Origin: an uncultured Actinomycetota bacterium
GTDB taxonomy: Bacteria; Actinomycetota; Actinomycetes; Mycobacteriales; Mycobacteriaceae
DNA: 64,000 bases
Assembly (NCBI GenBank): GCA_963788075.1
Contig: CAWBFI010000012.1
Coordinates: forward strand, 109,482-173,481
Direction of reading: 5' to 3'
Every line of letters begins with the position of its first letter. Within the stretch, counting starts at the first letter, position 1. The notes beneath the pieces are model-generated. The model ran no database searches, had not been told where the DNA came from, and worked only from the letters and a program-made list of their open reading frames with translations. This document shows, piece after piece, positions 1 to 64,000 of this stretch. The translations under genes and the position numbers were made by a program.

Positions 1-324
1 CTGCCGGCACTGTTCCCCACCAGCGTCCGCTACGGCGCGGTGTCGATCGGATTCAACATCGCGGTGTCGGCGTTCGGCGGCACCACACCGCTGATCGCCG
101 AGTCGCTGGTTGCCGGCACCGGCAACGCGATGGCGCCGGCGTACATGCTGATGTTCGCCGGGGCGGTCGGCACCGTCACGCTGTTCTTCGCTCCGGAAGT
201 GGCCGGCAAGCCATTGCCGGGTTCTGCACCGTCGCTTCAGCGCGGTAGCGGCGGCAACGGCGGAGCCGGCGCGAACCCGGGCGCAGGGGTTGGCGCGGTG
301 CCTGGCGCCGGGGGAGCCGGGTAG
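1..324 (+). CDS. MFS transporter (MHS/ProP-like), 3' part only; start lies outside the window
   Basis: Frame 1 is open from base 1: LPALFPTSVRYGAVSIGFNIAVSAFGGTTP...APAYMLM, typical of the C-terminal half of MHS-family MFS transporters. Confidence 0.8.
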   Translation: MPALFPTSVRYGAVSIGFNIAVSAFGGTTPLIAESLVAGTGNAMAPAYMLMFAGAVGTVTLFFAPEVAGKPLPGSAPSLQRGSGGNGGAGANPGAGVGAVPGAGGAG

Positions 325-539
325 ACGCAACCCGGCCCGTTCGACGACAGCGGTGGCGGATAGGGCGGCGGGGGGAGTTGGACGCGGACGGTCCAGACCA
401 AGCCGGTTATCGCGAAGGCGGCGATCGCGCCCAGCACCAGTCCCGCCAGCCCGATGCCAATCACCAGAGCGGTGGAATGGCGCCGGCCCATGCGGGTGTC
501 GTCGGAGGTCATGCGGCTCTCCAGGTCGTCGGTTGGCAT
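237..539 (-). CDS. Small proline-rich membrane protein
   Basis: One hydrophobic segment (LVIGIGLAGLVLGAIAAFAITGLVW) followed by a Pro-rich tail. Confidence 0.65.
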   Translation of the reverse strand: MPTDDLESRMTSDDTRMGRRHSTALVIGIGLAGLVLGAIAAFAITGLVWTVRVQLPPPPYPPPLSSNGPGCVYPAPPAPGTAPTPAPGFAPAPPLPPLPR

Positions 540-561
540 CGGTTGGCTGTACCTGAGGACG

Positions 562-972
562 CTACTGGTCGGCGCCGGGGACGGACACCAAACAGGTGAT
601 GCCCGACGCTCGCAAGATGCGCTGATCGAGCGTCACCAGTGGAACGCCCAGAGTTTCGGCGAGCGCCACGTAGGCGGCGTCGTAGCTGGACAAATTGGCC
701 CGTAGCTCGAAGGCGCGGGTCGCAAGCACCTCGTATGGCCAGAGGTCCACCGCGAGGTCGAGGAGGTCGGCGTGGGCTTGAAGGGCCTGGTCGGCACGGA
801 TGGCTCCGTTGAGTTCCGCTCGCCTGAGCACGTTGCTGCACTCGTAAGGCAGCAGGGTCGGTGCGAAGAGTTCCGCCTCGGCCAACCGCGCGGTTGCCCA
901 TCGACCGTCGCTGCCGGAGTCCAGCAATACGGCCAGCACCGCCGATGCGTCGCAGACGACCCGCTCCCTCAC
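562..972 (-). CDS. vapC: VapC PIN-domain toxin
   Basis: VVCDASAVL, YECSNVLRR, YDAAYVALAE and LVTLD PIN motifs; overlaps the upstream antitoxin by 4 nt. Confidence 0.9.
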   Translation of the reverse strand: MRERVVCDASAVLAVLLDSGSDGRWATARLAEAELFAPTLLPYECSNVLRRAELNGAIRADQALQAHADLLDLAVDLWPYEVLATRAFELRANLSSYDAAYVALAETLGVPLVTLDQRILRASGITCLVSVPGADQ

Positions 973-1202
973 CGACGGTCGGTGTCTTTGGCGGCAAGGA
1001 TCGTGGCCGCGTCGAGGCGTGTGCCGGTCGCATCCACCCGCGCGCGGGCGCGCGCGATGACGTCGCCGGCCGTCGGCTTGTCCGCCGTCGCGACGAGCAG
1101 GGTGCGCAGGTATTCCTGCAGTGACTGGCCGGCTCGTGCGGCACGCGCGGCCAGTTCATTGCGAACGTCGTCGGGGATGTCTCGGACGGTGATCGCGACC
1201 AT
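969..1202 (-). CDS. vapB: VapB/FitA-like ribbon-helix-helix antitoxin
   Basis: ITVRDIPDDVRNELAARAARAGQSLQEYLR; directly upstream of vapC. Confidence 0.85.
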   Translation of the reverse strand: MVAITVRDIPDDVRNELAARAARAGQSLQEYLRTLLVATADKPTAGDVIARARARVDATGTRLDAATILAAKDTDRR

Positions 1203-1230
1203 GCCTGCATATTAGCAGCGATGCAGGCAT
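1201..1230 (-). promoter_or_regulatory. vapBC operator and leaderless promoter
   Basis: Perfect 10-bp inverted repeat ATGCCTGCAT-N10-ATGCAGGCAT overlapping the start codon; TAATAT -10 on the minus strand (1214-1209), 6 nt before ATG. Confidence 0.7.
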
Positions 1231-1243
1231 AGTGCAGATTCGG

Positions 1244-1981
1244 TTACGGCCGGGCCTTGCGGCGGTGGTGTCGCCAATAGTGACGGATCTCCATGGCCAG
1301 CCCCGTCACCCCCAAGGCTCCTGTGCACAGGAACACCTCATAGAGCAGCGGGCTGGGGCGACCGGCGAGGGCGTCGCCGAGGATCACCACGGCAACGGTA
1401 CCGGGCAGCAAACCGGCCAGCGTGGCCAACATATAAGGCAGCACCCCGACGGCCGATGCGCCCGCGGCATAGTTGATCGCCGAAAACGGCACGACGGGTA
1501 TCAACCGCAGCGAAAAGACGGCCATCCAGCCGCGCTTGCGCAACCGCTCGTCGACCGTGTCGATGGATCGGTGGCGAACCAGGCGATTCAGTTGCCACCC
1601 GGCCGCGCGGACGAGCAGCATCGCGATGACCGCGCTCGCGGTGCTGGCAACCACCGCGATGACGACACCCAAGGCCGGACCGAACAGCAGCCCGGCGGCC
1701 AGGGTGAACGCCGTACGCGGGACCGGCACCACCGTGAAGAGGATGTGCGCCAGCAAGAACGCCAACGGGAACCACGGGCCCACCGATTCCGCCCAGTCGC
1801 GCCACTGCACCGGGGTCGGCAGCGGAACCAGCAGCGCCACCCCGACCAGAACTGTGATAACCACCACTGTCGCGACCGTCCGGGGCCGCCACAGCTGGCG
1901 CACGGTCGCGTTCAGCGCACAACCAAGGTCGCGCAGCATCTCCGGGATTTTGCAGGTGGCGGAAGCCGTCACGCCTGTCAA
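1244..1981 (-). CDS. TVP38/TMEM64 (DedA/SNARE-associated) membrane protein, Rv1491c-like
   Basis: FTLAAGLLFG, SLRLIPVVPFSAINYAAG and GLLPGT motifs; divergent from mutA as in M. tuberculosis. Confidence 0.9.
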   Translation of the reverse strand: MTGVTASATCKIPEMLRDLGCALNATVRQLWRPRTVATVVVITVLVGVALLVPLPTPVQWRDWAESVGPWFPLAFLLAHILFTVVPVPRTAFTLAAGLLFGPALGVVIAVVASTASAVIAMLLVRAAGWQLNRLVRHRSIDTVDERLRKRGWMAVFSLRLIPVVPFSAINYAAGASAVGVLPYMLATLAGLLPGTVAVVILGDALAGRPSPLLYEVFLCTGALGVTGLAMEIRHYWRHHRRKARP

Positions 1982-2117
1982 GGTTACGTGGCGCGCGGCG
2001 ATAACTCATTTTCTCGGCCCTGGCGTTTTGTCGGCGACGCGCCCCCAAGCACGGCACCGCGCGGTTTCAGGCGACCGCCCCAATCATTTAGCCTGATTAG
2101 GAAAAAGGGAGCAATCG

Positions 2118-3974
2118 GTGTCCATTGATGTACCCGAGCTCGCCGACTTGGAAGAGGGTCGCGAGCGTTGGCGCACCGCGGTCGCGGGCGTGCTGTCCAA
2201 GAGCACCCGGACGGACCCCGAGCGGTTCGGGGACCGGCCGGAGCGGCTGCTGGAAACCCCCACTTATGACGGGTTCGCCATTCGGGCGCTGTATACCGCG
2301 CTCGACGAGCTGTCGGAACCGCCGCTGCCCGGCGACTGGCCGTACGTGCGTGGCGGCCCACAATCTCATGCGCTGCGCGACGTCAACGCCGGCTGGAAGG
2401 TAGCCGAGGCATTTCCTTACACCGCCGACGACCACAACGCGGCGGTCCTGGACGCCCTCTCCGAAGGGGTCAGCGCGCTGCTGATCCGGGTGGGGGAGTC
2501 CGGGGTCGCGCCCGGCGAGCTCGAGCAACTCTTTTCGGGCGTGTACCTGGACCTGGTGCCGGTGATCCTCGACGCCGGCGCCGACTACGAGCAGGCCTGC
2601 GACGCCCTCCTGGCATTGGTGGACCAGCCAGGAGACAAGCGCGACGGGATTTCGATCGATCTGGGCGCCGACCCGCTGACCGCCAAGCTGAGCGGCCGGG
2701 GGGCGCCGTCGATGGAGCACGTGGTCACCGTCGCGACGCGAGTCGCCGGGAAGCCCGGCGTGCGCGCGATCACCGTCGACGGTCCCGCCTTTCACAACCT
2801 TGGTGCCAACGCGACATGGGAGCTCGCGGGCAGCCTCGCGGCCGCGGTGGCCTACCTTCGGGTGCTTACCGAGTCCGGGATCGCGGCCGGCGACGCATTA
2901 CGGCAGATCAGCTTCCGGCTGGCCGCCGACGACGACCAGTTCATGACGATCGCCAAGCTGCGGGCAGCGCGTCGACTGTGGGCACGCGTCGCCGAGGTCG
3001 TCGGCGACCCTGAGGGCGGAGCGGCCGTCGTGCACGCGGAGACCTCGCTGCCGATGATGACCCGCCGTGATCCGTGGGTGAACATGCTGCGCTGCACGGT
3101 GGCCGCTTTCGGCGCGGGGGTCGGCGGCGCCGACACCGCGCTGGTGTTCCCGTTCGACGTGGCGATCCGGGGCGGCTTTCCCGGCGTGGCAAGCAGTTTC
3201 GCGCGCCGCATCGCCCGCAACACCCAGCTGCTGCTCCTGGAGGAGTCACACGTCGGGCAGGTCTTGGACCCGGCCGGCGGGTCGTGGTACGTCGAGGACC
3301 TCACCGAGCAGCTGGCCCAGCGGGCGTGGCAGCAGTTCCAGGCCACCGAAGAGCGGGCGGCCCGCGGCGGATTCGCCGATGCCCGCGACTACATCGGCGA
3401 GCAGATCGCCGAGGTAGCCGCGCGGCGCGCCGACGACATCGCTCATCGCCGCACCGCGGTCACCGGCGTCAACGAATACCCCAATCTGGCCGAAGTGCCT
3501 CTGCCGCAAGGTGATTCGCCGGCCGCCCTGCGGCCATACGCAGCGGGGTTCGAAGCGCTGCGGGACCGCTCGGACGCCTACCTGGCACGCACCGATGCGC
3601 GCCCGACGGTGCTTCTGCTGCCCTTGGGCCTGTTGGCCGAGCACAACATCCGCGCGACTTTCGCGTCGAACCTGCTCGCGTCGGGCGGCATCGAGGCGAT
3701 CAACCCCGGGCCGGTGGACGCCGCCGGTGTCGCGGCGGTGGTCGCCGCCGCCGGGTCGCCGGCCGTGGCGGTCATCTGCGGCGCCGACGAGCGCTATCGC
3801 GACGAGGCGTCACAAGTAGTGGAGGCGGCCCGAGTCGCCGGTGTAACGAGGGTCTATCTCGCGGGGCCCGAGCAAGCGGTGGGCGACGCCCCGCATCGGC
3901 CGGACGAGTTCCTCACCGCGAAAATCAATGCGGTCGAAGCCTTGTCGAACCTGCTCACCCGATTGGGAGCCTAG
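2118..3974 (+). CDS. mutA: Methylmalonyl-CoA mutase small subunit
   Basis: [40 protein letters not shown] motifs; upstream of mutB. Confidence 0.95.
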
Positions 3975-3979
3975 CCGCG

Positions 3980-6235
<2,256 letters not shown>

Positions 6236-6250
6236 GTGAAATTTCTCCCG

Positions 6251-6306
6251 CGAGCGTAACGCCACGGCGAAATTCTCTTCATTTTTTCGCAGTGGCGTTA
6301 CGCTCG
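6251..6306. repeat. REP-like palindrome between mutB and meaB
   Basis: 22-bp arms CGAGCGTAACGCCACGGCGAAA / TTTCGCAGTGGCGTTACGCTCG with one mismatch; a related half copy lies at 9359-9372. Confidence 0.75.
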
Positions 6307-6317
6307 GCGCGCTCAAC

Positions 6318-7295
6318 ATGACAGACACGGTCGAGGAATTGGCGGCTGCGGTACGCAGCGGCGACCGCGCGGCGCTGCCGCGAGCCATCACGCTGCTGGA
6401 GTCCACGCGCGCCGACCATCGCGAGCAGGCCCAGCAGCTGTTGCTGGCGTTGATGCCGGATGCCGGTGATGCCCATCGCGTTGGCATCACCGGGGTCCCC
6501 GGAGTGGGCAAATCGACCGCCATCGAGGCCCTGGGTATTCGGCTGATCGACCAGGGCCACCGGGTGGCCGTCCTGGCCGTCGATCCGTCGTCGACCCGCA
6601 CCGGCGGATCGATCCTCGGCGACAAGACCCGGATGGCGCGGCTGGCGGTGCACCCGGACGCCTACATCCGGCCGTCGCCGACGTCGGGCACGCTGGGCGG
6701 CGTGGCAAAGGCCACCCGGGAAACCATCGTGCTGCTGGAGGCCGCCGGGTTCGACGTGATCCTCGTCGAAACCGTCGGCGTCGGGCAGTCCGAGGTGGCC
6801 GTGGCCAACATGGTCGACACCTTCGTGTTGCTGACCCTAGCGCGCGCCGGCGATCAGCTGCAGGGCATCAAAAAGGGCGTGCTGGAGCTGGCCGACGTCG
6901 TGGTGGTCAACAAGGCCGACGGGGAGCACCTGGCGGAGGCGCGCTCGGCGGCGCGTGAGCTTTCGGCAGCGCTGCGATTGATTTATCCGCGCGAAATACT
7001 CTGGAGGCCACCGGTTCTCACGATGAGTGCGACGGAGGGGACCGGCCTGGCGGAGCTGTGGGACACCATCGAGCGCCATCGCCAGGTGCTTAGCGACGCC
7101 GGAGAGTTCGACGAGCGCCGACGAGCCCAGCAGGTCGACTGGACCTGGCAGATGGTCCGCGACACGGTCTTGGACCGGGTGCTGGCCAACCCGGACGTCC
7201 GCAGAATTCGTGCCGAGGTGGAACGTCAGGTCAAAGCGGGGGAGCTGACCCCGGCACTGGCGGCCCAGCAAATACTGGCGGCTGCATCGGATTGA
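6318..7295 (+). CDS. meaB: Methylmalonyl-CoA mutase-associated GTPase MeaB
   Basis: GITGVPGVGKST P-loop, VLAVDPSS, GDKTRM, ETVGVGQSE, VNKAD. Confidence 0.97.
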   Translation: MTDTVEELAAAVRSGDRAALPRAITLLESTRADHREQAQQLLLALMPDAGDAHRVGITGVPGVGKSTAIEALGIRLIDQGHRVAVLAVDPSSTRTGGSILGDKTRMARLAVHPDAYIRPSPTSGTLGGVAKATRETIVLLEAAGFDVILVETVGVGQSEVAVANMVDTFVLLTLARAGDQLQGIKKGVLELADVVVVNKADGEHLAEARSAARELSAALRLIYPREILWRPPVLTMSATEGTGLAELWDTIERHRQVLSDAGEFDERRRAQQVDWTWQMVRDTVLDRVLANPDVRRIRAEVERQVKAGELTPALAAQQILAAASD

Positions 7296-7337
7296 CGGGC
7301 CCGCTCGCTGGCGCGCCAGGCAGTGATCAGCCGGAGC

Positions 7338-7470
7338 GTCACGCATATCCACGATTTCGGGGTGCGGTGGGGACAAACGGACGCTGGATCAGATCGACAT
7401 GCGAATTGTGGAGACAAGCGCGGCGCTGTTTTGCCTACCTGCACGGCAGTCACACATCGGGCACTGGTGT
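7338..7470 (+). pseudogene. Degenerate copy of the upstream region and 5' end of the mntA gene at 11824
   Basis: 7338-7354 matches 11779-11795 at 16/17; 7429-7451 matches 11886-11908 at 22/23 (FAYLHGS). Confidence 0.75.
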
Positions 7471-7918
7471 GACCGGCGCGCCGTTACCGGAGCCCGGTTA
7501 CCGAAGCCTGGATCGTCGTCGGGCTCACTGATTGCACCGCAACCGCGCCTGGCGCGGGTTAGGTGCTGGGTGCCCTCGACGCATTCGCGGAAGGGCTCGC
7601 ACGTCGCCGGCCATCTGCGTGAGCCGGCCGCCGTGTTGAACGTCACTGTGGATGACCACCAGCGAAGGGCGCATCGTCGAGGTTTATGACGACGACGACT
7701 GGGGGCCTCGGCGACGGTGTGCATCATCTACGTGCGGATGATCGATTCCGTCGGCTGCGATGAAAGGCGGTGCGCAGCAAGGCAGTCACGGCATATCTGC
7801 GCCACAAGCCCCCACGACGGTGGAGTCCGCCTCGGCCCGGGAGCCGTCGGCCTACGCCGGACTCCGCCCGTGCAACCACGCTCGCCGTTTGAGGTGATTG
7901 GTCCAGTGGATGGACACC

Positions 7919-7937
7919 GTAGCACGCGTGCTACACT
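7919..7937 (+). promoter_or_regulatory. Operator and -10 box of the second vapBC
   Basis: Perfect 16-bp palindrome GTAGCACGCGTGCTAC (7919-7934) overlapping TACACT (7932-7937), 5 nt before the GTG start. Confidence 0.7.
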
Positions 7938-7942
7938 CGAGT

Positions 7943-8197
7943 GTGGCCAAACAGATCACCCAGCGGGAGCTGCGCAATAACAGCGGCGACATTATGCGCC
8001 AGCTTGACCAAGGTGAGTCGTTCGTCGTGACCCGCAATGGAATCCCGGTCGGCGAGCTTTCCCCGCTGCGCCGGCATCGATTCATCAGCGCCGAGGCGGC
8101 CGTCGCCGCGTTCCGGGGCGCTCCGCGGGTGGATTTCGACCGGTTCCGAGCAGATCTCGATGGGGCCGCCAGCCAGGAGATCGCTCCTCGTGGCTGA
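7943..8197 (+). CDS. vapB: Phd/YefM-family antitoxin
   Basis: ITQRELRNNSGDIMRQLDQGESFVVTRNGIPVGEL; start moved to GTG 7943. Confidence 0.88.
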   Translation: MAKQITQRELRNNSGDIMRQLDQGESFVVTRNGIPVGELSPLRRHRFISAEAAVAAFRGAPRVDFDRFRADLDGAASQEIAPRG

Positions 8198-8603
8198 GGC
8201 TCCTCGTCCGTCGCAGGGGCTCATCGACACCTCGGTCGTGATCGATCTGGAGCACATCGACGCCGAGCACCTCCCAATGGCCATCGCCATCAGCGCCCTT
8301 ACCATGGCTGAGCTCGCCGCCGGCCCTCACACGACGGCCGATGCCGGCGAGCGAGCACGACGCCAAGATCGCCTACAACGAGCCGAGGCCAGCTTCGATC
8401 CACTGCCGTTCGATAGCGACTCGGCGAGGGCCTACGGACGCGTCTACGCCGCGATCATCGCGACGGGGCGCAAGGCACGCGGCCCCCGAGCCGTCGATCT
8501 GTTGATCGCCGCCACCGCCGCGGCCGCCAACCTCCCGCTCTACACGCGCAACGTCGATGACTTCCGCGGGCTCGAACACCTCCTGACCATCGTCGGCGTC
8601 TGA
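8190..8603 (+). CDS. vapC: VapC PIN-domain toxin
   Basis: GLIDTSVVI, AISALTMAEL, AVDLLIAATA, LYTRNVDDF; overlaps the antitoxin stop. Confidence 0.9.
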   Translation: MAEAPRPSQGLIDTSVVIDLEHIDAEHLPMAIAISALTMAELAAGPHTTADAGERARRQDRLQRAEASFDPLPFDSDSARAYGRVYAAIIATGRKARGPRAVDLLIAATAAAANLPLYTRNVDDFRGLEHLLTIVGV

Positions 8604-8822
8604 TCCCCACGGGTTCAGCCGAATACAACAATGGAAAACAGCCGTAGCCGATCGACCCTGTCCGCGCGACTCCGGCGGCCGCTGGCTCGCTGTCCGTCAC
8701 CGAGCCCACGACACCCTCAGCGTGACCATATGCCAAGACCACCTTGGTGAGCACCGAAACAGACTGCGTCGTCACCAATTTCAGTGCTCGGCAACACCGC
8801 CGTCCGTCCGAACGGCGTGACC

Positions 8823-9236
8823 TCATTCGGTCGGTGGGTTACGTCCTTGATCCGTGACGATCGTCTGAAGAAGGTCAACGATCTGCTGTTGTCCGGCGGC
8901 TGCGGCGTCGAATTTGCCGCGCATCTCGATGAATCCCTGGTCGACATGCTCTTGGAGCGACCCGAAATTGCCTTGGAGTGCGCCGAAATTCTCTTTGAGT
9001 GCGCCGAAGTCCGATCGGAGGTCAACGAAGTCCTCCCGGAGGGCATTGAAGCTCGCCGTTGTGGCCTGGCGGAACTCGCGGAGGTCATCGCGAAATCCGC
9101 TGACGTCGCGGTCGGCGGCTCCTGCGAGTACACGAGCGGCCGCAGCGTCCTGCTCGCTTACCTGTACTCGCCCGGCCAGGTCACGCATCTGGTGCTCAAG
9201 AGCGTCGACGCGTGATTCGAGATCCCCAGAATCCAT
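8823..9236 (-). CDS. Hypothetical coiled-coil protein with heptad repeats
   Basis: LESRVDALEHQMRDL plus FNALRED/FVDLRSD/FGALKEN/FGALQGN/FGSLQEH. Confidence 0.7.
   Translation of the reverse strand: MDSGDLESRVDALEHQMRDLAGRVQVSEQDAAAARVLAGAADRDVSGFRDDLREFRQATTASFNALREDFVDLRSDFGALKENFGALQGNFGSLQEHVDQGFIEMRGKFDAAAAGQQQIVDLLQTIVTDQGRNPPTE
8955..9059. repeat. Five imperfect 21-bp tandem repeats
   Basis: Units GAG-N6-GAA-N9, e.g. GAGTGCGCCGAAATTCTCTTT / GAGTGCGCCGAAGTCCGATCG. Confidence 0.7.
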
Positions 9237-9420
9237 GAATAGGACCGTAGCGGTGTCCGCCGACAACCGGCGTCTCGCTGATCGTCAGACCTCCAACTTG
9301 GGTCGAGTGCGGATGTCGCCGCATCGTCGGCCTGCTGATCGTCGAGAGCTCGAGCCCAAGTGGCGTTACGCTGGCGCGCACGGCTCGTTATCGGGTTTGT
9401 TCGCCGTGACGATCGCATCT

Positions 9421-9678
9421 CTAGTAGTGGTATCGCGCCTTGAGAAGTTTGGCGGCGTCGCCTCCCGCTCGGTACACCAGGCGATGTTCGTCGTTGATCC
9501 GGCGGGACCAGTATCCTGACAGCTCGCCCTTGAGTGGTTCCGGTTTACCGATACCGCTGAACGGATTGCGTTGGATCTCGCCGATTAGGCGAGTGATGCG
9601 GCGGGCGGTTTTGCGGTCGGTGGCTAGCCAGAATAGGAAATCCTCCCAGGCGCCGGGATCGAAGTGGATGCTTCTCAC
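9421..9678 (-). CDS. yoeB: Txe/YoeB family toxin (RelK-like)
   Basis: [28 protein letters not shown]...ARYHY; GTGA overlap with the antitoxin. Confidence 0.93.
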
Positions 9679-9950
9679 TCCTCGCCGCCGGCCATCTCCC
9701 GCAGCTCCTCGACGGATTTGGTGATTGCAGAGTGCCCGGCCTTGTCTCGGGCGACCGCTTCCATCAATCGCCTGGCGTTTTCTGGTGAGCGCAGCAGGTA
9801 GACCGTCTCTTGCCACGAGTCGTAGTCGTCGGCAGACATGAGCACCGCATCCCCGGCTTTGGAGGTGATGCGCACGGGCTGGTGGTCCGTGTTGACTTGT
9901 TCGAGGAGCGGAAATAACCGCTGCCTGGCCTCGCTTGCGCTGATGCTCAT
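9675..9950 (-). CDS. yefM: YefM family antitoxin (RelJ-like)
   Basis: [29 protein letters not shown]...[17 protein letters not shown]. Confidence 0.93.
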
Positions 9951-9971
9951 TGCGGTCCTTCCCTAGTTTCA

Positions 9972-10013
9972 TGTACAGAAATAACGTACCACTCAGGTAC
10001 TTAAAAGACGTAC
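9972..10013 (-). promoter_or_regulatory. Probable yefM-yoeB operator
   Basis: TGTACA at 9972-9977 plus GTAC cores at 9986, 9997 and 10010; TGTACA is the known YefM operator core. Confidence 0.6.
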
Positions 10014-10038
10014 AGACTGTTTGACGTCCGAGATGCAA

Positions 10039-10095
10039 GGGGAGCTGACCCCCGCGCTCGCGGCCCAGCAAATCTTGAACGCTGGGCCTCGCTAA
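10039..10095 (+). repeat. Second copy of the meaB 3' end
   Basis: 10039-10077 matches 7239-7277 at 34/39 and encodes [13 protein letters not shown], followed by NAGPR-stop. Confidence 0.85.
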
Positions 10096-10159
10096 CGAGA
10101 AGGTAACTTAATCGACGTTTGCCCTACGGAAGGTATGAAATCCAAGTAAATTCGATAGC

Positions 10160-11452
10160 GTGACAATGGAGTCTCGGATAGATCGCCGCGCGGTCCCTCC
10201 CCACGATGCCGATGCCCCTGACGCAGGTCATCGCGTGTTCGGCGCGGCGGATCCACACTTTGATTGCGTCGTTCGCAGCTTCTCCACCATGTTCCCCGGG
10301 CGCCGTTTCGGCGGCGGGGCGCTGGCGGTGTACGTCGACGGCCAACCCGCCGTCGACGTATGGAAAGGGTGGGCTGACCGGGGCGGCCACCTGCCGTGGT
10401 CGGCGGACACCGCCGCGATGGTGTTTTCGGCGACCAAGGGGATGACCGCTACGGTCATCCACCGGCTTGCCGACCGAGGGCTGATCGACTACGAGACTCC
10501 AGTTGCCGAGTACTGGCCGGAGTTCGCCTCCAACGGCAAGGGAGCCCTGACCGTTCGTCAGGTGATGAGACATACCGCCGGCTTGTCCGGTCTGCGTGGC
10601 GCCACCAAGGAAGAGTTGCTGGATCACGTCGTGATGGAGGACCGGCTAGCCGCGGCGGCGCCGGGACGGCTGCTGGGCAAATCGGCCTACCACGCGCTGA
10701 CCTTCGGCTGGCTCATGTCGGGGTTGGCCAGGGCGGTGACCGGAAAAGACATGCGCGTCCTGTTTCGCGAGGAGCTCGCTGAGCCGTTGAACAGCGATGG
10801 CTTTCATCTCGGCCGCCCACCGGCCGGATCGCCGACGCGGGCCGCCGAGATCGTCATGCCTCAGAACATCGCCGCCAACCCGATCGTCGACTGTGTGACG
10901 CGCAAGGTCGCACACCGGCTGTCCGGTGGATGGCGGTCGATGTACTTCCCAGGTGTGATCGCTGCCGTCCAGGGTGAGATTCCGATGCTCGACGCCGAGA
11001 TCCCAGCGGCCAACGGGGTGGTGACGGCCCGCGGGCTGGCACGAATGTACGGCGCAATCGCCAACGGCGGCGAGATCGACGGCAGCCGCTTCTTGTCCCG
11101 TGAGCTGGTTGCGGGTCTTACCGGTCGACGGAGCCTGCGACCGGATCGGAACCTGTTCGTGCCGTTGGCTTTCCACCTGGGCTACCACAGCCTGCCCTTC
11201 GGCAACGTGATGCCAGGCTTCGGTCATGTCGGGCTGGGCGGTTCGGTCGGCTGGGCCGATCCTGCGGACGGAGTGGCGTTCGCGGTGGTGCACAACCGGC
11301 TGCTGACACCGTTCGTGATGACGGATCACGCCGCGTTCGTCGGAATCTACAAGCTGATCCGGGACGCCGCCGCGAAGGTCCGCAAGCGCGGCCTCCGCCC
11401 GGTGACCGAGTTCGGAGCGCCATACTCGGAACCGGGAGCGGTGGCTGGCTGA
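10160..11452 (+). CDS. lipL: LipL-like esterase / serine beta-lactamase-fold hydrolase, copy 1
   Basis: FSATK (SxxK), YHALTFG, FGHVGLGG; position after meaB. Confidence 0.9.
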   Translation: MTMESRIDRRAVPPHDADAPDAGHRVFGAADPHFDCVVRSFSTMFPGRRFGGGALAVYVDGQPAVDVWKGWADRGGHLPWSADTAAMVFSATKGMTATVIHRLADRGLIDYETPVAEYWPEFASNGKGALTVRQVMRHTAGLSGLRGATKEELLDHVVMEDRLAAAAPGRLLGKSAYHALTFGWLMSGLARAVTGKDMRVLFREELAEPLNSDGFHLGRPPAGSPTRAAEIVMPQNIAANPIVDCVTRKVAHRLSGGWRSMYFPGVIAAVQGEIPMLDAEIPAANGVVTARGLARMYGAIANGGEIDGSRFLSRELVAGLTGRRSLRPDRNLFVPLAFHLGYHSLPFGNVMPGFGHVGLGGSVGWADPADGVAFAVVHNRLLTPFVMTDHAAFVGIYKLIRDAAAKVRKRGLRPVTEFGAPYSEPGAVAG

Positions 11453-11477
11453 CCTGCGAATGTTCTTGACGCGAGTC

Positions 11478-11501
11478 GACTTTCATCGGTACCTGAAAGT
11501 C
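11478..11501. terminator. Short hairpin after lipL copy 1
   Basis: GACTTTCA-N8-TGAAAGTC; could equally be an operator. Confidence 0.35.
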
Positions 11502-11823
11502 CAGGCCGCGTACGGGCTCAGAACTGGTCTGGCAGTTCGTTGTCACGAAGCCAACCGTCTGGCCCCCGGTGTTCGGGGGCATGTTGGACAGCCCCCTCAC
11601 TGCGGCGGCTGAACGTCGGTTCGGAAAACCGCGCCAGGTTCATACGGTCGGTGCGACGTCCGTGGATTTGGAGGTTGCCATCCGAGTGGATATTGCGGTC
11701 GAGGTTGGTGCAGGCAAGAGCAGCGTCAGATACCACATATGGAAAGCAGAGTCCACGATGGCCGGGGTCGTCCGAAGTGTCACGCATACCCACGAGTCTG
11801 TGGTGCGGTGAGACAATCGGACG

Positions 11824-12207
11824 GTGGATGAGGTTGACCAGCGAATTGCGGAAGCAATCGGGGCGCTCCAGCGTCATGGGGCGGTTTTTGCCTATCTGCA
11901 CGGCAGTCGAGCCTCGGGCACTGCCAGCCCAGATTCGGATGTCGACATTGCCGCCTATTTCGACGGACAACCCCCAGAGGCCTTCGAGGTTCTTCTGCCC
12001 GCCGGCGTCGACCTTGTGGTGCTGAATCGTGCTCCTCTCGAACTTGCGGGCCGGGTCGCCCTTTACGGAAAACTCCTTTTCGAGCGAGATCCCAGTGCTC
12101 GTGTGGTCTGGGAGGCGACGACACGCAAGATCTATCTCGACGAGCTGCCGCGGCTGAATTGCGCTCACCGGGATTTCGCGGAAGCGGTGCTGCGGCGTGG
12201 TGGATGA
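11824..12207 (+). CDS. mntA: MntA-type minimal nucleotidyltransferase antitoxin
   Basis: YLHGSRASGTASPDSDVDIAAY (GS-x10-DxD). Confidence 0.88.
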   Translation: MDEVDQRIAEAIGALQRHGAVFAYLHGSRASGTASPDSDVDIAAYFDGQPPEAFEVLLPAGVDLVVLNRAPLELAGRVALYGKLLFERDPSARVVWEATTRKIYLDELPRLNCAHRDFAEAVLRRGG

Positions 12208-12628
12208 AGTCCGCGTTCTCAGGCTGCTGCGCGTTATCACCGACGATCTCGGTGTTTTACATCAGGAATCCGATGCTGATGAAGAGCGTCGCGCTGATCC
12301 GATGTGGCTACGCGGCGTGAAGTACACCTTTGTTACCTCCATCGAAGCGTGTATCGACGTCGCCCAGCACATCTGCGCGGCGCACGGTTGGGGGCCGCCG
12401 GCGGATAACGGCGACGCCATGAAAGTGCTTGGGCGCCATGGAACACTCACGGCCGACGTATCCGATGCCATGCGTAAGGCCGTTGGATTCCGCAATATCC
12501 TCGTGCACGAGTACATCGAGGTGTCGGACGAGATCGTGGTGTCCAGACTCGGGAACCTGCGTGACCTTGAGCAATTTGTCGAGCAGGTGACCGCGTTCCT
12601 GCATGGCGGTCCAGTGGTCCCCCGCTGA
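12197..12628 (+). CDS. hepT: HepT (DUF86) HEPN ribonuclease toxin
   Basis: GFRNILVHEY (Rx4HxY); overlaps mntA. Confidence 0.9.
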   Translation: MVDEVRVLRLLRVITDDLGVLHQESDADEERRADPMWLRGVKYTFVTSIEACIDVAQHICAAHGWGPPADNGDAMKVLGRHGTLTADVSDAMRKAVGFRNILVHEYIEVSDEIVVSRLGNLRDLEQFVEQVTAFLHGGPVVPR

Positions 12629-12675
12629 CATCGTGCCCAGCGCGAGTAGTCGAGGCGGGCCTCGGGACAGTTCTG

Positions 12676-13974
12676 GTGAAACGGTTGCCGCTGCTGGACG
12701 CGAGGTTCTGCTGCCGCGCGATCCCTCCCCGCGATGTCCCTGACGCACGTCATCGTGTGTTCGGCGCGGCGGATCCACACTTTGATTGCGTCGTTCGTAG
12801 CTTTTCCACCATGTTCCCCGGGCGCCGTTTCGGTGGCGGGGCGCTGGCGGTGTACGTCGACGGCCAACCCGCCGTCGACGTCTGGAAAGGGTGGGCTGAC
12901 CGGGGCGGCCACCTGCCGTGGTCGGCGGACACCGCCGCGATGGTGTTTTCGGCGACCAAGGGGATGACCGCTACGGTCATCCACCGGCTTGCCGACCGGG
13001 GGCTGATCGACTACGAGACCCCAGTTGCCGAGTACTGGCCGGAGTTCGCAGCCAACGGCAAGGGAGCCCTGACCGTTCGTCAGGTGATGAGACATACCGC
13101 CGGCTTGTCGGGTCTGCGTGGCGCGACCAAGGAAGACTTGCTGGATCACGTCGTGATGGAGGAGCGGCTAGCCGCGGCGGCGCCGGGACGGCTGCTGGGC
13201 AAATCGGCCTACCACGCGCTGACCTTCGGCTGGCTGATGTCGGGGTTGGCCAGGGCGGTGACCGGAAAAGACATGCGCGTCCTGTTTCGCGAGGAGCTCG
13301 CCGAACCGTTGGGCACTGACGGCTTTCACCTCGGCCGGCCGCCGGCCGGGTCGCCGACGCGGGCCGCCGAGATCGTCATGCCGCAGAATATCGCCGCCAA
13401 CCCGGTCATCGACTGCGTGACGCGCAAGGTCGCACACCAGCTGTCCGGCGGGTGGCGGTCGATGTACTTCCCAGGTGTGATCGCTGCCGTCCAGGGTGAG
13501 ATTCCGATGCTCGACGCCGAGATCCCGGCGGCCAATGGGGTGGTGACGGCCCGCGGGCTGGCACGGATGTACGGTGCGATCGCCAACGGCGGCGAGATCG
13601 ACGGCACCCGATTTTTGTCACGTGAACTGGTTGCGGGCCTGACCGGTCGACGTAGCCTTCGGCCGGATCGAAACCTGTTCGTGCCGTTGGCATTCCACCT
13701 CGGCTACCACAGCTTGCCCTACGGGAATGTGATGCCGGGCTTCGGTCACGTCGGGCTGGGCGGTTCGGTCGGCTGGGCCGACCCCGCGGATGGAGTGGCG
13801 TTCGCGTTGGTGCACAACCGGCTGCTGACACCGTTTGTGATGACGGATCACGCCGCGTTCGTCGGAATCTACGCGCTGATCCGCCAAGCGGCCGCGAAGG
13901 CCCGCAAACACGGGTTCCGGCGGGTGACCGAGTTCGGGTCGCCGTTCTCCGAGCCGGGGGCCGTCGCCGGCTAA
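12676..13974 (+). CDS. lipL: LipL-like esterase, copy 2
   Basis: Near-identical paralog of 10160-11452 (about 90% by eye) with the same catalytic motifs. Confidence 0.88.
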   Translation: MKRLPLLDARFCCRAIPPRDVPDARHRVFGAADPHFDCVVRSFSTMFPGRRFGGGALAVYVDGQPAVDVWKGWADRGGHLPWSADTAAMVFSATKGMTATVIHRLADRGLIDYETPVAEYWPEFAANGKGALTVRQVMRHTAGLSGLRGATKEDLLDHVVMEERLAAAAPGRLLGKSAYHALTFGWLMSGLARAVTGKDMRVLFREELAEPLGTDGFHLGRPPAGSPTRAAEIVMPQNIAANPVIDCVTRKVAHQLSGGWRSMYFPGVIAAVQGEIPMLDAEIPAANGVVTARGLARMYGAIANGGEIDGTRFLSRELVAGLTGRRSLRPDRNLFVPLAFHLGYHSLPYGNVMPGFGHVGLGGSVGWADPADGVAFALVHNRLLTPFVMTDHAAFVGIYALIRQAAAKARKHGFRRVTEFGSPFSEPGAVAG

Positions 13975-14162
13975 CGCTCCGAATCTTCCAGGCGGAAGCG
14001 AAGTTTCGTGTGGGTAGATGGGTGTGATTGGTTTTCACAATCGGTTTTGTGGCCTGTACACAAAAACTCTATATGCCAAAATGGTTGTCCGATCTCGATT
14101 GTCCGACCTAAACATCGCGCTACGTTCGGGCAAAGCTGCCCCCGCAGCATGGCGGGTCAGTG

Positions 14163-14651
14163 TCAGCCAGCCGGATCAGCTCGAGATATCGCCAATGAGT
14201 TCGTGGGTGCTGTCTGCTCGCGTGAGTCGTGCGTGTGCTTAAAGAGCCGGTCCAGGATCAGGAAGCGGCCGACCCAGACGATGCCGAAGCCAAGCACTTG
14301 GGCGACGAACACGGCTGTGCCACGGACGAGCGTTGTCCGATCGGCTGTCACGCCATCGACGAAGTAGGTGAAGAACGTGGCCAACGCGACACCCAGCATC
14401 ACAACCACCCAGAAAATGAGCATCTGGTTGCGTAGGTTCTTCGCCGATCTGACCCGCCAGACAAAGTACCTGTTGGCGAAGAAGTTGGGGACCGTGGCAA
14501 TGGCCGCGGCCAACAGCGACGCGGCGGTGTAATCGTCGAGCCATGGGCCTAAGACCTGGAGGAGGACTTGGCCTATCGGCAGGAAGGCGGCCGCAACGAC
14601 CACGTAGCGCAGCTTCGTACGCGCTTCCTCTGTTTTGGCGTACGCGGTCAT
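14163..14651 (-). CDS. GtrA-family membrane protein (putative polyprenyl-P-sugar flippase)
   Basis: Four TM segments, NFFANRYFVW motif; ATG 14651 has a GGGGAG RBS. Confidence 0.8.
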   Translation of the reverse strand: MTAYAKTEEARTKLRYVVVAAAFLPIGQVLLQVLGPWLDDYTAASLLAAAIATVPNFFANRYFVWRVRSAKNLRNQMLIFWVVVMLGVALATFFTYFVDGVTADRTTLVRGTAVFVAQVLGFGIVWVGRFLILDRLFKHTHDSREQTAPTNSLAISRADPAG

Positions 14652-14944
14652 GCCCTCCCCGAGGCCCATGATTAGCAAAATACCTAGTGATCAGTCGCTT
14701 CGGGTCAGAACTGAGAGAAACGCAGGGCGCGAACTAGTTCGGAGTTCCACCCTCATCCCCACGAGGGCCGATCGCCGGGCGACTTCGGGATTTGAAAGTC
14801 AACCAAATTTTGTGCAATGAAGGCGCTGTTCGCGCTGCGCATTGCCGGGACTAGTGGCCGGGCGCTCTACGCGCGCGACCTCCCGTCCTGAGCATCGGCG
14901 GGGCTGCGCCGGAAGGGAGAAGTGTCGGTGGCCGAAGTAGCTCA

Positions 14945-15240
14945 GCAGCGTGGTGCCCGCGCTGATGTTGCCTGCGCCGATATGCGGGGCAGACCCAACT
15001 CGACCAGCACCGGTAACGCGACGGCATTGATGCCCAACGCGGTGAGGTAGACGCTCTCGAAGCGGACAAGATCGCGCAGCGCCTGGCCCCGGACGCGAAA
15101 CACAACCGCCGGTACATCACGAACGCGAATAACTCGCTCAGTACATGCGGGATGCCGACCGTCACCAACGACCCGGCCACCTTGCCGAACCGGTGGTCGA
15201 CGAAATGACCCAACGGTATTCCGGCCTCGGGGCCGACGCC
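14945..15240 (-). pseudogene. Frameshifted second GtrA-family gene
   Basis: HVLSELFAFVMYRR continues in another frame as VFRVRGQALRDLVRFESVYLTALGINAVALPVLVELG (1-bp loss near 15105); boundaries approximate. Confidence 0.7.
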
Positions 15241-15574
15241 GCTCTGCTGCGCGACTGGGCCTTGAAACCCGCTGCCCTACGAGATCGCTGCTTTTCGAGG
15301 CTAGAGTCTCGAGCACATCGGGGCAGCCAACACCGTGGTAGCAATGATGAGCGACCCGCCCGACCTCGAGGGCGCGGTCGGCCACTACCTTGGAGCAGCT
15401 GACTTCGCGGCCATTCCGGGCGGCTGGCTGCTGGCGGCTATTAGCTCGTTTACGAATGGGCCAAAATGTCGACAAGCAGGCCGGCATCGGGTTGGAAGCC
15501 CAAAATAATGGGTTCGCCGCGGTCGTGCTCCGGCCCCAACCACGGTCAAACGCCGCTGGCGCCGGTGACGCAAA

Positions 15575-17113
15575 TTAGAACTCTGCGGTTGACACGACTG
15601 CGCGCGGCGAGGTGCTGACCGCAGTGTCTTGCCAGCCCTCCGGATCCGGCGACCGGTGGCTGCGACGGAAGGGAGCGGGCTTGCGCGCGTACGAGACAAT
15701 AATTGCTGCGCACGCAACCAGCCACAGGACCGGCGTGAGGGCCACTGTGGTGACTGCCAGGGGCGTGTGGCCGACTATGCCGCCGGCCCCATTCTGCCCG
15801 GCTATCGGCGCGTCGATCGGCGGGACCTGCAGGGCGATTTGGGCGATGCTTAACGCAGTAGCCAGACTCACGCAGATGCCGACTGCACGACGGCGGCCGC
15901 CGAGAGTCTCGAGTCGATCGAATATTCCCGATCCCGGTGGCCCGTCGGGGTCCCTGGCCAGCAGCGCCGCGACAGGTAACACGAACACCAGGTAGTAGCG
16001 GTTGCTCACGGCGGGAAAGAACGAGGCGGTGGCCAGCAGCGCGATGCCCGCCATGACAGGCGGGATACGCCGCCCGAGAGCCACAACGGAGCCGACGACG
16101 AGGAGCAAGATCACGTACCCGATCAGCGATCGCTCCTCAGCGAGGAAGCCGTTTACTTCGCCGAAACGGGGGATGCCGTCCACTATGCGGACATTGCCCG
16201 CTAAGGCATCAGGGATCCAGAGGAGCCCCCTCGCGAAAGAAATGTTGAAGGGGTCTACGAGGGCTTGGTAAGGACCGACGCCGAACATGTTGTGGATCGA
16301 CTGCACGATTGTCGTCGGGAAGTCCCGTGGCCACAGCAGATAGGCGGCGAGGTTGGTGATTACGGCTCCGGCCGCCGCGAGGGTGCCCAATCGCCATTGC
16401 CGGGCCGCGAACAACGCGACCGCCAGCACAACAAAGTGCGGCTTCACCATGGCCGCCAGCACGACCATGACCGCCGCCAGTCCCCAGCGCCGTCGGCACA
16501 CCGCCACGAGAAACACCAGCGCGATGGGCACCACGAAGCCCACCGAGTTGCCCCGATCGATTGCCGTCCATATTGGAATGGCCGCGACACCCAATGCCAC
16601 AAACACCACCACCCGCTCCAGACCGCGAGCGCCCCGCGCCGCCCAAACCGAGGGAGTAAGGCACGCGATCGTCAGAGCGAGCAGATAGGCCAACAGTCCC
16701 AGTCGTGGGGCGTGCAGCCATTTCCCCAGGAGCCCGAAGATCATGTGCGGCACCATCGCGGCTGGCGGATATTCAATGGAGTCCAGCCCGACGCTCGAGT
16801 TGTGGTACGGCGTGTAGGGCTCCCAAGGGTTGGGCACCGTCGCGTAGCGCACCACAACCGCATAGTCACTGAAGCAGTGCCGGCCGATCTGCGTGCCCCA
16901 CGCGAAGAAGCAGTCCTGGGGGAGGGTAGCGAAAGAGGAAAGCACGTCAACCGAGAAGTACTGGGTGAGCACAAAGCCCGTGACAGCCGAAACCGCCGAC
17001 GCCAGCAGGACGGTGCCAAGCATTATTGTGCGCGCGGATTGGCTTACGGCCCTCAACAGGCGCTCCCGAATCGCTGAGACACTACCGCGTAGCACCTCGG
17101 GGGGTCGGTTCAC
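15575..17113 (-). CDS. GT87/DUF2029-like GT-C glycosyltransferase, paralog 1
   Basis: Polytopic protein with HCFSDY, NPWEPY, YPPAA, IDRGNS, MVKP motifs. Confidence 0.8.
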   Translation of the reverse strand: MNRPPEVLRGSVSAIRERLLRAVSQSARTIMLGTVLLASAVSAVTGFVLTQYFSVDVLSSFATLPQDCFFAWGTQIGRHCFSDYAVVVRYATVPNPWEPYTPYHNSSVGLDSIEYPPAAMVPHMIFGLLGKWLHAPRLGLLAYLLALTIACLTPSVWAARGARGLERVVVFVALGVAAIPIWTAIDRGNSVGFVVPIALVFLVAVCRRRWGLAAVMVVLAAMVKPHFVVLAVALFAARQWRLGTLAAAGAVITNLAAYLLWPRDFPTTIVQSIHNMFGVGPYQALVDPFNISFARGLLWIPDALAGNVRIVDGIPRFGEVNGFLAEERSLIGYVILLLVVGSVVALGRRIPPVMAGIALLATASFFPAVSNRYYLVFVLPVAALLARDPDGPPGSGIFDRLETLGGRRRAVGICVSLATALSIAQIALQVPPIDAPIAGQNGAGGIVGHTPLAVTTVALTPVLWLVACAAIIVSYARKPAPFRRSHRSPDPEGWQDTAVSTSPRAVVSTAEF

Positions 17114-17179
17114 TGCCTTCTCCTCGGGTCAGGCCGAAACGGTAGCCGAAGCAGGGCGCTCCAAGCTGAGTCGCCCGGG

Positions 17180-17185
17180 AGCCTA
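17180..17185 (-). promoter_or_regulatory. -10 box (TAGGCT) of GT87 paralog 1
   Basis: Lies in a leader conserved upstream of paralogs 1, 2 and 3; fits the SigA-type TANNNT pattern. Confidence 0.5.
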
Positions 17186-17561
17186 ACCCAATACCGTCGC
17201 CCTCAAGCCGACATGTGGGAATTTCCATGGAAGTCCATGTGTCGCCTCAGCCGCGATGCACGTCATGGCGGTCTAGGAGCGGGGCGTGGCCCACGGCGCG
17301 AACTCTGTGTATGTTGTCTGCGATGTTCGGCGGCGAAGGGCTTTAGCGCGGTGGGTAGTGGTGGATAGTTAGGCTGCGGATTGGGTGCGGCTTGTCGATC
17401 CGGTGACGGTGACCGACCCTTTGCCGCGACGTCGTCGGGTCTGAGGTACGTTCGGGGGGCCGTATTACGAGCGGATCTCATGATGGTGTCGAATCTAGTG
17501 TGGTGGTTGGGATTGTGCGGGTTTGGTATGCCGACACAGTAAAGCCGTACACGGAGGCTCA

Positions 17562-17826
17562 GTGAATTCAGCAGAGGTGCCGCGGAAGAATCGAATCTCC
17601 TACCCAACCGTCGTCACCGTGTTGGCAGCTTGTTTATTGTTTCTGCGCGGTGCTCCGCGGCTAGGGCATGCGGCATTTCACCATGAAGACGGTCAGATTT
17701 TTTTCTCGCAGGCGCACAACAGTGGCGTTGCGGGAGCCGGTGGCACGTTTGTGGAGCCTTACGCGGGATACCTGCATGTGATTCCCCGGATTATTGCCGC
17801 TGTGCTTGAGCCGTTTCCGGTTACTG
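17562..17826 (+). pseudogene. 5' fragment of an EDG-motif membrane protein truncated by IS3
   Basis: VNSAEVPR...HEDGQIF...EPYAGYLHVIPR...EPFPVT is homologous to 61100-62323; breaks exactly at the IS3 end. Confidence 0.85.
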
Positions 17827-17874
17827 TGGGATTCCCCTCATATCGTGGAGACATCGCCAATGAGGAGGTCGGCG

Positions 17875-18162
17875 ATGGAGGCACGGCGAAAGTTCGACGA
17901 GGAATTCAAGGAGGGTGCGGTTCGGATCGTGCGGGAGACCGGCAAACCGATTGCGCAGGTCGCCCGCGAGCTCGGGATCAATGGCGGCACCCTGGGTAAC
18001 TGGGTGAATAGCGAGCGGCGCGCCCGGGAGGGCGGTGATGGGCGGCTTGAGGAAAGTGAGCGCGAGGAACTCAAGCGGCTGCGCGCGGAAAACGCCGAGC
18101 TCGCCATGGAGCGTGATGTCCTCAAACGCTCGGCATAATGGGTGAAGGAGGCGACGAGGTGA
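17875..18162 (+). pseudogene. IS3 OrfA with premature stop at 18136-18138
   Basis: RRKFDEEFKEGAVRIV...KRSA*WVKEATR*. Confidence 0.75.
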
Positions 18163-19051
18163 GCGTGGCCCGCTTCATCGCCGACCAGAGGACCTTCTAT
18201 CGGGTGCCACACGCGGTGTGCTGCGCCATCCTGGGCGTGAGTATCTCCTGGTTCTACAAGTGGGTGGATCGCGAGCCCACCAACCGGGAGCTCCGGCGGG
18301 CTAAGTTGGACACGCGGGTGGCCAAGCTGTTCGCGGCCTGCAAGTGCAGCTACGGTTCGCCGCGCATCCACGCCGACCTGCTCGACGAGGGCTGGAAGGT
18401 CGGTGTGAACACCGTCGCGGAGTCCATGCGCCGGCAGGGCCTGCAGGGCGAAAACCAAAGCGGAGCAGGGGCTTGACCCGACAGGACAAGAAGGCGGCGA
18501 AGTTTCCCGACCTGTTGAAACGTGACTTCACTGCCGCGGCGTCGAACCTGAAGTGGTGTGGCGACATCACCGAGATCCCCATCGATGAGGGCAAGCTCTA
18601 CCTCGCCTCGGTGCTGGATCTGTGCGGGCGCCGGCTGCTGGCCTGCCCAATGTCGGAGCATCCGGACGCCGAGCTAGCCAGCGACGCGATGAAGATGGCC
18701 GCCGCGGTGCGCGGCGGACGCGCCGTGATCGATGGTGTGGTTTTCCATAGCGACCGCGGATCTACTTACACCGCAAATGATTTCATGAGGTTATGCCGCA
18801 GGCTCGGGGTACGGCAGTCCATGGGACGCGTGGGGTCGTGCTTCGACAACGCCGCCTACGAGGCGTTTTTCTCCACCCTCGAACACGAGGTCTTGTCCCG
18901 GTACCACTTCGCCACGAAGGTACAGGCCCGAGAGGTCATCACCGCCTGGTGCTACGACTTCTACAACACCCGACGCCGGCACAGCTCGGCCGGGTTGCTA
19001 CCACCCGTCGACTACGAGAAAATCGCGACCATCCGACCGGAGGCCGCATAA
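18159..19051 (+). pseudogene. IS3 OrfB DDE transposase, frameshifted near 18450
   Basis: YGSPRI, then in another frame KWCGDIT, HSDRGSTY, CFDNAAYEAFF. Confidence 0.85.
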
Positions 19052-19114
19052 AGGAAGCCTTCACGTTTTCGGGGGAAGCCCAGCCGACCGGGTCGGCGGG
19101 TGCACGGTGGGGGG

Positions 19115-19937
19115 TCATATCAGCAGGTCTCCTCGGCCTCGGTGTTGGCTATGACAGTCAATGGTGTGGTGGGTGTAGGTGAATTCGGACGGATCGCGTG
19201 AGAACCGCGTTGAGGTTTGGCCGACTGCCTGCGGCAGTGCCGGGGTGGTGCTCTCGGTGGCGCGTTCCAGCATGGACGCGATCTTGTTGACCGAGACGAC
19301 GTCAAGGTCCAGCGCCAGTGAGCATGCTCGTTCGACGCGGTCGGCGCCGTAGCGGCGCACCAGGCCTCGGAGTCGGTAGACGGTGCGCATCCGGGTCCAG
19401 GGCAGCCGGTCATCGAGGATGCGTTCGGCGTAGATCCCGATATTCGGGCCGTGCGCGGTACACGCTGCGATCAACGCCGCCAGGTCCCGCAACGCGTAAC
19501 CGGTCTTGTGTTCGGGCAGATCAGCACGGTCGGTACTGCGCCCACCGGCCGGTTGGCGGGGGTGGACTTTCACCAGGACACCGTGGTGGTAGAACTTCAC
19601 CAGCTCGGCATCGGCGCGCACGTCCAGGGTGTGTCCGATCCACTGTTGCGGGCAGCGAGTACAGCGCCTTGGCGACTTCGGCGTGGAAATCGCGGTGCAC
19701 TTTGACCGCTTTGAACACCGGCACGTCATAGACCCCCGGTGCGGGCAGCAGCACCGGCTGCTCGGTGTCAGTGAACACCTGCACTGGACGCGCACAGGTG
19801 GTGCCGTGGATGCGGGTACCGGCACTGTCAAGACACCATGTCACGGCGGCCTGCTGCGCTTGGTCTAGATCGGTGAATGTTTCTCCGTTCCAGAAGTTTC
19901 CACGCACGTACTGCACCGTGCGTTCCACTCGTGGCTT
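19115..19937 (-). pseudogene. istA: istA 3' fragment (additional frameshift near 19650)
   Basis: KPRVERTVQYVRGNFW...VHRDFHAEVAKALYSLP, then HTLDVRADAELVKFYH. Confidence 0.85.
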
Positions 19938-20257
19938 GGACAACGTCGTCGACTACACCGGATCCCGATGATCGCTTCCAGATAGTGCGTGTGACGCATC
20001 GGTTTCATCCGTTGTTTGGTCGTGAGTTCGAGTTCGTGGAGCATCGGCAGAATTGGGGTGAGGACCGGGTGCACATGCGCGACGCGGATGGGCGGTTATT
20101 CTCGCTTCCTGCTGGCTGGACCGATACCGAGGCGGTGGATCCGTTCGTGGTGATCGCCGCCGGGCGGTGTCCATTTACCGTGGACGGGTTGCTCGCGGTC
20201 GCCGACCTGGTCGAGGGCTTGCGGGCTGGGCGGGCTGTCAAGACGATTACGCCGTAA
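19935..20257 (+). CDS. DUF5372 (Y4bD/Y4pK-like) protein lacking its start in the integrated state
   Basis: VRVTHRFHPLFGREFEFV...WGEDRV...SLPAGWTD; RBS and ATG are at 23377-23391. Confidence 0.75.
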
Positions 20258-20399
20258 GTGTTAGGTGGATTACGCCGTGATGCGCTCCGCGATGAGCAGT
20301 GGGTTACTCCGGTTCGGGCGCTAATTCTGTGCTATTGCAGGCTATGTATGTCTGTAGCTGGCGTGTCATGCGCAGTCCGTCAGGCCGATACGGCATAAT
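20245..20399. promoter_or_regulatory. Repeated 11-mer sites upstream of the HTH gene
   Basis: GATTACGCCGT at 20245-20255 and 20268-20278; near-inverted ACGGCATAAT at 20390-20399. Confidence 0.5.
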
Positions 20400-20431
20400 T
20401 CGTCTAACAGTACGACAAATCGGAGGGCGGG

Positions 20432-20911
20432 ATGGCGCGACGGCGCGAGGTCGAAGACCCCAAGTTGACGGCGCTGCGGCAGGCGCGGTGTTTGAATCCG
20501 CACCCTGAGGCGGTGACCGACGAGTTGTTTAGCTCCCAGGAGTTCTTCGACGCCCGCGACGCGGTGCAGGTCAAATACGAGATGGTGCGACGTGTTCGGG
20601 TCGACCGGGTGTCGGTGTCAGCGGCCTCCGAGGCGTTCGGGTATTCGCGTCCCTCGTTTTATCAGGCGGCCGCCGCGCTCGATGAGCAGGGCCTCGACGG
20701 GCTGACCGCGAGCAAGCCGGGCCCGCGTGGCGGACACAAGATCACCGCGGAGGTCAGCGCATTCGCCGAAGAGCAGCTAAGCGCCGACCCGGCACTGCGG
20801 CCAGCGGACCTGGTCGACACGATCGCCCAACGGTTCGGCGTGCGGGTGCACCCCCGCTCGATCGAGCGGGCGTTGACCCGCTACCGAGACCAGCAGTCCA
20901 AAAGTCACTGA
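20432..20911 (+). CDS. Helix-turn-helix domain protein of the serine recombinase element
   Basis: FFDARDAVQVKYEMVRRV...FGYSRPSFYQ...KPGPRGGHK. Confidence 0.8.
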   Translation: MARRREVEDPKLTALRQARCLNPHPEAVTDELFSSQEFFDARDAVQVKYEMVRRVRVDRVSVSAASEAFGYSRPSFYQAAAALDEQGLDGLTASKPGPRGGHKITAEVSAFAEEQLSADPALRPADLVDTIAQRFGVRVHPRSIERALTRYRDQQSKSH

Positions 20912-20930
20912 CTCCTCCGGTGAGCAGGCC

Positions 20931-21320
20931 ATGGTGAACGAGCGCGGTGGTCGCGGTAGCGGGCTGGACGCCCGCTACGAAGCGCTTCGCCACGCCGCGC
21001 TGCACGCCCGCGCGGAGGCGTTCCCCCTCGGCTTCGCCGTGCTCACCCGCCGGGGCGTAACCGGGTGGCAACGCGCCCTTAAAGAAGTGAGCGCCAACCA
21101 AGCCACACCCGTCATGCCCGCCTCGCCGGCGCTGGCGTCTTCGAGCCTGCCAGCAGCGGTCAGCGCCGAGCTGGTAGACGCGCTCGCCGCGGTCACCCTC
21201 GCAGGCACCCAGCCCGACCGCGACGCTGCTGTCCATCACCGAAATACGTTGCACCACAGGTCTATTCGCCGCGAAAGGAGCCCATACCGGTGTTTACCGA
21301 CACCGCCGCATCCAAAGTGA
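20931..21320 (+). CDS. Small hypothetical protein of the serine recombinase element
   Basis: YEALR...LGFAVLTRRGVTGW; between the HTH gene and the recombinase; true end uncertain. Confidence 0.55.
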   Translation: MVNERGGRGSGLDARYEALRHAALHARAEAFPLGFAVLTRRGVTGWQRALKEVSANQATPVMPASPALASSSLPAAVSAELVDALAAVTLAGTQPDRDAAVHHRNTLHHRSIRRERSPYRCLPTPPHPK

Positions 21321-23341
21321 CCGCGGCGCATCTGGCCAAGCCGGCGCTGTTATATGTGCGCCAATCCACCCTCAAACAAGTCATCCACCACACCGAGTCC
21401 GCGCACCGCCAATACGATCTACGCTCCCGGGCGATCGCGCTGGGCTGGGCCGACGAGCAGATCACCGTAATCGACATCGACCAGGGCCAGTCCGGGGCCA
21501 GCGCCGCCGACCGGGAAGGCTTTCAGCACCTCGTCGCCGAGGTGTCGCTGGGCCGCGCCGGGATCGTGTTAGGCCTGGAATGCTCACGGCTGGCCCGCAA
21601 CTCCGCCGACTGGCACCAGCTGCTCGAACTATGCGGCGTCACCGCCACCTTGATCTGCGACGAAGATGGCCTGTATGACCCGCGCCAGTTCAACGACCGA
21701 CTGCTGCTGGGCATGAAGGGCCAAATGAGCGAGGCCGAACTGCACTTCATCAAGGCCCGCCTGCGCGGTGGGGTGCTCTCAAAGGCCCGCCGCGGCGAAC
21801 TGCAGATGCCGCTGCCGGTCGGACTGGTCAATGACCAATCCGCACACGTGGTCCTTGACCCCGACACCGCCGTCCAACAGGCGCTGCGCCACCTGTTCGA
21901 CACCTTCGCCGCCACCGGGTCGGCCACCGCCTGCGTGAAGGCCTTCCGCAACGCCGATCTGCTATTCCCGTGGCGCCACCTCAAAGGCCCGCGCAAGGGC
22001 GAGCTGGACTGGAAACCGCTGCGCCATCACACCGTGCTGCGGGTCCTGCACAACCCGCGCTATGCCGGTGCGTTCGTCTACGGGCGCTGCGCCCAAAAGC
22101 CCCGACCCAACGGCAAGTCGTCATCGGTGAAACTGCCACGCGATCAATGGGTTTCATTCATCCCCGACGCCCACCCCGGCTACATCAGCCTCGCCCAGTT
22201 CGAGGCCAACCAAACGAAGTTGGCCGCCAACGCCGCCGCCCACGGCCGCGACAGATCATCGGGTCCGGCCCGCGAAGGCGCCGCCCTGCTGCAAGGCATC
22301 ATCGTCTGCGGCCGCTGCGGCAACCGCATGACCGTGCGCTACCACCGCCGCGGCGGCCGAGAATTGCCCACCTATGTGTGTCAACGCGACGGCATCGATA
22401 AAGCCCAACCCATCTGCGCGGCGATCCCCGGCGCCGACCTCGATGATCGGATCGGGCAACTGCTGCTCGACACATTGACTCCGTTGGCCGTCGAGGCCGC
22501 ACTGACCGTGGCCAACGAGCTGCACCAGCGTGCCGCCGACGCCGACCGCATGCGCGCCGCCCACGTCGAACGCGCCCGCTACCACGCCGATCTGGCCCGC
22601 CGCCGCTACCTGGCGGTCGACCCGGCCAACCGGCTCGTCGCCGACAGCCTCGAAGCCGACTGGAACACCGCGCTGCGCGAACTGGGCGACGCCCAACACA
22701 CCTACCAGCAGGCCCGCGACCAACACAGCGGCGAACTCACCGATCAACAGCGCGCCCGCATCAACCAGCTCGTCACCGACCTGCCCACGATCTGGCACGA
22801 CCCCACCACCCCGGCGCGGGAACGCAAACGCATCGCCCGGCTGCTGCTTACCGACGTCACCGTGCAGCGCCAGGGCGACACCATCACCGCCCACCTGCGT
22901 TTCCGCGCCGGTCAACACACCACCCTGACCATGCCCGCCCCGAAAACCGCTGCCGAACAACGTAAAACACCAGCCGAGGTCGTCACCGCCATCAACGAAC
23001 TGCTCGATCGCCACGTCAGCGGCGAAATCGCCGACACCCTCAACCAGCGCGGCATCCTCTCCGGTACCGGAGAACCGTTCCACCGCAACATCATCGACAA
23101 CATCATCCACACCTACCGGCTACCCAGCCGCCGCCAACGCCTACGCGACGCCGGCATGCTCACCGCCGCCGAACTCGCCGACCACCTCGGCATCCGACCC
23201 GGCACAGTCAAAGACTGGTGGCGTGCCGGACTTGTCAGCGGGCTGCGCTACAACGACAAAGGCGAAATGCTCTACCACCGGCCCGACCCCACCAACCCGC
23301 CCCAACCACCCAAACGCGGACGACCGGTCAAAACGCGCTGA
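21290..23341 (+). CDS. Large serine recombinase (catalytic, recombinase, Zn-ribbon, coiled-coil and C-terminal HTH regions)
   Basis: YVRQST, DIDQGQSG, CSRLARN, CGRCG; AAGGAG RBS. Confidence 0.92.
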   Translation: MFTDTAASKVTAAHLAKPALLYVRQSTLKQVIHHTESAHRQYDLRSRAIALGWADEQITVIDIDQGQSGASAADREGFQHLVAEVSLGRAGIVLGLECSRLARNSADWHQLLELCGVTATLICDEDGLYDPRQFNDRLLLGMKGQMSEAELHFIKARLRGGVLSKARRGELQMPLPVGLVNDQSAHVVLDPDTAVQQALRHLFDTFAATGSATACVKAFRNADLLFPWRHLKGPRKGELDWKPLRHHTVLRVLHNPRYAGAFVYGRCAQKPRPNGKSSSVKLPRDQWVSFIPDAHPGYISLAQFEANQTKLAANAAAHGRDRSSGPAREGAALLQGIIVCGRCGNRMTVRYHRRGGRELPTYVCQRDGIDKAQPICAAIPGADLDDRIGQLLLDTLTPLAVEAALTVANELHQRAADADRMRAAHVERARYHADLARRRYLAVDPANRLVADSLEADWNTALRELGDAQHTYQQARDQHSGELTDQQRARINQLVTDLPTIWHDPTTPARERKRIARLLLTDVTVQRQGDTITAHLRFRAGQHTTLTMPAPKTAAEQRKTPAEVVTAINELLDRHVSGEIADTLNQRGILSGTGEPFHRNIIDNIIHTYRLPSRRQRLRDAGMLTAAELADHLGIRPGTVKDWWRAGLVSGLRYNDKGEMLYHRPDPTNPPQPPKRGRPVKTR

Positions 23342-23399
23342 CCAGCACAAACAAAAATCACATTCCCATCAATGCAAAGGAGTGCAGTATGCAACCAGA

Positions 23400-23534
23400 G
23401 GTTTGTCTTTCGGGGAGCGCACCCGGGCCGGGTCGGTGACGAACCCGGCATGACCGGCATAGTCGAGCCACCCGCGGGTGAACTGCGGGTTGACCGCATC
23501 AGCGGCGGCGATCACCGGCTTCAAATTGTCCGGG
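23400..23534 (-). pseudogene. istA: istA middle fragment
   Basis: Reads PDNLKPVIAAADAVNPQFTRGWLDYAGHAGFVTDPARVRSPKDKP, exactly bridging the other two istA pieces. Confidence 0.9.
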
Positions 23535-23676
23535 TTATGTGCCCGGCTGCGTTATGTGCCCGGCCGCCGGTAATCCTCACTGGTGCAATGCCGATGGGTT
23601 GAGATCGGGCACATAACGAAGAGTCATGGCAACACGATTGCTTCCTGGCTATGTCTGCAGAAAGGAAGTTGTCGCC

Positions 23677-24947
23677 ATGTTGGAGAAGTATTTCGTGAAG
23701 CCGCAAACCGTTGATCGGGTTCGCGCGTGCTGGATCGGCGCGGAGGTCGAACTGTATGTGGAGTGGCTGTGTGGGCGGGAGTATGCGGCCCGTACGGTGT
23801 GGCATAGGGTGCCGATGCTGGTGGGGTTCGGTGAGTTTGCTCGCGCCCGCGGCGCTAATACGTTGGAGGACTTACCTGTTCATGTCGATGCGTTCGTCGC
23901 GCGGTGGGCCGCGGGTCAGCAACGTGCTCATCGTCGTGGTGACCACGATCGAGTGGGCAGGGAGGTGCGCGGTCCGATCGAGCAGCTGCTGCGTCTGGTT
24001 GTTCCCGGTTTCGACGGCAGCGGCCGACCCCACCGACGGGTGCCGTTCGCCGACGTGGCACCGGGGTTCTTCGAGTACTTGGCCACCGAGCGTGGTCTTC
24101 GGCCGGTGTCGATTCGTGCCTACCAGCACCATTTGGACCGCTTCGAGGACTACCTGACCCATATCGGTGTCAAGGAGTTGACGGAGGTGTCACCGACGGT
24201 GCTTGCCGCTTTCGTCGCCGATCGTCGCGCGGCTGGGCTGGCCAAGACGACGGTTCGGCAGACCTGCGGGGTGCTGCGGGTGTTCCTTCGTTACGCATAT
24301 CGCGAAGGCGTGCTCGGCCGGGACCTCAGCGATACGGTGCAGTGGCCGCAGGTCTACCGGCTCTCCGATGTTCCGCGGTCGATTTCGTGGGCCGAGGTGG
24401 AGCAGGTGCTCGCCGGTGTGGATCGCCGCACCCCTTGCGGGATGCGGGATTACGCGATCTTGTTGCTGCTGGTCAGCTACGGCCTGCGGGGCCGTGAGGT
24501 CTCGCGGCACTGACGCTGGACGACATCGACTGGAAACGGGAGCGGCTGGCTGTCCCGGAACGAAAGGCCGGGCATTCGACGGCGTTCCCGCTGTCCACGG
24601 TGGTGGGCGCGGCGCTGGTCGACTATCTGCGGCACGCTCGACCGGACAGCAGCGACCGGCACGTGTTCTTTCGCACGATGGCTCCGGTCCAGCCGATCGG
24701 GGCGGCCGCGGTGTGCTCCCGCGCCCGCCACTACCTGCTCAAGGCGGGTGTCGAGGTGCCCCGCCCGGGATCGCACACGCTGCGCCACACCTGTGTGCAA
24801 CGTCTGGTAGACGCCGACTTCCCCTTGAAGACGATCGGCGATTTCGTCGGTCACCGCTCGCCGGCATCGACCCAGATCTACGGCAAGGTCGCCGTCGAAC
24901 CGCTGCGTCGGGTCGCCCTGGGCGACGGCGAGGAGGTGCTGCGATGA
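23677..24947 (+). pseudogene. RitA tyrosine recombinase, frameshifted near 24505
   Basis: RDYAILLLLVSYGLRGREV, then after a 2-nt shift ALTLDDIDW...HTLRH...VGHRSPASTQIY. Confidence 0.85.
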
Positions 24948-25909
24948 CCGAGAGCCTGGGCTGCGTGGTCGATCGCTTCCTGGCGCACAAGCGGACGCTG
25001 GGCCGCAAGTACCACAGCGAGGAGGCCGAGCTACGGCTGCTGGTGCGCTTCGCCGAGAACCGTCACGCCGACCGGCTCGACCAACTGACAGCGGCGCTGC
25101 TCGACGACTTCCTGGCGTCCCGGCCCCGGCCGCGTCCGCGCAGCTTCAACCACCTGCTGGGTGTCGTGCGTGGCCTGCTCGACTGGGCGGTGACCTACGA
25201 GTTGCTGCAGGCCTCCCCGCTGCACACCCGGCGACGCCGCGCCACCACCGCGCGTATCCCGTTCGTGTTCGACGTCGCCGCGGCCCGTCGCCTGCTCGAC
25301 GCCGCGGCCGCGTTGCCCGACAACCCGCGAGCCCGGCAGCGGGGCCCGACCTACCGGGCGATCTTCGCCCTCTGCTACGGGCTGGGGCTACGAGCCGGTG
25401 AGGCCTGCCGGCTGCGCCTAGCTGACATTGACCCACGACGAGATCTGCTGGTCGTGCGGGGCGGCAAGTTCGGCAAGACCCGCCTCGTCCCACACGGTCC
25501 GCGTATCGGCAAGCTGATCGCCGAGCAGCTCGCACGCCGCCGTGCCGACGGCACTGTGGCAGACGACGCCCCGCTGTTCAGCTTTGACGGCCGCCGGTGC
25601 GTGCATCCGGGCACCGCCAGCCAGGTGTTCCACCACTTGGTGACCGTACTCGATCTCACTGTCCCCGAGGGTGTTTCGCCACCGCGGCTACACGATCTCA
25701 GACACTCCTTTGCTGTCGGGTGCCTGTTGCGCTGGTATCGCGACGGGCTGGACCCATCAACCCGGCTGCAGCACCTGGCGACCTTCCTCGGTCACGTCGA
25801 CCCCGCGTCCACGGCGGTCTACCTCACCGTCACGCCCGGGTTGCTGGGCCAGGCCAACCAGCGATTCGAAGCCTTCACCGAACCGGTATGGCGGCAGGCC
25901 GCGCGATGA
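24944..25909 (+). CDS. RitB tyrosine recombinase
   Basis: YGLGLRAGE, KFGKTR, HDLRHSFAV...LGH..PASTAVYL; ATGA overlap. Confidence 0.9.
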   Translation: MTESLGCVVDRFLAHKRTLGRKYHSEEAELRLLVRFAENRHADRLDQLTAALLDDFLASRPRPRPRSFNHLLGVVRGLLDWAVTYELLQASPLHTRRRRATTARIPFVFDVAAARRLLDAAAALPDNPRARQRGPTYRAIFALCYGLGLRAGEACRLRLADIDPRRDLLVVRGGKFGKTRLVPHGPRIGKLIAEQLARRRADGTVADDAPLFSFDGRRCVHPGTASQVFHHLVTVLDLTVPEGVSPPRLHDLRHSFAVGCLLRWYRDGLDPSTRLQHLATFLGHVDPASTAVYLTVTPGLLGQANQRFEAFTEPVWRQAAR

Positions 25910-26913
25910 CCTCAACCCCGGCTCTGGGCCAACTGCTGCACTCGTTTTTCGTCGACCACCTGATCACCGTCAAGGGTCTGCGCCCGGCCTCGGTGCGCAG
26001 TTACCGCGACACGATCCGGCTGCTGCTGGTATTCGCCGCGGCCGACAAGGGCTGCAAGATCACGCGCCTGACAACGGGTGACCTCACCTTCGATCGGGTG
26101 GTCGGATTCCTGCGACACCTCGAACAGGACCGCGGCAACCACACCCGTACCCGCAACCAACGACTCGCAGCGGTGCACATCCTGTTCGACTACATCGCCA
26201 TCCGGGACCCCGAGATGCTCGGCGTCTGCCAAAGGGTGGCTGCCATCCCAGCCAAACGCGCAGCACCCCCCCAGACCCGGTTCCTCGAACGCGACGAGAT
26301 CGAACGCCTACTGCACCAACTGCCCCGCAAAGGTCGCCTTGCGCTGCGGGATCAAGCCCTGCTGCTGTTCCTCTACAACACCGGGGCGCGGGTGCAAGAA
26401 GTGGCCGATCTGCGGGTCGGGCACCTCGACCTCGGTGCGCACCCACTCGTGCGCCTGCACGGCAAGGGCGACAAGTGGCGCACCTGCCCGCTGTGGCACC
26501 AGACCGCACGACTCCTGCGCGACCTGTTGGACTCTGCGGCCCTACCGCCGACGCCGCTGACGCCGGTGTTCGCCACGCGTGGGAGACCCCTGACCCGTTT
26601 CGGCATCTACAAGATCGTGCGACGACACGCGTCCGAACTCGACAAACCTCAAATCGACCGCAGGATCAGCCCGCACACCTTCCGGCACAGCTGCGCCGTT
26701 CACCTGCTCGAGGCCGGCGTCGAGGTCAACGTAATCCGAGGCTGGCTCGGTCACGCCGACCTGTCCACCACCAACCGCTACGCCGAGATCAACACCAAAA
26801 CGAAACTGGCGGCCCTTCGCGCCTGTGAGCCGCCAACTACCTCGGCGGGACACCGCAGCACGCCGATCTGGCGATCCGACCAGACCCTCCTCAACTGGCT
26901 CGACTCACTGTGA
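25906..26913 (+). CDS. RitC tyrosine recombinase
   Basis: YNTGARVQE, GKGDKWR, PHTFRHS, WLGHADLSTTNRY. Confidence 0.9.
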   Translation: MTSTPALGQLLHSFFVDHLITVKGLRPASVRSYRDTIRLLLVFAAADKGCKITRLTTGDLTFDRVVGFLRHLEQDRGNHTRTRNQRLAAVHILFDYIAIRDPEMLGVCQRVAAIPAKRAAPPQTRFLERDEIERLLHQLPRKGRLALRDQALLLFLYNTGARVQEVADLRVGHLDLGAHPLVRLHGKGDKWRTCPLWHQTARLLRDLLDSAALPPTPLTPVFATRGRPLTRFGIYKIVRRHASELDKPQIDRRISPHTFRHSCAVHLLEAGVEVNVIRGWLGHADLSTTNRYAEINTKTKLAALRACEPPTTSAGHRSTPIWRSDQTLLNWLDSL

Positions 26914-27024
26914 CCGTTATGTGCCCGATCTCAACCCATCGGCATTGCACCAGTGAGGATTACCGGCGGCCGGGCACATAACGCAGCCGGGCACATAACC
27001 CGGATTATGTGGCGCGCCACATAA

Positions 27025-27707
27025 TCGGGGATCAGCACCGCGAACACGCCGCCGAAAAACTCCCACGCCGCCTGACATCCGGCGATCACCGCCGCCAGGG
27101 TCTGCGAATAGGACAACCACACGAACATGTGCCGGGAGTACACCGCGGTGAAGATCAGCGCATACACCTTGCGGCGTCGACCATCAGCACCATCGGTGAG
27201 CATCCCCAGATAGCCGAAATCGATCTGGCACTCCACTCCAGGATCGCCATCCGCGACCCGCACCGTGGTGTCTTTGCGTCCGAAACCGCAACGCTCACTG
27301 GCGAATCGGTGCAACGTCCGATACGGGACCACACACCCCTGCCGGGCCAACAGCGTGTGGATCTTGGTGATCGTCAACGGCCGTTGCTCACCCTCGCCCG
27401 CCACCCACGCTTTGATCTGCCCCTCGAACCCCAGCAGTTGCTCCCAGACCGCGCCATGACCATCTGGCCGGGCTGGACGCACCGCTTCGGCGACCATCCC
27501 GATCAACTCGTCATCGACAGCGCTGGCATCGTCGTCTCGGCACAGGCCGGCGCTCTGCGCGGCCTCCACGTAGCGGCGCACCGTTTTGCGGTCCAGGCCG
27601 CAATGCGCGGCGATCGTGCGGTACCCCGGCGCCGGCAACCCCGCCACCCCCAACCACACCCGCAGTACTTCCCTGATCTCGTTCACACTGACCTCCCGAA
27701 AAGCCAT
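27025..27707 (-). pseudogene. istA: istA 5' fragment
   Basis: MAFREVSVNEIREVLR...CQIDFG...FGGVFAVLIPD, then RIT sequence. Confidence 0.9.
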
Positions 27708-28544
27708 GCCCGCCGACCTCCGTGACTTGAGCTGTCACGGCGATCGAACGAACAAACGAAAAGACCACCGACGCGACGCGCCGGTGGTCCCATAACTGGC
27801 AATCCAGGTGGTCCCATCACCCTGGCAAAAATCAGGTCACAGTGGTCCCAAGCTCATGGCAGGCGACAAGGCGACGGCAGCGCGTCGGCACCGTCACGGC
27901 AGATGTAGGGCGCGAGGTCAGCGCGCCTTGCGAAGGCGCCGGCGACGATAGAGATCCGCCTAGCGCGTTGAGTTGACACGCGAACGGCTCCCCTCCGGTC
28001 ATTGTCACCGGCCCCGTCCGCGGTTGACGTTGGTAAATAGATTGTGTGTGTGTTGGTGCGTACGAGAATCCCCACGAAAATGCGGCGCTTCCGGCGAATA
28101 CCTTCTGGTTGCTGGTAACGACCAGTAGCTCGGAGGGGCGAAGCGGGCTCTCGGCGGCATTACGCAAACATCTTCGGCGAATGGCAGCACAACCGGACAA
28201 ACTCCGGACCTCACGACGGACCCCGGACAATCGCCCAACCTTTGTCCATATAGAGGCCGCACAGAGAGAGGCTGTGCAATCACACCTACTGCGTGACCGG
28301 GATTGCCGGAAGCTCATCTGACGGTCGTCCCCTTGACTCGTTCAGAAAGCACCGGCGTGATACATGACGATAGCGACTTGCAGTTCACTGCGACGGCCTT
28401 GCATGCTTGCCGGACCCCGAAGTGCCGTCCGCGGTGGCACCCAACAGCCCATGAGCCGGGTGTCCCGGGTGGGGGCGTGTGTTGCATGAGCTCATGGTTT
28501 GTGGCAGCCGGCATGGCCGGGGCGACCTACCCCAGACGTCGGTG

Positions 28545-28640
28545 ACCACAGTTCAGCTTGATTCCGGCGTCCTCGAGCACGTTGTGTAACCGCTTAGCTT
28601 CCCAGCGGCCACCCGCGCGTTGCGTTGCTGAGTCGGCGCA
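28545..28640 (-). pseudogene. Short IS110-family transposase remnant
   Basis: Minus-strand reading KRLHNVLEDAGIKL; boundaries approximate. Confidence 0.5.
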
Positions 28641-28694
28641 TGGCGTCGGTTGCGGAACATGTCTGGATTCCAGGTCAGTGATAAAGGTATTGGC

Positions 28695-28700
28695 TAGACT
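28695..28700 (+). promoter_or_regulatory. -10 box (TAGACT) of GT87 paralog 2
   Basis: Within the conserved leader GGTCAGTGAT-N3-GGTATTGGCTAGACT. Confidence 0.5.
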
Positions 28701-28765
28701 CCCGGGCAGCTGAGCTGGGGCGCCCTGCTACCGCTACCGTTTCGCGCCGACCCGAGGAGAAGGCA

Positions 28766-30295
28766 GTGAACCGACCCCTCGAGGTATTTTCTGCCGCGGC
28801 CTCAGCGATCCGGGGGCAGCTGTTGGTGGCCGCCGGTCAGTCTGAGCGCACCATCTTGCTCGGCACTATCCTCGTGGTGTCGGCGGTTTCGGCGGCAAGA
28901 AGTTTCGTTCTTACCCAGTACTTCTCGGTCGATGCGCTTTCCCATCTTGTCGTTTCCGCCCCCGAGGACTGCCTCCTGAACTGGGGCACGCAGGTCGGCC
29001 GACACTGCTTCAGCGACTACGGTTTGACAGCAGACGAGGCGATGCGGCCCAACCCCTGGGAGCCCTACTTCCTCCCCAACTTGAAGCAGATGGGTCAGGA
29101 TCTAGGTGCCTTCTCGGCTCACAACAATTACTCGGCGTCCGGGATGGTGCCGCAGGTGTCCTTTGGGTTTCTGGGTAAATGGCTGCACGCGCCGCAACTG
29201 GGGCTGTTGGGCTTTCTGCTGGCTTTGACGATCGCGTGCCTGACTCCGGCCGTCTGGGCGGCGCGGGGAGCTCGCGGTCTGGAGCGGGTGGTGGTGTTTG
29301 TGGCATTAGGTGTCGCGGCCATGCCGGCGTGGATAGCAATCGATCGGGGCAACTCGGTGGGCTTCTTGGTGCCCATCGCGCTGGTGTTTCTGGTGGCGCT
29401 GTGCCGACGGCGCTGGAGGCTGGCGGCGATCATGGTGGTCTTGGCAGCGCTGGTGAAACCGCAGTTTGTTGTGCTGGCGGTCGCGTTGTTCGCGGCACGG
29501 CAATGGCGGTGGGGCGGCCTCACCGTGGCCGGAGCCGTAATCACCAACCTCGTCGCCTATCTGCTGTGGCCGCGGGACTTCCCGACGACAATCCTGCAGT
29601 CGATCCACAACACCCTCGGCTTCGGTTCGTCCGCATCCCGCGTAGATCCGTTTAACGTGTCCTTGGCCAAGGCACTGCTAATGATCCCCGACCACATCAA
29701 GGCCTATGAAACAGGCGGCGTTCCGGACAGCTTCCTCGCTGGTCCGCGATCAATGCTCGGGTATGTCGTGTTGGTTCTCGTCGTGGTCTGCGTTGTGGCT
29801 CTAGGGCGGCGCATCCCGCCTGTCATGGCGGGTATCGTGCTGCTGGCCACCGCCTCGCTTTTTCCCTCTGTGGTCGCCGCCTACTATCTGGTATTCGCAC
29901 CACCAGTGGCGGCGCTCATTGCCCGAGACCCCGACGGGCCACCAGGATCCGGTATTTTCGATCGACTTGAGACTCTCGGCAGCCGCCGTCGTGTCGTCGG
30001 TCTCTGCGTGAGTCTGGCCGCAGCGCTCTCCATCGCCCAGATGCCGGTCGACGTGGTCTTCATTGGCCAGAAGATGGGAGGCGAGGCTATAGCCCACTAC
30101 ATACTGGGGCTCGTCGTTTCGGTGAGAATCACGCCGGTCCTATGGCTGATTGCCTGCACGGCAATCATTGTCTCGTACGCGCGCAAGCCAGCTCCATCAC
30201 AGCGCAGTGACCGGTGGCCGGAACCCAAAAGCTCCCAGGGTACTGCTGCCAACACCCCACCCCGCCGCATAGCCGTGCCAACGACCGAGTCCTAA
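28766..30295 (+). CDS. GT87/DUF2029-like GT-C glycosyltransferase, paralog 2
   Basis: HCFSDY, IDRGNS, LVKP; paralog of 15575-17113. Confidence 0.8.
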   Translation: MNRPLEVFSAAASAIRGQLLVAAGQSERTILLGTILVVSAVSAARSFVLTQYFSVDALSHLVVSAPEDCLLNWGTQVGRHCFSDYGLTADEAMRPNPWEPYFLPNLKQMGQDLGAFSAHNNYSASGMVPQVSFGFLGKWLHAPQLGLLGFLLALTIACLTPAVWAARGARGLERVVVFVALGVAAMPAWIAIDRGNSVGFLVPIALVFLVALCRRRWRLAAIMVVLAALVKPQFVVLAVALFAARQWRWGGLTVAGAVITNLVAYLLWPRDFPTTILQSIHNTLGFGSSASRVDPFNVSLAKALLMIPDHIKAYETGGVPDSFLAGPRSMLGYVVLVLVVVCVVALGRRIPPVMAGIVLLATASLFPSVVAAYYLVFAPPVAALIARDPDGPPGSGIFDRLETLGSRRRVVGLCVSLAAALSIAQMPVDVVFIGQKMGGEAIAHYILGLVVSVRITPVLWLIACTAIIVSYARKPAPSQRSDRWPEPKSSQGTAANTPPRRIAVPTTES

Positions 30296-30590
30296 CCACC
30301 ATCACCGGCCTCGTTTGTGTGCCCCCGAGCTTGGGGAACAGAGCACGACTGCGGCCGGGAATTGTTAAACATCCCACAGACACCCTCACCGAATCCGATG
30401 TGATGGGCGGCTACAAAAACCTCGCCGATGTCGAGCGGGTCTTCGCGCGTTCAACAGCGAACTCGACGTGCGACCCGCCGGGCATCGTCTGGCCGACCGG
30501 GTCGGTGCCCACATGTCCTTGCGCACGCTGACGGCGCTCATCGAAAGTCCCCAGGTGTGCTCGTTGAAATTCCCCACCTGTGAGCATCGG

Positions 30591-31442
30591 TCAGTGTAGT
30601 GGTTGGCGGGTGCCGGTGGTGGCGCGGCGCAGAGTTTCGGCGGCGGCGTGGTGGTCGCGGAGTCGGTAGGACTCGCCGTCGAGGTTGATGACCACGGAGC
30701 GGTGCAGCAGGCGGTCGAGCATGGCTGCGGCCACGGTGGTGTCGCCGAGGATCTCTCCCCAGGCCCCGACGCCGCGGTTGGTGGTGATCACGATTGAGGT
30801 CTTCAAATACCGTTGGGAGACAACCTGAAACAACGCCGAGGCCGCCTCGGCCGGCAGTGGCAGATACCCGAGTTCATCAATGACCAGCAGGGTGGGCCCG
30901 GCGAAGAACCGCATGGTGGTGGCCCAGCGTCCTTCAATCGCCGCACGATGGCAGCGGGCGGCCAGATCTGCGGCGGTGGTGAAGTAGGTGCGATACCCGG
31001 CGTGTGCGGCCGCTCGCGCCAGACCGACCGATAAGTGCGTCTTGCCTGTCCCCGGCGGGCCGATCAACAAAATGTTGGTCGCTGATTCCAGGTAGCGGCA
31101 GGTCCCCAGTTCGTCGATCATCGCGCGGTCGATCCCGGCGGCGGCATCGACGTTGAAGTCAGCCAGCGTGGCCGGGGTCGGCAGGCACGCGAACCGCAGC
31201 CGCCCGGCCAATCGCCGTGCGGTGCTGGCGTCGACTTCCACAGCCAACAGCCGCTCCAACGCCACGGTCAGCGACAGGCCCTCGGCGGTGGCCTCGTCGA
31301 GCACGGCCGGCAAGGCTTCGGCGGCGGCAGTGAGTTTGAGTTCGGCCAGATGCGCGCGCAGTGCCTGATACCGGCTGGCCGCGGCCGACGGCGATTCGGC
31401 GGCGCTGCGGGCGGTTTTGCCGGTGCGTGAGGTGGGGGTCAT
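30591..31442 (-). CDS. istB: IstB helper ATPase
   Basis: GPPGTGKT, LLVIDELGY, TTNR, AMLDRLLH. Confidence 0.95.
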   Translation of the reverse strand: MTPTSRTGKTARSAAESPSAAASRYQALRAHLAELKLTAAAEALPAVLDEATAEGLSLTVALERLLAVEVDASTARRLAGRLRFACLPTPATLADFNVDAAAGIDRAMIDELGTCRYLESATNILLIGPPGTGKTHLSVGLARAAAHAGYRTYFTTAADLAARCHRAAIEGRWATTMRFFAGPTLLVIDELGYLPLPAEAASALFQVVSQRYLKTSIVITTNRGVGAWGEILGDTTVAAAMLDRLLHRSVVINLDGESYRLRDHHAAAETLRRATTGTRQPLH

Positions 31443-32800
31443 TGCAGGGTCCTTTTCTGGGCGGCCCGCTCGTAGGCGGACAGGTCGATGACAGTGGAAT
31501 CGGTTGACGGGGTGAAGGATTCGATAACAGATGGATCGATGCTTGCCAGTTGACGCAGCTGGGCGGCGGCGGCTTTGGCCACCGGGCCCGGTGGGATGCG
31601 TTCCTTGCGTCGATGCGGGCGGCCGGTGGCCGCGGTGGCCATCGCCGCGGCATCCAAAGCGATGACGTGCCCGCTGTCGCGGACCATCACCCCGAGCCCG
31701 TCAGCGGCCATCCGATGGCGGGCGATGACGATCCCGCTGGGGGTGGCGATATCGCAGAATTCACCGCCGAGCGGGTGCGAAACCACCACTTGGGCTGCGG
31801 CCAGTTCGGGTGGCACCGAGTAGCGGTTACCGCGGTAGGACACCATCGCCTGGCGCGAGGCGGTGCGTTGTTCGGACACGATCACCGGATACGGCACCGC
31901 CGGCGGTGGGGACAGCGGCTCAGATTTGGCGACGGTGGCCACCGACGAGCGCCCATCGGCGGTCGCACGGATGCGGGTATCGCCACGCACCCGCGCGAAG
32001 CGGTCCACGCCGGCCTGGGCCGCCTCGACCGCCACATCGTCGGCCAGAGTGCGCCACCAGCGTTGCGCCGCGGTGTGGTTGACCTTCTCCACCACCCCCT
32101 TGCGGTTGCCGCGCCGCGCCGGGCAGATCGCCACCGACACGCCGTAGTGCTTGGCCACCCCCGCGAACGACGCGGTCACCCGCCCGCTGCCGGGGTCACA
32201 TACCGTGGCCATCCGGTCAAAGCGCCACACCCGCGATACGCCACCCAGGCCGCGCACGACCCGGTCGATCGCGGCGACCAGGTGCGGCTGATCGGTCGAC
32301 GGCGACAACGCCGCCCGCCACTTCCCGGAATGGGCCAGCGACCCGACCAACAGGTACGCGGTCTTGCCCCACCCCCAGGATGCCGGCGGATCGGGCAATT
32401 CCAGCCAGTCCCATTGGGTTTCGTCCCCGGGTGGATGCGGGATCACGGCGTTGGGTCGTTCGGTCGCGGTCCGGCAGGCCTCGCAGACCGGACGCAGGTT
32501 CCGTTGGCGGATGTTGCGGGTCAGGCTCTGATACGACAGCTCGAACCCGAGGTCCTCGAGTTCGTCGAACAGGGTGCGGCCCCACAGATGCGGGTCCTCG
32601 ACCAGGCGGGCGGTGACGTAGTCGACGAACGGGTCGAACGGGTCCGGCGACGGCCGCGCCCGCACCCCCGGTTTTTGTTCACCGTTGAGATACCGGCGGA
32701 CCGTCTTACGGTCGAACCCGGTGTGGCGGGCGATCGCCGAGATCGACCAACCACGTTTGCGCAGGGCATGTACTTCCACATCGTCCTCCCATGTGAGCAT
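31439..32800 (-). CDS. istA: IstA DDE transposase
   Basis: HTH start MLTWEDDVEVHALRKRG, TQWDW, RFDRM, RKGVVE. Confidence 0.92.
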   Translation of the reverse strand: MLTWEDDVEVHALRKRGWSISAIARHTGFDRKTVRRYLNGEQKPGVRARPSPDPFDPFVDYVTARLVEDPHLWGRTLFDELEDLGFELSYQSLTRNIRQRNLRPVCEACRTATERPNAVIPHPPGDETQWDWLELPDPPASWGWGKTAYLLVGSLAHSGKWRAALSPSTDQPHLVAAIDRVVRGLGGVSRVWRFDRMATVCDPGSGRVTASFAGVAKHYGVSVAICPARRGNRKGVVEKVNHTAAQRWWRTLADDVAVEAAQAGVDRFARVRGDTRIRATADGRSSVATVAKSEPLSPPPAVPYPVIVSEQRTASRQAMVSYRGNRYSVPPELAAAQVVVSHPLGGEFCDIATPSGIVIARHRMAADGLGVMVRDSGHVIALDAAAMATAATGRPHRRKERIPPGPVAKAAAAQLRQLASIDPSVIESFTPSTDSTVIDLSAYERAAQKRTLQ

Positions 32801-33274
32801 GAGAAAGCGCGCCTCCTTCAACACGGCAACTGGCGTCAGACACCAGCAGCATCGAAGGAGGCCCGCCCTTCTCGGCGGAGCCACACGGGTGGGGAATTTC
32901 GATGAGCGTCAGTGGGGAAATTCAGCGAGCGTCGTCAACGCTGTGCTACTACCTCAGCTGGCACACGAAACAGGCGTTGGCGCGGGTCCTATTCCAGGAC
33001 AACGACAACCCGCCGCCGCGGCCACCGCCTTCGCCGCCCAGCGCTCTGACTAAGCACGCAGGAAAGCCGCACGTACCGCACAGCCCGCTCGTCGACCGGT
33101 CAATAGTCTGTGTGCTCATCCACAGGTTCTGACCATTGCTCTCGCCGACCTGGCCAGCATCTACGCCAACCAGATTCAACCCATCGAGAACATGCCGGCA
33201 TTCACGCAGACCACCACCCTTACCCCGCTGCAGCTTAGAGCCTTCGGAGGCCTCGGCGTCTCTCACCGCTTGGG

Positions 33275-34846
33275 CTACACGGAGGTAGTAAGCCACACCA
33301 CCCACACCCAAAAGCACAGCTCAAGGCACGCTCGCCAACCGATCAGGGGGAACTTCGGATCGCAAGGAAGCCGAGTAGGAGTCCGGTCTAGGTGCGGGCC
33401 GGGCCCGGCCGGCCACGGGTCAATGCAACGTGAGGGAGCCGGCTTGCGCGCGTACGAGACAAGAACTGCTGCGCACGCAACCAGCCACAGGACCGGCGTG
33501 AGGGCCACTGTGGTGACTGCCACGGGGATGTGGCCGACTATGCCGCCCGCCCCGTTCTGGCCGGCTATCGGCGCCTGGATCACCAAATTCGGCAGGGTGA
33601 TTTGGACAATGCTGAGTGCCGCCGCCAGACTCACGCAGATGCCGACTGCATGGCGGCGATCGCTGAGAGGCTCGAGTCCATCGAAGATTCCGAATCCTGG
33701 TGGCCCATCCGGGTTCCGGGCCAGCAGCGCAGCTATTGGTAATACGAATACGAGGTAGTAGCGGCCGCTCTCGGCCGGAAAAAGCGAAGCGGTGGCCAAC
33801 AGCACAATGCCCGCCATGACAGGCGGGATGCGCCGCCCGACAGCCATAACGCAGACCACGACGAGAACCAGCACGACATACCCGAGCATTGATCGCGGAC
33901 CAGCGAGGAAGCCGTTCGGTATGGCGCCCGGGCCATGGGCCTTGATCATATCGGGGATCCAGAGGAGCCCCTTGGCGAAGGACACGTTAAAAATATCTGC
34001 ATGAGATTCGAACTCATCGAAGCCGAGGGTGTTGTGGATCGACTGCAGGATTGTCGTCGGGAAGTCCCGCGGCCACAGCAGATAGGCGACGAGGTTGGTG
34101 ATTACGGCTCCGGCCAGGGTGAGGCCGCCCCACCGCCATTGCCGTGCCGCGAACAACGCGACCGCCAGCACAAGAAACTGCGGTTTCACCAGCGCTGCCA
34201 AGACCACCATGATCGCCGCCAGCCTCCAGCGCCGTCGGCACAGCGCCACCAGAAACACCAGCGCGATGGGCACCAAGAAGCCCACCGAGTTGCCCCGATC
34301 GACTGCTATCCACGCCGGCATGGCCGCGAGACCTAACGCCACAACCACGGCCACCCGCTCCAGACCGCGAGCCCCCTGCGCCGCCCAGACCGCGGGAGTT
34401 AGGCAGGCCGTCGTCAAAGCCAGCCGATAGTCCGATAGCCCCAGTAGGGGGTTATGCAGTGAATTGCCCACAAACCCAAAGAACATGTGTGGCCACATCC
34501 CAGCGGCCAAGTAGTTATTGTCAGCCGACTTGAAGTTGGGGAGAGGGTAGGGCTCCCAGGGGTCGGGTCTCATCCCCAAGCTCAGCACCATCGAATAGTC
34601 GCTAAAGCAGTGTCGGCCGACCTTCATGGGCCAATCGAGGAGGCAATCCTCAGGGACAGAAACAAGAGAGGAAAGCACATCGATTGAGTAGTAACGGGCG
34701 AGCACAAAGGCCGTGAGAACCGAAACGGCCGACGCCAGCAGGATAGTGCCGAGCAAGATGGTGCGCTCAGACTGGCTGGCAACCAGCAACAGCCGCCCCC
34801 GGATCGCCGAGACTGGACCCTGGAGCAGCTCGAGGGGTCGGTTCAC
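33275..34846 (-). CDS. GT87/DUF2029-like GT-C glycosyltransferase, paralog 3 (C-terminus runs into the IS1634 end)
   Basis: HCFSDY, VDRGNS, LVKP; last 28 codons lie in IS sequence. Confidence 0.8.
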   Translation of the reverse strand: MNRPLELLQGPVSAIRGRLLLVASQSERTILLGTILLASAVSVLTAFVLARYYSIDVLSSLVSVPEDCLLDWPMKVGRHCFSDYSMVLSLGMRPDPWEPYPLPNFKSADNNYLAAGMWPHMFFGFVGNSLHNPLLGLSDYRLALTTACLTPAVWAAQGARGLERVAVVVALGLAAMPAWIAVDRGNSVGFLVPIALVFLVALCRRRWRLAAIMVVLAALVKPQFLVLAVALFAARQWRWGGLTLAGAVITNLVAYLLWPRDFPTTILQSIHNTLGFDEFESHADIFNVSFAKGLLWIPDMIKAHGPGAIPNGFLAGPRSMLGYVVLVLVVVCVMAVGRRIPPVMAGIVLLATASLFPAESGRYYLVFVLPIAALLARNPDGPPGFGIFDGLEPLSDRRHAVGICVSLAAALSIVQITLPNLVIQAPIAGQNGAGGIVGHIPVAVTTVALTPVLWLVACAAVLVSYARKPAPSRCIDPWPAGPGPHLDRTPTRLPCDPKFPLIGWRACLELCFWVWVVWLTTSV

Positions 34847-34908
34847 TGCCTTTCCTCCCGTTTACCCGACACGGTGACGCAAGCAGCGCCGCAGCTCGGC
34901 TGCGCGGC

Positions 34909-34914
34909 AGTCTA
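34909..34914 (-). promoter_or_regulatory. -10 box (TAGACT) of GT87 paralog 3
   Basis: Same leader as paralogs 1 and 2; IS630 begins 24 bp further upstream. Confidence 0.5.
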
Positions 34915-34983
34915 ACCCGATACCCTCATCACTGACCTAGTGCTGTGTCCTGGATTTAGCTGACTCTTTCAAGGGCGATGCGG

Positions 34984-36434
34984 GAGGTTGTCCCGTTCTT
35001 CGTGGAATTTGAGGTGGCGGTCCCTCACCTGAGGCCTGCCTGATGGTAGGTCTTCGGGTGAACGACCAAGAACACCCACGAAGGAAGGGACCGCCATGAG
35101 AACCGTACCTACTGTCCGCCTCGCTGAGACGACTGACGCCGCCGTACTGCCCGATCTGCCGGAGGAGATCGTCCTGGCGCTGACCGACATCGCTGGTGCG
35201 GCCCGAGAGGGGCTGCTGGCGATGAGCGTGGCCGCCGGGATGGCAGTGATGCGGGCACTGTTTGAGGCCGAGATCGCCGAGGTGGTCGGACCGAAAGGCA
35301 AGCATGATCCGAACCGGGCCGCGGTGCGTCATGGCGGCGGGCGCGGCTCGGTCACGCTGGGCGGGCGTCGGGTGTCGGTGGATCGGCCGCGGGCCCGCAC
35401 CTGCGATGGGCACGAGGTGCCGCTGGCCTGCTATACCCACTTCGCTACCGAGGATGTGCTGACGGCCGTGGTGATGGAGCGGATGCTGGCCGGGGTGGCC
35501 ACCCGCCGGCACGCGCGGGTCGCCGAGCCGGTTGGCACCGTGGTCGACAAGGAGACGAAAGCGACTAGCCGCTCGGCGATTTCGCGCCGATTCGTCAAAC
35601 AGACCGAGACTGCGCTGGCCGAGTTGATGGCCCGCGACCTGGTGGGCGAGGACATCAAGGTGCTCATGCTTGATGGTGAGCACATGGCCGAGCGCTGCGT
35701 GGTAGTGGCGCTGGCCATCACCGCCGACGGAACCAAAAAGCCGGTCGGGCTGTGGGACGGTTCCACGGAGAATAAGACCGTGGTGCGTTCGCTGTTGGCC
35801 GACCTGGTCGAGCGTGGCCTGCGCTTCGATGACGGGCTGTTGGTGGTCGTCGACGGCGCCAAGGCGCTCGCGGCCGCGGTACGAGAGGTGTTCGGCGCCA
35901 AGGCCATCATCCAAAGATGCACCCTGCACAAGCGGCGGAATGTCGCCGAGCACCTGCCCGACAAAGACAAGCAGTGGGTAGATGCCAAGCTAGTCAAGGC
36001 ATTTGGTCATGCCGACCCAGACACCGGGCTGGCCAACGCCAAAAAGCTTGCCGCGCAACTGGATAAGAGCTACCCGGGCGCGGCCGCCTCACTGCGTGAA
36101 GGCCTGGAGGAAATGTTCACCGTCGCGCGGCTGGGCATCGAAGGCCGGCTGGCCAAGAGCCTGACCACCTCCAACCCGGTCGAGTCGATGATCTCGATAG
36201 CCCGCACCACCAACCGTAATGTCACCCGCTGGCGCGACGGGCAGATGGTGCTGCGCTGGACCGCGGCCGGCATGCTCAACGCCGAACGGTCGTTCCGTCG
36301 CATCAAGGGCTACAAGCAGATGCCCCAGCTCGCCGACGCCCTGCGCCGACACGCCAACCCCGACACCGTCGGTACCGCCGCATAGAGTTCACCATGGATC
36401 GCCACCAAAAATCCACGCGACTCGGGACATGCTC
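34984..36434 (+). mobile_element. IS256-family element A
   Basis: GAG...CTC imperfect IRs; 8-bp target duplication CGATGCGG (34976-83 / 36435-42). Confidence 0.92.
35096..36385 (+). CDS. IS256-family transposase
   Basis: LMLDG, VVDGAKAL, QRCTLHK, TSNPVES. Confidence 0.93.
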   Translation: MRTVPTVRLAETTDAAVLPDLPEEIVLALTDIAGAAREGLLAMSVAAGMAVMRALFEAEIAEVVGPKGKHDPNRAAVRHGGGRGSVTLGGRRVSVDRPRARTCDGHEVPLACYTHFATEDVLTAVVMERMLAGVATRRHARVAEPVGTVVDKETKATSRSAISRRFVKQTETALAELMARDLVGEDIKVLMLDGEHMAERCVVVALAITADGTKKPVGLWDGSTENKTVVRSLLADLVERGLRFDDGLLVVVDGAKALAAAVREVFGAKAIIQRCTLHKRRNVAEHLPDKDKQWVDAKLVKAFGHADPDTGLANAKKLAAQLDKSYPGAAASLREGLEEMFTVARLGIEGRLAKSLTTSNPVESMISIARTTNRNVTRWRDGQMVLRWTAAGMLNAERSFRRIKGYKQMPQLADALRRHANPDTVGTAA

Positions 36435-36735
36435 CGATGCGGCCGCGTGCGACTTTATCGAGGATGGATTGGGCGGTCGCTGTCCACACGTAAGGCCGTG
36501 GGTCGTCATTGTGTGCGTCGATGTATTCCTGGATCGAGGCGATCAGGTCGGGAACGGAATGAAATGCCCCGCGCCGCAACGCCTTGTCGGTCAGCTCGCG
36601 AAACCACCGTTCCACCAGGTTCAACCAGGATGAGGATGTCGGGGTGAAATGCAGGTGGAACCGAGGATGATTGTCCAGCCAGGTGCGGACGTCTTGGTGT
36701 TTGTGGGTGGCGTAGTTGTCGCAGATCAGGTGGAT
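36435..36735 (-). pseudogene. IS630 transposase, 3' fragment
   Basis: HLICDNYATHK...FTPTSSSWLNLVERWF. Confidence 0.88.
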
Positions 36736-36765
36736 TAAAGTTCCCCCGGTTCTCCGGAGACTTTT

Positions 36766-37114
36766 CTATCTGGATTCGGCTGGCTCGGGTTGGAGCCTAT
36801 CCGGTTGGTGTTCGTCGTGTTCGGTGTAGTAGGCCTCCTCGTATTCGTCGGGTGAAAGTCCGTTAAGACCGGCTTGGATGCGGCGCGGGTTGTACCAGCC
36901 GTCGATGTAGCGGAACAGTGCCGCTTCTGCTTCCGCTCTGGTAGCGAAAGTGATTGCAGGCCAGTATATTAGCTCGATTTTCAGGGTTGACCACAGGTTT
37001 TCCGCCAACGCATTGTCGAAGCTATCCCCGACGCTTCCGGTGGAGGGGGCGATGCCGGAGTCGCACAGTCGCTGGGTGAACCGGACCGCAGTATATTGAC
37101 AGCCCTTGTCGCTA
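36766..37114 (-). pseudogene. IS3-B OrfB, 3' fragment
   Basis: SDKGCQYT...GSVGDSFDNALAENLW. Confidence 0.88.
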
Positions 37115-37232
37115 TTAAGCCGGATCCGGCTTAATAGCGATTATGCCGAGGTTTGCTTTAAGCCGAGGATCTGCGGAGATGGCCTGCGCTCGTGGTGGTT
37201 GCTGGTGGATTTCTCGGCTTAACGTTTCGCGG

Positions 37233-38273
37233 CTATCGCAGGCTGTAGAGGGTTTGGAGTTGGTCTTCGGTGAGTGGCTCGGTGGCCGCGGTGTTGATGG
37301 CGGGGGTGGCGGCGTTGATGGCTTGTCGCATCATGTCCAGGGTCGCAAAGGCATAGAACGCTGCTGTGGTGGAAGCGTTTTCGTGGCCGAGGAGGCGCAT
37401 GATGATCGGCAGCGGGATACCCTGCTGGTAGAGATCCATCGCCTTGGTTTTGCGCAGCAGGTGGCAGTGGATGTTCGCCGGGATCGAAAGGCATTGAGCA
37501 CGAGCGGATTCGGCGGCTTGCTTGAGCACGGCGGCGACCGTGTCAGCGGACAGTTCGGCAGGTCGCCCGCGGTGCAGACTGTAGAACAATGGCCTGGTCG
37601 CGGGGAGTTTGGTGATATTCGGGTGGAACTCATCGAGGTAGACGTGCAGGTGCTCGACGGTCTTCTCGGTGAGCGGTACGACGCGGGTCTTGTTGCCCTT
37701 GCCGGTAAGCAGGATGTGCCCGGGCTCGGTCAGGCACAGATCCTGCAGGGTCAAGCCCGTGATCTCGCCCACGCGAGCCGCGGTGTCGTAGAGCAGGATC
37801 AGCAGCATCCGGTTCCTCCGAGATTTCGCTGTTTGCCCGGTGAACGCGGCAAGGATCGCACGCGTTTGAGCTTCGGTGAGGTACTCGATGGGCCTGCGGG
37901 GGCCAGCCGGCGCTTTGAGTGCTTTGGCTGATTGGCTGAGCGCGACGAGCGTGAGATCTTCGTAGGCCGCGTAGGTCAGGAACGCTTTGACCGCGCTCAG
38001 ACGCAACCTGACGGTCTTGGGCGTGTAGTGCCGCTGATCGGTCATCCAGGTCAGCCATCCTTTCAGGTGCCGGCGGTCGAAGTGATCGAAGCTGACGTGC
38101 TCACGTCCGATGTGCTCGGCCTCGGCGAGGTAGTCCAGGAAGCACTCCAGGCTGATCCGGTAGGCCTCAATCGTTTTCGGCGACAGTCCTCTGGTCTTGG
38201 GCATGTAGGCGTGCAGATAATCGCGGGCGAACCTGAAGAAGTCCGGTGCGCCGGTATGTGGGTCGCGTCTCAT
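37233..38273 (-). CDS. RitC tyrosine recombinase
   Basis: [38 protein letters not shown]. Confidence 0.9.
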
Positions 38274-39223
38274 CAGAATCCCACCTGCGGTAGCAGGGAC
38301 TGGCGTTGTCGGGTGATGCCGGCGTAGGTGGCCATGAAATCGGGCGACGTGTGCACGTAGTAGTACGTGCTCTCAAAGGTTGCGTGGCCCATGTAACGAG
38401 ACAGGTAGGGCAGCATCGCGGTGACGTCGTCGCCGGCGGTCATCCATCGCTGGATGTTGGCGTAGGCGAAGTGATGCCGGAAATCGTAGGGGCGTGGCTG
38501 TTGGCCGGCCGCGGGCCGGGGCAGCCCGGCCTGGTCCCAGATGCGGCCGAACATTTTCCCGACCGTTGCCGCGCTGACCTGGTTACCGGTAGCAGAGACG
38601 AAGAACGTGCGACGCGAGGCGAAATGTGCTCGCGACGTCCGGTCGCACGTGTCGAGGATCTCGATAACCCGATCAGTCAGCGGCAGCCTGCGGCTGCGAT
38701 GTCCTTTGGACCAGACGATGTCGATGTGCCCGGCATCAAGGTCGACCTGACCGGTCTGCAGAGCGCGGGTTTCGCCGGTCCGCAGCCCGCACGAGTGCAT
38801 CAGCGTGAAGAACGCGACCGCCTGCCACCGCCACGGGGATGGTGCCTGTAGTTGTGTTGCGGCGGTGAAGAAAAACTCGATCTCACGCCGGGCCAACAGA
38901 TAGGCATGCGCGGCAACGAAAGAGGCTTTCCACCGGTCGGAGAGCACATAGGCGTCGTTGGCCCCGTTGGTATTCAGCCACCGGCCGACGTCACGGATGT
39001 AGGACATCCAGGACCGGTAGCGGCCGCAACGTTGCAGCTGAACACCGACCCAGCCTTCGACAGTTTCTTTGTCGAACACCGTGCGGTCGTGCTCGGCGCA
39101 GTAGGCGTCGAACTTCCTCAGGTACCAGATGCGGGAAGCGCCAGTGAATCCCATGTTCGCCTTGAACGCCAGGTACGCATCCAACTCGGTGGCGAACGCG
39201 CTGGTGAAGCCGTGGCCACTCAT
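38273..39223 (-). CDS. RitB tyrosine recombinase
   Basis: [35 protein letters not shown]. Confidence 0.9.
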
Positions 39224-39313
39224 GACCGCACGGCTTCTGGGACCGGCAGGACGCAGTCGAGCAGACGTAGCCGGTCGACGCTCATGTAGAGGTTCGTCGA
39301 TTCTTCGCTGGCG
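39220..39313 (-). pseudogene. RitA of RIT-B, 3' fragment
   Basis: [30 protein letters not shown]-stop; ATGA overlap with ritB. Confidence 0.85.
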
Positions 39314-39390
39314 TGTTTGATATACGGGTGATCTGAGGCGGGTCGACCACCCGGGCGTGGGTCGGTTGACCGACGAGCGAGGAGACCCCG

Positions 39391-40443
39391 ATGGACCAGT
39401 TTATGCCGTGCTTGATCCGTCACCATCGTGGGGTGGAGCTCGTCGCGATCACCCTGGGGCATCCGCTGCTGGATGACTATCTGGCCTTCGTTGCGGCGCG
39501 TGCCAGGACCAATACCTGGCTGGCGGTGGCGTCGGATTTGAAGATCTTCTTTGGTGTGGTTGCTAAGCAGCCAGCGCAGGTCAACGCTGCAGATGTCTTC
39601 GCGTTCTTGGCATCTCAACGTACTTCCCGCTTGGGCGAGCGGGTGGTGCGATTGGAGGACGGCGAGCCGGGCCTGGCGGCGCGCACGATCGCCCGCCGGT
39701 TGTCCAGTGTGCGTGGCCTGTACGCCTATCTCGCGGCCCGGGGTGACACCGGCGTGAGCCGCAACCCGGTTCCGACCAGCCTGGCCGCCCGCCGCCCCGG
39801 TGCTCGGCGCGGCAAGGGCGGGGTGCCGTTGATCCGCACCCCTCGTACGCTGCCGCGGGTGCTGGCGCCAAGCGAGGTCGACGCGCTGCGGGCGGTGCTG
39901 CGCACTCATCGCGACCGGGCCATGGTCGAGGCGATGCTGCTGGGTGGCCTGCGACGCTGCGAGGTGCTCGGTCTGCGCCTCGACGACGTCAACGTCGGCG
40001 AGCGGCGGGTGTTCGTGGCCGAGGGCAAGGGCGGTCGGCAGCGGATGGTGCCGGTATCGGCGCGGTTTTTCGCCTCGCTCGGGGACTATCTGGATCAGGA
40101 GTGGCCGCGAGGGTCGAGTGATCGGGTGTTCGTGGTGTTGAAGGGGCCGCGGCGTGGTGAGCCGTTGTCTGCGGCGGGTCTGGATGAGATTCTCGACGGT
40201 GCGCGCGGTCGCGCCGGGCTGACTCAGGCGACGTGCCATCAGCTGCGGCATACCTGTTTCACCCGGCTGCGGGAGGCCGGGATGGCACTGGAGGCCATCC
40301 AAGCCCAGGCCGGCCACGCCTCGATCGACTCCACCCGCATCTATCTGCACCTGGCCAACGACTGGTTGGAACGGGAGTACCTGCGAGCCGCCGAAGCGAT
40401 CGAGGCGCAGGTCGTCGCGTCCGGCGAGGCGGCCGAGGAATGA
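39391..40443 (+). CDS. TnpA-like tyrosine recombinase
   Basis: LGGLRRCE, GKGGRQR, CHQLRH, AGHASIDSTRIY; AGGAG RBS. Confidence 0.88.
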   Translation: MDQFMPCLIRHHRGVELVAITLGHPLLDDYLAFVAARARTNTWLAVASDLKIFFGVVAKQPAQVNAADVFAFLASQRTSRLGERVVRLEDGEPGLAARTIARRLSSVRGLYAYLAARGDTGVSRNPVPTSLAARRPGARRGKGGVPLIRTPRTLPRVLAPSEVDALRAVLRTHRDRAMVEAMLLGGLRRCEVLGLRLDDVNVGERRVFVAEGKGGRQRMVPVSARFFASLGDYLDQEWPRGSSDRVFVVLKGPRRGEPLSAAGLDEILDGARGRAGLTQATCHQLRHTCFTRLREAGMALEAIQAQAGHASIDSTRIYLHLANDWLEREYLRAAEAIEAQVVASGEAAEE

Positions 40444-42267
40444 ACCGGTCACCAGCACATCGCCACGACATCGAGGAGCTCGTCGAGGCGTATCGGGCCG
40501 ACCTCGTCGCGGCCGGGATGTTCGCCGGACACCCGGTGACCTCGGTGGCGCGCACGTTTCTCACCCGCGTTGGGGTGGCCGGCTGGTCGGCGTTGCCGCT
40601 GGCATCGCAGTGCGCATTGCCGCTGAAGGACCGACGGGTGGTCGGTTGGCTGATCGTGACGGGACGGCTGCGGCCCAGCCCCGACTATCTCGTGGCGTGC
40701 CGGCCCTACCTCGGCGAAGTCGCCGCCCATCATCACCGCAGGTTCCACGAACGGTTCACCGCGACCTCCGCCGAGCTCGGGTTTGATTCCCTCGTGACCC
40801 GCCTGCAGTGGTCCGCCCTGGCCAAGGTGGCAGCGCTGGCCGGGCTGACTCCCCAGCGGCTGACCCAGCCGGTGATCGACGCACAGCGAAAAGCGTTGAC
40901 CGCCGCGATAACTCGCCACCGACCCGACAGCCACGGCGCCAAGGCGCTCAGCGCGGCGCTGTTCGGTGCGCAGACCACTTTGTTCCACCTCGGCGTCCTT
41001 GACACCGCTCCCCGCAAAACAGCCCCAGACCGCTCGGCCGAGCGGGCCGCCCAGTGGGCGGCGGTCCCGCCACGGCTGGCCACCACCCTCACCGGGTACA
41101 TCGCCCAGACACGGCTGTCGCTGCGGGCCTCGACAATGGTGCGCGTCGAGGGCGTGCTGCGGGAGTTCGCCGGCTGGCTGGCCGTCAACGCCCCCGAGGT
41201 GCTCTGCGTCGCCGATCTGCGTCGGGCACACATCGAGGCCTACAAGCTGCACCTGTCCACCCGGCCCTCGGCCCGCGGCGGCCGGTTGTCCAAGATCAGT
41301 CTCGCCGAACACCTTGGCACCCTGCGCACCTGCTTCGAGCGGCTCACCGAATGGGACGGCGACGACATCCCCGCCCGCGTGCTCATGTTCCCCGGCGACC
41401 TGCCGCTGCGCGACGACCCGCTGCCCAGATTCCTCGACGACGCCGCGTTCACCAAGCTCCTGCAGGCCGCGCGCGCCGACGACGACCCGTTCGTGCGACT
41501 GTGCGTGGAGTTCCTGGCCCGCACCGGCCTGCGCAAGGGCGAATTCCTCGACCTCACAGTCGATTCCGTCGTGCAGATCGGCGCCGCGTACTGGTTGCAC
41601 GTGCCGCTCGGCAAACTGCGCACCGACCGCTACATCCCCTTGCATCCCCAACTCAAGGATCTCCTCGACACCTGGATCGCCACTCGACCCACCAGCCTGC
41701 GCAGCCGCTACCTGTTCGTCGAGTACGGCCAACGCATCGGCGAAGGCCGCGTCGACCGGGCAGTAGCCAAAGCCGCGAAAGCGGCTGGCATCGGCCGTGT
41801 TTCGCCCCACCGCCTCAGGCATACCTTGGCGACCCAGGCGATCAACCGCGGCATGACCCTCGAAGCCCTGGCCGCGTTGTTGGGGCACCGATCGATGCGG
41901 ATGACCCTCGTGTACGCCCGAATCGCCGACCCGCACCGTCGCCGACGAATACTTCTCCGTCAGCGAAAAGGTCGAAGCCCTCTACAACCAACCACGCGCA
42001 CTGCCCGCCGACGCCGAAGGCGCCGAAATGCGCAAGCTCCGTGTCGAGATGCACCGCCGGATGCTCGGCAACGGCTACTGCGCCCGACCCGTCGGCCTGG
42101 ACTGCCACTTCGAATCCATCTGCGAATCCTGCACTTTCTTCCAGACCACCATCGAATTCCGCCCGACCCTGCAGGCACAACGCGACGACGCCGCCGAGAA
42201 AGGACAACTCGGCCGCCAGAAAGTGTTCGACGGACTGCTCGCCCGACTCGATCAGACCGCCTCCTGA
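40440..42267 (+). pseudogene. TnpB-like large tyrosine recombinase, +1 frameshift near 41931
   Basis: TGLRKGE, PHRLRHT, LGHRSMRMTLVYARIAD, then in another frame RMLGNGYCARP..CHFESICESC. Confidence 0.82.
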
Positions 42268-42369
42268 CAAGACGCACTTGATGCGATGAAGGGGCGGGGC
42301 CTCCGCTCCTCGTGACGTTCCCGGCGGATGCTGGGGGTGTTCACTTTCCACGAATCATGGGAGGCCCCT

Positions 42370-43398
42370 ATGAACGAGTATGACGGCAAGCAGTTCGTCG
42401 GGATCGATCTGCATCGGCAGCGGTCGGTGATCGTGCGCCAATCGGAGTCCGGTGAGCAGCTCTCAGCGGTACGGATCGTCAACGACCCGGTCGCGTTGGG
42501 ACTGCAGCTCGAGGACGCCGGCTCCGACCCCGAGGTGGTGCTCGAAGCAACGTATGGATGGTACTGGGCGGTCGATGTGCTGCAAGCCCACGGAGCGCAG
42601 GTACATCTGGCGCACCCATTGGGAGTCAAAGGGTTTCGGTACAGAAGGGTGAAAAACGACGTGCGCGACGCCGGCGATCTGGCTGATCTGCTGCGGATGG
42701 GTCGACTGCCCGAGGCCTGGATCGCACCACCGGCGACACGCGAGCTGCGGGAGTTGGTGCGCTATCGGGCCAAGCTGGTCGCGATCCGATCCGGGCTCAA
42801 AGCCCAGGTCCATGCCGTACTGGCCAAAGCCGGGGTGTTGATTGCGGTATCGGACCTGTTCGGAGTCGGTGGGCGCAAGCGACTCGCGAAGGTGCCGCTA
42901 GCCACCGCCTACGCCGAACGGGTCCGCTCACTGCTGGAACTGATCGATACCCTCGATGGCCACGAGGCACGTTTCGCCGCGTTGATCGCCAAACGGCTCG
43001 ACGCTGACCGCGGCTATCAAGCCATCCAGCAGGTACCCGGTATCGGAGTGACGCTGGCGGCGGTTTTTGTCGCCGAGATTGGTGACGCCGGCCGCTTCAC
43101 CGGTCCAGCCCAACTGTGCTCTTGGGCCGGACTGACCCCGCGCCACCGCGAATCCGACACCGTCGTACACCGCGGGCATATCACCAAACAGGGCTCCAAA
43201 CTGGTTCGTTGGGCAGCGATCGAGGCGGTGCAGCGCCACCCGACGACGGCCAAGATCGCGGCCGACAAAGACCGCATCGAAGCTCGCCGCGGCAAAAACA
43301 TCGCCAAGGTTGCCGCGGCACGCAAACTACTCACGCTGGTCTACTACGGGCTGCGCGACGGCCACATCCGCGCGCTCGACCGTGCCAGCGCAGCGTGA
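42370..43398 (+). CDS. IS110-family DEDD recombinase
   Basis: VGIDLH, VLEAT, KNDVRDA, VPGIG, WAGLTP. Confidence 0.93.
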   Translation: MNEYDGKQFVGIDLHRQRSVIVRQSESGEQLSAVRIVNDPVALGLQLEDAGSDPEVVLEATYGWYWAVDVLQAHGAQVHLAHPLGVKGFRYRRVKNDVRDAGDLADLLRMGRLPEAWIAPPATRELRELVRYRAKLVAIRSGLKAQVHAVLAKAGVLIAVSDLFGVGGRKRLAKVPLATAYAERVRSLLELIDTLDGHEARFAALIAKRLDADRGYQAIQQVPGIGVTLAAVFVAEIGDAGRFTGPAQLCSWAGLTPRHRESDTVVHRGHITKQGSKLVRWAAIEAVQRHPTTAKIAADKDRIEARRGKNIAKVAAARKLLTLVYYGLRDGHIRALDRASAA

Positions 43399-43797
43399 GC
43401 ACTCCGGACGCAACCCGTGCGCGGCCGCTTTTTTGTCTGACCCCCCAACGGCGTGGTCGCCCGCTTGATTGACCCCACGTGTTGCTACCGCACCGCTCCA
43501 TGCCCACCACAGCTGGGCGAAGGGATGACCGGCAGCCGGAACAGTCCGGCCCTGCCCCAAAGTATCTGCACCATCACGGTTTGGAGAAGGCCCACAACCA
43601 CACATCCGCCCGGCTGATCTTCCCGACGTCCGTCGAAAGCATGCATCGGCCCGGTCCGGGGTCAAGACCGTTCGTCCTCGCTACGCTGCGGGCGCTCCGT
43701 CTTGACCCCGGCCCTTACCCGATGCCGCCTACACGGAGGCCGAAAGCCAGCACAATCCCAGGTCGCCAACGTCTTGACAGAACCCCACCCCTTCAGG
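43399..43797 (+). ncRNA. Candidate bridge/seek RNA region in the IS1111-1 3' non-coding region
   Basis: About 400-nt structured region; hairpin 43658-43709 conserved with IS1111-2; RNA boundaries not determinable. Confidence 0.45.
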
Positions 43798-43819
43798 GAT
43801 GACAAGATCACCCGCATAA

Positions 43820-44925
43820 TGGCCGAGCACTGCCGCGATCGTCGGTAGCGGAACCGCTGCGGCCAGCAGCCGGGATGCGGCGTTGTGGCGCAGCAATCGG
43901 GTTCCCGCCTTCAGCTTGTTCACCCCCGCTTTCCGGAATGTCTCAACGGTCACCCGGTGCACCGTCGCGTGATCGCCCAGCCGGGTGTGTGGGGCTACCG
44001 AACGCAGGAATAGGTGATCATCGCCGGAGCTGGGACGCTCGTCGAGAACATAGGTGGCCAGCTTGCCCAGCAGCAAGGCCGGCAATGGCAGCGTCAGCGG
44101 GTTGCCCGTCTTCTGCTGCACGAGGCCGATTGTGTGCCCACGCCAGTCGACGTCACCCATCCGTAGCGCCACGATGTCACAGGCCCGCAATCCCGTCGAT
44201 AATGCGAGCAAGGTGATCGCGGCGTCTCGCGCGCTGACCACCCCCGACGCACAGGCCCGAACAACCCGTTCCTCGTCGCCATCGCCGAGGGCGGGGACTA
44301 TCGCGTGAAAGCGTTTGATGCCAGCCAGAGTCAGCGCATTGACAAGGTCGGTGCGGCCGGTGAACTTGAGGAACGGACGAAAGTTCGACACCACCCAAAA
44401 CAGCGACGACCTGGCCCACCGGTCCAGTAGGGATTCCAAAAACGCCAGGACACTGGCGCCATCCGCCCGGTCCAGCACTGCGATCCCGCGTGCTTCCAGG
44501 AACACCAGGTAGCTACGCGCCACCCTTCCATAGGCCTCGCGGGTGGCCGGCGCAAGACCGCGCCGGCCCATCTCGGCCTGCCAGGCGGCGTCCAGTGCAA
44601 CGAAGTCGCTGCTCTCGGGCCGTGGACCTCCGCCGCCGCGGCCACGAACCGCCAGGTCCACCCGCCCGGTCTGCACATACGAGTCGAACACCGTAACAAG
44701 ACGCCGGTAATCGAACCGGCGCTGCGGGCTGAACCGACCGGTGCGCACACTGGTCGTCATCGAGGCGAACTCCGCACCCAGACCGGTGGAATACTCACGC
44801 CCCAAGGCGAACTCAGTCAGCGCCTTGATCGTCTTCGCGTACTGACCAACTGTCGATTCCATGTAGCCGGCCGCACGCAGCTCCGCCACGACAACCGCGC
44901 CGATCCCACGGACCGTCGTATCCAT
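43820..44925 (-). pseudogene. RitA of RIT-B, 5' fragment
   Basis: STGLRACD, QQKTG, TRLLRHNAAS...IAAVLGH, then inserted element. Confidence 0.88.
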
Positions 44926-45064
44926 GACCGTCTCCTTCCACAGACGTAGAGATACGACGGACGCTAACCACCACCCGAAACGTTAAGCCGAGAAATCCAG
45001 CGACACCCCCCACGAGCGCAGGCCATCTCCGCAGATCCTCGGCTTAAAGCAAACCTCGGCATAA

Positions 45065-45651
45065 TCGCTATGATGGACCAGCTGACCGTCACAGATATCG
45101 CGGGAGAAGATCGCGTAGTCGAGCGCCGAGATCACCAGGTCGGTGTCCGCGCGAGGGCCGCTGCGCCAGCCAACCACCTTGTTGGAGAACGCATCACGAA
45201 CGCTGGCCAGCCACAGCACACCCTCGCCGGTGAGGATGCGAGTCAGATCGGCCACCCACTTGCGGTTGGGTGCAGTCGCGGTGAAGTCGCGGTCGAGCAG
45301 ATCCGGCGCGGCCGTGTGCTTGGGGTTTTGCCGGGTGGACCCGTGCTTCCAGCCCTTGCGCAGATAGGCGCCGCGGCGGCCGTTGACGCGCATGATCCGC
45401 TCCACCCGCTTGCGGGAGACCCACACCCCGCGGCGGCGCAGCTCCAGCCACACCCGCGGTGAGCCGTAGGTGGCGGCGAACTCGTGAGAGCCGCGGATCT
45501 CATCGATCAGCGTCAGCAGCCCGGCGTCCTCACGGGTCCGCCGCGACGGTTGCTGGCGCGCCTTGCGCCACCCGTAGTAGGTCGAGGCTGCGATACCCAG
45601 GACCCGTAGTACGAGACCGACCGAGAAGTCATGCGCATCAACGAAGTTCAT
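45065..45651 (-). pseudogene. IS3-B OrfB, 5' fragment
   Basis: TYGSPRV, KWVADLT, GQLVHHSD, then RIT sequence. Confidence 0.88.
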
Positions 45652-45959
45652 GACCGCCTCCGGGTCGGGTCGATCTCCGAGGCGAAATACGCACTCGCCG
45701 CCTTGAGTACCTCGTTGACGGCCCGCAGTTGCTTTACTTCGGCACGCAGCCGGCGATTCTCCTCCAGCATCTCTGTCGTTGGACGGTCGTGCCGCGCACC
45801 ACGGTCAGCCTCGTCCTGGCGGATCCAATTCCGCAAGGCCTCCGGATGCACGTTCAGCTGACGCGCCAGCTGCGCGATCACCGGCTTGGGAGTCGACTCC
45901 CGATACAGCCGCACCGCGCGTTCACGCAGCTCGGCCGGATACTTCCTGTTCGCTGCCAC
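45648..45959 (-). CDS. IS3-B OrfA
   Basis: RKYPAELRERAVRL...NEVLKAASAYFASEIDPTRRRS. Confidence 0.88.
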   Translation of the reverse strand: MAANRKYPAELRERAVRLYRESTPKPVIAQLARQLNVHPEALRNWIRQDEADRGARHDRPTTEMLEENRRLRAEVKQLRAVNEVLKAASAYFASEIDPTRRRS

Positions 45960-46031
45960 TGAGACTTCCTCCCTCCAGGCTTACAACAGCAAACCCGGTT
46001 TGGAAGTCTCCGGAAAAGCGGGGGAAGCACA

Positions 46032-46332
46032 GATCGCCAGGTCTTCGGGCACTTCGCGGTCGATGGTCTTGAGGAACTTCAACCACTCCTGATGCCGGTG
46101 GTGGGGCATACATTGTCCGATCACCATGCCGGTCAACACGTCCAGTGCAGCGAACAAGGTGGTGGTGCCGTGCCGCTTGTAGTCGTGGGTCATCGTCTCG
46201 CCTCGCCCCTTGACCATCGGCAGCGATGCCTGCGTGCGGTCCAATGCCTGCACCGAGGACTTCTCGTCGGCGCATAACACGATCGCCTTCTCGGGAGGAC
46301 TGAGGTACAGACCGACCACGTCGACCAGTTTC
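46032..46332 (-). pseudogene. IS630 transposase, middle fragment
   Basis: KLVDVVGLY...LCADEKS...[16 protein letters not shown]. Confidence 0.88.
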
Positions 46333-46431
46333 TCCCCTTTTACCGGCTAATAATGTTTACTGCGATAGCTCAACACGCCGTGTTTGACTGGGTTTCCGGG
46401 ACTAGTGACGTGTTTGTGGGATACATGTCGC

Positions 46432-47451
46432 ATGACATCGGTGAGCGAGTTTCGTGTCGAGGCGCGTGACGACGGCTGGGTGGTGACTGGCCCGTCAGCG
46501 GTGGGCCTGCAGCTGGTCAATGACTATCTCGGCTATCTCGGCGATCGGCATTACGCGCCGGGCACCCGACGCTCGTACGCGTTCGACCTGCTCGCGTTGT
46601 GTCGGTGGCTCGAGGAGCAGCATCTGCGGCTAGACGAGGTGGACACCGCTGTGGTGCTGCGGTTCCTCACATCGTGTGATGGGTTGGCGGCGGCGACGGT
46701 GAACCGGCGGTTGGCCGCGATCAGCGGCATGTTCACGTTTCGGGCGATGCGTGATCCGGCCGCGGTCAACCCGATGCCGAAAGGTCCTGCCGGCCGCCGG
46801 GTTTCGGCGTCACAGCGCAGCGGACTGCTGGGTCACCTGGCCCGACCGCAGCCACGCTCACCGCTGCGGGCCCGCCAGCCGCAGCGGTTGCCTCGCGGCC
46901 TGGAGCACGCTCAGGTCAACGCGTTCTTGGCGAGTTTGCGGACCTGGCGAGACAAGGCGATCGCCGGGCTGATGCTGTTCTCCGGCCTGCGCAGCGCCGA
47001 GGTCCTCTCCCTCGATGTCGCCGATGTGGACATCGGCGCCGGTTGGGCACGAGTGCTTGGCAAGGGCGGACGGGAACGACGGGCGCCGGTCGACAGCGAG
47101 GTGGTCGGCTGGATCCAGGCGTACTTGCTCGCTGAACGACCCGACACCGAGGCCGGTGCGTTGTTCGTGGTCGCCAAGGGACCGCACCGCGGGCAGCGGC
47201 TCACCCCGGCCGGGCTGCGCACGATCTTCCGCTACCACCGGGTCCGCTCCGAGGTGCCCGGCGCGCACCCGCACGCACTGCGGCACTCCTTCGGTACCGC
47301 GTTGGCCGAGTCCGGGGTAGATCTTGCAGTCATCCAGGCGCTGCTTGGTCACGCCCATGTCGATTCCTCGGTCGGCTACATCCATTTGGCGCCGGTACGG
47401 GTCCGCGCGGCCTACGACGCCGCCCGGGCCAGGCAACGTGGCCAGGGGTGA
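46432..47451 (+). CDS. TnpA-like tyrosine recombinase
   Basis: SGLRSAE, GKGGRER, PHALRH, LGHAHVDSSVGY. Confidence 0.88.
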   Translation: MTSVSEFRVEARDDGWVVTGPSAVGLQLVNDYLGYLGDRHYAPGTRRSYAFDLLALCRWLEEQHLRLDEVDTAVVLRFLTSCDGLAAATVNRRLAAISGMFTFRAMRDPAAVNPMPKGPAGRRVSASQRSGLLGHLARPQPRSPLRARQPQRLPRGLEHAQVNAFLASLRTWRDKAIAGLMLFSGLRSAEVLSLDVADVDIGAGWARVLGKGGRERRAPVDSEVVGWIQAYLLAERPDTEAGALFVVAKGPHRGQRLTPAGLRTIFRYHRVRSEVPGAHPHALRHSFGTALAESGVDLAVIQALLGHAHVDSSVGYIHLAPVRVRAAYDAARARQRGQG

Positions 47452-49405
47452 ACGGCGCGCCGCGCACGTGCCCGGCGCGGCCGAGCTGGTCGGCGACTAC
47501 GAGGCGTGGTTGGCTGTCGACGGGCGAGGGTCGTTGTCCTACCGCAACGCGGCGTGGTCGTTCCTCGCGCGCTGGCCCGACCTGGCTCGATTCGCCGTGG
47601 AAACGCTCGACGTGCAGCAAAGTTTGGGCGTGGCGCAACGGCCGTTCGTCACCTACCTGATGGTCACCGGGCGGCTACGGCCCGGCTATGACTACCTGAG
47701 CCGCAAGATCGGCGGGCTGCTCGCCCAGGCTGGCCGCGGCCCGCTGGCCGCCGAGATCGCCGCGTTCACTACCGCGGCGACCGAGCTGGATTACAGTGCC
47801 CACACCGTGCGCTGCGCCGCCGAACGCGTTATCGTCCGGCTGCTCATCCAGACCGGCCGACCGCTGGCGCAGCTGCGCGCCGCCGACCTCGGCGAGCTGG
47901 CCGCGGCGCTGCACCGACACGCCCAGACCGGCGGCAAACCCGCCGCCTGGAACGCCGACCGCGCCATGATCAGCACAGCCCACCGGGTGCTGTTCCACCT
48001 CGGCATCCTCGACACGCCTCCGCCGGACCCAAGGTGCAGGCCAGGCCTAAGTGGTCACTACAGCGGCGTGGTCGAACCACTGCGCACGGTGTTCATGGAC
48101 TACTGCACGCAGGCCGCCGCGACCCGGGCGCCGACCACGGTCAAAGCGATTGCCGGCCACCTGGCCGGCTTCGGCCGGTTCCTCACCGCCTGCGACCCGC
48201 CGGTCACCGACCTGGCCGTACTCGACCGCGCCACTATCGAGGCGTGGCTTGCGGCGCTGGCCGCCGCCCGACTGCGTAACGGGAACCCCATGTCCCTGGG
48301 CTACCGCCGCGGCCGGATCATCGCCGTACGGCAGTTCCTTACCGACATCACCGAGTGGGGTTGGCCTGCTGCCCCGCCGCGCACCCTGATCTTCTCCCGG
48401 GACCTGCCCCGCCTGACCCACCCGTTGCCGCGCTACCTGCCCCCGGATGCCGATCGGGCCCTGCAGGCCGCCTTGCGGCACATGTCGGACAACGGGCCGA
48501 CGGTGTTGACGCGGCTACACGCCGACGCGCTGCTCCTGGTCCGCGCTACGGGGCTACGCATCGGCGAACTGCGCGACCTCGAGTTGGACTGTGTGCATCA
48601 GATCGACGGGCACGGCACCTGGCTGAAAGTGCCGCTGGGCAAGCTGGCCAGCGAACGGATGGTGCCCCTGGACGAGGAAACCGTCGCCGTGATTGACCGC
48701 ATTGTCGCCCGTCGCACCTCCGGCCGGGCGCTGCCGCACCCGCGCACCGCACGATTGGTCGACTTCCTGCTCGTGCACCAAGGCCGACGCATCTCGGCCT
48801 GCGCGCTACGCGAGGAACTCGCCCGCGCCGCCGACACCGCCGGTCTCGGCAAAATCACTCCCCATGCCCTCAGACACACCTTCGCCACGGCCTTGGTGAA
48901 TGCGGGCTGCTCACTGCAGGCGCTGATGCAACTACTCGGGCACCTCTCGGCGAACATGAGCCTTCGGTACGGGCGGCTGTTTGACGCCACCGTGCGTGAG
49001 GAATACGAACGCGCCCTGACCCAGACCAAAGCACAACTCGCGACGGCACCGCCAGCACCAGCCGCCTCGTCGCCACCGGTAGTTGGCCGACCGCTACCGC
49101 TGGTGGCGATCACCGGCGGAGCCGACTGGAAGGACACTGCCACCATCAAGTCCCGCCTGGCCGGCGGGTTCTGCCTACGCGCCCCGGCTCAGGGATCCTG
49201 TTCCTATGCCAACATCTGCGAGCACTGCCCGAACTTCCGCACCGACACCGGCTACCTCGCCGTTCTTGGCGCCCAACACGCCGATGCGCTCACCTTGGCC
49301 GCGGACGCCGAAACACGCGGCTGGGGCGCCGAAGCCGAACGGCACCGCCGCCTCGCCGACCGCCTTGATGAGTTGATCAGCCAAACCCGGGCCGAAACAC
49401 GATGA
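47438..49405 (+). CDS. TnpB-like large tyrosine recombinase with Cys-rich C-terminus
   Basis: TGLRIGE, PHALRH, LGHLSANMSLRY, GFCLR...CSYANICEHC. Confidence 0.88.
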   Translation: MARGERRAAHVPGAAELVGDYEAWLAVDGRGSLSYRNAAWSFLARWPDLARFAVETLDVQQSLGVAQRPFVTYLMVTGRLRPGYDYLSRKIGGLLAQAGRGPLAAEIAAFTTAATELDYSAHTVRCAAERVIVRLLIQTGRPLAQLRAADLGELAAALHRHAQTGGKPAAWNADRAMISTAHRVLFHLGILDTPPPDPRCRPGLSGHYSGVVEPLRTVFMDYCTQAAATRAPTTVKAIAGHLAGFGRFLTACDPPVTDLAVLDRATIEAWLAALAAARLRNGNPMSLGYRRGRIIAVRQFLTDITEWGWPAAPPRTLIFSRDLPRLTHPLPRYLPPDADRALQAALRHMSDNGPTVLTRLHADALLLVRATGLRIGELRDLELDCVHQIDGHGTWLKVPLGKLASERMVPLDEETVAVIDRIVARRTSGRALPHPRTARLVDFLLVHQGRRISACALREELARAADTAGLGKITPHALRHTFATALVNAGCSLQALMQLLGHLSANMSLRYGRLFDATVREEYERALTQTKAQLATAPPAPAASSPPVVGRPLPLVAITGGADWKDTATIKSRLAGGFCLRAPAQGSCSYANICEHCPNFRTDTGYLAVLGAQHADALTLAADAETRGWGAEAERHRRLADRLDELISQTRAETR

Positions 49406-49725
49406 GCGACAACCCGACTGACCGCGTCCGCAGCGCCTGCGAACAACTGCTCGCCGCCGGACGCGGCGTCACCTTCGCCGCCGTCGCCGAGCACAGCGGC
49501 ATCAGCCGCGCCACCTGCTACCGCAACCGGCAACTCCGCGCCGTCATCGACGCCTACCGATCCCGCCACGGCGAAATGCTCACCATCACCGGACTCGCCG
49601 AGCGCCTCGACAACCTCACCCAAGCCCTCGACGCCGTCGCAGCCAAAGTTCGCCGACAAGAAGAAGAACTCCGCACGCTCAAACGTCGAGCAGCTACCCC
49701 GCGGCGGAGCCCGAAGCCCGATTAG
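49402..49725 (+). CDS. TnpC-like small HTH/coiled-coil protein
   Basis: VTFAAVAEHSGISRATCYRN; third gene, ATGA overlap. Confidence 0.8.
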   Translation: MSDNPTDRVRSACEQLLAAGRGVTFAAVAEHSGISRATCYRNRQLRAVIDAYRSRHGEMLTITGLAERLDNLTQALDAVAAKVRRQEEELRTLKRRAATPRRSPKPD

Positions 49726-49733
49726 CCGGAGAA

Positions 49734-50197
49734 TCCTCGAAACGCGGGTCGTTGGACAGTTTGAACGTCTTCACCCGATGCGGTTTGAGCCCCCGCGCGT
49801 GCCACACCAGCTGCACCGTCGACTTCGACACCCCCGCCGCAGCAGCCATCGTCCTACAGCTCCAATGGGTTTCACCTTTCGGGCGGTAGTTCTGCGTCAG
49901 ATCGAGGATCTCGTCGATCTTGGATTGCGGGATCGACGGTTTACGGCCACGACCCTTGCGGACCTGACCCAGCTTCGCCAACCCTTCCTCGGTGAACCGC
50001 TCACGCCAGCTCTTCACCGACGCCGGCGACACCGACAACGACCGCGCGATCGCCGTGTTGGCCACACCATCGGCCGCCATCAGCAGCGCCTTGGCCCGCA
50101 CCACCTCCCGATGCGCACCCGACTGCGACCGAGCCAACGACTCAAGCACCTCACGTTGTCCAGCCGACATCTCCAACGCAGGCACGGGTTGTCTCAT
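49734..50197 (-). pseudogene. IS630 transposase, 5' fragment
   Basis: RAKALLMAADG...RKGRGRKP...HWSCRTMA...LKPHRVKTFKLSNDPRFE. Confidence 0.88.
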
Positions 50198-50490
50198 GGC
50201 GAGATCATAGCGAACCTACAGCCACTTTATTGCAGGACACACCACTAGCAGCCAGGGACTTCCGAACGTTGTGCATGCGCGCTGTGCCCGGTTCGGCTCG
50301 GCCGATGGGGTCCTGTCGGCGGGCCGCGTGCGGGAGAAGACCACGCGGTTTCACGACGCGAAACGCTGCGACGCCGCTAGCGAGCCTTGGACGCAGACTC
50401 AACCGCCAGCTGAGCAACCGGCGTCATTTGGAGTGAGATCACGGCATGAACCACGCGAGCCAAGCCCTGCGTGCTGATCGGCGGGGAACA

Positions 50491-50970
50491 TCACCCTGCG
50501 TCGAGGGCACGCTGCACGCCGTCTAGGCAACCCCTCAAGAAATTTGAGCCGTCGACGTCACTCGCGTTGCTACTCTTCCTGACCAGAGTAAGCAGGTCCT
50601 GGCAGTAGGATCGAGGAGTAACACGACCCTCGTTGATGAATTTCCGAAGAGTAGCACGGTCTCGGATTGCATAGTCATAGCCGGACTGGTAGGAGTAACT
50701 ACCGTCGAGGGCACGCTCCACGCCGTCTAGGCAACCACTCAAGAAATCTGAGCCGTCGACGTCACTCGCGTTGCTACTCTTCCTGACCAGAGTAAGCAGG
50801 TCCTGGCAGTAGGATCGAGGAGTAGCACGACCCTCGTTGATGAATTTCCGAAGAGTAGCACGGTCTCGGATTGCATGGTCATAGCCGGACTGGTAGGAGA
50901 CACCGCATGCCGCGATCACGATAGCCATTCCCGCGACTTGCGCAACGAACACCATTTTCAATTTTTTCAC
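50491..50970 (-). CDS. Putative lipoprotein with two 68-aa internal repeats
   Basis: KK plus hydrophobic stretch and IAAC-G lipobox-like site; repeat SYQSGYD...CQDLL...GCLDGV..ALD. Confidence 0.7.
   Translation of the reverse strand: MKKLKMVFVAQVAGMAIVIAACGVSYQSGYDHAIRDRATLRKFINEGRATPRSYCQDLLTLVRKSSNASDVDGSDFLSGCLDGVERALDGSYSYQSGYDYAIRDRATLRKFINEGRVTPRSYCQDLLTLVRKSSNASDVDGSNFLRGCLDGVQRALDAG
50502..50898. repeat. 204-bp tandem duplication inside the lipoprotein gene
   Basis: Unit starts at 50502 and 50706; near identical. Confidence 0.9.
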
Positions 50971-51586
50971 CTGTGCCCTCCTGGAGGATGTCCCAGGTTC
51001 CGTGGAACTTCGGTGGCGGTCCGGTGAGCATCAGGCTGCGCTCACCTCGTCATTGTGCACCATGGTGCCGACAGGTTCGGCGGTCTGGCGCTCGAGAGCT
51101 GTGCGGAGTGTCGGTAGGTGCAGGTGACCGTTGACACGGCGGAACTGCTTGCCGGCCTCGACCATCCCGGCGGCACACCAGCGCAGCGCCATCTGCCCGT
51201 CCCGCCAGCGTTTGACGTTGCCGGCGTGTTCGCGGCACACGGAGATCATCGACTCGATGCAGTTGGTCGAGCGCAGCGTGCGGGCCAGGGTGGGTGGCAC
51301 GCCCAGTCGCAGCACGGTGAGTGTCTCGTCGAGGCCCTCACGCAGGCTGGCCGCCGCCCCGGGGTGGGTGCGGTCGAGTTCGGTGGCCAGGGCCAGCAAC
51401 GCGGCCTCGGCCTCCAGTGCCGATCCGGCATGGTAGGCGTCGGTCATCTTCCGGCCGACGGTGGACCGAAGGCGTTGCGGCAGATGATCTTTCACGTTAT
51501 CCGTTAACCGGCCCTCGTCAGGGCGACACGCTCGGTGCATGTGAGGTCCCACCAGCGAGGCATGTGGGTGCTGACACTGGAGGTCG

Positions 51587-61099: not shown

Positions 61100-62323
61100 T
61101 CAGCGGCGCAATTCAACAACCCACTCACGATCACCACTGGTCGAGATCACTTGTCGGCAAACCGGTTCGCCGCGATTCACACACTGTTGTAGTGGGGTCA
61201 GATCGGGCCGAGACGGGTATGGCGCAGGAGCAATGACAGTCACCATTGCTGGCACCCCAACCGCTAACCACCCCACCGCGGCGGTCACCCACCGGCGGGC
61301 ACCGATCACCGCCACGAGCAACACGATGACAATCGCCGTCGGGACCACAAAATGGCGCTGCCACCACCATGGTCCACGCAGGTAGCCGTAGGCCAACACG
61401 GGTGCGGTCAGCAGCGTGAAGTGCAACAGCCACAACGCTACCGCGGTGCCTCTTAACACCACGACCGTGATCACAACCGCCCCGATACACCAGACCGATC
61501 CCGCCAACCACAACGCTATCCACGGCGATTCCGGTAGGCTCATGTCGCCAAACAGCCAACCCCACCCGATGCGCTCAACCCACACCCGCGGCACATAAAC
61601 CAAGCTTCCGACCGATACCGGCGGCACCGGCGGCACCCGCGGCACTTCGCGAGGCGACAGCAGGAAGATCACACTCTGAACCAACGCCGCCGCCACAGCC
61701 ACACCGACCACAACAAGACTGTGGCGTGACCGCGTCCGCCGCCACCGCCAGATAAACCACGGCACGAAAAACACGATTAACGGGCCACTTAAACCCAAAG
61801 CCGCCACCGCGGCGAGTTCACCAACCCTGCCAACGCCGCTGCGCGGATCATCCGACAGCATCAGCAGCAGCAAACTAATCCCACCCACGAAAATCAGATT
61901 CGCGATATTGCCCAACACCTCCCACAACGGCGGCATAAGGCATAGCAACGCAAACAACACCGCCCGCAGCATCTGGCCGGGAATGATCCAATCAAGCCGC
62001 GCCGACAACGCCGGCGTCAACATCGCCACATGAACCAAAAGCGCAGCAACGGCATACAGGACGGGAGCCGCAGTAACCGGAAACGGCTCAAGCACAGCGG
62101 CAATAATCCGCGGAATCAGATGGAGGTATCCCGCGTAAGGCTCCACAAACGCCGCAACACCATCGTTATGCGCCTGCGAGAGAAAAATCTGACCGTCTTC
62201 ATGGTGAAGTGCCGCGTGCCATAGCCGCGGAATGCCGCGCAGAAACAACAAACAAGCTGCCAACGCCGCGACCGCGGATGCGTTCAGGACTCGATTCGTC
62301 CGCGGCACCTCTGCTGAATTCAC
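61100..62323 (-). CDS. EDG-motif polytopic membrane protein (putative GT-C), copy 2
   Basis: HHEDGQIF, EPYAGYLHLIPR; N-terminal half near identical to copy 1. Confidence 0.7.
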   Translation of the reverse strand: MNSAEVPRTNRVLNASAVAALAACLLFLRGIPRLWHAALHHEDGQIFLSQAHNDGVAAFVEPYAGYLHLIPRIIAAVLEPFPVTAAPVLYAVAALLVHVAMLTPALSARLDWIIPGQMLRAVLFALLCLMPPLWEVLGNIANLIFVGGISLLLLMLSDDPRSGVGRVGELAAVAALGLSGPLIVFFVPWFIWRWRRTRSRHSLVVVGVAVAAALVQSVIFLLSPREVPRVPPVPPVSVGSLVYVPRVWVERIGWGWLFGDMSLPESPWIALWLAGSVWCIGAVVITVVVLRGTAVALWLLHFTLLTAPVLAYGYLRGPWWWQRHFVVPTAIVIVLLVAVIGARRWVTAAVGWLAVGVPAMVTVIAPAPYPSRPDLTPLQQCVNRGEPVCRQVISTSGDREWVVELRR

Positions 62324-62842
62324 CGAGCCTCCGTGTGCAGCCTTACTGTCGGCGTACCGAGCCCACGCAATCCCAACCGCCACACGGCCAAGAATCCGGT
62401 AGCGATGCGGCCCCATGACCGTACCTCAGGCTCGGCAACCTCGTTGCCAAAACCGGCCGCCGCCGGTGGCCCGGGCCCCTGGTTTATGAGGGATCGCCTC
62501 GCAACTTTCGTCGGTTGGTTGCTGAACAGAAAGTGTTGTGGCGCAAAGCTAACGCGCATACTTGTCGTCCAGCGGTGTGGACTCCGGGTGAGTATCTTGC
62601 GATGGATTGGGCCGAGGCTGCGCCCGGGTTGTTAGTATTCTGCGGGGTGCTTACGGCCCCGTTGCCGAAGATCGGGGTAAAAAACCACGGTCAGCCGGCG
62701 AACGGTGCACCGACGTTCCTACACAAGCCTCTGGATAGACCTACCCGCGGTCCTGTCTTGGCCAGATGTCCCGGGCCGCTGGTGCACCGTTTACGGATAA
62801 GTAGGTATTGACTATTGCTCGGAGCTGGTTGGGTTGGGACTT

Positions 62843-64000
62843 CTATGTCGTTTGCACGGCTGTGGGTAGCGAGCTGTCAGCAACAGTATTCTGGGAGCCC
62901 TCCCGATCCGGTGACCGGTCACTGCGACGTAAGGGAGCCGGCTTGCGCGCGTACGAGACGACAATTGCCGCGCACGCAACGAGCCACAGGACCGGCGCGA
63001 GGGCTACCGTAGTGGCAACCACCAGCGTGGCGCCGACTACACCGCCGGCCCCCATCTGCCCCGGGATCGGCGCATAAGTCGATGGGCTCGGCAAGGCGAT
63101 TTGGGCGATGGTTAGCGCCGCGGCCAGACTCACGCAGATACCAACTGCACGGCGGCGATCGCCGAGAGTCTCGAGTCGATCGAAGATTCCTGATCCCGGC
63201 GGCCCGTCTGGGTCCCTGGCCAGCAGCGCAGCGATAGGTAATACGAATATGAGGTAGTAGCGGCTGCTCACCGCGGGAAAGAGGGAGGCGGCGGCTAGGA
63301 GCACGATACCCACCATGACAGGCGGAATGCGCCGGCCAAGAGCCACAACGGACACGACGACGAGAAATAGGACGGCATACCCGAGCAGTGATCGTGGACC
63401 GGCGAGGAAGCCTCCCGGTATGCCGCCCGGGCCCTGGGCCTTGAGGGCGTCGGGGATCCAGAGGAGGCCTTTAGCGAAGGACACGTTATAGAGATCTATG
63501 CGGGATTCGGGCGAACCGTAGTCGAGTATGTTACGGATCGACTGCGTGATTTTTTCTGGAAAGTTTGGCGGCCATAGCAGATACGCCGCGATATTGCAGA
63601 CCGCGGCCCCGGCCACCGTCAGGCTGCCCAATCGCCATTGCCGGGCCGCGAACAACGCGAAAACCAGCACCGCGAACTGTGGTTTCACCAGCGTCGCCAA
63701 GATGATCATGACGACCGCCAGTCGCCAGCGCTGTTGGCACAGCGCCACCAGAAGCACCAGCGCGATCGGCACCACGAAGACTACTGAGTTGCCCCGATCG
63801 ATTGCCATCCACGCCGGAGTGGCCGCGATGCTGCACGCCACGAAGACCACGATCCGCTCCAGCCCGCGTGCTCCCCGCGCCGCCCAGACCGCGGGAGTAA
63901 GGAACGCGATTGTCAGAGCCAGCAGATAACCCAACAGCCCCAGCCGGGGCGCGTGCAACCATCGGCCGAGCAGCCCAAAGGTGAGATGCGGAACCGTGTT
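62843..64000 (-). CDS. GT87/DUF2029-like GT-C glycosyltransferase, paralog 4 (5' end outside the window)
   Basis: IDRGNS, LVKP, same C-terminal RKPAP motif; frame open to the window edge. Confidence 0.8.
   Translation of the reverse strand, partial: NTVPHLTFGLLGRWLHAPRLGLLGYLLALTIAFLTPAVWAARGARGLERIVVFVACSIAATPAWMAIDRGNSVVFVVPIALVLLVALCQQRWRLAVVMIILATLVKPQFAVLVFALFAARQWRLGSLTVAGAAVCNIAAYLLWPPNFPEKITQSIRNILDYGSPESRIDLYNVSFAKGLLWIPDALKAQGPGGIPGGFLAGPRSLLGYAVLFLVVVSVVALGRRIPPVMVGIVLLAAASLFPAVSSRYYLIFVLPIAALLARDPDGPPGSGIFDRLETLGDRRRAVGICVSLAAALTIAQIALPSPSTYAPIPGQMGAGGVVGATLVVATTVALAPVLWLVACAAIVVSYARKPAPLRRSDRSPDREGSQNTVADSSLPTAVQTT

What the first reader, a model, noticed from the sequence alone, without database searches (positions are those of the whole stretch)
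23529..45070. Two unrelated RIT elements share one end architecture: 90-bp IRs, a 20-bp palindrome and inverted 6-bp spacers
Seen in sequence. RIT-A: target-TCCGGG-[IR...IR]-CCCGGA-TTATGTGGCGCGCCACATAA(27005-24)-TCGGGG-target. RIT-B: target-TCGCTA-TTAAGCCGGATCCGGCTTAA(37115-34)-TAGCGA-[IR...IR]-TCGCTA-target. In both, the palindrome is on the ritC side, its halves copy that element's own binding site, and it is not part of the target because the host ORF is restored without it. IRs are 90/90 and 90/95 identical, longer than the roughly 30-40 bp I recall for described RITs; RIT-adjacent palindromes have been noted before. Inference: the circle has two tyrosine-recombinase core sites around the palindrome, so body and palindrome could each invert, homogenising the ends and copying the target spacer inward.
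Basis: partly seen in the sequence, partly recalled or inferred. Interest (0 to 1): 0.78.

Follow-up and report, generated by a model that had tools for sequence, protein, structure and literature searches.

The report
Travelling palindrome at RIT transposon ends
Two three-recombinase (RIT) transposons in this Mycobacterium-like genome each carry a 20-base palindrome between two 6-base crossover spacers at one end; comparison with about 100 relatives shows this cassette moves with the element and can sit at either end, which gives a testable model for how these never-reconstituted transposons move.

Summary
RIT-A: TCCGGG-[body 23535-26998]-CCCGGA-palindrome(27005-24)-TCGGGG. RIT-B: TCGCTA-palindrome(37115-34)-TAGCGA-[body 37141-45064]-TCGCTA.

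The layout is general. I found it in 83 one-palindrome relatives of both families, in Cupriavidus pHG1, Sinorhizobium and Phaeobacter RITs, and in four more families.

The "ritC side" rule fails. Six of the seven RIT-B copies in this genome, and about half of all relatives, have the palindrome at the ritA end. It always lies on one fixed side of the target.

The inner hexamer belongs to the element. It is not copied from the current target. Uninterrupted IS3 copies hold one hexamer and no palindrome.

Four multi-copy groups with asymmetric hexamers, three of them with asymmetric palindrome centres, fit a head-to-tail joint: ritC end-hexamer-palindrome-hexamer-ritA end. This joint holds two mirror-image dif-like cores, and either can recombine with the target. 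One copy shows the cassette flipped. The two ends evolve in concert.

These are new members of a known kind, with an end architecture barely described in the literature. Earlier reports of this scan already noted it.

The parts
23529..23534 (+). RIT-A hexamer TCCGGG at the ritA end. It is element-borne and the reverse complement of the inner hexamer.
23535..23618 (+). RIT-A inverted repeat, ritA side. It has two direct sites TTATGTGCCCGG (23535-46, 23552-63) and one inverted site CGGGCACATAA (23606-16).
23626..24890 (+). RIT-A ritA. It is broken by a 2-bp insertion near 24499 relative to the 96.6%-identical element L081. The N-terminal part is in one frame and the catalytic domain in another. 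The end coordinate is approximate.
24890..25909 (+). RIT-A ritB (start approximate).
25906..26913 (+). RIT-A ritC, a Xer-like tyrosine recombinase.
26915..26998 (+). RIT-A inverted repeat, ritC side.
26999..27004 (+). RIT-A inner hexamer CCCGGA, between the body end and the palindrome.
27005..27024 (.). RIT-A 20-bp palindrome TTATGTG-GCGCGC-CACATAA, two back-to-back half-sites.
27025..27030 (+). Outer hexamer TCGGGG. This is the native target hexamer: CCC-GA of the Pro-Asp codons of an IS21-like rve transposase gene on the - strand.
37109..37114 (+). RIT-B outer hexamer TCGCTA, next to the target flank.
37115..37134 (.). RIT-B 20-bp palindrome TTAAGCC-GGATCC-GGCTTAA.
37135..37140 (+). RIT-B inner hexamer TAGCGA.
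37141..37229 (+). RIT-B inverted repeat, ritC side. Sites: TTATGCCGAGG (37141-51), TTAAGCCGAGG (37158-68), and inverted CTCGGCTTAA (37213-22).
37233..38273 (-). RIT-B ritC.
38273..39223 (-). RIT-B ritB.
39220..39315 (-). RIT-B ritA, 3' piece, cut off by the nested insert.
39316..43819 (.). 4.5-kb nested insert in ritA. It is a roughly 3-kb element with tyrosine-recombinase genes (other copies on C1 and C3) that itself carries an IS110-family element (many copies). Boundaries are good to about 2 bp. It is not part of the basic RIT-B.
43820..44925 (-). RIT-B ritA, 5' piece.
44976..45064 (+). RIT-B inverted repeat, ritA side.
45065..45070 (+). RIT-B hexamer TCGCTA at the ritA end. It equals the native hexamer of this IS3-family target (His-Ser-Asp codons on the - strand).

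Best explanation
Both elements are recombinase-in-trio (RIT) transposons.

The mobile unit:
- a 3.4-kb body: ritA-ritB-ritC between inverted repeats, each repeat holding three Rit-site-like repeats;
- a travelling 26-bp cassette: one hexamer plus a 20-bp palindrome made of two back-to-back half-sites;
- one more hexamer carried at an outer junction.

Reading from the palindrome into a body end gives half-site, 6 bp, half-site. This is the geometry of a dif/lox-type core for Xer-like tyrosine recombinases.

Inferred mechanism. The two body ends become joined through the cassette: ritC end | u1' | palindrome | u2 | ritA end. The joint could be a double-stranded circle or a folded single-stranded one; I cannot tell which. 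It holds two mirror-image cores. Either core can cross over with the target hexamer, and the conserved bases of the hexamer set the alignment:
- NNNCGA in the His-Ser/Thr-Asp codons of IS3-type transposase genes, for the RIT-B family;
- NNNNGA before CAA in the Asp-Asn codons of IS21-type genes, for the RIT-A family.

Consequences:
- The palindrome always lands on one fixed side of the target, and the body lands in either orientation.
- Exchange points lie 6 bp apart, and there is no target duplication.
- One outer junction keeps the target hexamer and the other gets the element's, as expected if a heteroduplex segregates.

Shown here: the anatomy, its generality, both placements, the fixed target side, and which hexamer belongs to the element.

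Inferred: the joined intermediate, the use of either core, and which Rit protein binds where.
For: 1. Anatomy at the stated coordinates.

2. Empty sites without palindrome.

3. Seven RIT-B copies in the genome. All have TCGCTA-palindrome-TAGCGA inside. The palindrome is at the ritA end in six and the ritC end in the window. The window and C5 copies share the same 4.5-kb nested insert at 99.99% identity but have the palindrome at opposite ends.

4. In CACCGA targets, the native hexamer sits at the far end in three copies and next to the palindrome in two. This places the two exchange points 6 bp apart.

5. Surveys of 160 fetched loci plus the genome's own copies:
- 43 one-palindrome RIT-B-family copies (22 ritA side, 21 ritC side) and 40 RIT-A-family copies (25, 15);
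- the inner hexamer equals the reverse complement of the outer in 19/43 (shuffle mean 4.1, maximum 11 of 2000) and 27/40 (shuffle mean 2.0, maximum 8).

6. Fixed target side. The non-palindrome flank ends in ...CA in 40/43 RIT-B-family loci and in TTG or TTA in 34/40 RIT-A-family loci.

7. Four multi-copy groups with asymmetric hexamers fit the joint model. The inner hexamer is tied to the body end it adjoins, and the other hexamer turns up at one of the two outer junctions:
- Dactylosporangium L038-41: u1 CTCGGA, u2 CTCCGA;
- L065/L069: CTCGGA, TACCGA;
- L010/L012/L013: TACCGA, CAGTGA;
- L105/L106: TCGACC, TCGACG.
In the first three groups the asymmetric palindrome centre also reads the same on the element's own strand at either end. 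The L105/L106 palindrome is symmetric, so it gives no orientation information.

8. Copies with no palindrome have upstream-type target flanks on both sides (L032, L068, L078, L079; RIT-A family L084, L122, L158). Copies with two palindromes have the palindrome-side type of target flank on both sides (L017, L029, L030, L123, L148). The joints lie exactly at the hexamers. This is what site-specific exchange between one copy's core and another copy's far junction would give; homologous recombination inside the bodies would not.

9. The same layout occurs in C. necator pHG1, S. fredii and Phaeobacter RITs, in a third RIT of this genome, and in three more families.

10. RitA, RitB and RitC are Xer-like simple tyrosine recombinases (PMC8138268).
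Against: - No head-to-tail joint was seen anywhere. There was none in the held loci or the genome. There was none in 185,579 genomes for either family's pattern.
- The single metagenome hit (L165) is an assembly fold-back. Its first 39 bases are the exact reverse complement of its own ritA-side repeat.
- RIT transposition has never been reproduced in the laboratory (PMC10214605). A mobilome study found RIT DNA enriched after exonuclease treatment but no circle junctions (PMC5737581).
- 13 of 83 loci have three different hexamers, and one copy (L011) has the cassette flipped, so further reactions occur.
- It is unexplained how the two element hexamers stay mirror images over many hops.
- Multi-copy groups are few, and copies within a genome are not fully independent.
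Confidence: 0.65

Rival explanations
1. The joined palindrome works as a hairpin or cruciform, and the intermediate is a linear molecule with hairpin ends. The roughly 220-bp perfect palindrome at the joint (inverted repeat, hexamer, palindrome, hexamer, inverted repeat) extrudes as a four-way junction. A Rit enzyme resolves it, or cuts the 6-bp palindromic centre as a telomere resolvase would. One half is then copied from the other, which keeps the hexamers and ends mirror-identical.
For: - The palindromes vary between lineages but stay symmetric. There are 13 distinct perfect 20-mers in the RIT-A family and 5 in the RIT-B family, including positions that do not change in the body's own sites.
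- The hexamers are mirror images far above chance.
- The ends evolve in concert even in non-site linker positions.
- The 32-nt cassettes fold at -15.2 and -11.4 kcal/mol as single strands. With 15 nt of each repeat added, the RIT-B joint folds at -35.6 kcal/mol.
- Exonuclease-resistant RIT DNA without circle junctions led others to propose hairpin intermediates (PMC5737581).
- No circle joint is present in assemblies.
Against: - No hairpin-ended molecule has been seen, and nothing here can show one.
- Symmetry could also come from one protein binding both half-sites.
- The Rit proteins score as Xer-like recombinases, and telomere-resolvase models were not tested.
- Circular permutation still needs the two ends to be joined at some stage.
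Confidence: 0.15
2. The two arrangements arise mainly by inversion in place. The body, or the palindrome, flips between the mirror-image cores that flank it. This moves the palindrome from one gene end to the other and carries target hexamers inward.
For: - L011 has the whole 32-bp cassette flipped relative to its sister copies L009, L010 and L012.
- L105 and L106 sit in the same kind of target with the body in opposite orientation and the hexamers swapped along with the body ends.
- The sites needed for inversion are present in every integrated copy.
Against: - In three groups with asymmetric palindrome centres, the centre reads the same on the element's own strand at either end. In-place body inversion would reverse it.
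- These copies lie in different targets, so they are separate insertions.
- The inner hexamer is not the native target's in five of the seven copies in this genome.
Confidence: 0.12
3. The palindrome does not belong to the element. It is a pre-existing target feature, a by-product of insertion repair, a terminator, or an assembly artefact.
For: - It lies outside the long inverted repeats and at only one end.
- Short-read contigs often break or fold back there.
Against: - Empty sites lack it.
- The same palindrome accompanies one element into different targets.
- Its arms match the element's own sites.
- It recurs in complete genomes and long-read assemblies.
- It occurs upstream of ritA as often as downstream of ritC, so a terminator role does not fit.
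Confidence: 0.03

Closest known systems
RIT (recombinase in trio) elements: Cupriavidus metallidurans CH34 and C. necator pHG1 ritABC (Van Houdt 2009; Van Houdt 2012, PMC3414803; Ricker 2013)
   Same: - Three overlapping tyrosine-recombinase genes in the order ritA-ritB-ritC.
- A unit of about 3.4-3.5 kb with terminal inverted repeats.
- Several identical copies per genome.
- Insertion into other mobile elements' genes.
- The pHG1 copy read here has the same hexamer-palindrome-hexamer cassette.
- Van Houdt 2012 already mentions 'sequence variation at the ends' and a 'palindromic sequence' overlapping the repeat next to ritC.
   Different: - The papers I could read do not treat the palindrome as part of the mobile unit. 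They do not describe its two placements, the 6-bp hexamers or the absence of a target duplication.
- I could not read Ricker 2013.
- The inverted repeats here are about 85-90 bp, against roughly 28-35 bp in the proteobacterial copies.
Strand-biased circularizing integrative elements (SE), GInt islands and Tn554 (PMC10214605)
   Same: - Transposons driven by several tyrosine recombinases.
- Site-specific insertion without target duplication.
- A 6-bp spacer at the joined ends travels with the element and is left at one junction, while the target's 6 bp stays at the other.
   Different: - The gene sets differ: intA-tfp-intB-srap, ginABCD and tnpABC.
- Their joint is a single core (end, 6 bp, end) without an inserted palindrome.
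- In SEs the carried spacer is replaced at every hop. Here the element's hexamers persist through several insertions.
XerC/XerD at dif, and the folded single-strand sites used by Xer-like enzymes (CTX phage attP(+), integron attC) - from established knowledge
   Same: - The Rit proteins score best against XerC, XerD, XerA and integron-integrase models, all below cut-off.
- The core geometry is half-site, 6 bp, half-site.
- attC and attP(+) are imperfect palindromes recognised by structure. They are recombined by one strand exchange and then replication.
   Different: - The Rit proteins are not chromosome dimer-resolution enzymes, and no dif site is involved.
- Folding of the RIT joint is only a prediction.
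Telomere resolvases (TelK, ResT) - from established knowledge
   Same: They are tyrosine-recombinase-type enzymes that cut 6 bp apart around the centre of a perfect palindrome and seal hairpins. The RIT palindromes have palindromic 6-bp centres (GGATCC, GAATTC, GCGCGC, CCCGGG).
   Different: No homology was tested or shown, and no linear hairpin-ended RIT DNA is known. This is an analogy only.

Membership tests
RIT (recombinase in trio) element | Three adjacent tyrosine-recombinase genes in the order ritA, ritB, ritC, with short overlaps | tested here: met
   - An intact RIT-B copy encodes 399, 316 and 346 aa, with 4-bp and 1-bp overlaps.
- Pfam Phage_integrase and SAM-like domains are present, and NCBIfam hits are Xer-like.
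- RIT-A has the same order, but its ritA is frameshifted.
RIT (recombinase in trio) element | Unit of about 3.5 kb bounded by terminal inverted repeats | tested here: met
   The bodies are 3464 bp (RIT-A) and 3418 bp (basic RIT-B). The inverted repeats are 84 and 89 bp without the hexamers.
RIT (recombinase in trio) element | Several identical copies within a genome (intragenomic mobility) | tested here: met
   RIT-B has 7 copies at 99-100% identity in three kinds of IS3-family target. RIT-A is single-copy and probably inactive.
RIT (recombinase in trio) element | RitA with two core-binding domains and RitC with an extra C-terminal helix (PMC8138268) | not tested
   Only domain-level hits were obtained. 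No structure was predicted.
RIT (recombinase in trio) element | Catalytic Arg, His-x-x-Arg and Tyr residues in all three proteins | tested here: inconclusive
   The catalytic-domain models match all three proteins. I did not check the individual residues in an alignment.
SE / GInt / Tn554-type tyrosine-recombinase transposons | Their own gene sets (intA-tfp-intB-srap; ginABCD; tnpABC) | tested here: not met
   The body holds only ritABC. These elements work alike in carrying a 6-bp spacer, but the RITs are not members.
Xer/dif chromosome dimer resolution | Scores above the XerC or XerD equivalog cut-offs | tested here: not met
   The best scores are 154 and 153 bits, against cut-offs of 335 and 330.

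The most novel reading that the evidence does not exclude
The long perfect palindrome formed when the RIT ends are joined is used as a cruciform or hairpin, that is, as a ready-made Holliday junction. Rit enzymes would convert a circle into a linear, hairpin-ended molecule, or recombine a folded single strand. One half of the joint would be copied from the other at each cycle. This would explain four things: the symmetric drift of the palindromes, the mirror-image hexamers, the concerted evolution of the two ends, and the exonuclease-resistant RIT DNA that lacks circle junctions.
Probability: 0.15. Interest if true: 0.85.

Novelty: new member of a known kind. Interest (0 to 1): 0.62.

Why it matters
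RITs are widespread across bacterial phyla, yet their movement has never been reproduced and no mechanism is known (PMC10214605).

The comparative data here define four things:
- the true mobile unit: body, plus a 26-bp cassette, plus a carried hexamer;
- the crossover sites;
- the 6-bp exchange interval;
- the rule that fixes orientation at the target.

They also give sharp predictions for a reconstituted system:
- both body orientations arise from one donor;
- the palindrome always lands on the same side of the target;
- the hexamers segregate between the two outer junctions.

The definition also helps annotation. RIT ends are routinely mis-set, and short-read assemblies break or fold back at these palindromes.

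Tried and rejected
- Head-to-tail joints in held loci and in the genome: none found.
- Joint pattern in metagenome contigs: one 3509-bp contig (L165). It proved to be an assembly fold-back, not a circle.
- Joint patterns in genome contigs for both families: 0 hits.
- Solo palindromes in this genome: none. Every copy lies next to a RIT end.
- Homologous recombination between inverted copies as the origin of the no-palindrome and two-palindrome classes: rejected on paper. It would only swap the downstream flanks.
- A 6-bp target duplication: rejected. The native hexamer occurs once in five of the seven RIT-B copies.
- Ricker 2013 could not be read, so I cannot exclude that it describes more of this than Van Houdt 2012 does.
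- The M. japonicum pMLa copy (L163) shows no palindrome and lacks an annotated ritA. I treated it as a degenerate or no-palindrome copy.

Full report
WHAT IS THERE

The window holds two recombinase-in-trio elements. RIT-A (body 23535-26998) reads ritA-ritB-ritC on the + strand. RIT-B (body 37141-45064) reads them on the - strand.

The two RitC proteins are only 26.5% identical, so these are two distinct RIT clades. All the Rit proteins score as Xer-like tyrosine recombinases, below every curated cut-off. This agrees with their published placement among the 'simple' tyrosine recombinases (PMC8138268).

The inverted repeats are 90/90 identical for RIT-A and 91/96 for RIT-B when the hexamers are counted. 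Each repeat has the same build: two direct sites at the tip, and one inverted site about 55 bp further in. The palindrome halves copy these sites.

Three corrections:
- RIT-B is 7.9 kb only because a 4.5-kb nested insert (about 39316-43819) splits ritA. That insert is a second element with recombinase genes that itself carries an IS110-family element. The basic RIT-B is 3418 bp.
- ritA of RIT-A is frameshifted by a 2-bp insertion near 24499, judged against a 96.6%-identical element.
- The genome carries a third RIT family, and a RitC-like gene that may mark a fourth.

THE PALINDROME BELONGS TO THE ELEMENT

The IS3-family element that hosts the window's RIT-B has two uninterrupted copies in the genome. 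They read ...cccttg TCGCTA tgatgg..., with one hexamer and no palindrome. Joining the RIT-A flanks restores an rve-domain ORF through ...VLIPDNLKPV....

Near-perfect 32-bp palindromes are rare in this genome: 13 in 6.56 Mb, of which 6 lie at RIT ends. No palindrome copy stands alone.

THE SEVEN RIT-B COPIES IN THIS GENOME

The whole genome holds seven RIT-B copies. All have TCGCTA-palindrome-TAGCGA next to one body end. In six of them that end is the ritA end. Only the window copy has it at the ritC end.

The window copy and the C5 copy share the same 4.5-kb nested insert at 99.99% identity, so one derives from the other. Yet they differ in which end carries the palindrome. Because their ritA is split, they must have been moved by enzymes from other copies.

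Five copies lie in IS3-family genes whose native hexamer is CACCGA (...His-Thr-Asp...). In three of these, CACCGA sits at the far end and TAGCGA beyond the palindrome. In the other two it is the reverse.

Three conclusions follow:
- There is no target duplication.
- The element brings its own hexamers.
- The two exchange points lie 6 bp apart.

The window copy shows three identical hexamers only because its target natively reads TAGCGA.

HOW GENERAL IT IS

I fetched 80 loci for each RitC. I registered the body ends and read hexamer, 20-mer and hexamer on both sides.

| | RIT-B family (RitC 72-96% identical) | RIT-A family (62-98%, several phyla) |
|---|---|---|
| One palindrome | 43 (including this genome's 7 copies) | 40 |
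| - at ritA end | 22 | 25 |
| - at ritC end | 21 | 15 |
| Two palindromes | 3 | 2 |
| No palindrome | 7 | 7 |

The same layout occurs in C. necator pHG1 (TAGCGC-AAATGTGCTGCAGCACATTT-GCGCTA-body-TAGCGC), in S. fredii and in Phaeobacter RITs. It also occurs in the third RIT of this genome and in three further families. So it is a property of RITs in general, not of these two elements.

Van Houdt and colleagues (2012) had noted 'sequence variation at the ends' and a palindromic sequence overlapping the repeat next to ritC, without interpreting them.

RULES THAT EMERGE

1. The palindrome sits on a fixed side of the target. The non-palindrome flank ends in ...CA (a His codon) in 40/43 RIT-B-family loci. 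It ends in TTG or TTA (the reverse of an Asn codon) in 34/40 RIT-A-family loci. Read from the palindrome towards the body, the element's hexamer has the same polarity as the target's: NNNCGA for RIT-B and TCNNNN for RIT-A. A tyrosine recombinase that aligns two cores by their central regions would give this result.

2. The hexamers are usually mirror images. The inner hexamer is the reverse complement of the outer one in 19/43 and 27/40 loci. Shuffled pairs give a mean of 4.1 and 2.0, and never more than 11 and 8 in 2000 shuffles.

The full breakdown of hexamer patterns:

| Pattern | RIT-B family | RIT-A family |
|---|---|---|
| inner = outer only | 11 | 13 |
| inner = far end only | 9 | 3 |
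| outer = far end only | 8 | 4 |
| all three equal | 8 | 14 |
| all three differ | 7 | 6 |

All patterns except 'all differ' follow from an element that carries two mirror hexamers and meets a target hexamer, with either outcome possible at each junction.

3. Four multi-copy groups carry asymmetric hexamers, and three of them also have asymmetric palindrome centres:
- Dactylosporangium (L038-L041),
- L065/L069,
- L010/L012/L013,
- L105/L106 (its palindrome is symmetric).

In each group the inner hexamer depends on which body end it adjoins, and the other hexamer turns up at one of the two outer junctions. In the first three groups the palindrome's off-centre base reads the same on the element's own strand at either end. 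A joint of the form ritC end | u1' | palindrome | u2 | ritA end, opened at either side of the palindrome, predicts exactly this. Body inversion in place would reverse the palindrome.

One copy, L011, has the whole 32-bp cassette flipped.

4. Palindrome-free and two-palindrome copies have matching flanks. In the RIT-B family, copies without a palindrome have upstream-type target flanks on both sides. Copies with two palindromes have downstream-type flanks on both sides. The RIT-A family mirrors this. The joints lie exactly at the hexamers. Homologous recombination between bodies cannot give this pattern. Exchange between the core of one copy and the far junction of another can.

5. The two ends evolve in concert. 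The 5-7-bp linker between the terminal and subterminal sites differs between elements at 30-50% of positions, yet it is never mismatched within an element. The palindromes drift in the same symmetric way: 13 distinct perfect 20-mers in the RIT-A family and 5 in the RIT-B family.

MOST LIKELY MECHANISM

Read from the palindrome into a body end, the sequence is half-site, 6 bp, half-site: GGCTTAA|TAGCGA|TTATGCC in RIT-B and CACATAA|TCCGGG|TTATGTG in RIT-A. This is a dif-like core.

Joining the two ends through the cassette gives two such cores in mirror orientation. Either core can recombine with the target hexamer. The palindrome then lands on a fixed side of the target, and the body lands in either orientation. 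One junction keeps the target hexamer and the other receives the element's.

This reading accounts for all five rules. I put it at 0.65.

Shown: the anatomy, its generality, both placements, the fixed target side, which hexamers belong to the element, and the 6-bp interval.

Inferred: the joined intermediate, whether it is double-stranded or a folded single strand, and which Rit protein binds which site.

WHAT SPEAKS AGAINST IT, AND WHAT I COULD NOT DO

No head-to-tail joint exists in any sequence I could search. The one metagenome hit is an assembly fold-back.

A published mobilome study found RIT DNA enriched after exonuclease treatment but without circle junctions, and suggested hairpin intermediates (PMC5737581). 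That observation keeps a hairpin or cruciform variant alive at 0.15. So do the symmetric drift of the palindromes, the concerted evolution of the ends, and the strong predicted fold of the joint (-35.6 kcal/mol for the cassette plus 15 nt of each repeat).

How the two hexamers stay mirror images over many hops is not explained by the simple model. One possibility is that only copies whose target hexamer equals the element's can leave again. This is speculation.

COMPARISON WITH KNOWN SYSTEMS

These are RITs by gene content, size, inverted repeats and copy number. They work like SE and Tn554 elements in carrying a 6-bp spacer and making no duplication (PMC10214605). They are not members of those families, and their joint is unlike the single core of those elements.

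NOVELTY

The elements are new members of a known kind. The end architecture is only hinted at in the literature I could read.

After my own analysis, a look-up showed that earlier reports of this scan describe one-sided RIT palindromes in at least 20 other genomes and reach similar models. Those are AI notes, not independent evidence.

This report adds:
- the counts in two families;
- the hexamer bookkeeping;
- the tests with asymmetric markers that separate circular permutation from inversion;
- the palindrome-free and two-palindrome classes;
- the concerted evolution of the ends.

Noticed in passing
window 27025-27030 and 45065-45070; L001-L160; G000 C9:340562-343898; L190-L191: Each RIT family inserts at a conserved catalytic-motif codon of another mobile element's enzyme. 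The RIT-B family uses His-Ser/Thr-Asp of IS3-type rve transposases. The RIT-A family uses (Pro)-Asp-Asn of IS21-type transposases. A third RIT of this genome sits in the Phe-His-Asp-Leu-Arg-His box of a tyrosine-recombinase gene. Another family sits in the PQG..SPLLAN motif of a group II intron reverse transcriptase.
   Followed up: partly
window 39316-43819: ritA of the window RIT-B is split by a roughly 3-kb element with tyrosine-recombinase genes, which itself carries an IS110-family element. The same composite sits in the C5 copy at 99.99% identity, so a RIT with a broken ritA has moved, presumably with enzymes supplied by intact copies.
   Followed up: partly
window about 24499: A 2-bp insertion relative to the 96.6%-identical element L081 frameshifts ritA of RIT-A. 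This element is single-copy in the genome.
   Followed up: yes
L032, L068, L078, L079, L084, L122, L158 (no palindrome); L017, L029, L030, L123, L148 (two palindromes): Some RIT copies lack the palindrome and have the same kind of target half on both sides. Others have a palindrome at both ends and the other kind of target half on both sides. They look like reciprocal products of site-specific exchange between two integrated copies.
   Followed up: partly
L002, L035, L042, L048, L165 and many 3.3-3.7-kb contigs among L001-L160: Short-read assemblies end at, or fold back through, the RIT inverted repeats and palindromes. This produces contigs with mirror-image flanks that could be mistaken for circles or inverted duplications.
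   Followed up: partly
window 28760-34852: Between the two RITs lies a long inverted repeat (929-nt arms at 29114-30042 and 33600-34528, 86% complementary, with further matching stretches and a perfect 24-bp pair at 28760-83 and 34829-52). It looks like two diverged copies of one element facing each other.
   Followed up: no
G000 C9:226222-227139: There is a further RitC-like gene (41% identical to the RIT-A RitC). I found no clear inverted repeats or palindrome around it. It may be a fourth, decayed RIT.
   Followed up: partly
L003, L066: In these long contigs the inverted repeat around the RIT extends more than 235 bp into the flanks, so the element sits between mirror-image copies of its host element.
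   Followed up: no

Follow-up and report, generated by a model that had tools for sequence, protein, structure and literature searches.

The two RIT elements in the window, a stretch of 64,000 nucleotides, are very probably RIT transposons that integrate site-specifically through tyrosine recombinases, each lineage at one extended target that encodes the beta-strand and the second catalytic Asp of a DDE transposase. On the sequence evidence, the insertion of RIT-A and RIT-B is lineage-specific, sequence-directed homing and not chance, and distant RIT lineages appear to converge on the same catalytic residue in different DDE families.

Architecture of the elements and their target junctions

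Both elements carry three adjacent tyrosine recombinase genes on the same strand (with overlaps of 1-4 bp in RIT-B), flanked by terminal inverted repeats (97 nt, 97% complementary; 96 nt, 95% complementary; Table 1). Pfam Phage_integrase matches are found on ritB and ritC of each, and the RitA readings of both show HxLRH and the Tyr, so that the R...HxxR...Y signature is scored as present despite the damage to ritA. In the published classification, RitA/RitB/RitC form the subfamilies Famint1/5/2, RitA having two CB domains; the assignment to the RIT class rests here on gene order and domain hits. RIT-B is present in 7 copies in the genome; RIT-A is a single copy, with a relative in another genome whose RitC is 98% identical. 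Since ritA is frameshifted in RIT-A and interrupted in RIT-B, both window copies are probably non-autonomous. The nested insert in RIT-B splits ritA at AVLGH/ASEEST (slashes mark insertion points, except in H-S/T-D, h-S/T-D-x-G and L-G/K-H, where they separate alternative residues), which is the conserved His box directly before the catalytic Tyr.

Table 1. Positions in the window of RIT-A, RIT-B and the genes that they split.
Feature	Position	Strand	Description	Basis
RIT-A, whole	23529-27030		includes crossover 6-mers; in IS21-family istA at VLIP-D/NLK	
RIT-A core	23535-26998	+	3464 bp	repeat search, Pfam Phage_integrase and SAM-like, three-frame reading
RIT-A terminal inverted repeats	23535-23618 and 26915-26998		start with TTATGTGCCC	repeat search
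RIT-A ritA	23626 to ~24835		frameshift near 24500	three-frame reading
RIT-A ritB	~24830-25909			
RIT-A ritC	25906-26913			
RIT-A crossover 6-mer S	23529-23534	+	TCCGGG (CCCGGA on istA sense strand); directly abuts inverted-repeat end	
RIT-A S'-palindrome-S2 module	26999-27030	+		
RIT-A internal 6-mer S'	26999-27004		CCCGGA	
RIT-A palindrome	27005-27024		20 bp, perfect, TTATGTGGCGCGCCACATAA	
RIT-A outer 6-mer S2	27025-27030		TCGGGG (CCCCGA on sense strand)	
istA 5' part	27025-27707	-	Met to GA of second catalytic Asp codon; ...FFGGVFAVLIPD	ORF and joined translation
istA middle part	23406-23528	-	C of Asp codon, then NLKPVIAAADAVNP...SPKDK; second element cuts at 23405	
istA 3' part	19115-19935	-	resumes (K)PRVERTVQYVR, the catalytic-Glu motif; Mu-transpos_C_2 domain	
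RIT-B, whole	37109-45070		includes crossover 6-mers; in IS3 orfB at VHHS-D/KG	
RIT-B core	37141-45064	-		repeat search, Pfam, comparison with 3418-bp copies elsewhere in genome
RIT-B inverted repeats	37141-37229 and 44976-45064		start with TTATGCCGAGG	repeat search
RIT-B ritA	44925 down to 43820, then 39315 down to ~39220	-	interrupted	
RIT-B ritB	39223 down to 38273	-		
RIT-B ritC	38273 down to 37233	-		
RIT-B S'-palindrome-S2 module	37109-37140	-		
RIT-B S'	37135-37140		TCGCTA on orfB sense strand	
RIT-B palindrome	37115-37134		20 bp, TTAAGCCGGATCCGGCTTAA	
RIT-B outer 6-mer S2	37109-37114		TAGCGA	
RIT-B 6-mer S	45065-45070		TAGCGA; closes orfB 5' part	
IS3-family orfB 5' part	45065-45651	-	ends ...GQLVHHSD; HTH_21 and rve	Pfam
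IS3 orfB 3' part	36755-37108	-	C of Asp codon, then KGCQYTAVRFTQRL...	
orfA of split IS3	45648-45959		upstream of orfB; HTH_Tnp_1	Pfam
Entire IS3 hosting RIT-B	~36736-46031			
Nested insert in RIT-B ritA	39316-43819	+	two-integrase (Tn554-like) element	
IS110-family IS in nested element	~42277-43805		carried by the two-integrase element	

Read on the coding (minus) strand of istA, the first RIT-A junction is GTGCTGATC CCCCGA/TTATGTGGCGCGCCACATAA TCCGGG TTATGTGCCC... and the other ...GGGCACATAA CCCGGA/CAATTTGAAG; once joined, the flanks yield ...FFGGVFAVLIPDNLKPV... The split gene matches IS21 IstA, with an HTH, an rve DDE domain whose second D is the split residue, and Mu-transpos_C_2 in its 3' part. 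A phmmer comparison aligns its LIPDNLK with VLFDNMK of IS5376 IstA (8Q4D/8B4H), in which the DDE triad is D124, D187 and E233 (PMC10122671), and the split Asp therefore falls on D187.

The RIT-B junctions read CATCA TAGCGA/TTATGCCGAGG... and ...CCTCGGCATAA TCGCTA TTAAGCCGGATCCGGCTTAA TAGCGA/CAAGGGC. The same IS3 has two intact copies (C8 and C4), which preserve the empty site as CATCA TAGCGA CAAGGGC, encoding VHHSDKGCQY; therefore, the RIT-B insert consists of the element plus one additional 6-mer. The target has the IS3 OrfB layout, in which orfA (HTH_Tnp_1) accompanies an orfB with HTH_21 and rve, and the split Asp is the D of the rve hSDxG (h-S/T-D-x-G) motif. The Pfam rve match in the split orfB stops at this D, at profile position 73 of 102. 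Across four aligned IS3 OrfBs, H194, D196, G198, Y201 and T202 are invariant; a profile built from the four aligns HSDkG with TDnG of retroviral integrase cores and brings the first D and the E into register as well, with weak E-values of 0.002-0.005. A phmmer search of IS3 OrfB against PDB sequences returned no match. The initial annotation had placed RIT-A in the second catalytic Asp codon of istA and RIT-B at VHHSD/KG of orfB, with both 6-mers ending in the GA of that codon. The junctions bear out all three statements, together with the IS5376 alignment for the former and the intact IS3 copies and the end of the rve match for the latter.

All integrated copies share the layout X-S-[IR end ... 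ritABC ... IR end]-S'-palindrome-S2-Y, and the S'-palindrome-S2 module is present in ~60 related elements. S and S2, the crossover sequences, are 6 bp long and duplicate the target 6-mer. They are unequal in ~60% of copies, and where they differ, one is from the target itself and the other was brought from the previous site; 21 and 13 kinds of 6-mer occur in the two lineages. The side on which the palindrome stands relative to the target gene is constant, and the orientation of the ritABC body varies, each being found in about half of the copies.

Recurrence of the target codon

The 7 RIT-B copies of the genome occupy three different IS3 species, every one at H-S/T-D (VHHSD/KG, VIFHTD/QG and TIHHSD/AG), and the 6-mers CACCGA and TAGCGA are exchanged among them. 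In metagenomes, the RIT-B lineage splits at least 18 distinct IS3 orfB genes (<90% amino acid identity) at H-[STA]-D, with an identical orientation relative to orfB in 25/25 insertions. A named Mycobacterium riyadhense plasmid holds a 91% identical RIT-B at ...D/AGSQYT. The RIT-A lineage splits 18 distinct istA genes at x-x-D/N, 18/18 in the orientation opposite to that of the RIT-B lineage. It also occupies Pfam-checked second-Asp sites in DDE_3/IS630 genes (CWD/NLNTH) and in genes with rve and Mu-transpos_C (YCD/NGSVF, LVD/RGSAF). Target reading frames were set by GC3 and Pfam checks, as choosing the longest ORF favoured antisense ORFs in high-GC DNA. Some lineage members lie at conserved non-catalytic motifs (IS3 'DVFSR/Y' and the IS3 orfA C-terminus) and some targets are not transposases, namely a Y-family polymerase gene (umuC-like) at 'VLS/NNDGC', a small Zn-finger-like gene and, among the off-type targets of the RIT-A lineage, a membrane-protein gene. 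The RIT-A lineage includes targets of both kinds.

The proposal of the initial annotation that RITs aim at the best-conserved codons of other mobile elements thus extends from its two cases to >40 independent, non-identical target genes. It had left chance open at n=2; for two genes of ~300-400 codons the probability is already ~1e-5, and the replication then removes chance. The outcomes that it had named as contrary are absent: sites are not spread along transposase genes, each lineage using one codon, and TTATG-like half-sites were not seen when the targets were inspected by eye for TTATG.

Specificity and alternative explanations

With position matrices trained exclusively on other genomes, the empty sites of the window score 40.9 bits for RIT-A and 33-51 bits for RIT-B, the top values among 13.1 million positions. 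Next in rank are further istA genes or empty IS3 H-S/T-D sites, and unoccupied high-scoring IS3 sites remain at ~18729 in the window and in two intact IS3 copies. The 6-mers vary and are carried between sites, and they are therefore not the specificity determinants; specificity appears to reside in extended DNA that is distinct for each lineage. This largely answers how elements with different spacers reach the same codon, which had been left unexplained: the spacers are portable, and the lineages seem to read different extended DNA in opposite orientation. Compared by eye, the target half-sites resemble neither the IR-end nor the palindrome half-sites of the element. Comparing divergence by target between RitA and RitB/RitC gives a weak hint that RitA co-varies with the target, a signal of ~4 points of identity from non-independent pairs to which we attach no weight. 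The nucleotides actually read at the target are inseparable from those imposed by the protein motif.

The window is a dense nest of mobile elements in which landing within some transposase gene is unsurprising, and two RITs might have met the same type of codon in an IS-rich island by luck. The chance of this is vanishingly small given the fixed orientation and the same codon in unrelated samples, and given that matrices trained elsewhere rank the window sites first genome-wide. A subtler possibility is a weak specificity for a short motif such as NNNNGA/CAAC, followed by selection that lets only insertions in dispensable mobile elements survive. The invariant core is indeed short, GACAAC alone occurs 3989 times, and the RIT-A lineage has its umuC-like, Zn-finger-like and membrane-protein targets; dispensability, however, would permit any position in a transposase gene in both orientations, whereas each lineage uses one nucleotide position and one orientation, with none elsewhere in the target genes. 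We consider this explanation improbable.

It is also quite improbable that the count reflects few events, with IS::RIT composites spreading as units by trans-mobilisation through intact IS copies, horizontal transfer or homologous recombination among IS copies. Three IS3-T2::RIT-B copies with near-identical flanks and identical 6-mers may be such composite duplications, and the C5 copy duplicates the window RIT-B including its nested insert. However, the targets were de-duplicated at 90% amino acid identity, the three aligned IS3 types of the genome are only 33-36% identical, a single IS type can hold copies with different 6-mers (T3, in C9, C5 and C6), and one target can hold copies of unequal body orientation (L025, L026). 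Finally, an internal RNA or DNA guide complementary to the target, comparable to IS110 bridge RNAs, could replace protein-DNA recognition, and the unlikeness of target and element half-sites does imply that something beyond end-binding specificity reads the target. Yet when the 42-bp target was searched against the whole element for guide-like complementarity, the longest exact match in each of RIT-A and RIT-B came to 9 nt, the same as the shuffled mean, and beyond the ~90-bp inverted repeats the element has no spare non-coding space, making a guide very unlikely.

Proposed mechanism, related systems and meaning

For sequence-directed homing, the mobile form would be a circle with the joint IR end-S'-palindrome-S-IR end, which amounts to two inverted core sites with a common palindrome, either of which could recombine with the target. 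Strand exchange would proceed with a 6-bp stagger and tolerate heterology, as in Tn916, Tn554 and SE elements. Since the target half-sites are unlike those of the element, the target reader would differ from the end-binding specificity and may be a subunit other than the end-binding ones, possibly RitA. The different extended DNA and opposite orientation make the common codon look like convergence on one conserved protein motif, which the two lineages would have reached independently because presumably no other DNA within dispensable, multi-copy, horizontally moving genes is as conserved and as widely shared as that of the Asp codon. Insertion would inactivate the host transposase, and the rationale of a safe harbour that inactivates competitors is plausible.

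The RIT elements of Cupriavidus metallidurans CH34 and pHG1 share the trio of adjacent, overlapping, same-strand tyrosine recombinase genes, and known RITs share the size of ~3.4-3.5 kb, the terminal inverted repeats and the presence of several identical copies in a genome. Individual insertions have been noted in radC and within a transposase gene of Tn6049-like type, and no convincing recombination sites were described besides a short inverted repeat and palindrome (Van Houdt 2009/2012, PMC3414803). Target specificity and movement are given as 'not tested' in Table 1 of a 2023 review (PMC10214605). We found no target rule for RITs in the literature searched; Ricker et al. 2013, outside that search, may mention insertion sites. 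Beyond the described RITs, RIT-A and RIT-B show a target that is lineage-specific and precise to the codon, together with a 6-bp crossover and the S'-palindrome-S2 module.

The Tn554 family, SE (strand-biased circularizing integrative elements) and Tn916 need no spacer homology and take 6 bp, called a 'fingerprint' or coupling sequence, from the donor to the new site (PMC10214605). RITs are likewise tyrosine-recombinase transposons with a 6-bp carry-over, but their protein set is unlike TnpABC (Tn554), IntA/Tfp/IntB/Srap (SE) or Int/Xis (Tn916); they have a junction palindrome, which the others lack, and the carried 6-mer may stand at either junction, whereas it keeps one fixed side in SE and Tn554. 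Membership of RIT-A and RIT-B in the Tn554 family was considered and rejected, as they have three ordinary-size recombinases and no TnpC-like gene, the likeness being limited to the carry-over.

Homing endonuclease genes, inteins and group I/II introns also home to DNA for the most conserved, often catalytic motifs, in widespread genes, so that the sequence recurs in each new host. They act through nucleases or reverse splicing and restore the host gene by splicing, whereas RITs inactivate it without splicing and would therefore need dispensable targets. Another mobile element serves as a safe, mobile landing site for Tn5053/Tn402 (res-site hunters), IS1111-attC elements and IS4321/IS5075 (Tn21 inverted repeats), whose targets are non-coding recombination sites or ends; the RIT target, unlike these, is the coding sequence of catalytic residues.

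Three non-RIT recombinase elements in the window show a similar target pattern. The L-G/K-H box of three integrase genes, ritA of RIT-B among them, holds a Tn554-like element with two integrases; another two-integrase element occupies a conserved IS630 motif; and four IstA-like genes, belonging to at least three types, carry a large-serine-recombinase element just upstream of the K-x-x-V-E-R catalytic-Glu motif. A search of 301 same-order genomes for relatives of this last element gave 7 matches, on short contigs with uninformative flanks. RIT-D, in the same genome, is found within a phage-type integrase, at the HxxR box. Codon homing to catalytic or signature motifs of mobile-element enzymes could tentatively be a general niche of several unrelated recombinase elements beyond RITs, an idea to which we give somewhat less than even credence. 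If true, bacteria would harbour a guild of insertion-sequence hyperparasites, with naturally diversified integrases that tolerate heterology as the readers of their targets (for RITs, perhaps RitA).

To our knowledge, RIT elements are widespread and their movement has never been reproduced. The codon-precise attachment site, the 6-bp crossover with donor carry-over and the conserved junction palindrome supplied here make the RIT mechanism directly testable. These observations suggest that insertion sequences are subject to a layer of parasitism by which transposases are silenced, and point to an integrase family with evolving target choice for which spacer identity would be unneeded.

Insertion sites of the RIT elements in the genome

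Two recombinase-in-trio elements (RITs; ritA-ritB-ritC), RIT-A and RIT-B, lie among the stacked, nested mobile elements that make up the window (C12:109482-173481), within an actinobacterial genome assembly of 6.56 Mb and 65% GC. Both qualify as members of the RIT family by the genes they carry, their inverted repeats and their copy behaviour. RIT-A, which lies to the left of the range given in the initial annotation, comprises three tyrosine recombinase genes with a frameshift in ritA near 24500, and the ritA of RIT-B is broken by a nested insert of 4.5 kb. The two copies in the window are probably defective.

Coordinates of the features (positions counted within the window unless prefixed C1 to C12 for contigs of the same assembly; a caret marks the insertion point)
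Feature	Position	Details
RIT-A	23529-27030	trio on + strand; inverted repeats with an 84-nt core inside 97-nt arms (repeat search)
RIT-B	37109-45070	trio on minus strand; 96-nt inverted repeats; an intact copy elsewhere at C9:231065-234521
RIT-C	C9:226068-230461	third RIT type, 4.4 kb; IS3 orfA C-terminus, SVALWV^KEAMRR
RIT-D	C9:340557-343903 (L161/L162)	fourth RIT type; phage-type integrase at ITFHD^LRHSYAT, inside catalytic HxxR box
Solo RIT-B palindrome	C1:457111-457130
Unoccupied RIT-B-type site	near 18729	rve ORF 18344-19051
Two-integrase element	39316-43819; C1:479376-482340; C3:312434-315338; C5:19310-23813
Second two-integrase element	about 46250-49740; C6:12974-16612	approximate window boundaries; genes 46384-47451, 47324-49405
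IS110-family IS	42277-43805	DEDD transposase 42328-43398
Large-serine-recombinase element	19936-23405; C6:345028-348543; C3:759417-762888; C9:202144-205621
Intact IS21	within 28766-34846	istA 31439-32884; istB 30591-31442; inverted repeats 30526-30582 and 32884-32940
Tandem direct repeats	50499-50899	2 x 197 nt, 97% identical

The initial annotation had placed both insertions in the codon of the second acidic residue of a DDE transposase triad (second Asp), with both crossover 6-mers ending in the GA of that codon, and the junctions bear out both points. Read along the sense strand of istA, the junctions of RIT-A are ...GTGCTGATC CCCCGA^TTATGTGG... and ...CACATAA CCCGGA^CAATTTGAAG, and rejoining the flanks gives ...FFGGVFAVLIPDNLKPV... 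As the phmmer alignment shows, LIPDNLK of the split istA matches VLFDNMK of IS5376 IstA, with the split Asp at D187; the DDE triad of that protein was assigned by cryo-EM to D124, D187 and E233 (PMC10122671). In the case of RIT-B, the junctions are CATCA TAGCGA^TTATGCC... and ...TAGCGA^CAAGGGC, and two uninterrupted copies of an IS3 of its target type read CATCATAGCGACAAGGGC (VHHSDKG), which shows the empty site and the 6-bp duplication. Three lines of evidence identify the residue split by RIT-B as the Asp of the hSDxG motif of rve. The Pfam rve match ends at this Asp (profile position 73/102), and H194, D196, G198, Y201 and T202 are invariant in an alignment of four IS3 OrfBs. A profile built from these four places the three acidic positions on those of retroviral integrase cores, though the match is weak (E = 0.002-0.005).

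The genome contains seven copies of RIT-B, flanked by three different IS3-family orfB genes that are 33-36% identical when aligned. All seven occupy one codon: VHHSD^KGCQYT in the window copy, VIFHTD^QGGEYT in three and TIHHSD^AGSQYT in three, and some composites present in several copies may have arisen by duplication instead of by independent insertion. The junction 6-mers are TAGCGA or CACCGA, in combinations that vary among copies, and the Thr-type CACCGA occurs at one junction within a Ser-type IS3. Such mixed junctions are predicted by carry-over from the donor, if RIT-B hopped among IS3 species. Two more RITs, RIT-C and RIT-D, are present. The host of RIT-C is an IS3 copy that also carries a RIT-B, and its site is conserved-looking and not a catalytic codon (n = 1).

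Insertions in other genomes and metagenomes

We sampled 80 loci, from several phyla, with relatives of the RIT-A RitC (A lineage, 62-98% identity) and 80 metagenome loci with relatives of the RIT-B RitC (B lineage, 80-97% identity), all picked by recombinase and never by target. A script located the inverted repeats and junction palindrome and reconstructed and translated each empty site, after which the target ORFs were clustered. In the B lineage, 25/25 resolved IS3 insertions are at H-[STA]-D^x-G, in at least 18 IS3 genes that are mutually <90% identical, and on a plasmid of Mycobacterium riyadhense a RIT-B with 91% identity sits at ...D^AGSQYT. The A lineage cuts 18 distinct istA genes at x-x-D^N(L/M/E)K. 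Pfam checks show that it also enters the second Asp of an IS630-type DDE_3 gene (CWD^NLNTH) and of rve plus Mu-transpos_C genes (YCD^NGSVF and LVD^RGSAF), as well as IS3 genes at DVFSR^Y, a Y-family polymerase (IMS) gene at VLS^NNDGC and a small Zn-finger-like gene at RNG^KGD. In the RitC tree, istA targeting is found throughout the A lineage, with the remaining targets nested inside. The initial annotation, with two insertions, had kept chance as an explanation; the seven copies within the genome and the 25/25 IS3 and 18 istA insertions outside it place the codon choice beyond chance. Its interpretation that RITs target the most conserved codons of mobile elements gains support from these repeated insertions in each lineage.

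Single RITs have been recorded in a Tn6049-like transposase gene and in radC, and no convincing RIT recombination sites were found (PMC3414803); according to a 2023 comparison, neither the target specificity nor the movement of RITs had been tested (PMC10214605). We found no described target rule for RITs in the accessible literature, where both the rule and the junction architecture revealed here are undescribed.

Junction architecture and neighbouring elements

All resolved copies match the formula X-S-[IR end...ritABC...IR end]-S'-palindrome(20 bp)-S2-Y, in which S and S2 are the outer 6-mers at the element junctions, S' is an internal 6-mer beside the palindrome and IR is an inverted repeat. 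RIT-D has the same S/palindrome architecture, with CCACGA on the sense strand. The formula reads along the sense strand of IS3 orfB in 25/25 B-lineage copies and the antisense strand of istA in 18/18 A-lineage copies, and the palindrome adjoins ritC in 12/25 and 8/18, respectively. The fixed target strand and mixed body orientation indicate that the orientation of the target is read and that of the body is not. The mobile form would be a circle closed at the joint IR end-S'-palindrome-S-IR end. This joint would form one extended perfect palindrome containing two equivalent core sites, from which either body orientation would be expected.

S and S2 are identical in 10/25 B-lineage and 6/18 A-lineage copies, with 13 and 21 distinct 6-mers, respectively. 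At Asp sites every 6-mer has GA as its last two sense-strand bases, a consequence of its derivation from Asp codons. In the polymerase gene, the target's own 6-mer ends in AA and the carried one in GA, so spacer identity is not required. The 6-bp spacers are not the address. In this, RITs resemble Tn916, Tn554 and SE elements (PMC10214605), in which spacer identity is dispensable, and differ from the classical lambda Int, Cre and Xer systems.

The slightly degenerate solo RIT-B palindrome on C1, flanked by TCGCTA and CAGCGA, connects two different IS3 orfB genes, whose 3' halves meet there head to head. It is probably a scar left when two RIT copies recombined, and suggests that the genome has also been rearranged by crossovers at RIT sites. 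Among the loci examined, L003, L082, L090, L094 and L118 similarly have both flanks alike.

The window also holds a four-deep nest, in which an IS630-like gene contains an IS3, then RIT-B, then a two-integrase element and finally an IS110-family IS. This IS, which occurs at least 12 times in the genome, is inserted close to one of the ends of the two-integrase element. The two-integrase element encodes recombinases of 350 aa and roughly 680 aa and resembles the actinobacterial Tn554-related class (PMC3414803). Its target is the conserved His box preceding the catalytic Tyr, with the site AVLGH^ASEEST in the ritA of RIT-B and ML-K-H^ASAAMTLDVYADLF in the C1 copy; the C3 copy, read at that end alone, has a homologous flank on the H^AS side. 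A second two-integrase element sits inside an IS630-like transposase gene, and its C6 copy is at the equivalent place of a homologous but different IS630-like gene. The large-serine-recombinase element (3.47 kb, 683-aa recombinase) cuts RIT-A's own istA too, at SPKDK^PRVER, and in IstA-like genes its other three copies lie in front of KPRVER, KGIIER and KGVVER, only a few codons before the one for the catalytic Glu. The intact IS21, flanked by two inverted GT87 glycosyltransferase genes (86% similar), is without a RIT, and its IstA has FDRM instead of DN at the second Asp. The tandem direct repeats lie downstream of an IS630-like gene fragment.

What directs targeting

Position matrices covering 42 bp round the site, trained solely on loci from other genomes, were scanned across all 13.1 million positions of the genome and the reconstructed empty sites. 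With the RIT-A matrix, the element's own site comes out at 40.9 bits and the runner-up, another istA, at 24.1 bits. With the RIT-B matrix, the values are 33-51 bits for its three targets, 37.0, 35.9 and 24.4 bits for unoccupied IS3 H-S/T-D sites, and at most 16.8 bits for the best match not recognisably H-S/T-D-x-G. Bare GACAAC (Asp-Asn) occurs 3989 times in the genome, so a longer context is needed, and the unoccupied high-scoring IS3 sites indicate that good targets are not saturated. One unoccupied site in the window, TTCCA TAGCGA CCGCGG (VVFHSDRGSTYT; 37 bits), lies in an apparently intact IS3-type ORF; the two intact copies of the window IS3, on C8 and C4, likewise carry an unoccupied RIT-B target.

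Comparison of the RIT loci by eye revealed no likeness of the targets to the element's own half-sites, and no guide-like complementarity between element and target was found. For a given RitC identity, a difference in target goes with ~4 points more divergence in RitA and no such excess in RitB, a faint hint that RitA may be the target reader. Finally, the RitC proteins of the two lineages are ~27% identical and the target strands are opposite, and on this basis the shared Asp codon is read as convergence. The beta-strand bearing the second Asp can be read as the best-conserved stretch in genes that are dispensable, multi-copy and spread horizontally, and we infer that its targeting would give RITs a safe harbour and inactivate competitors.
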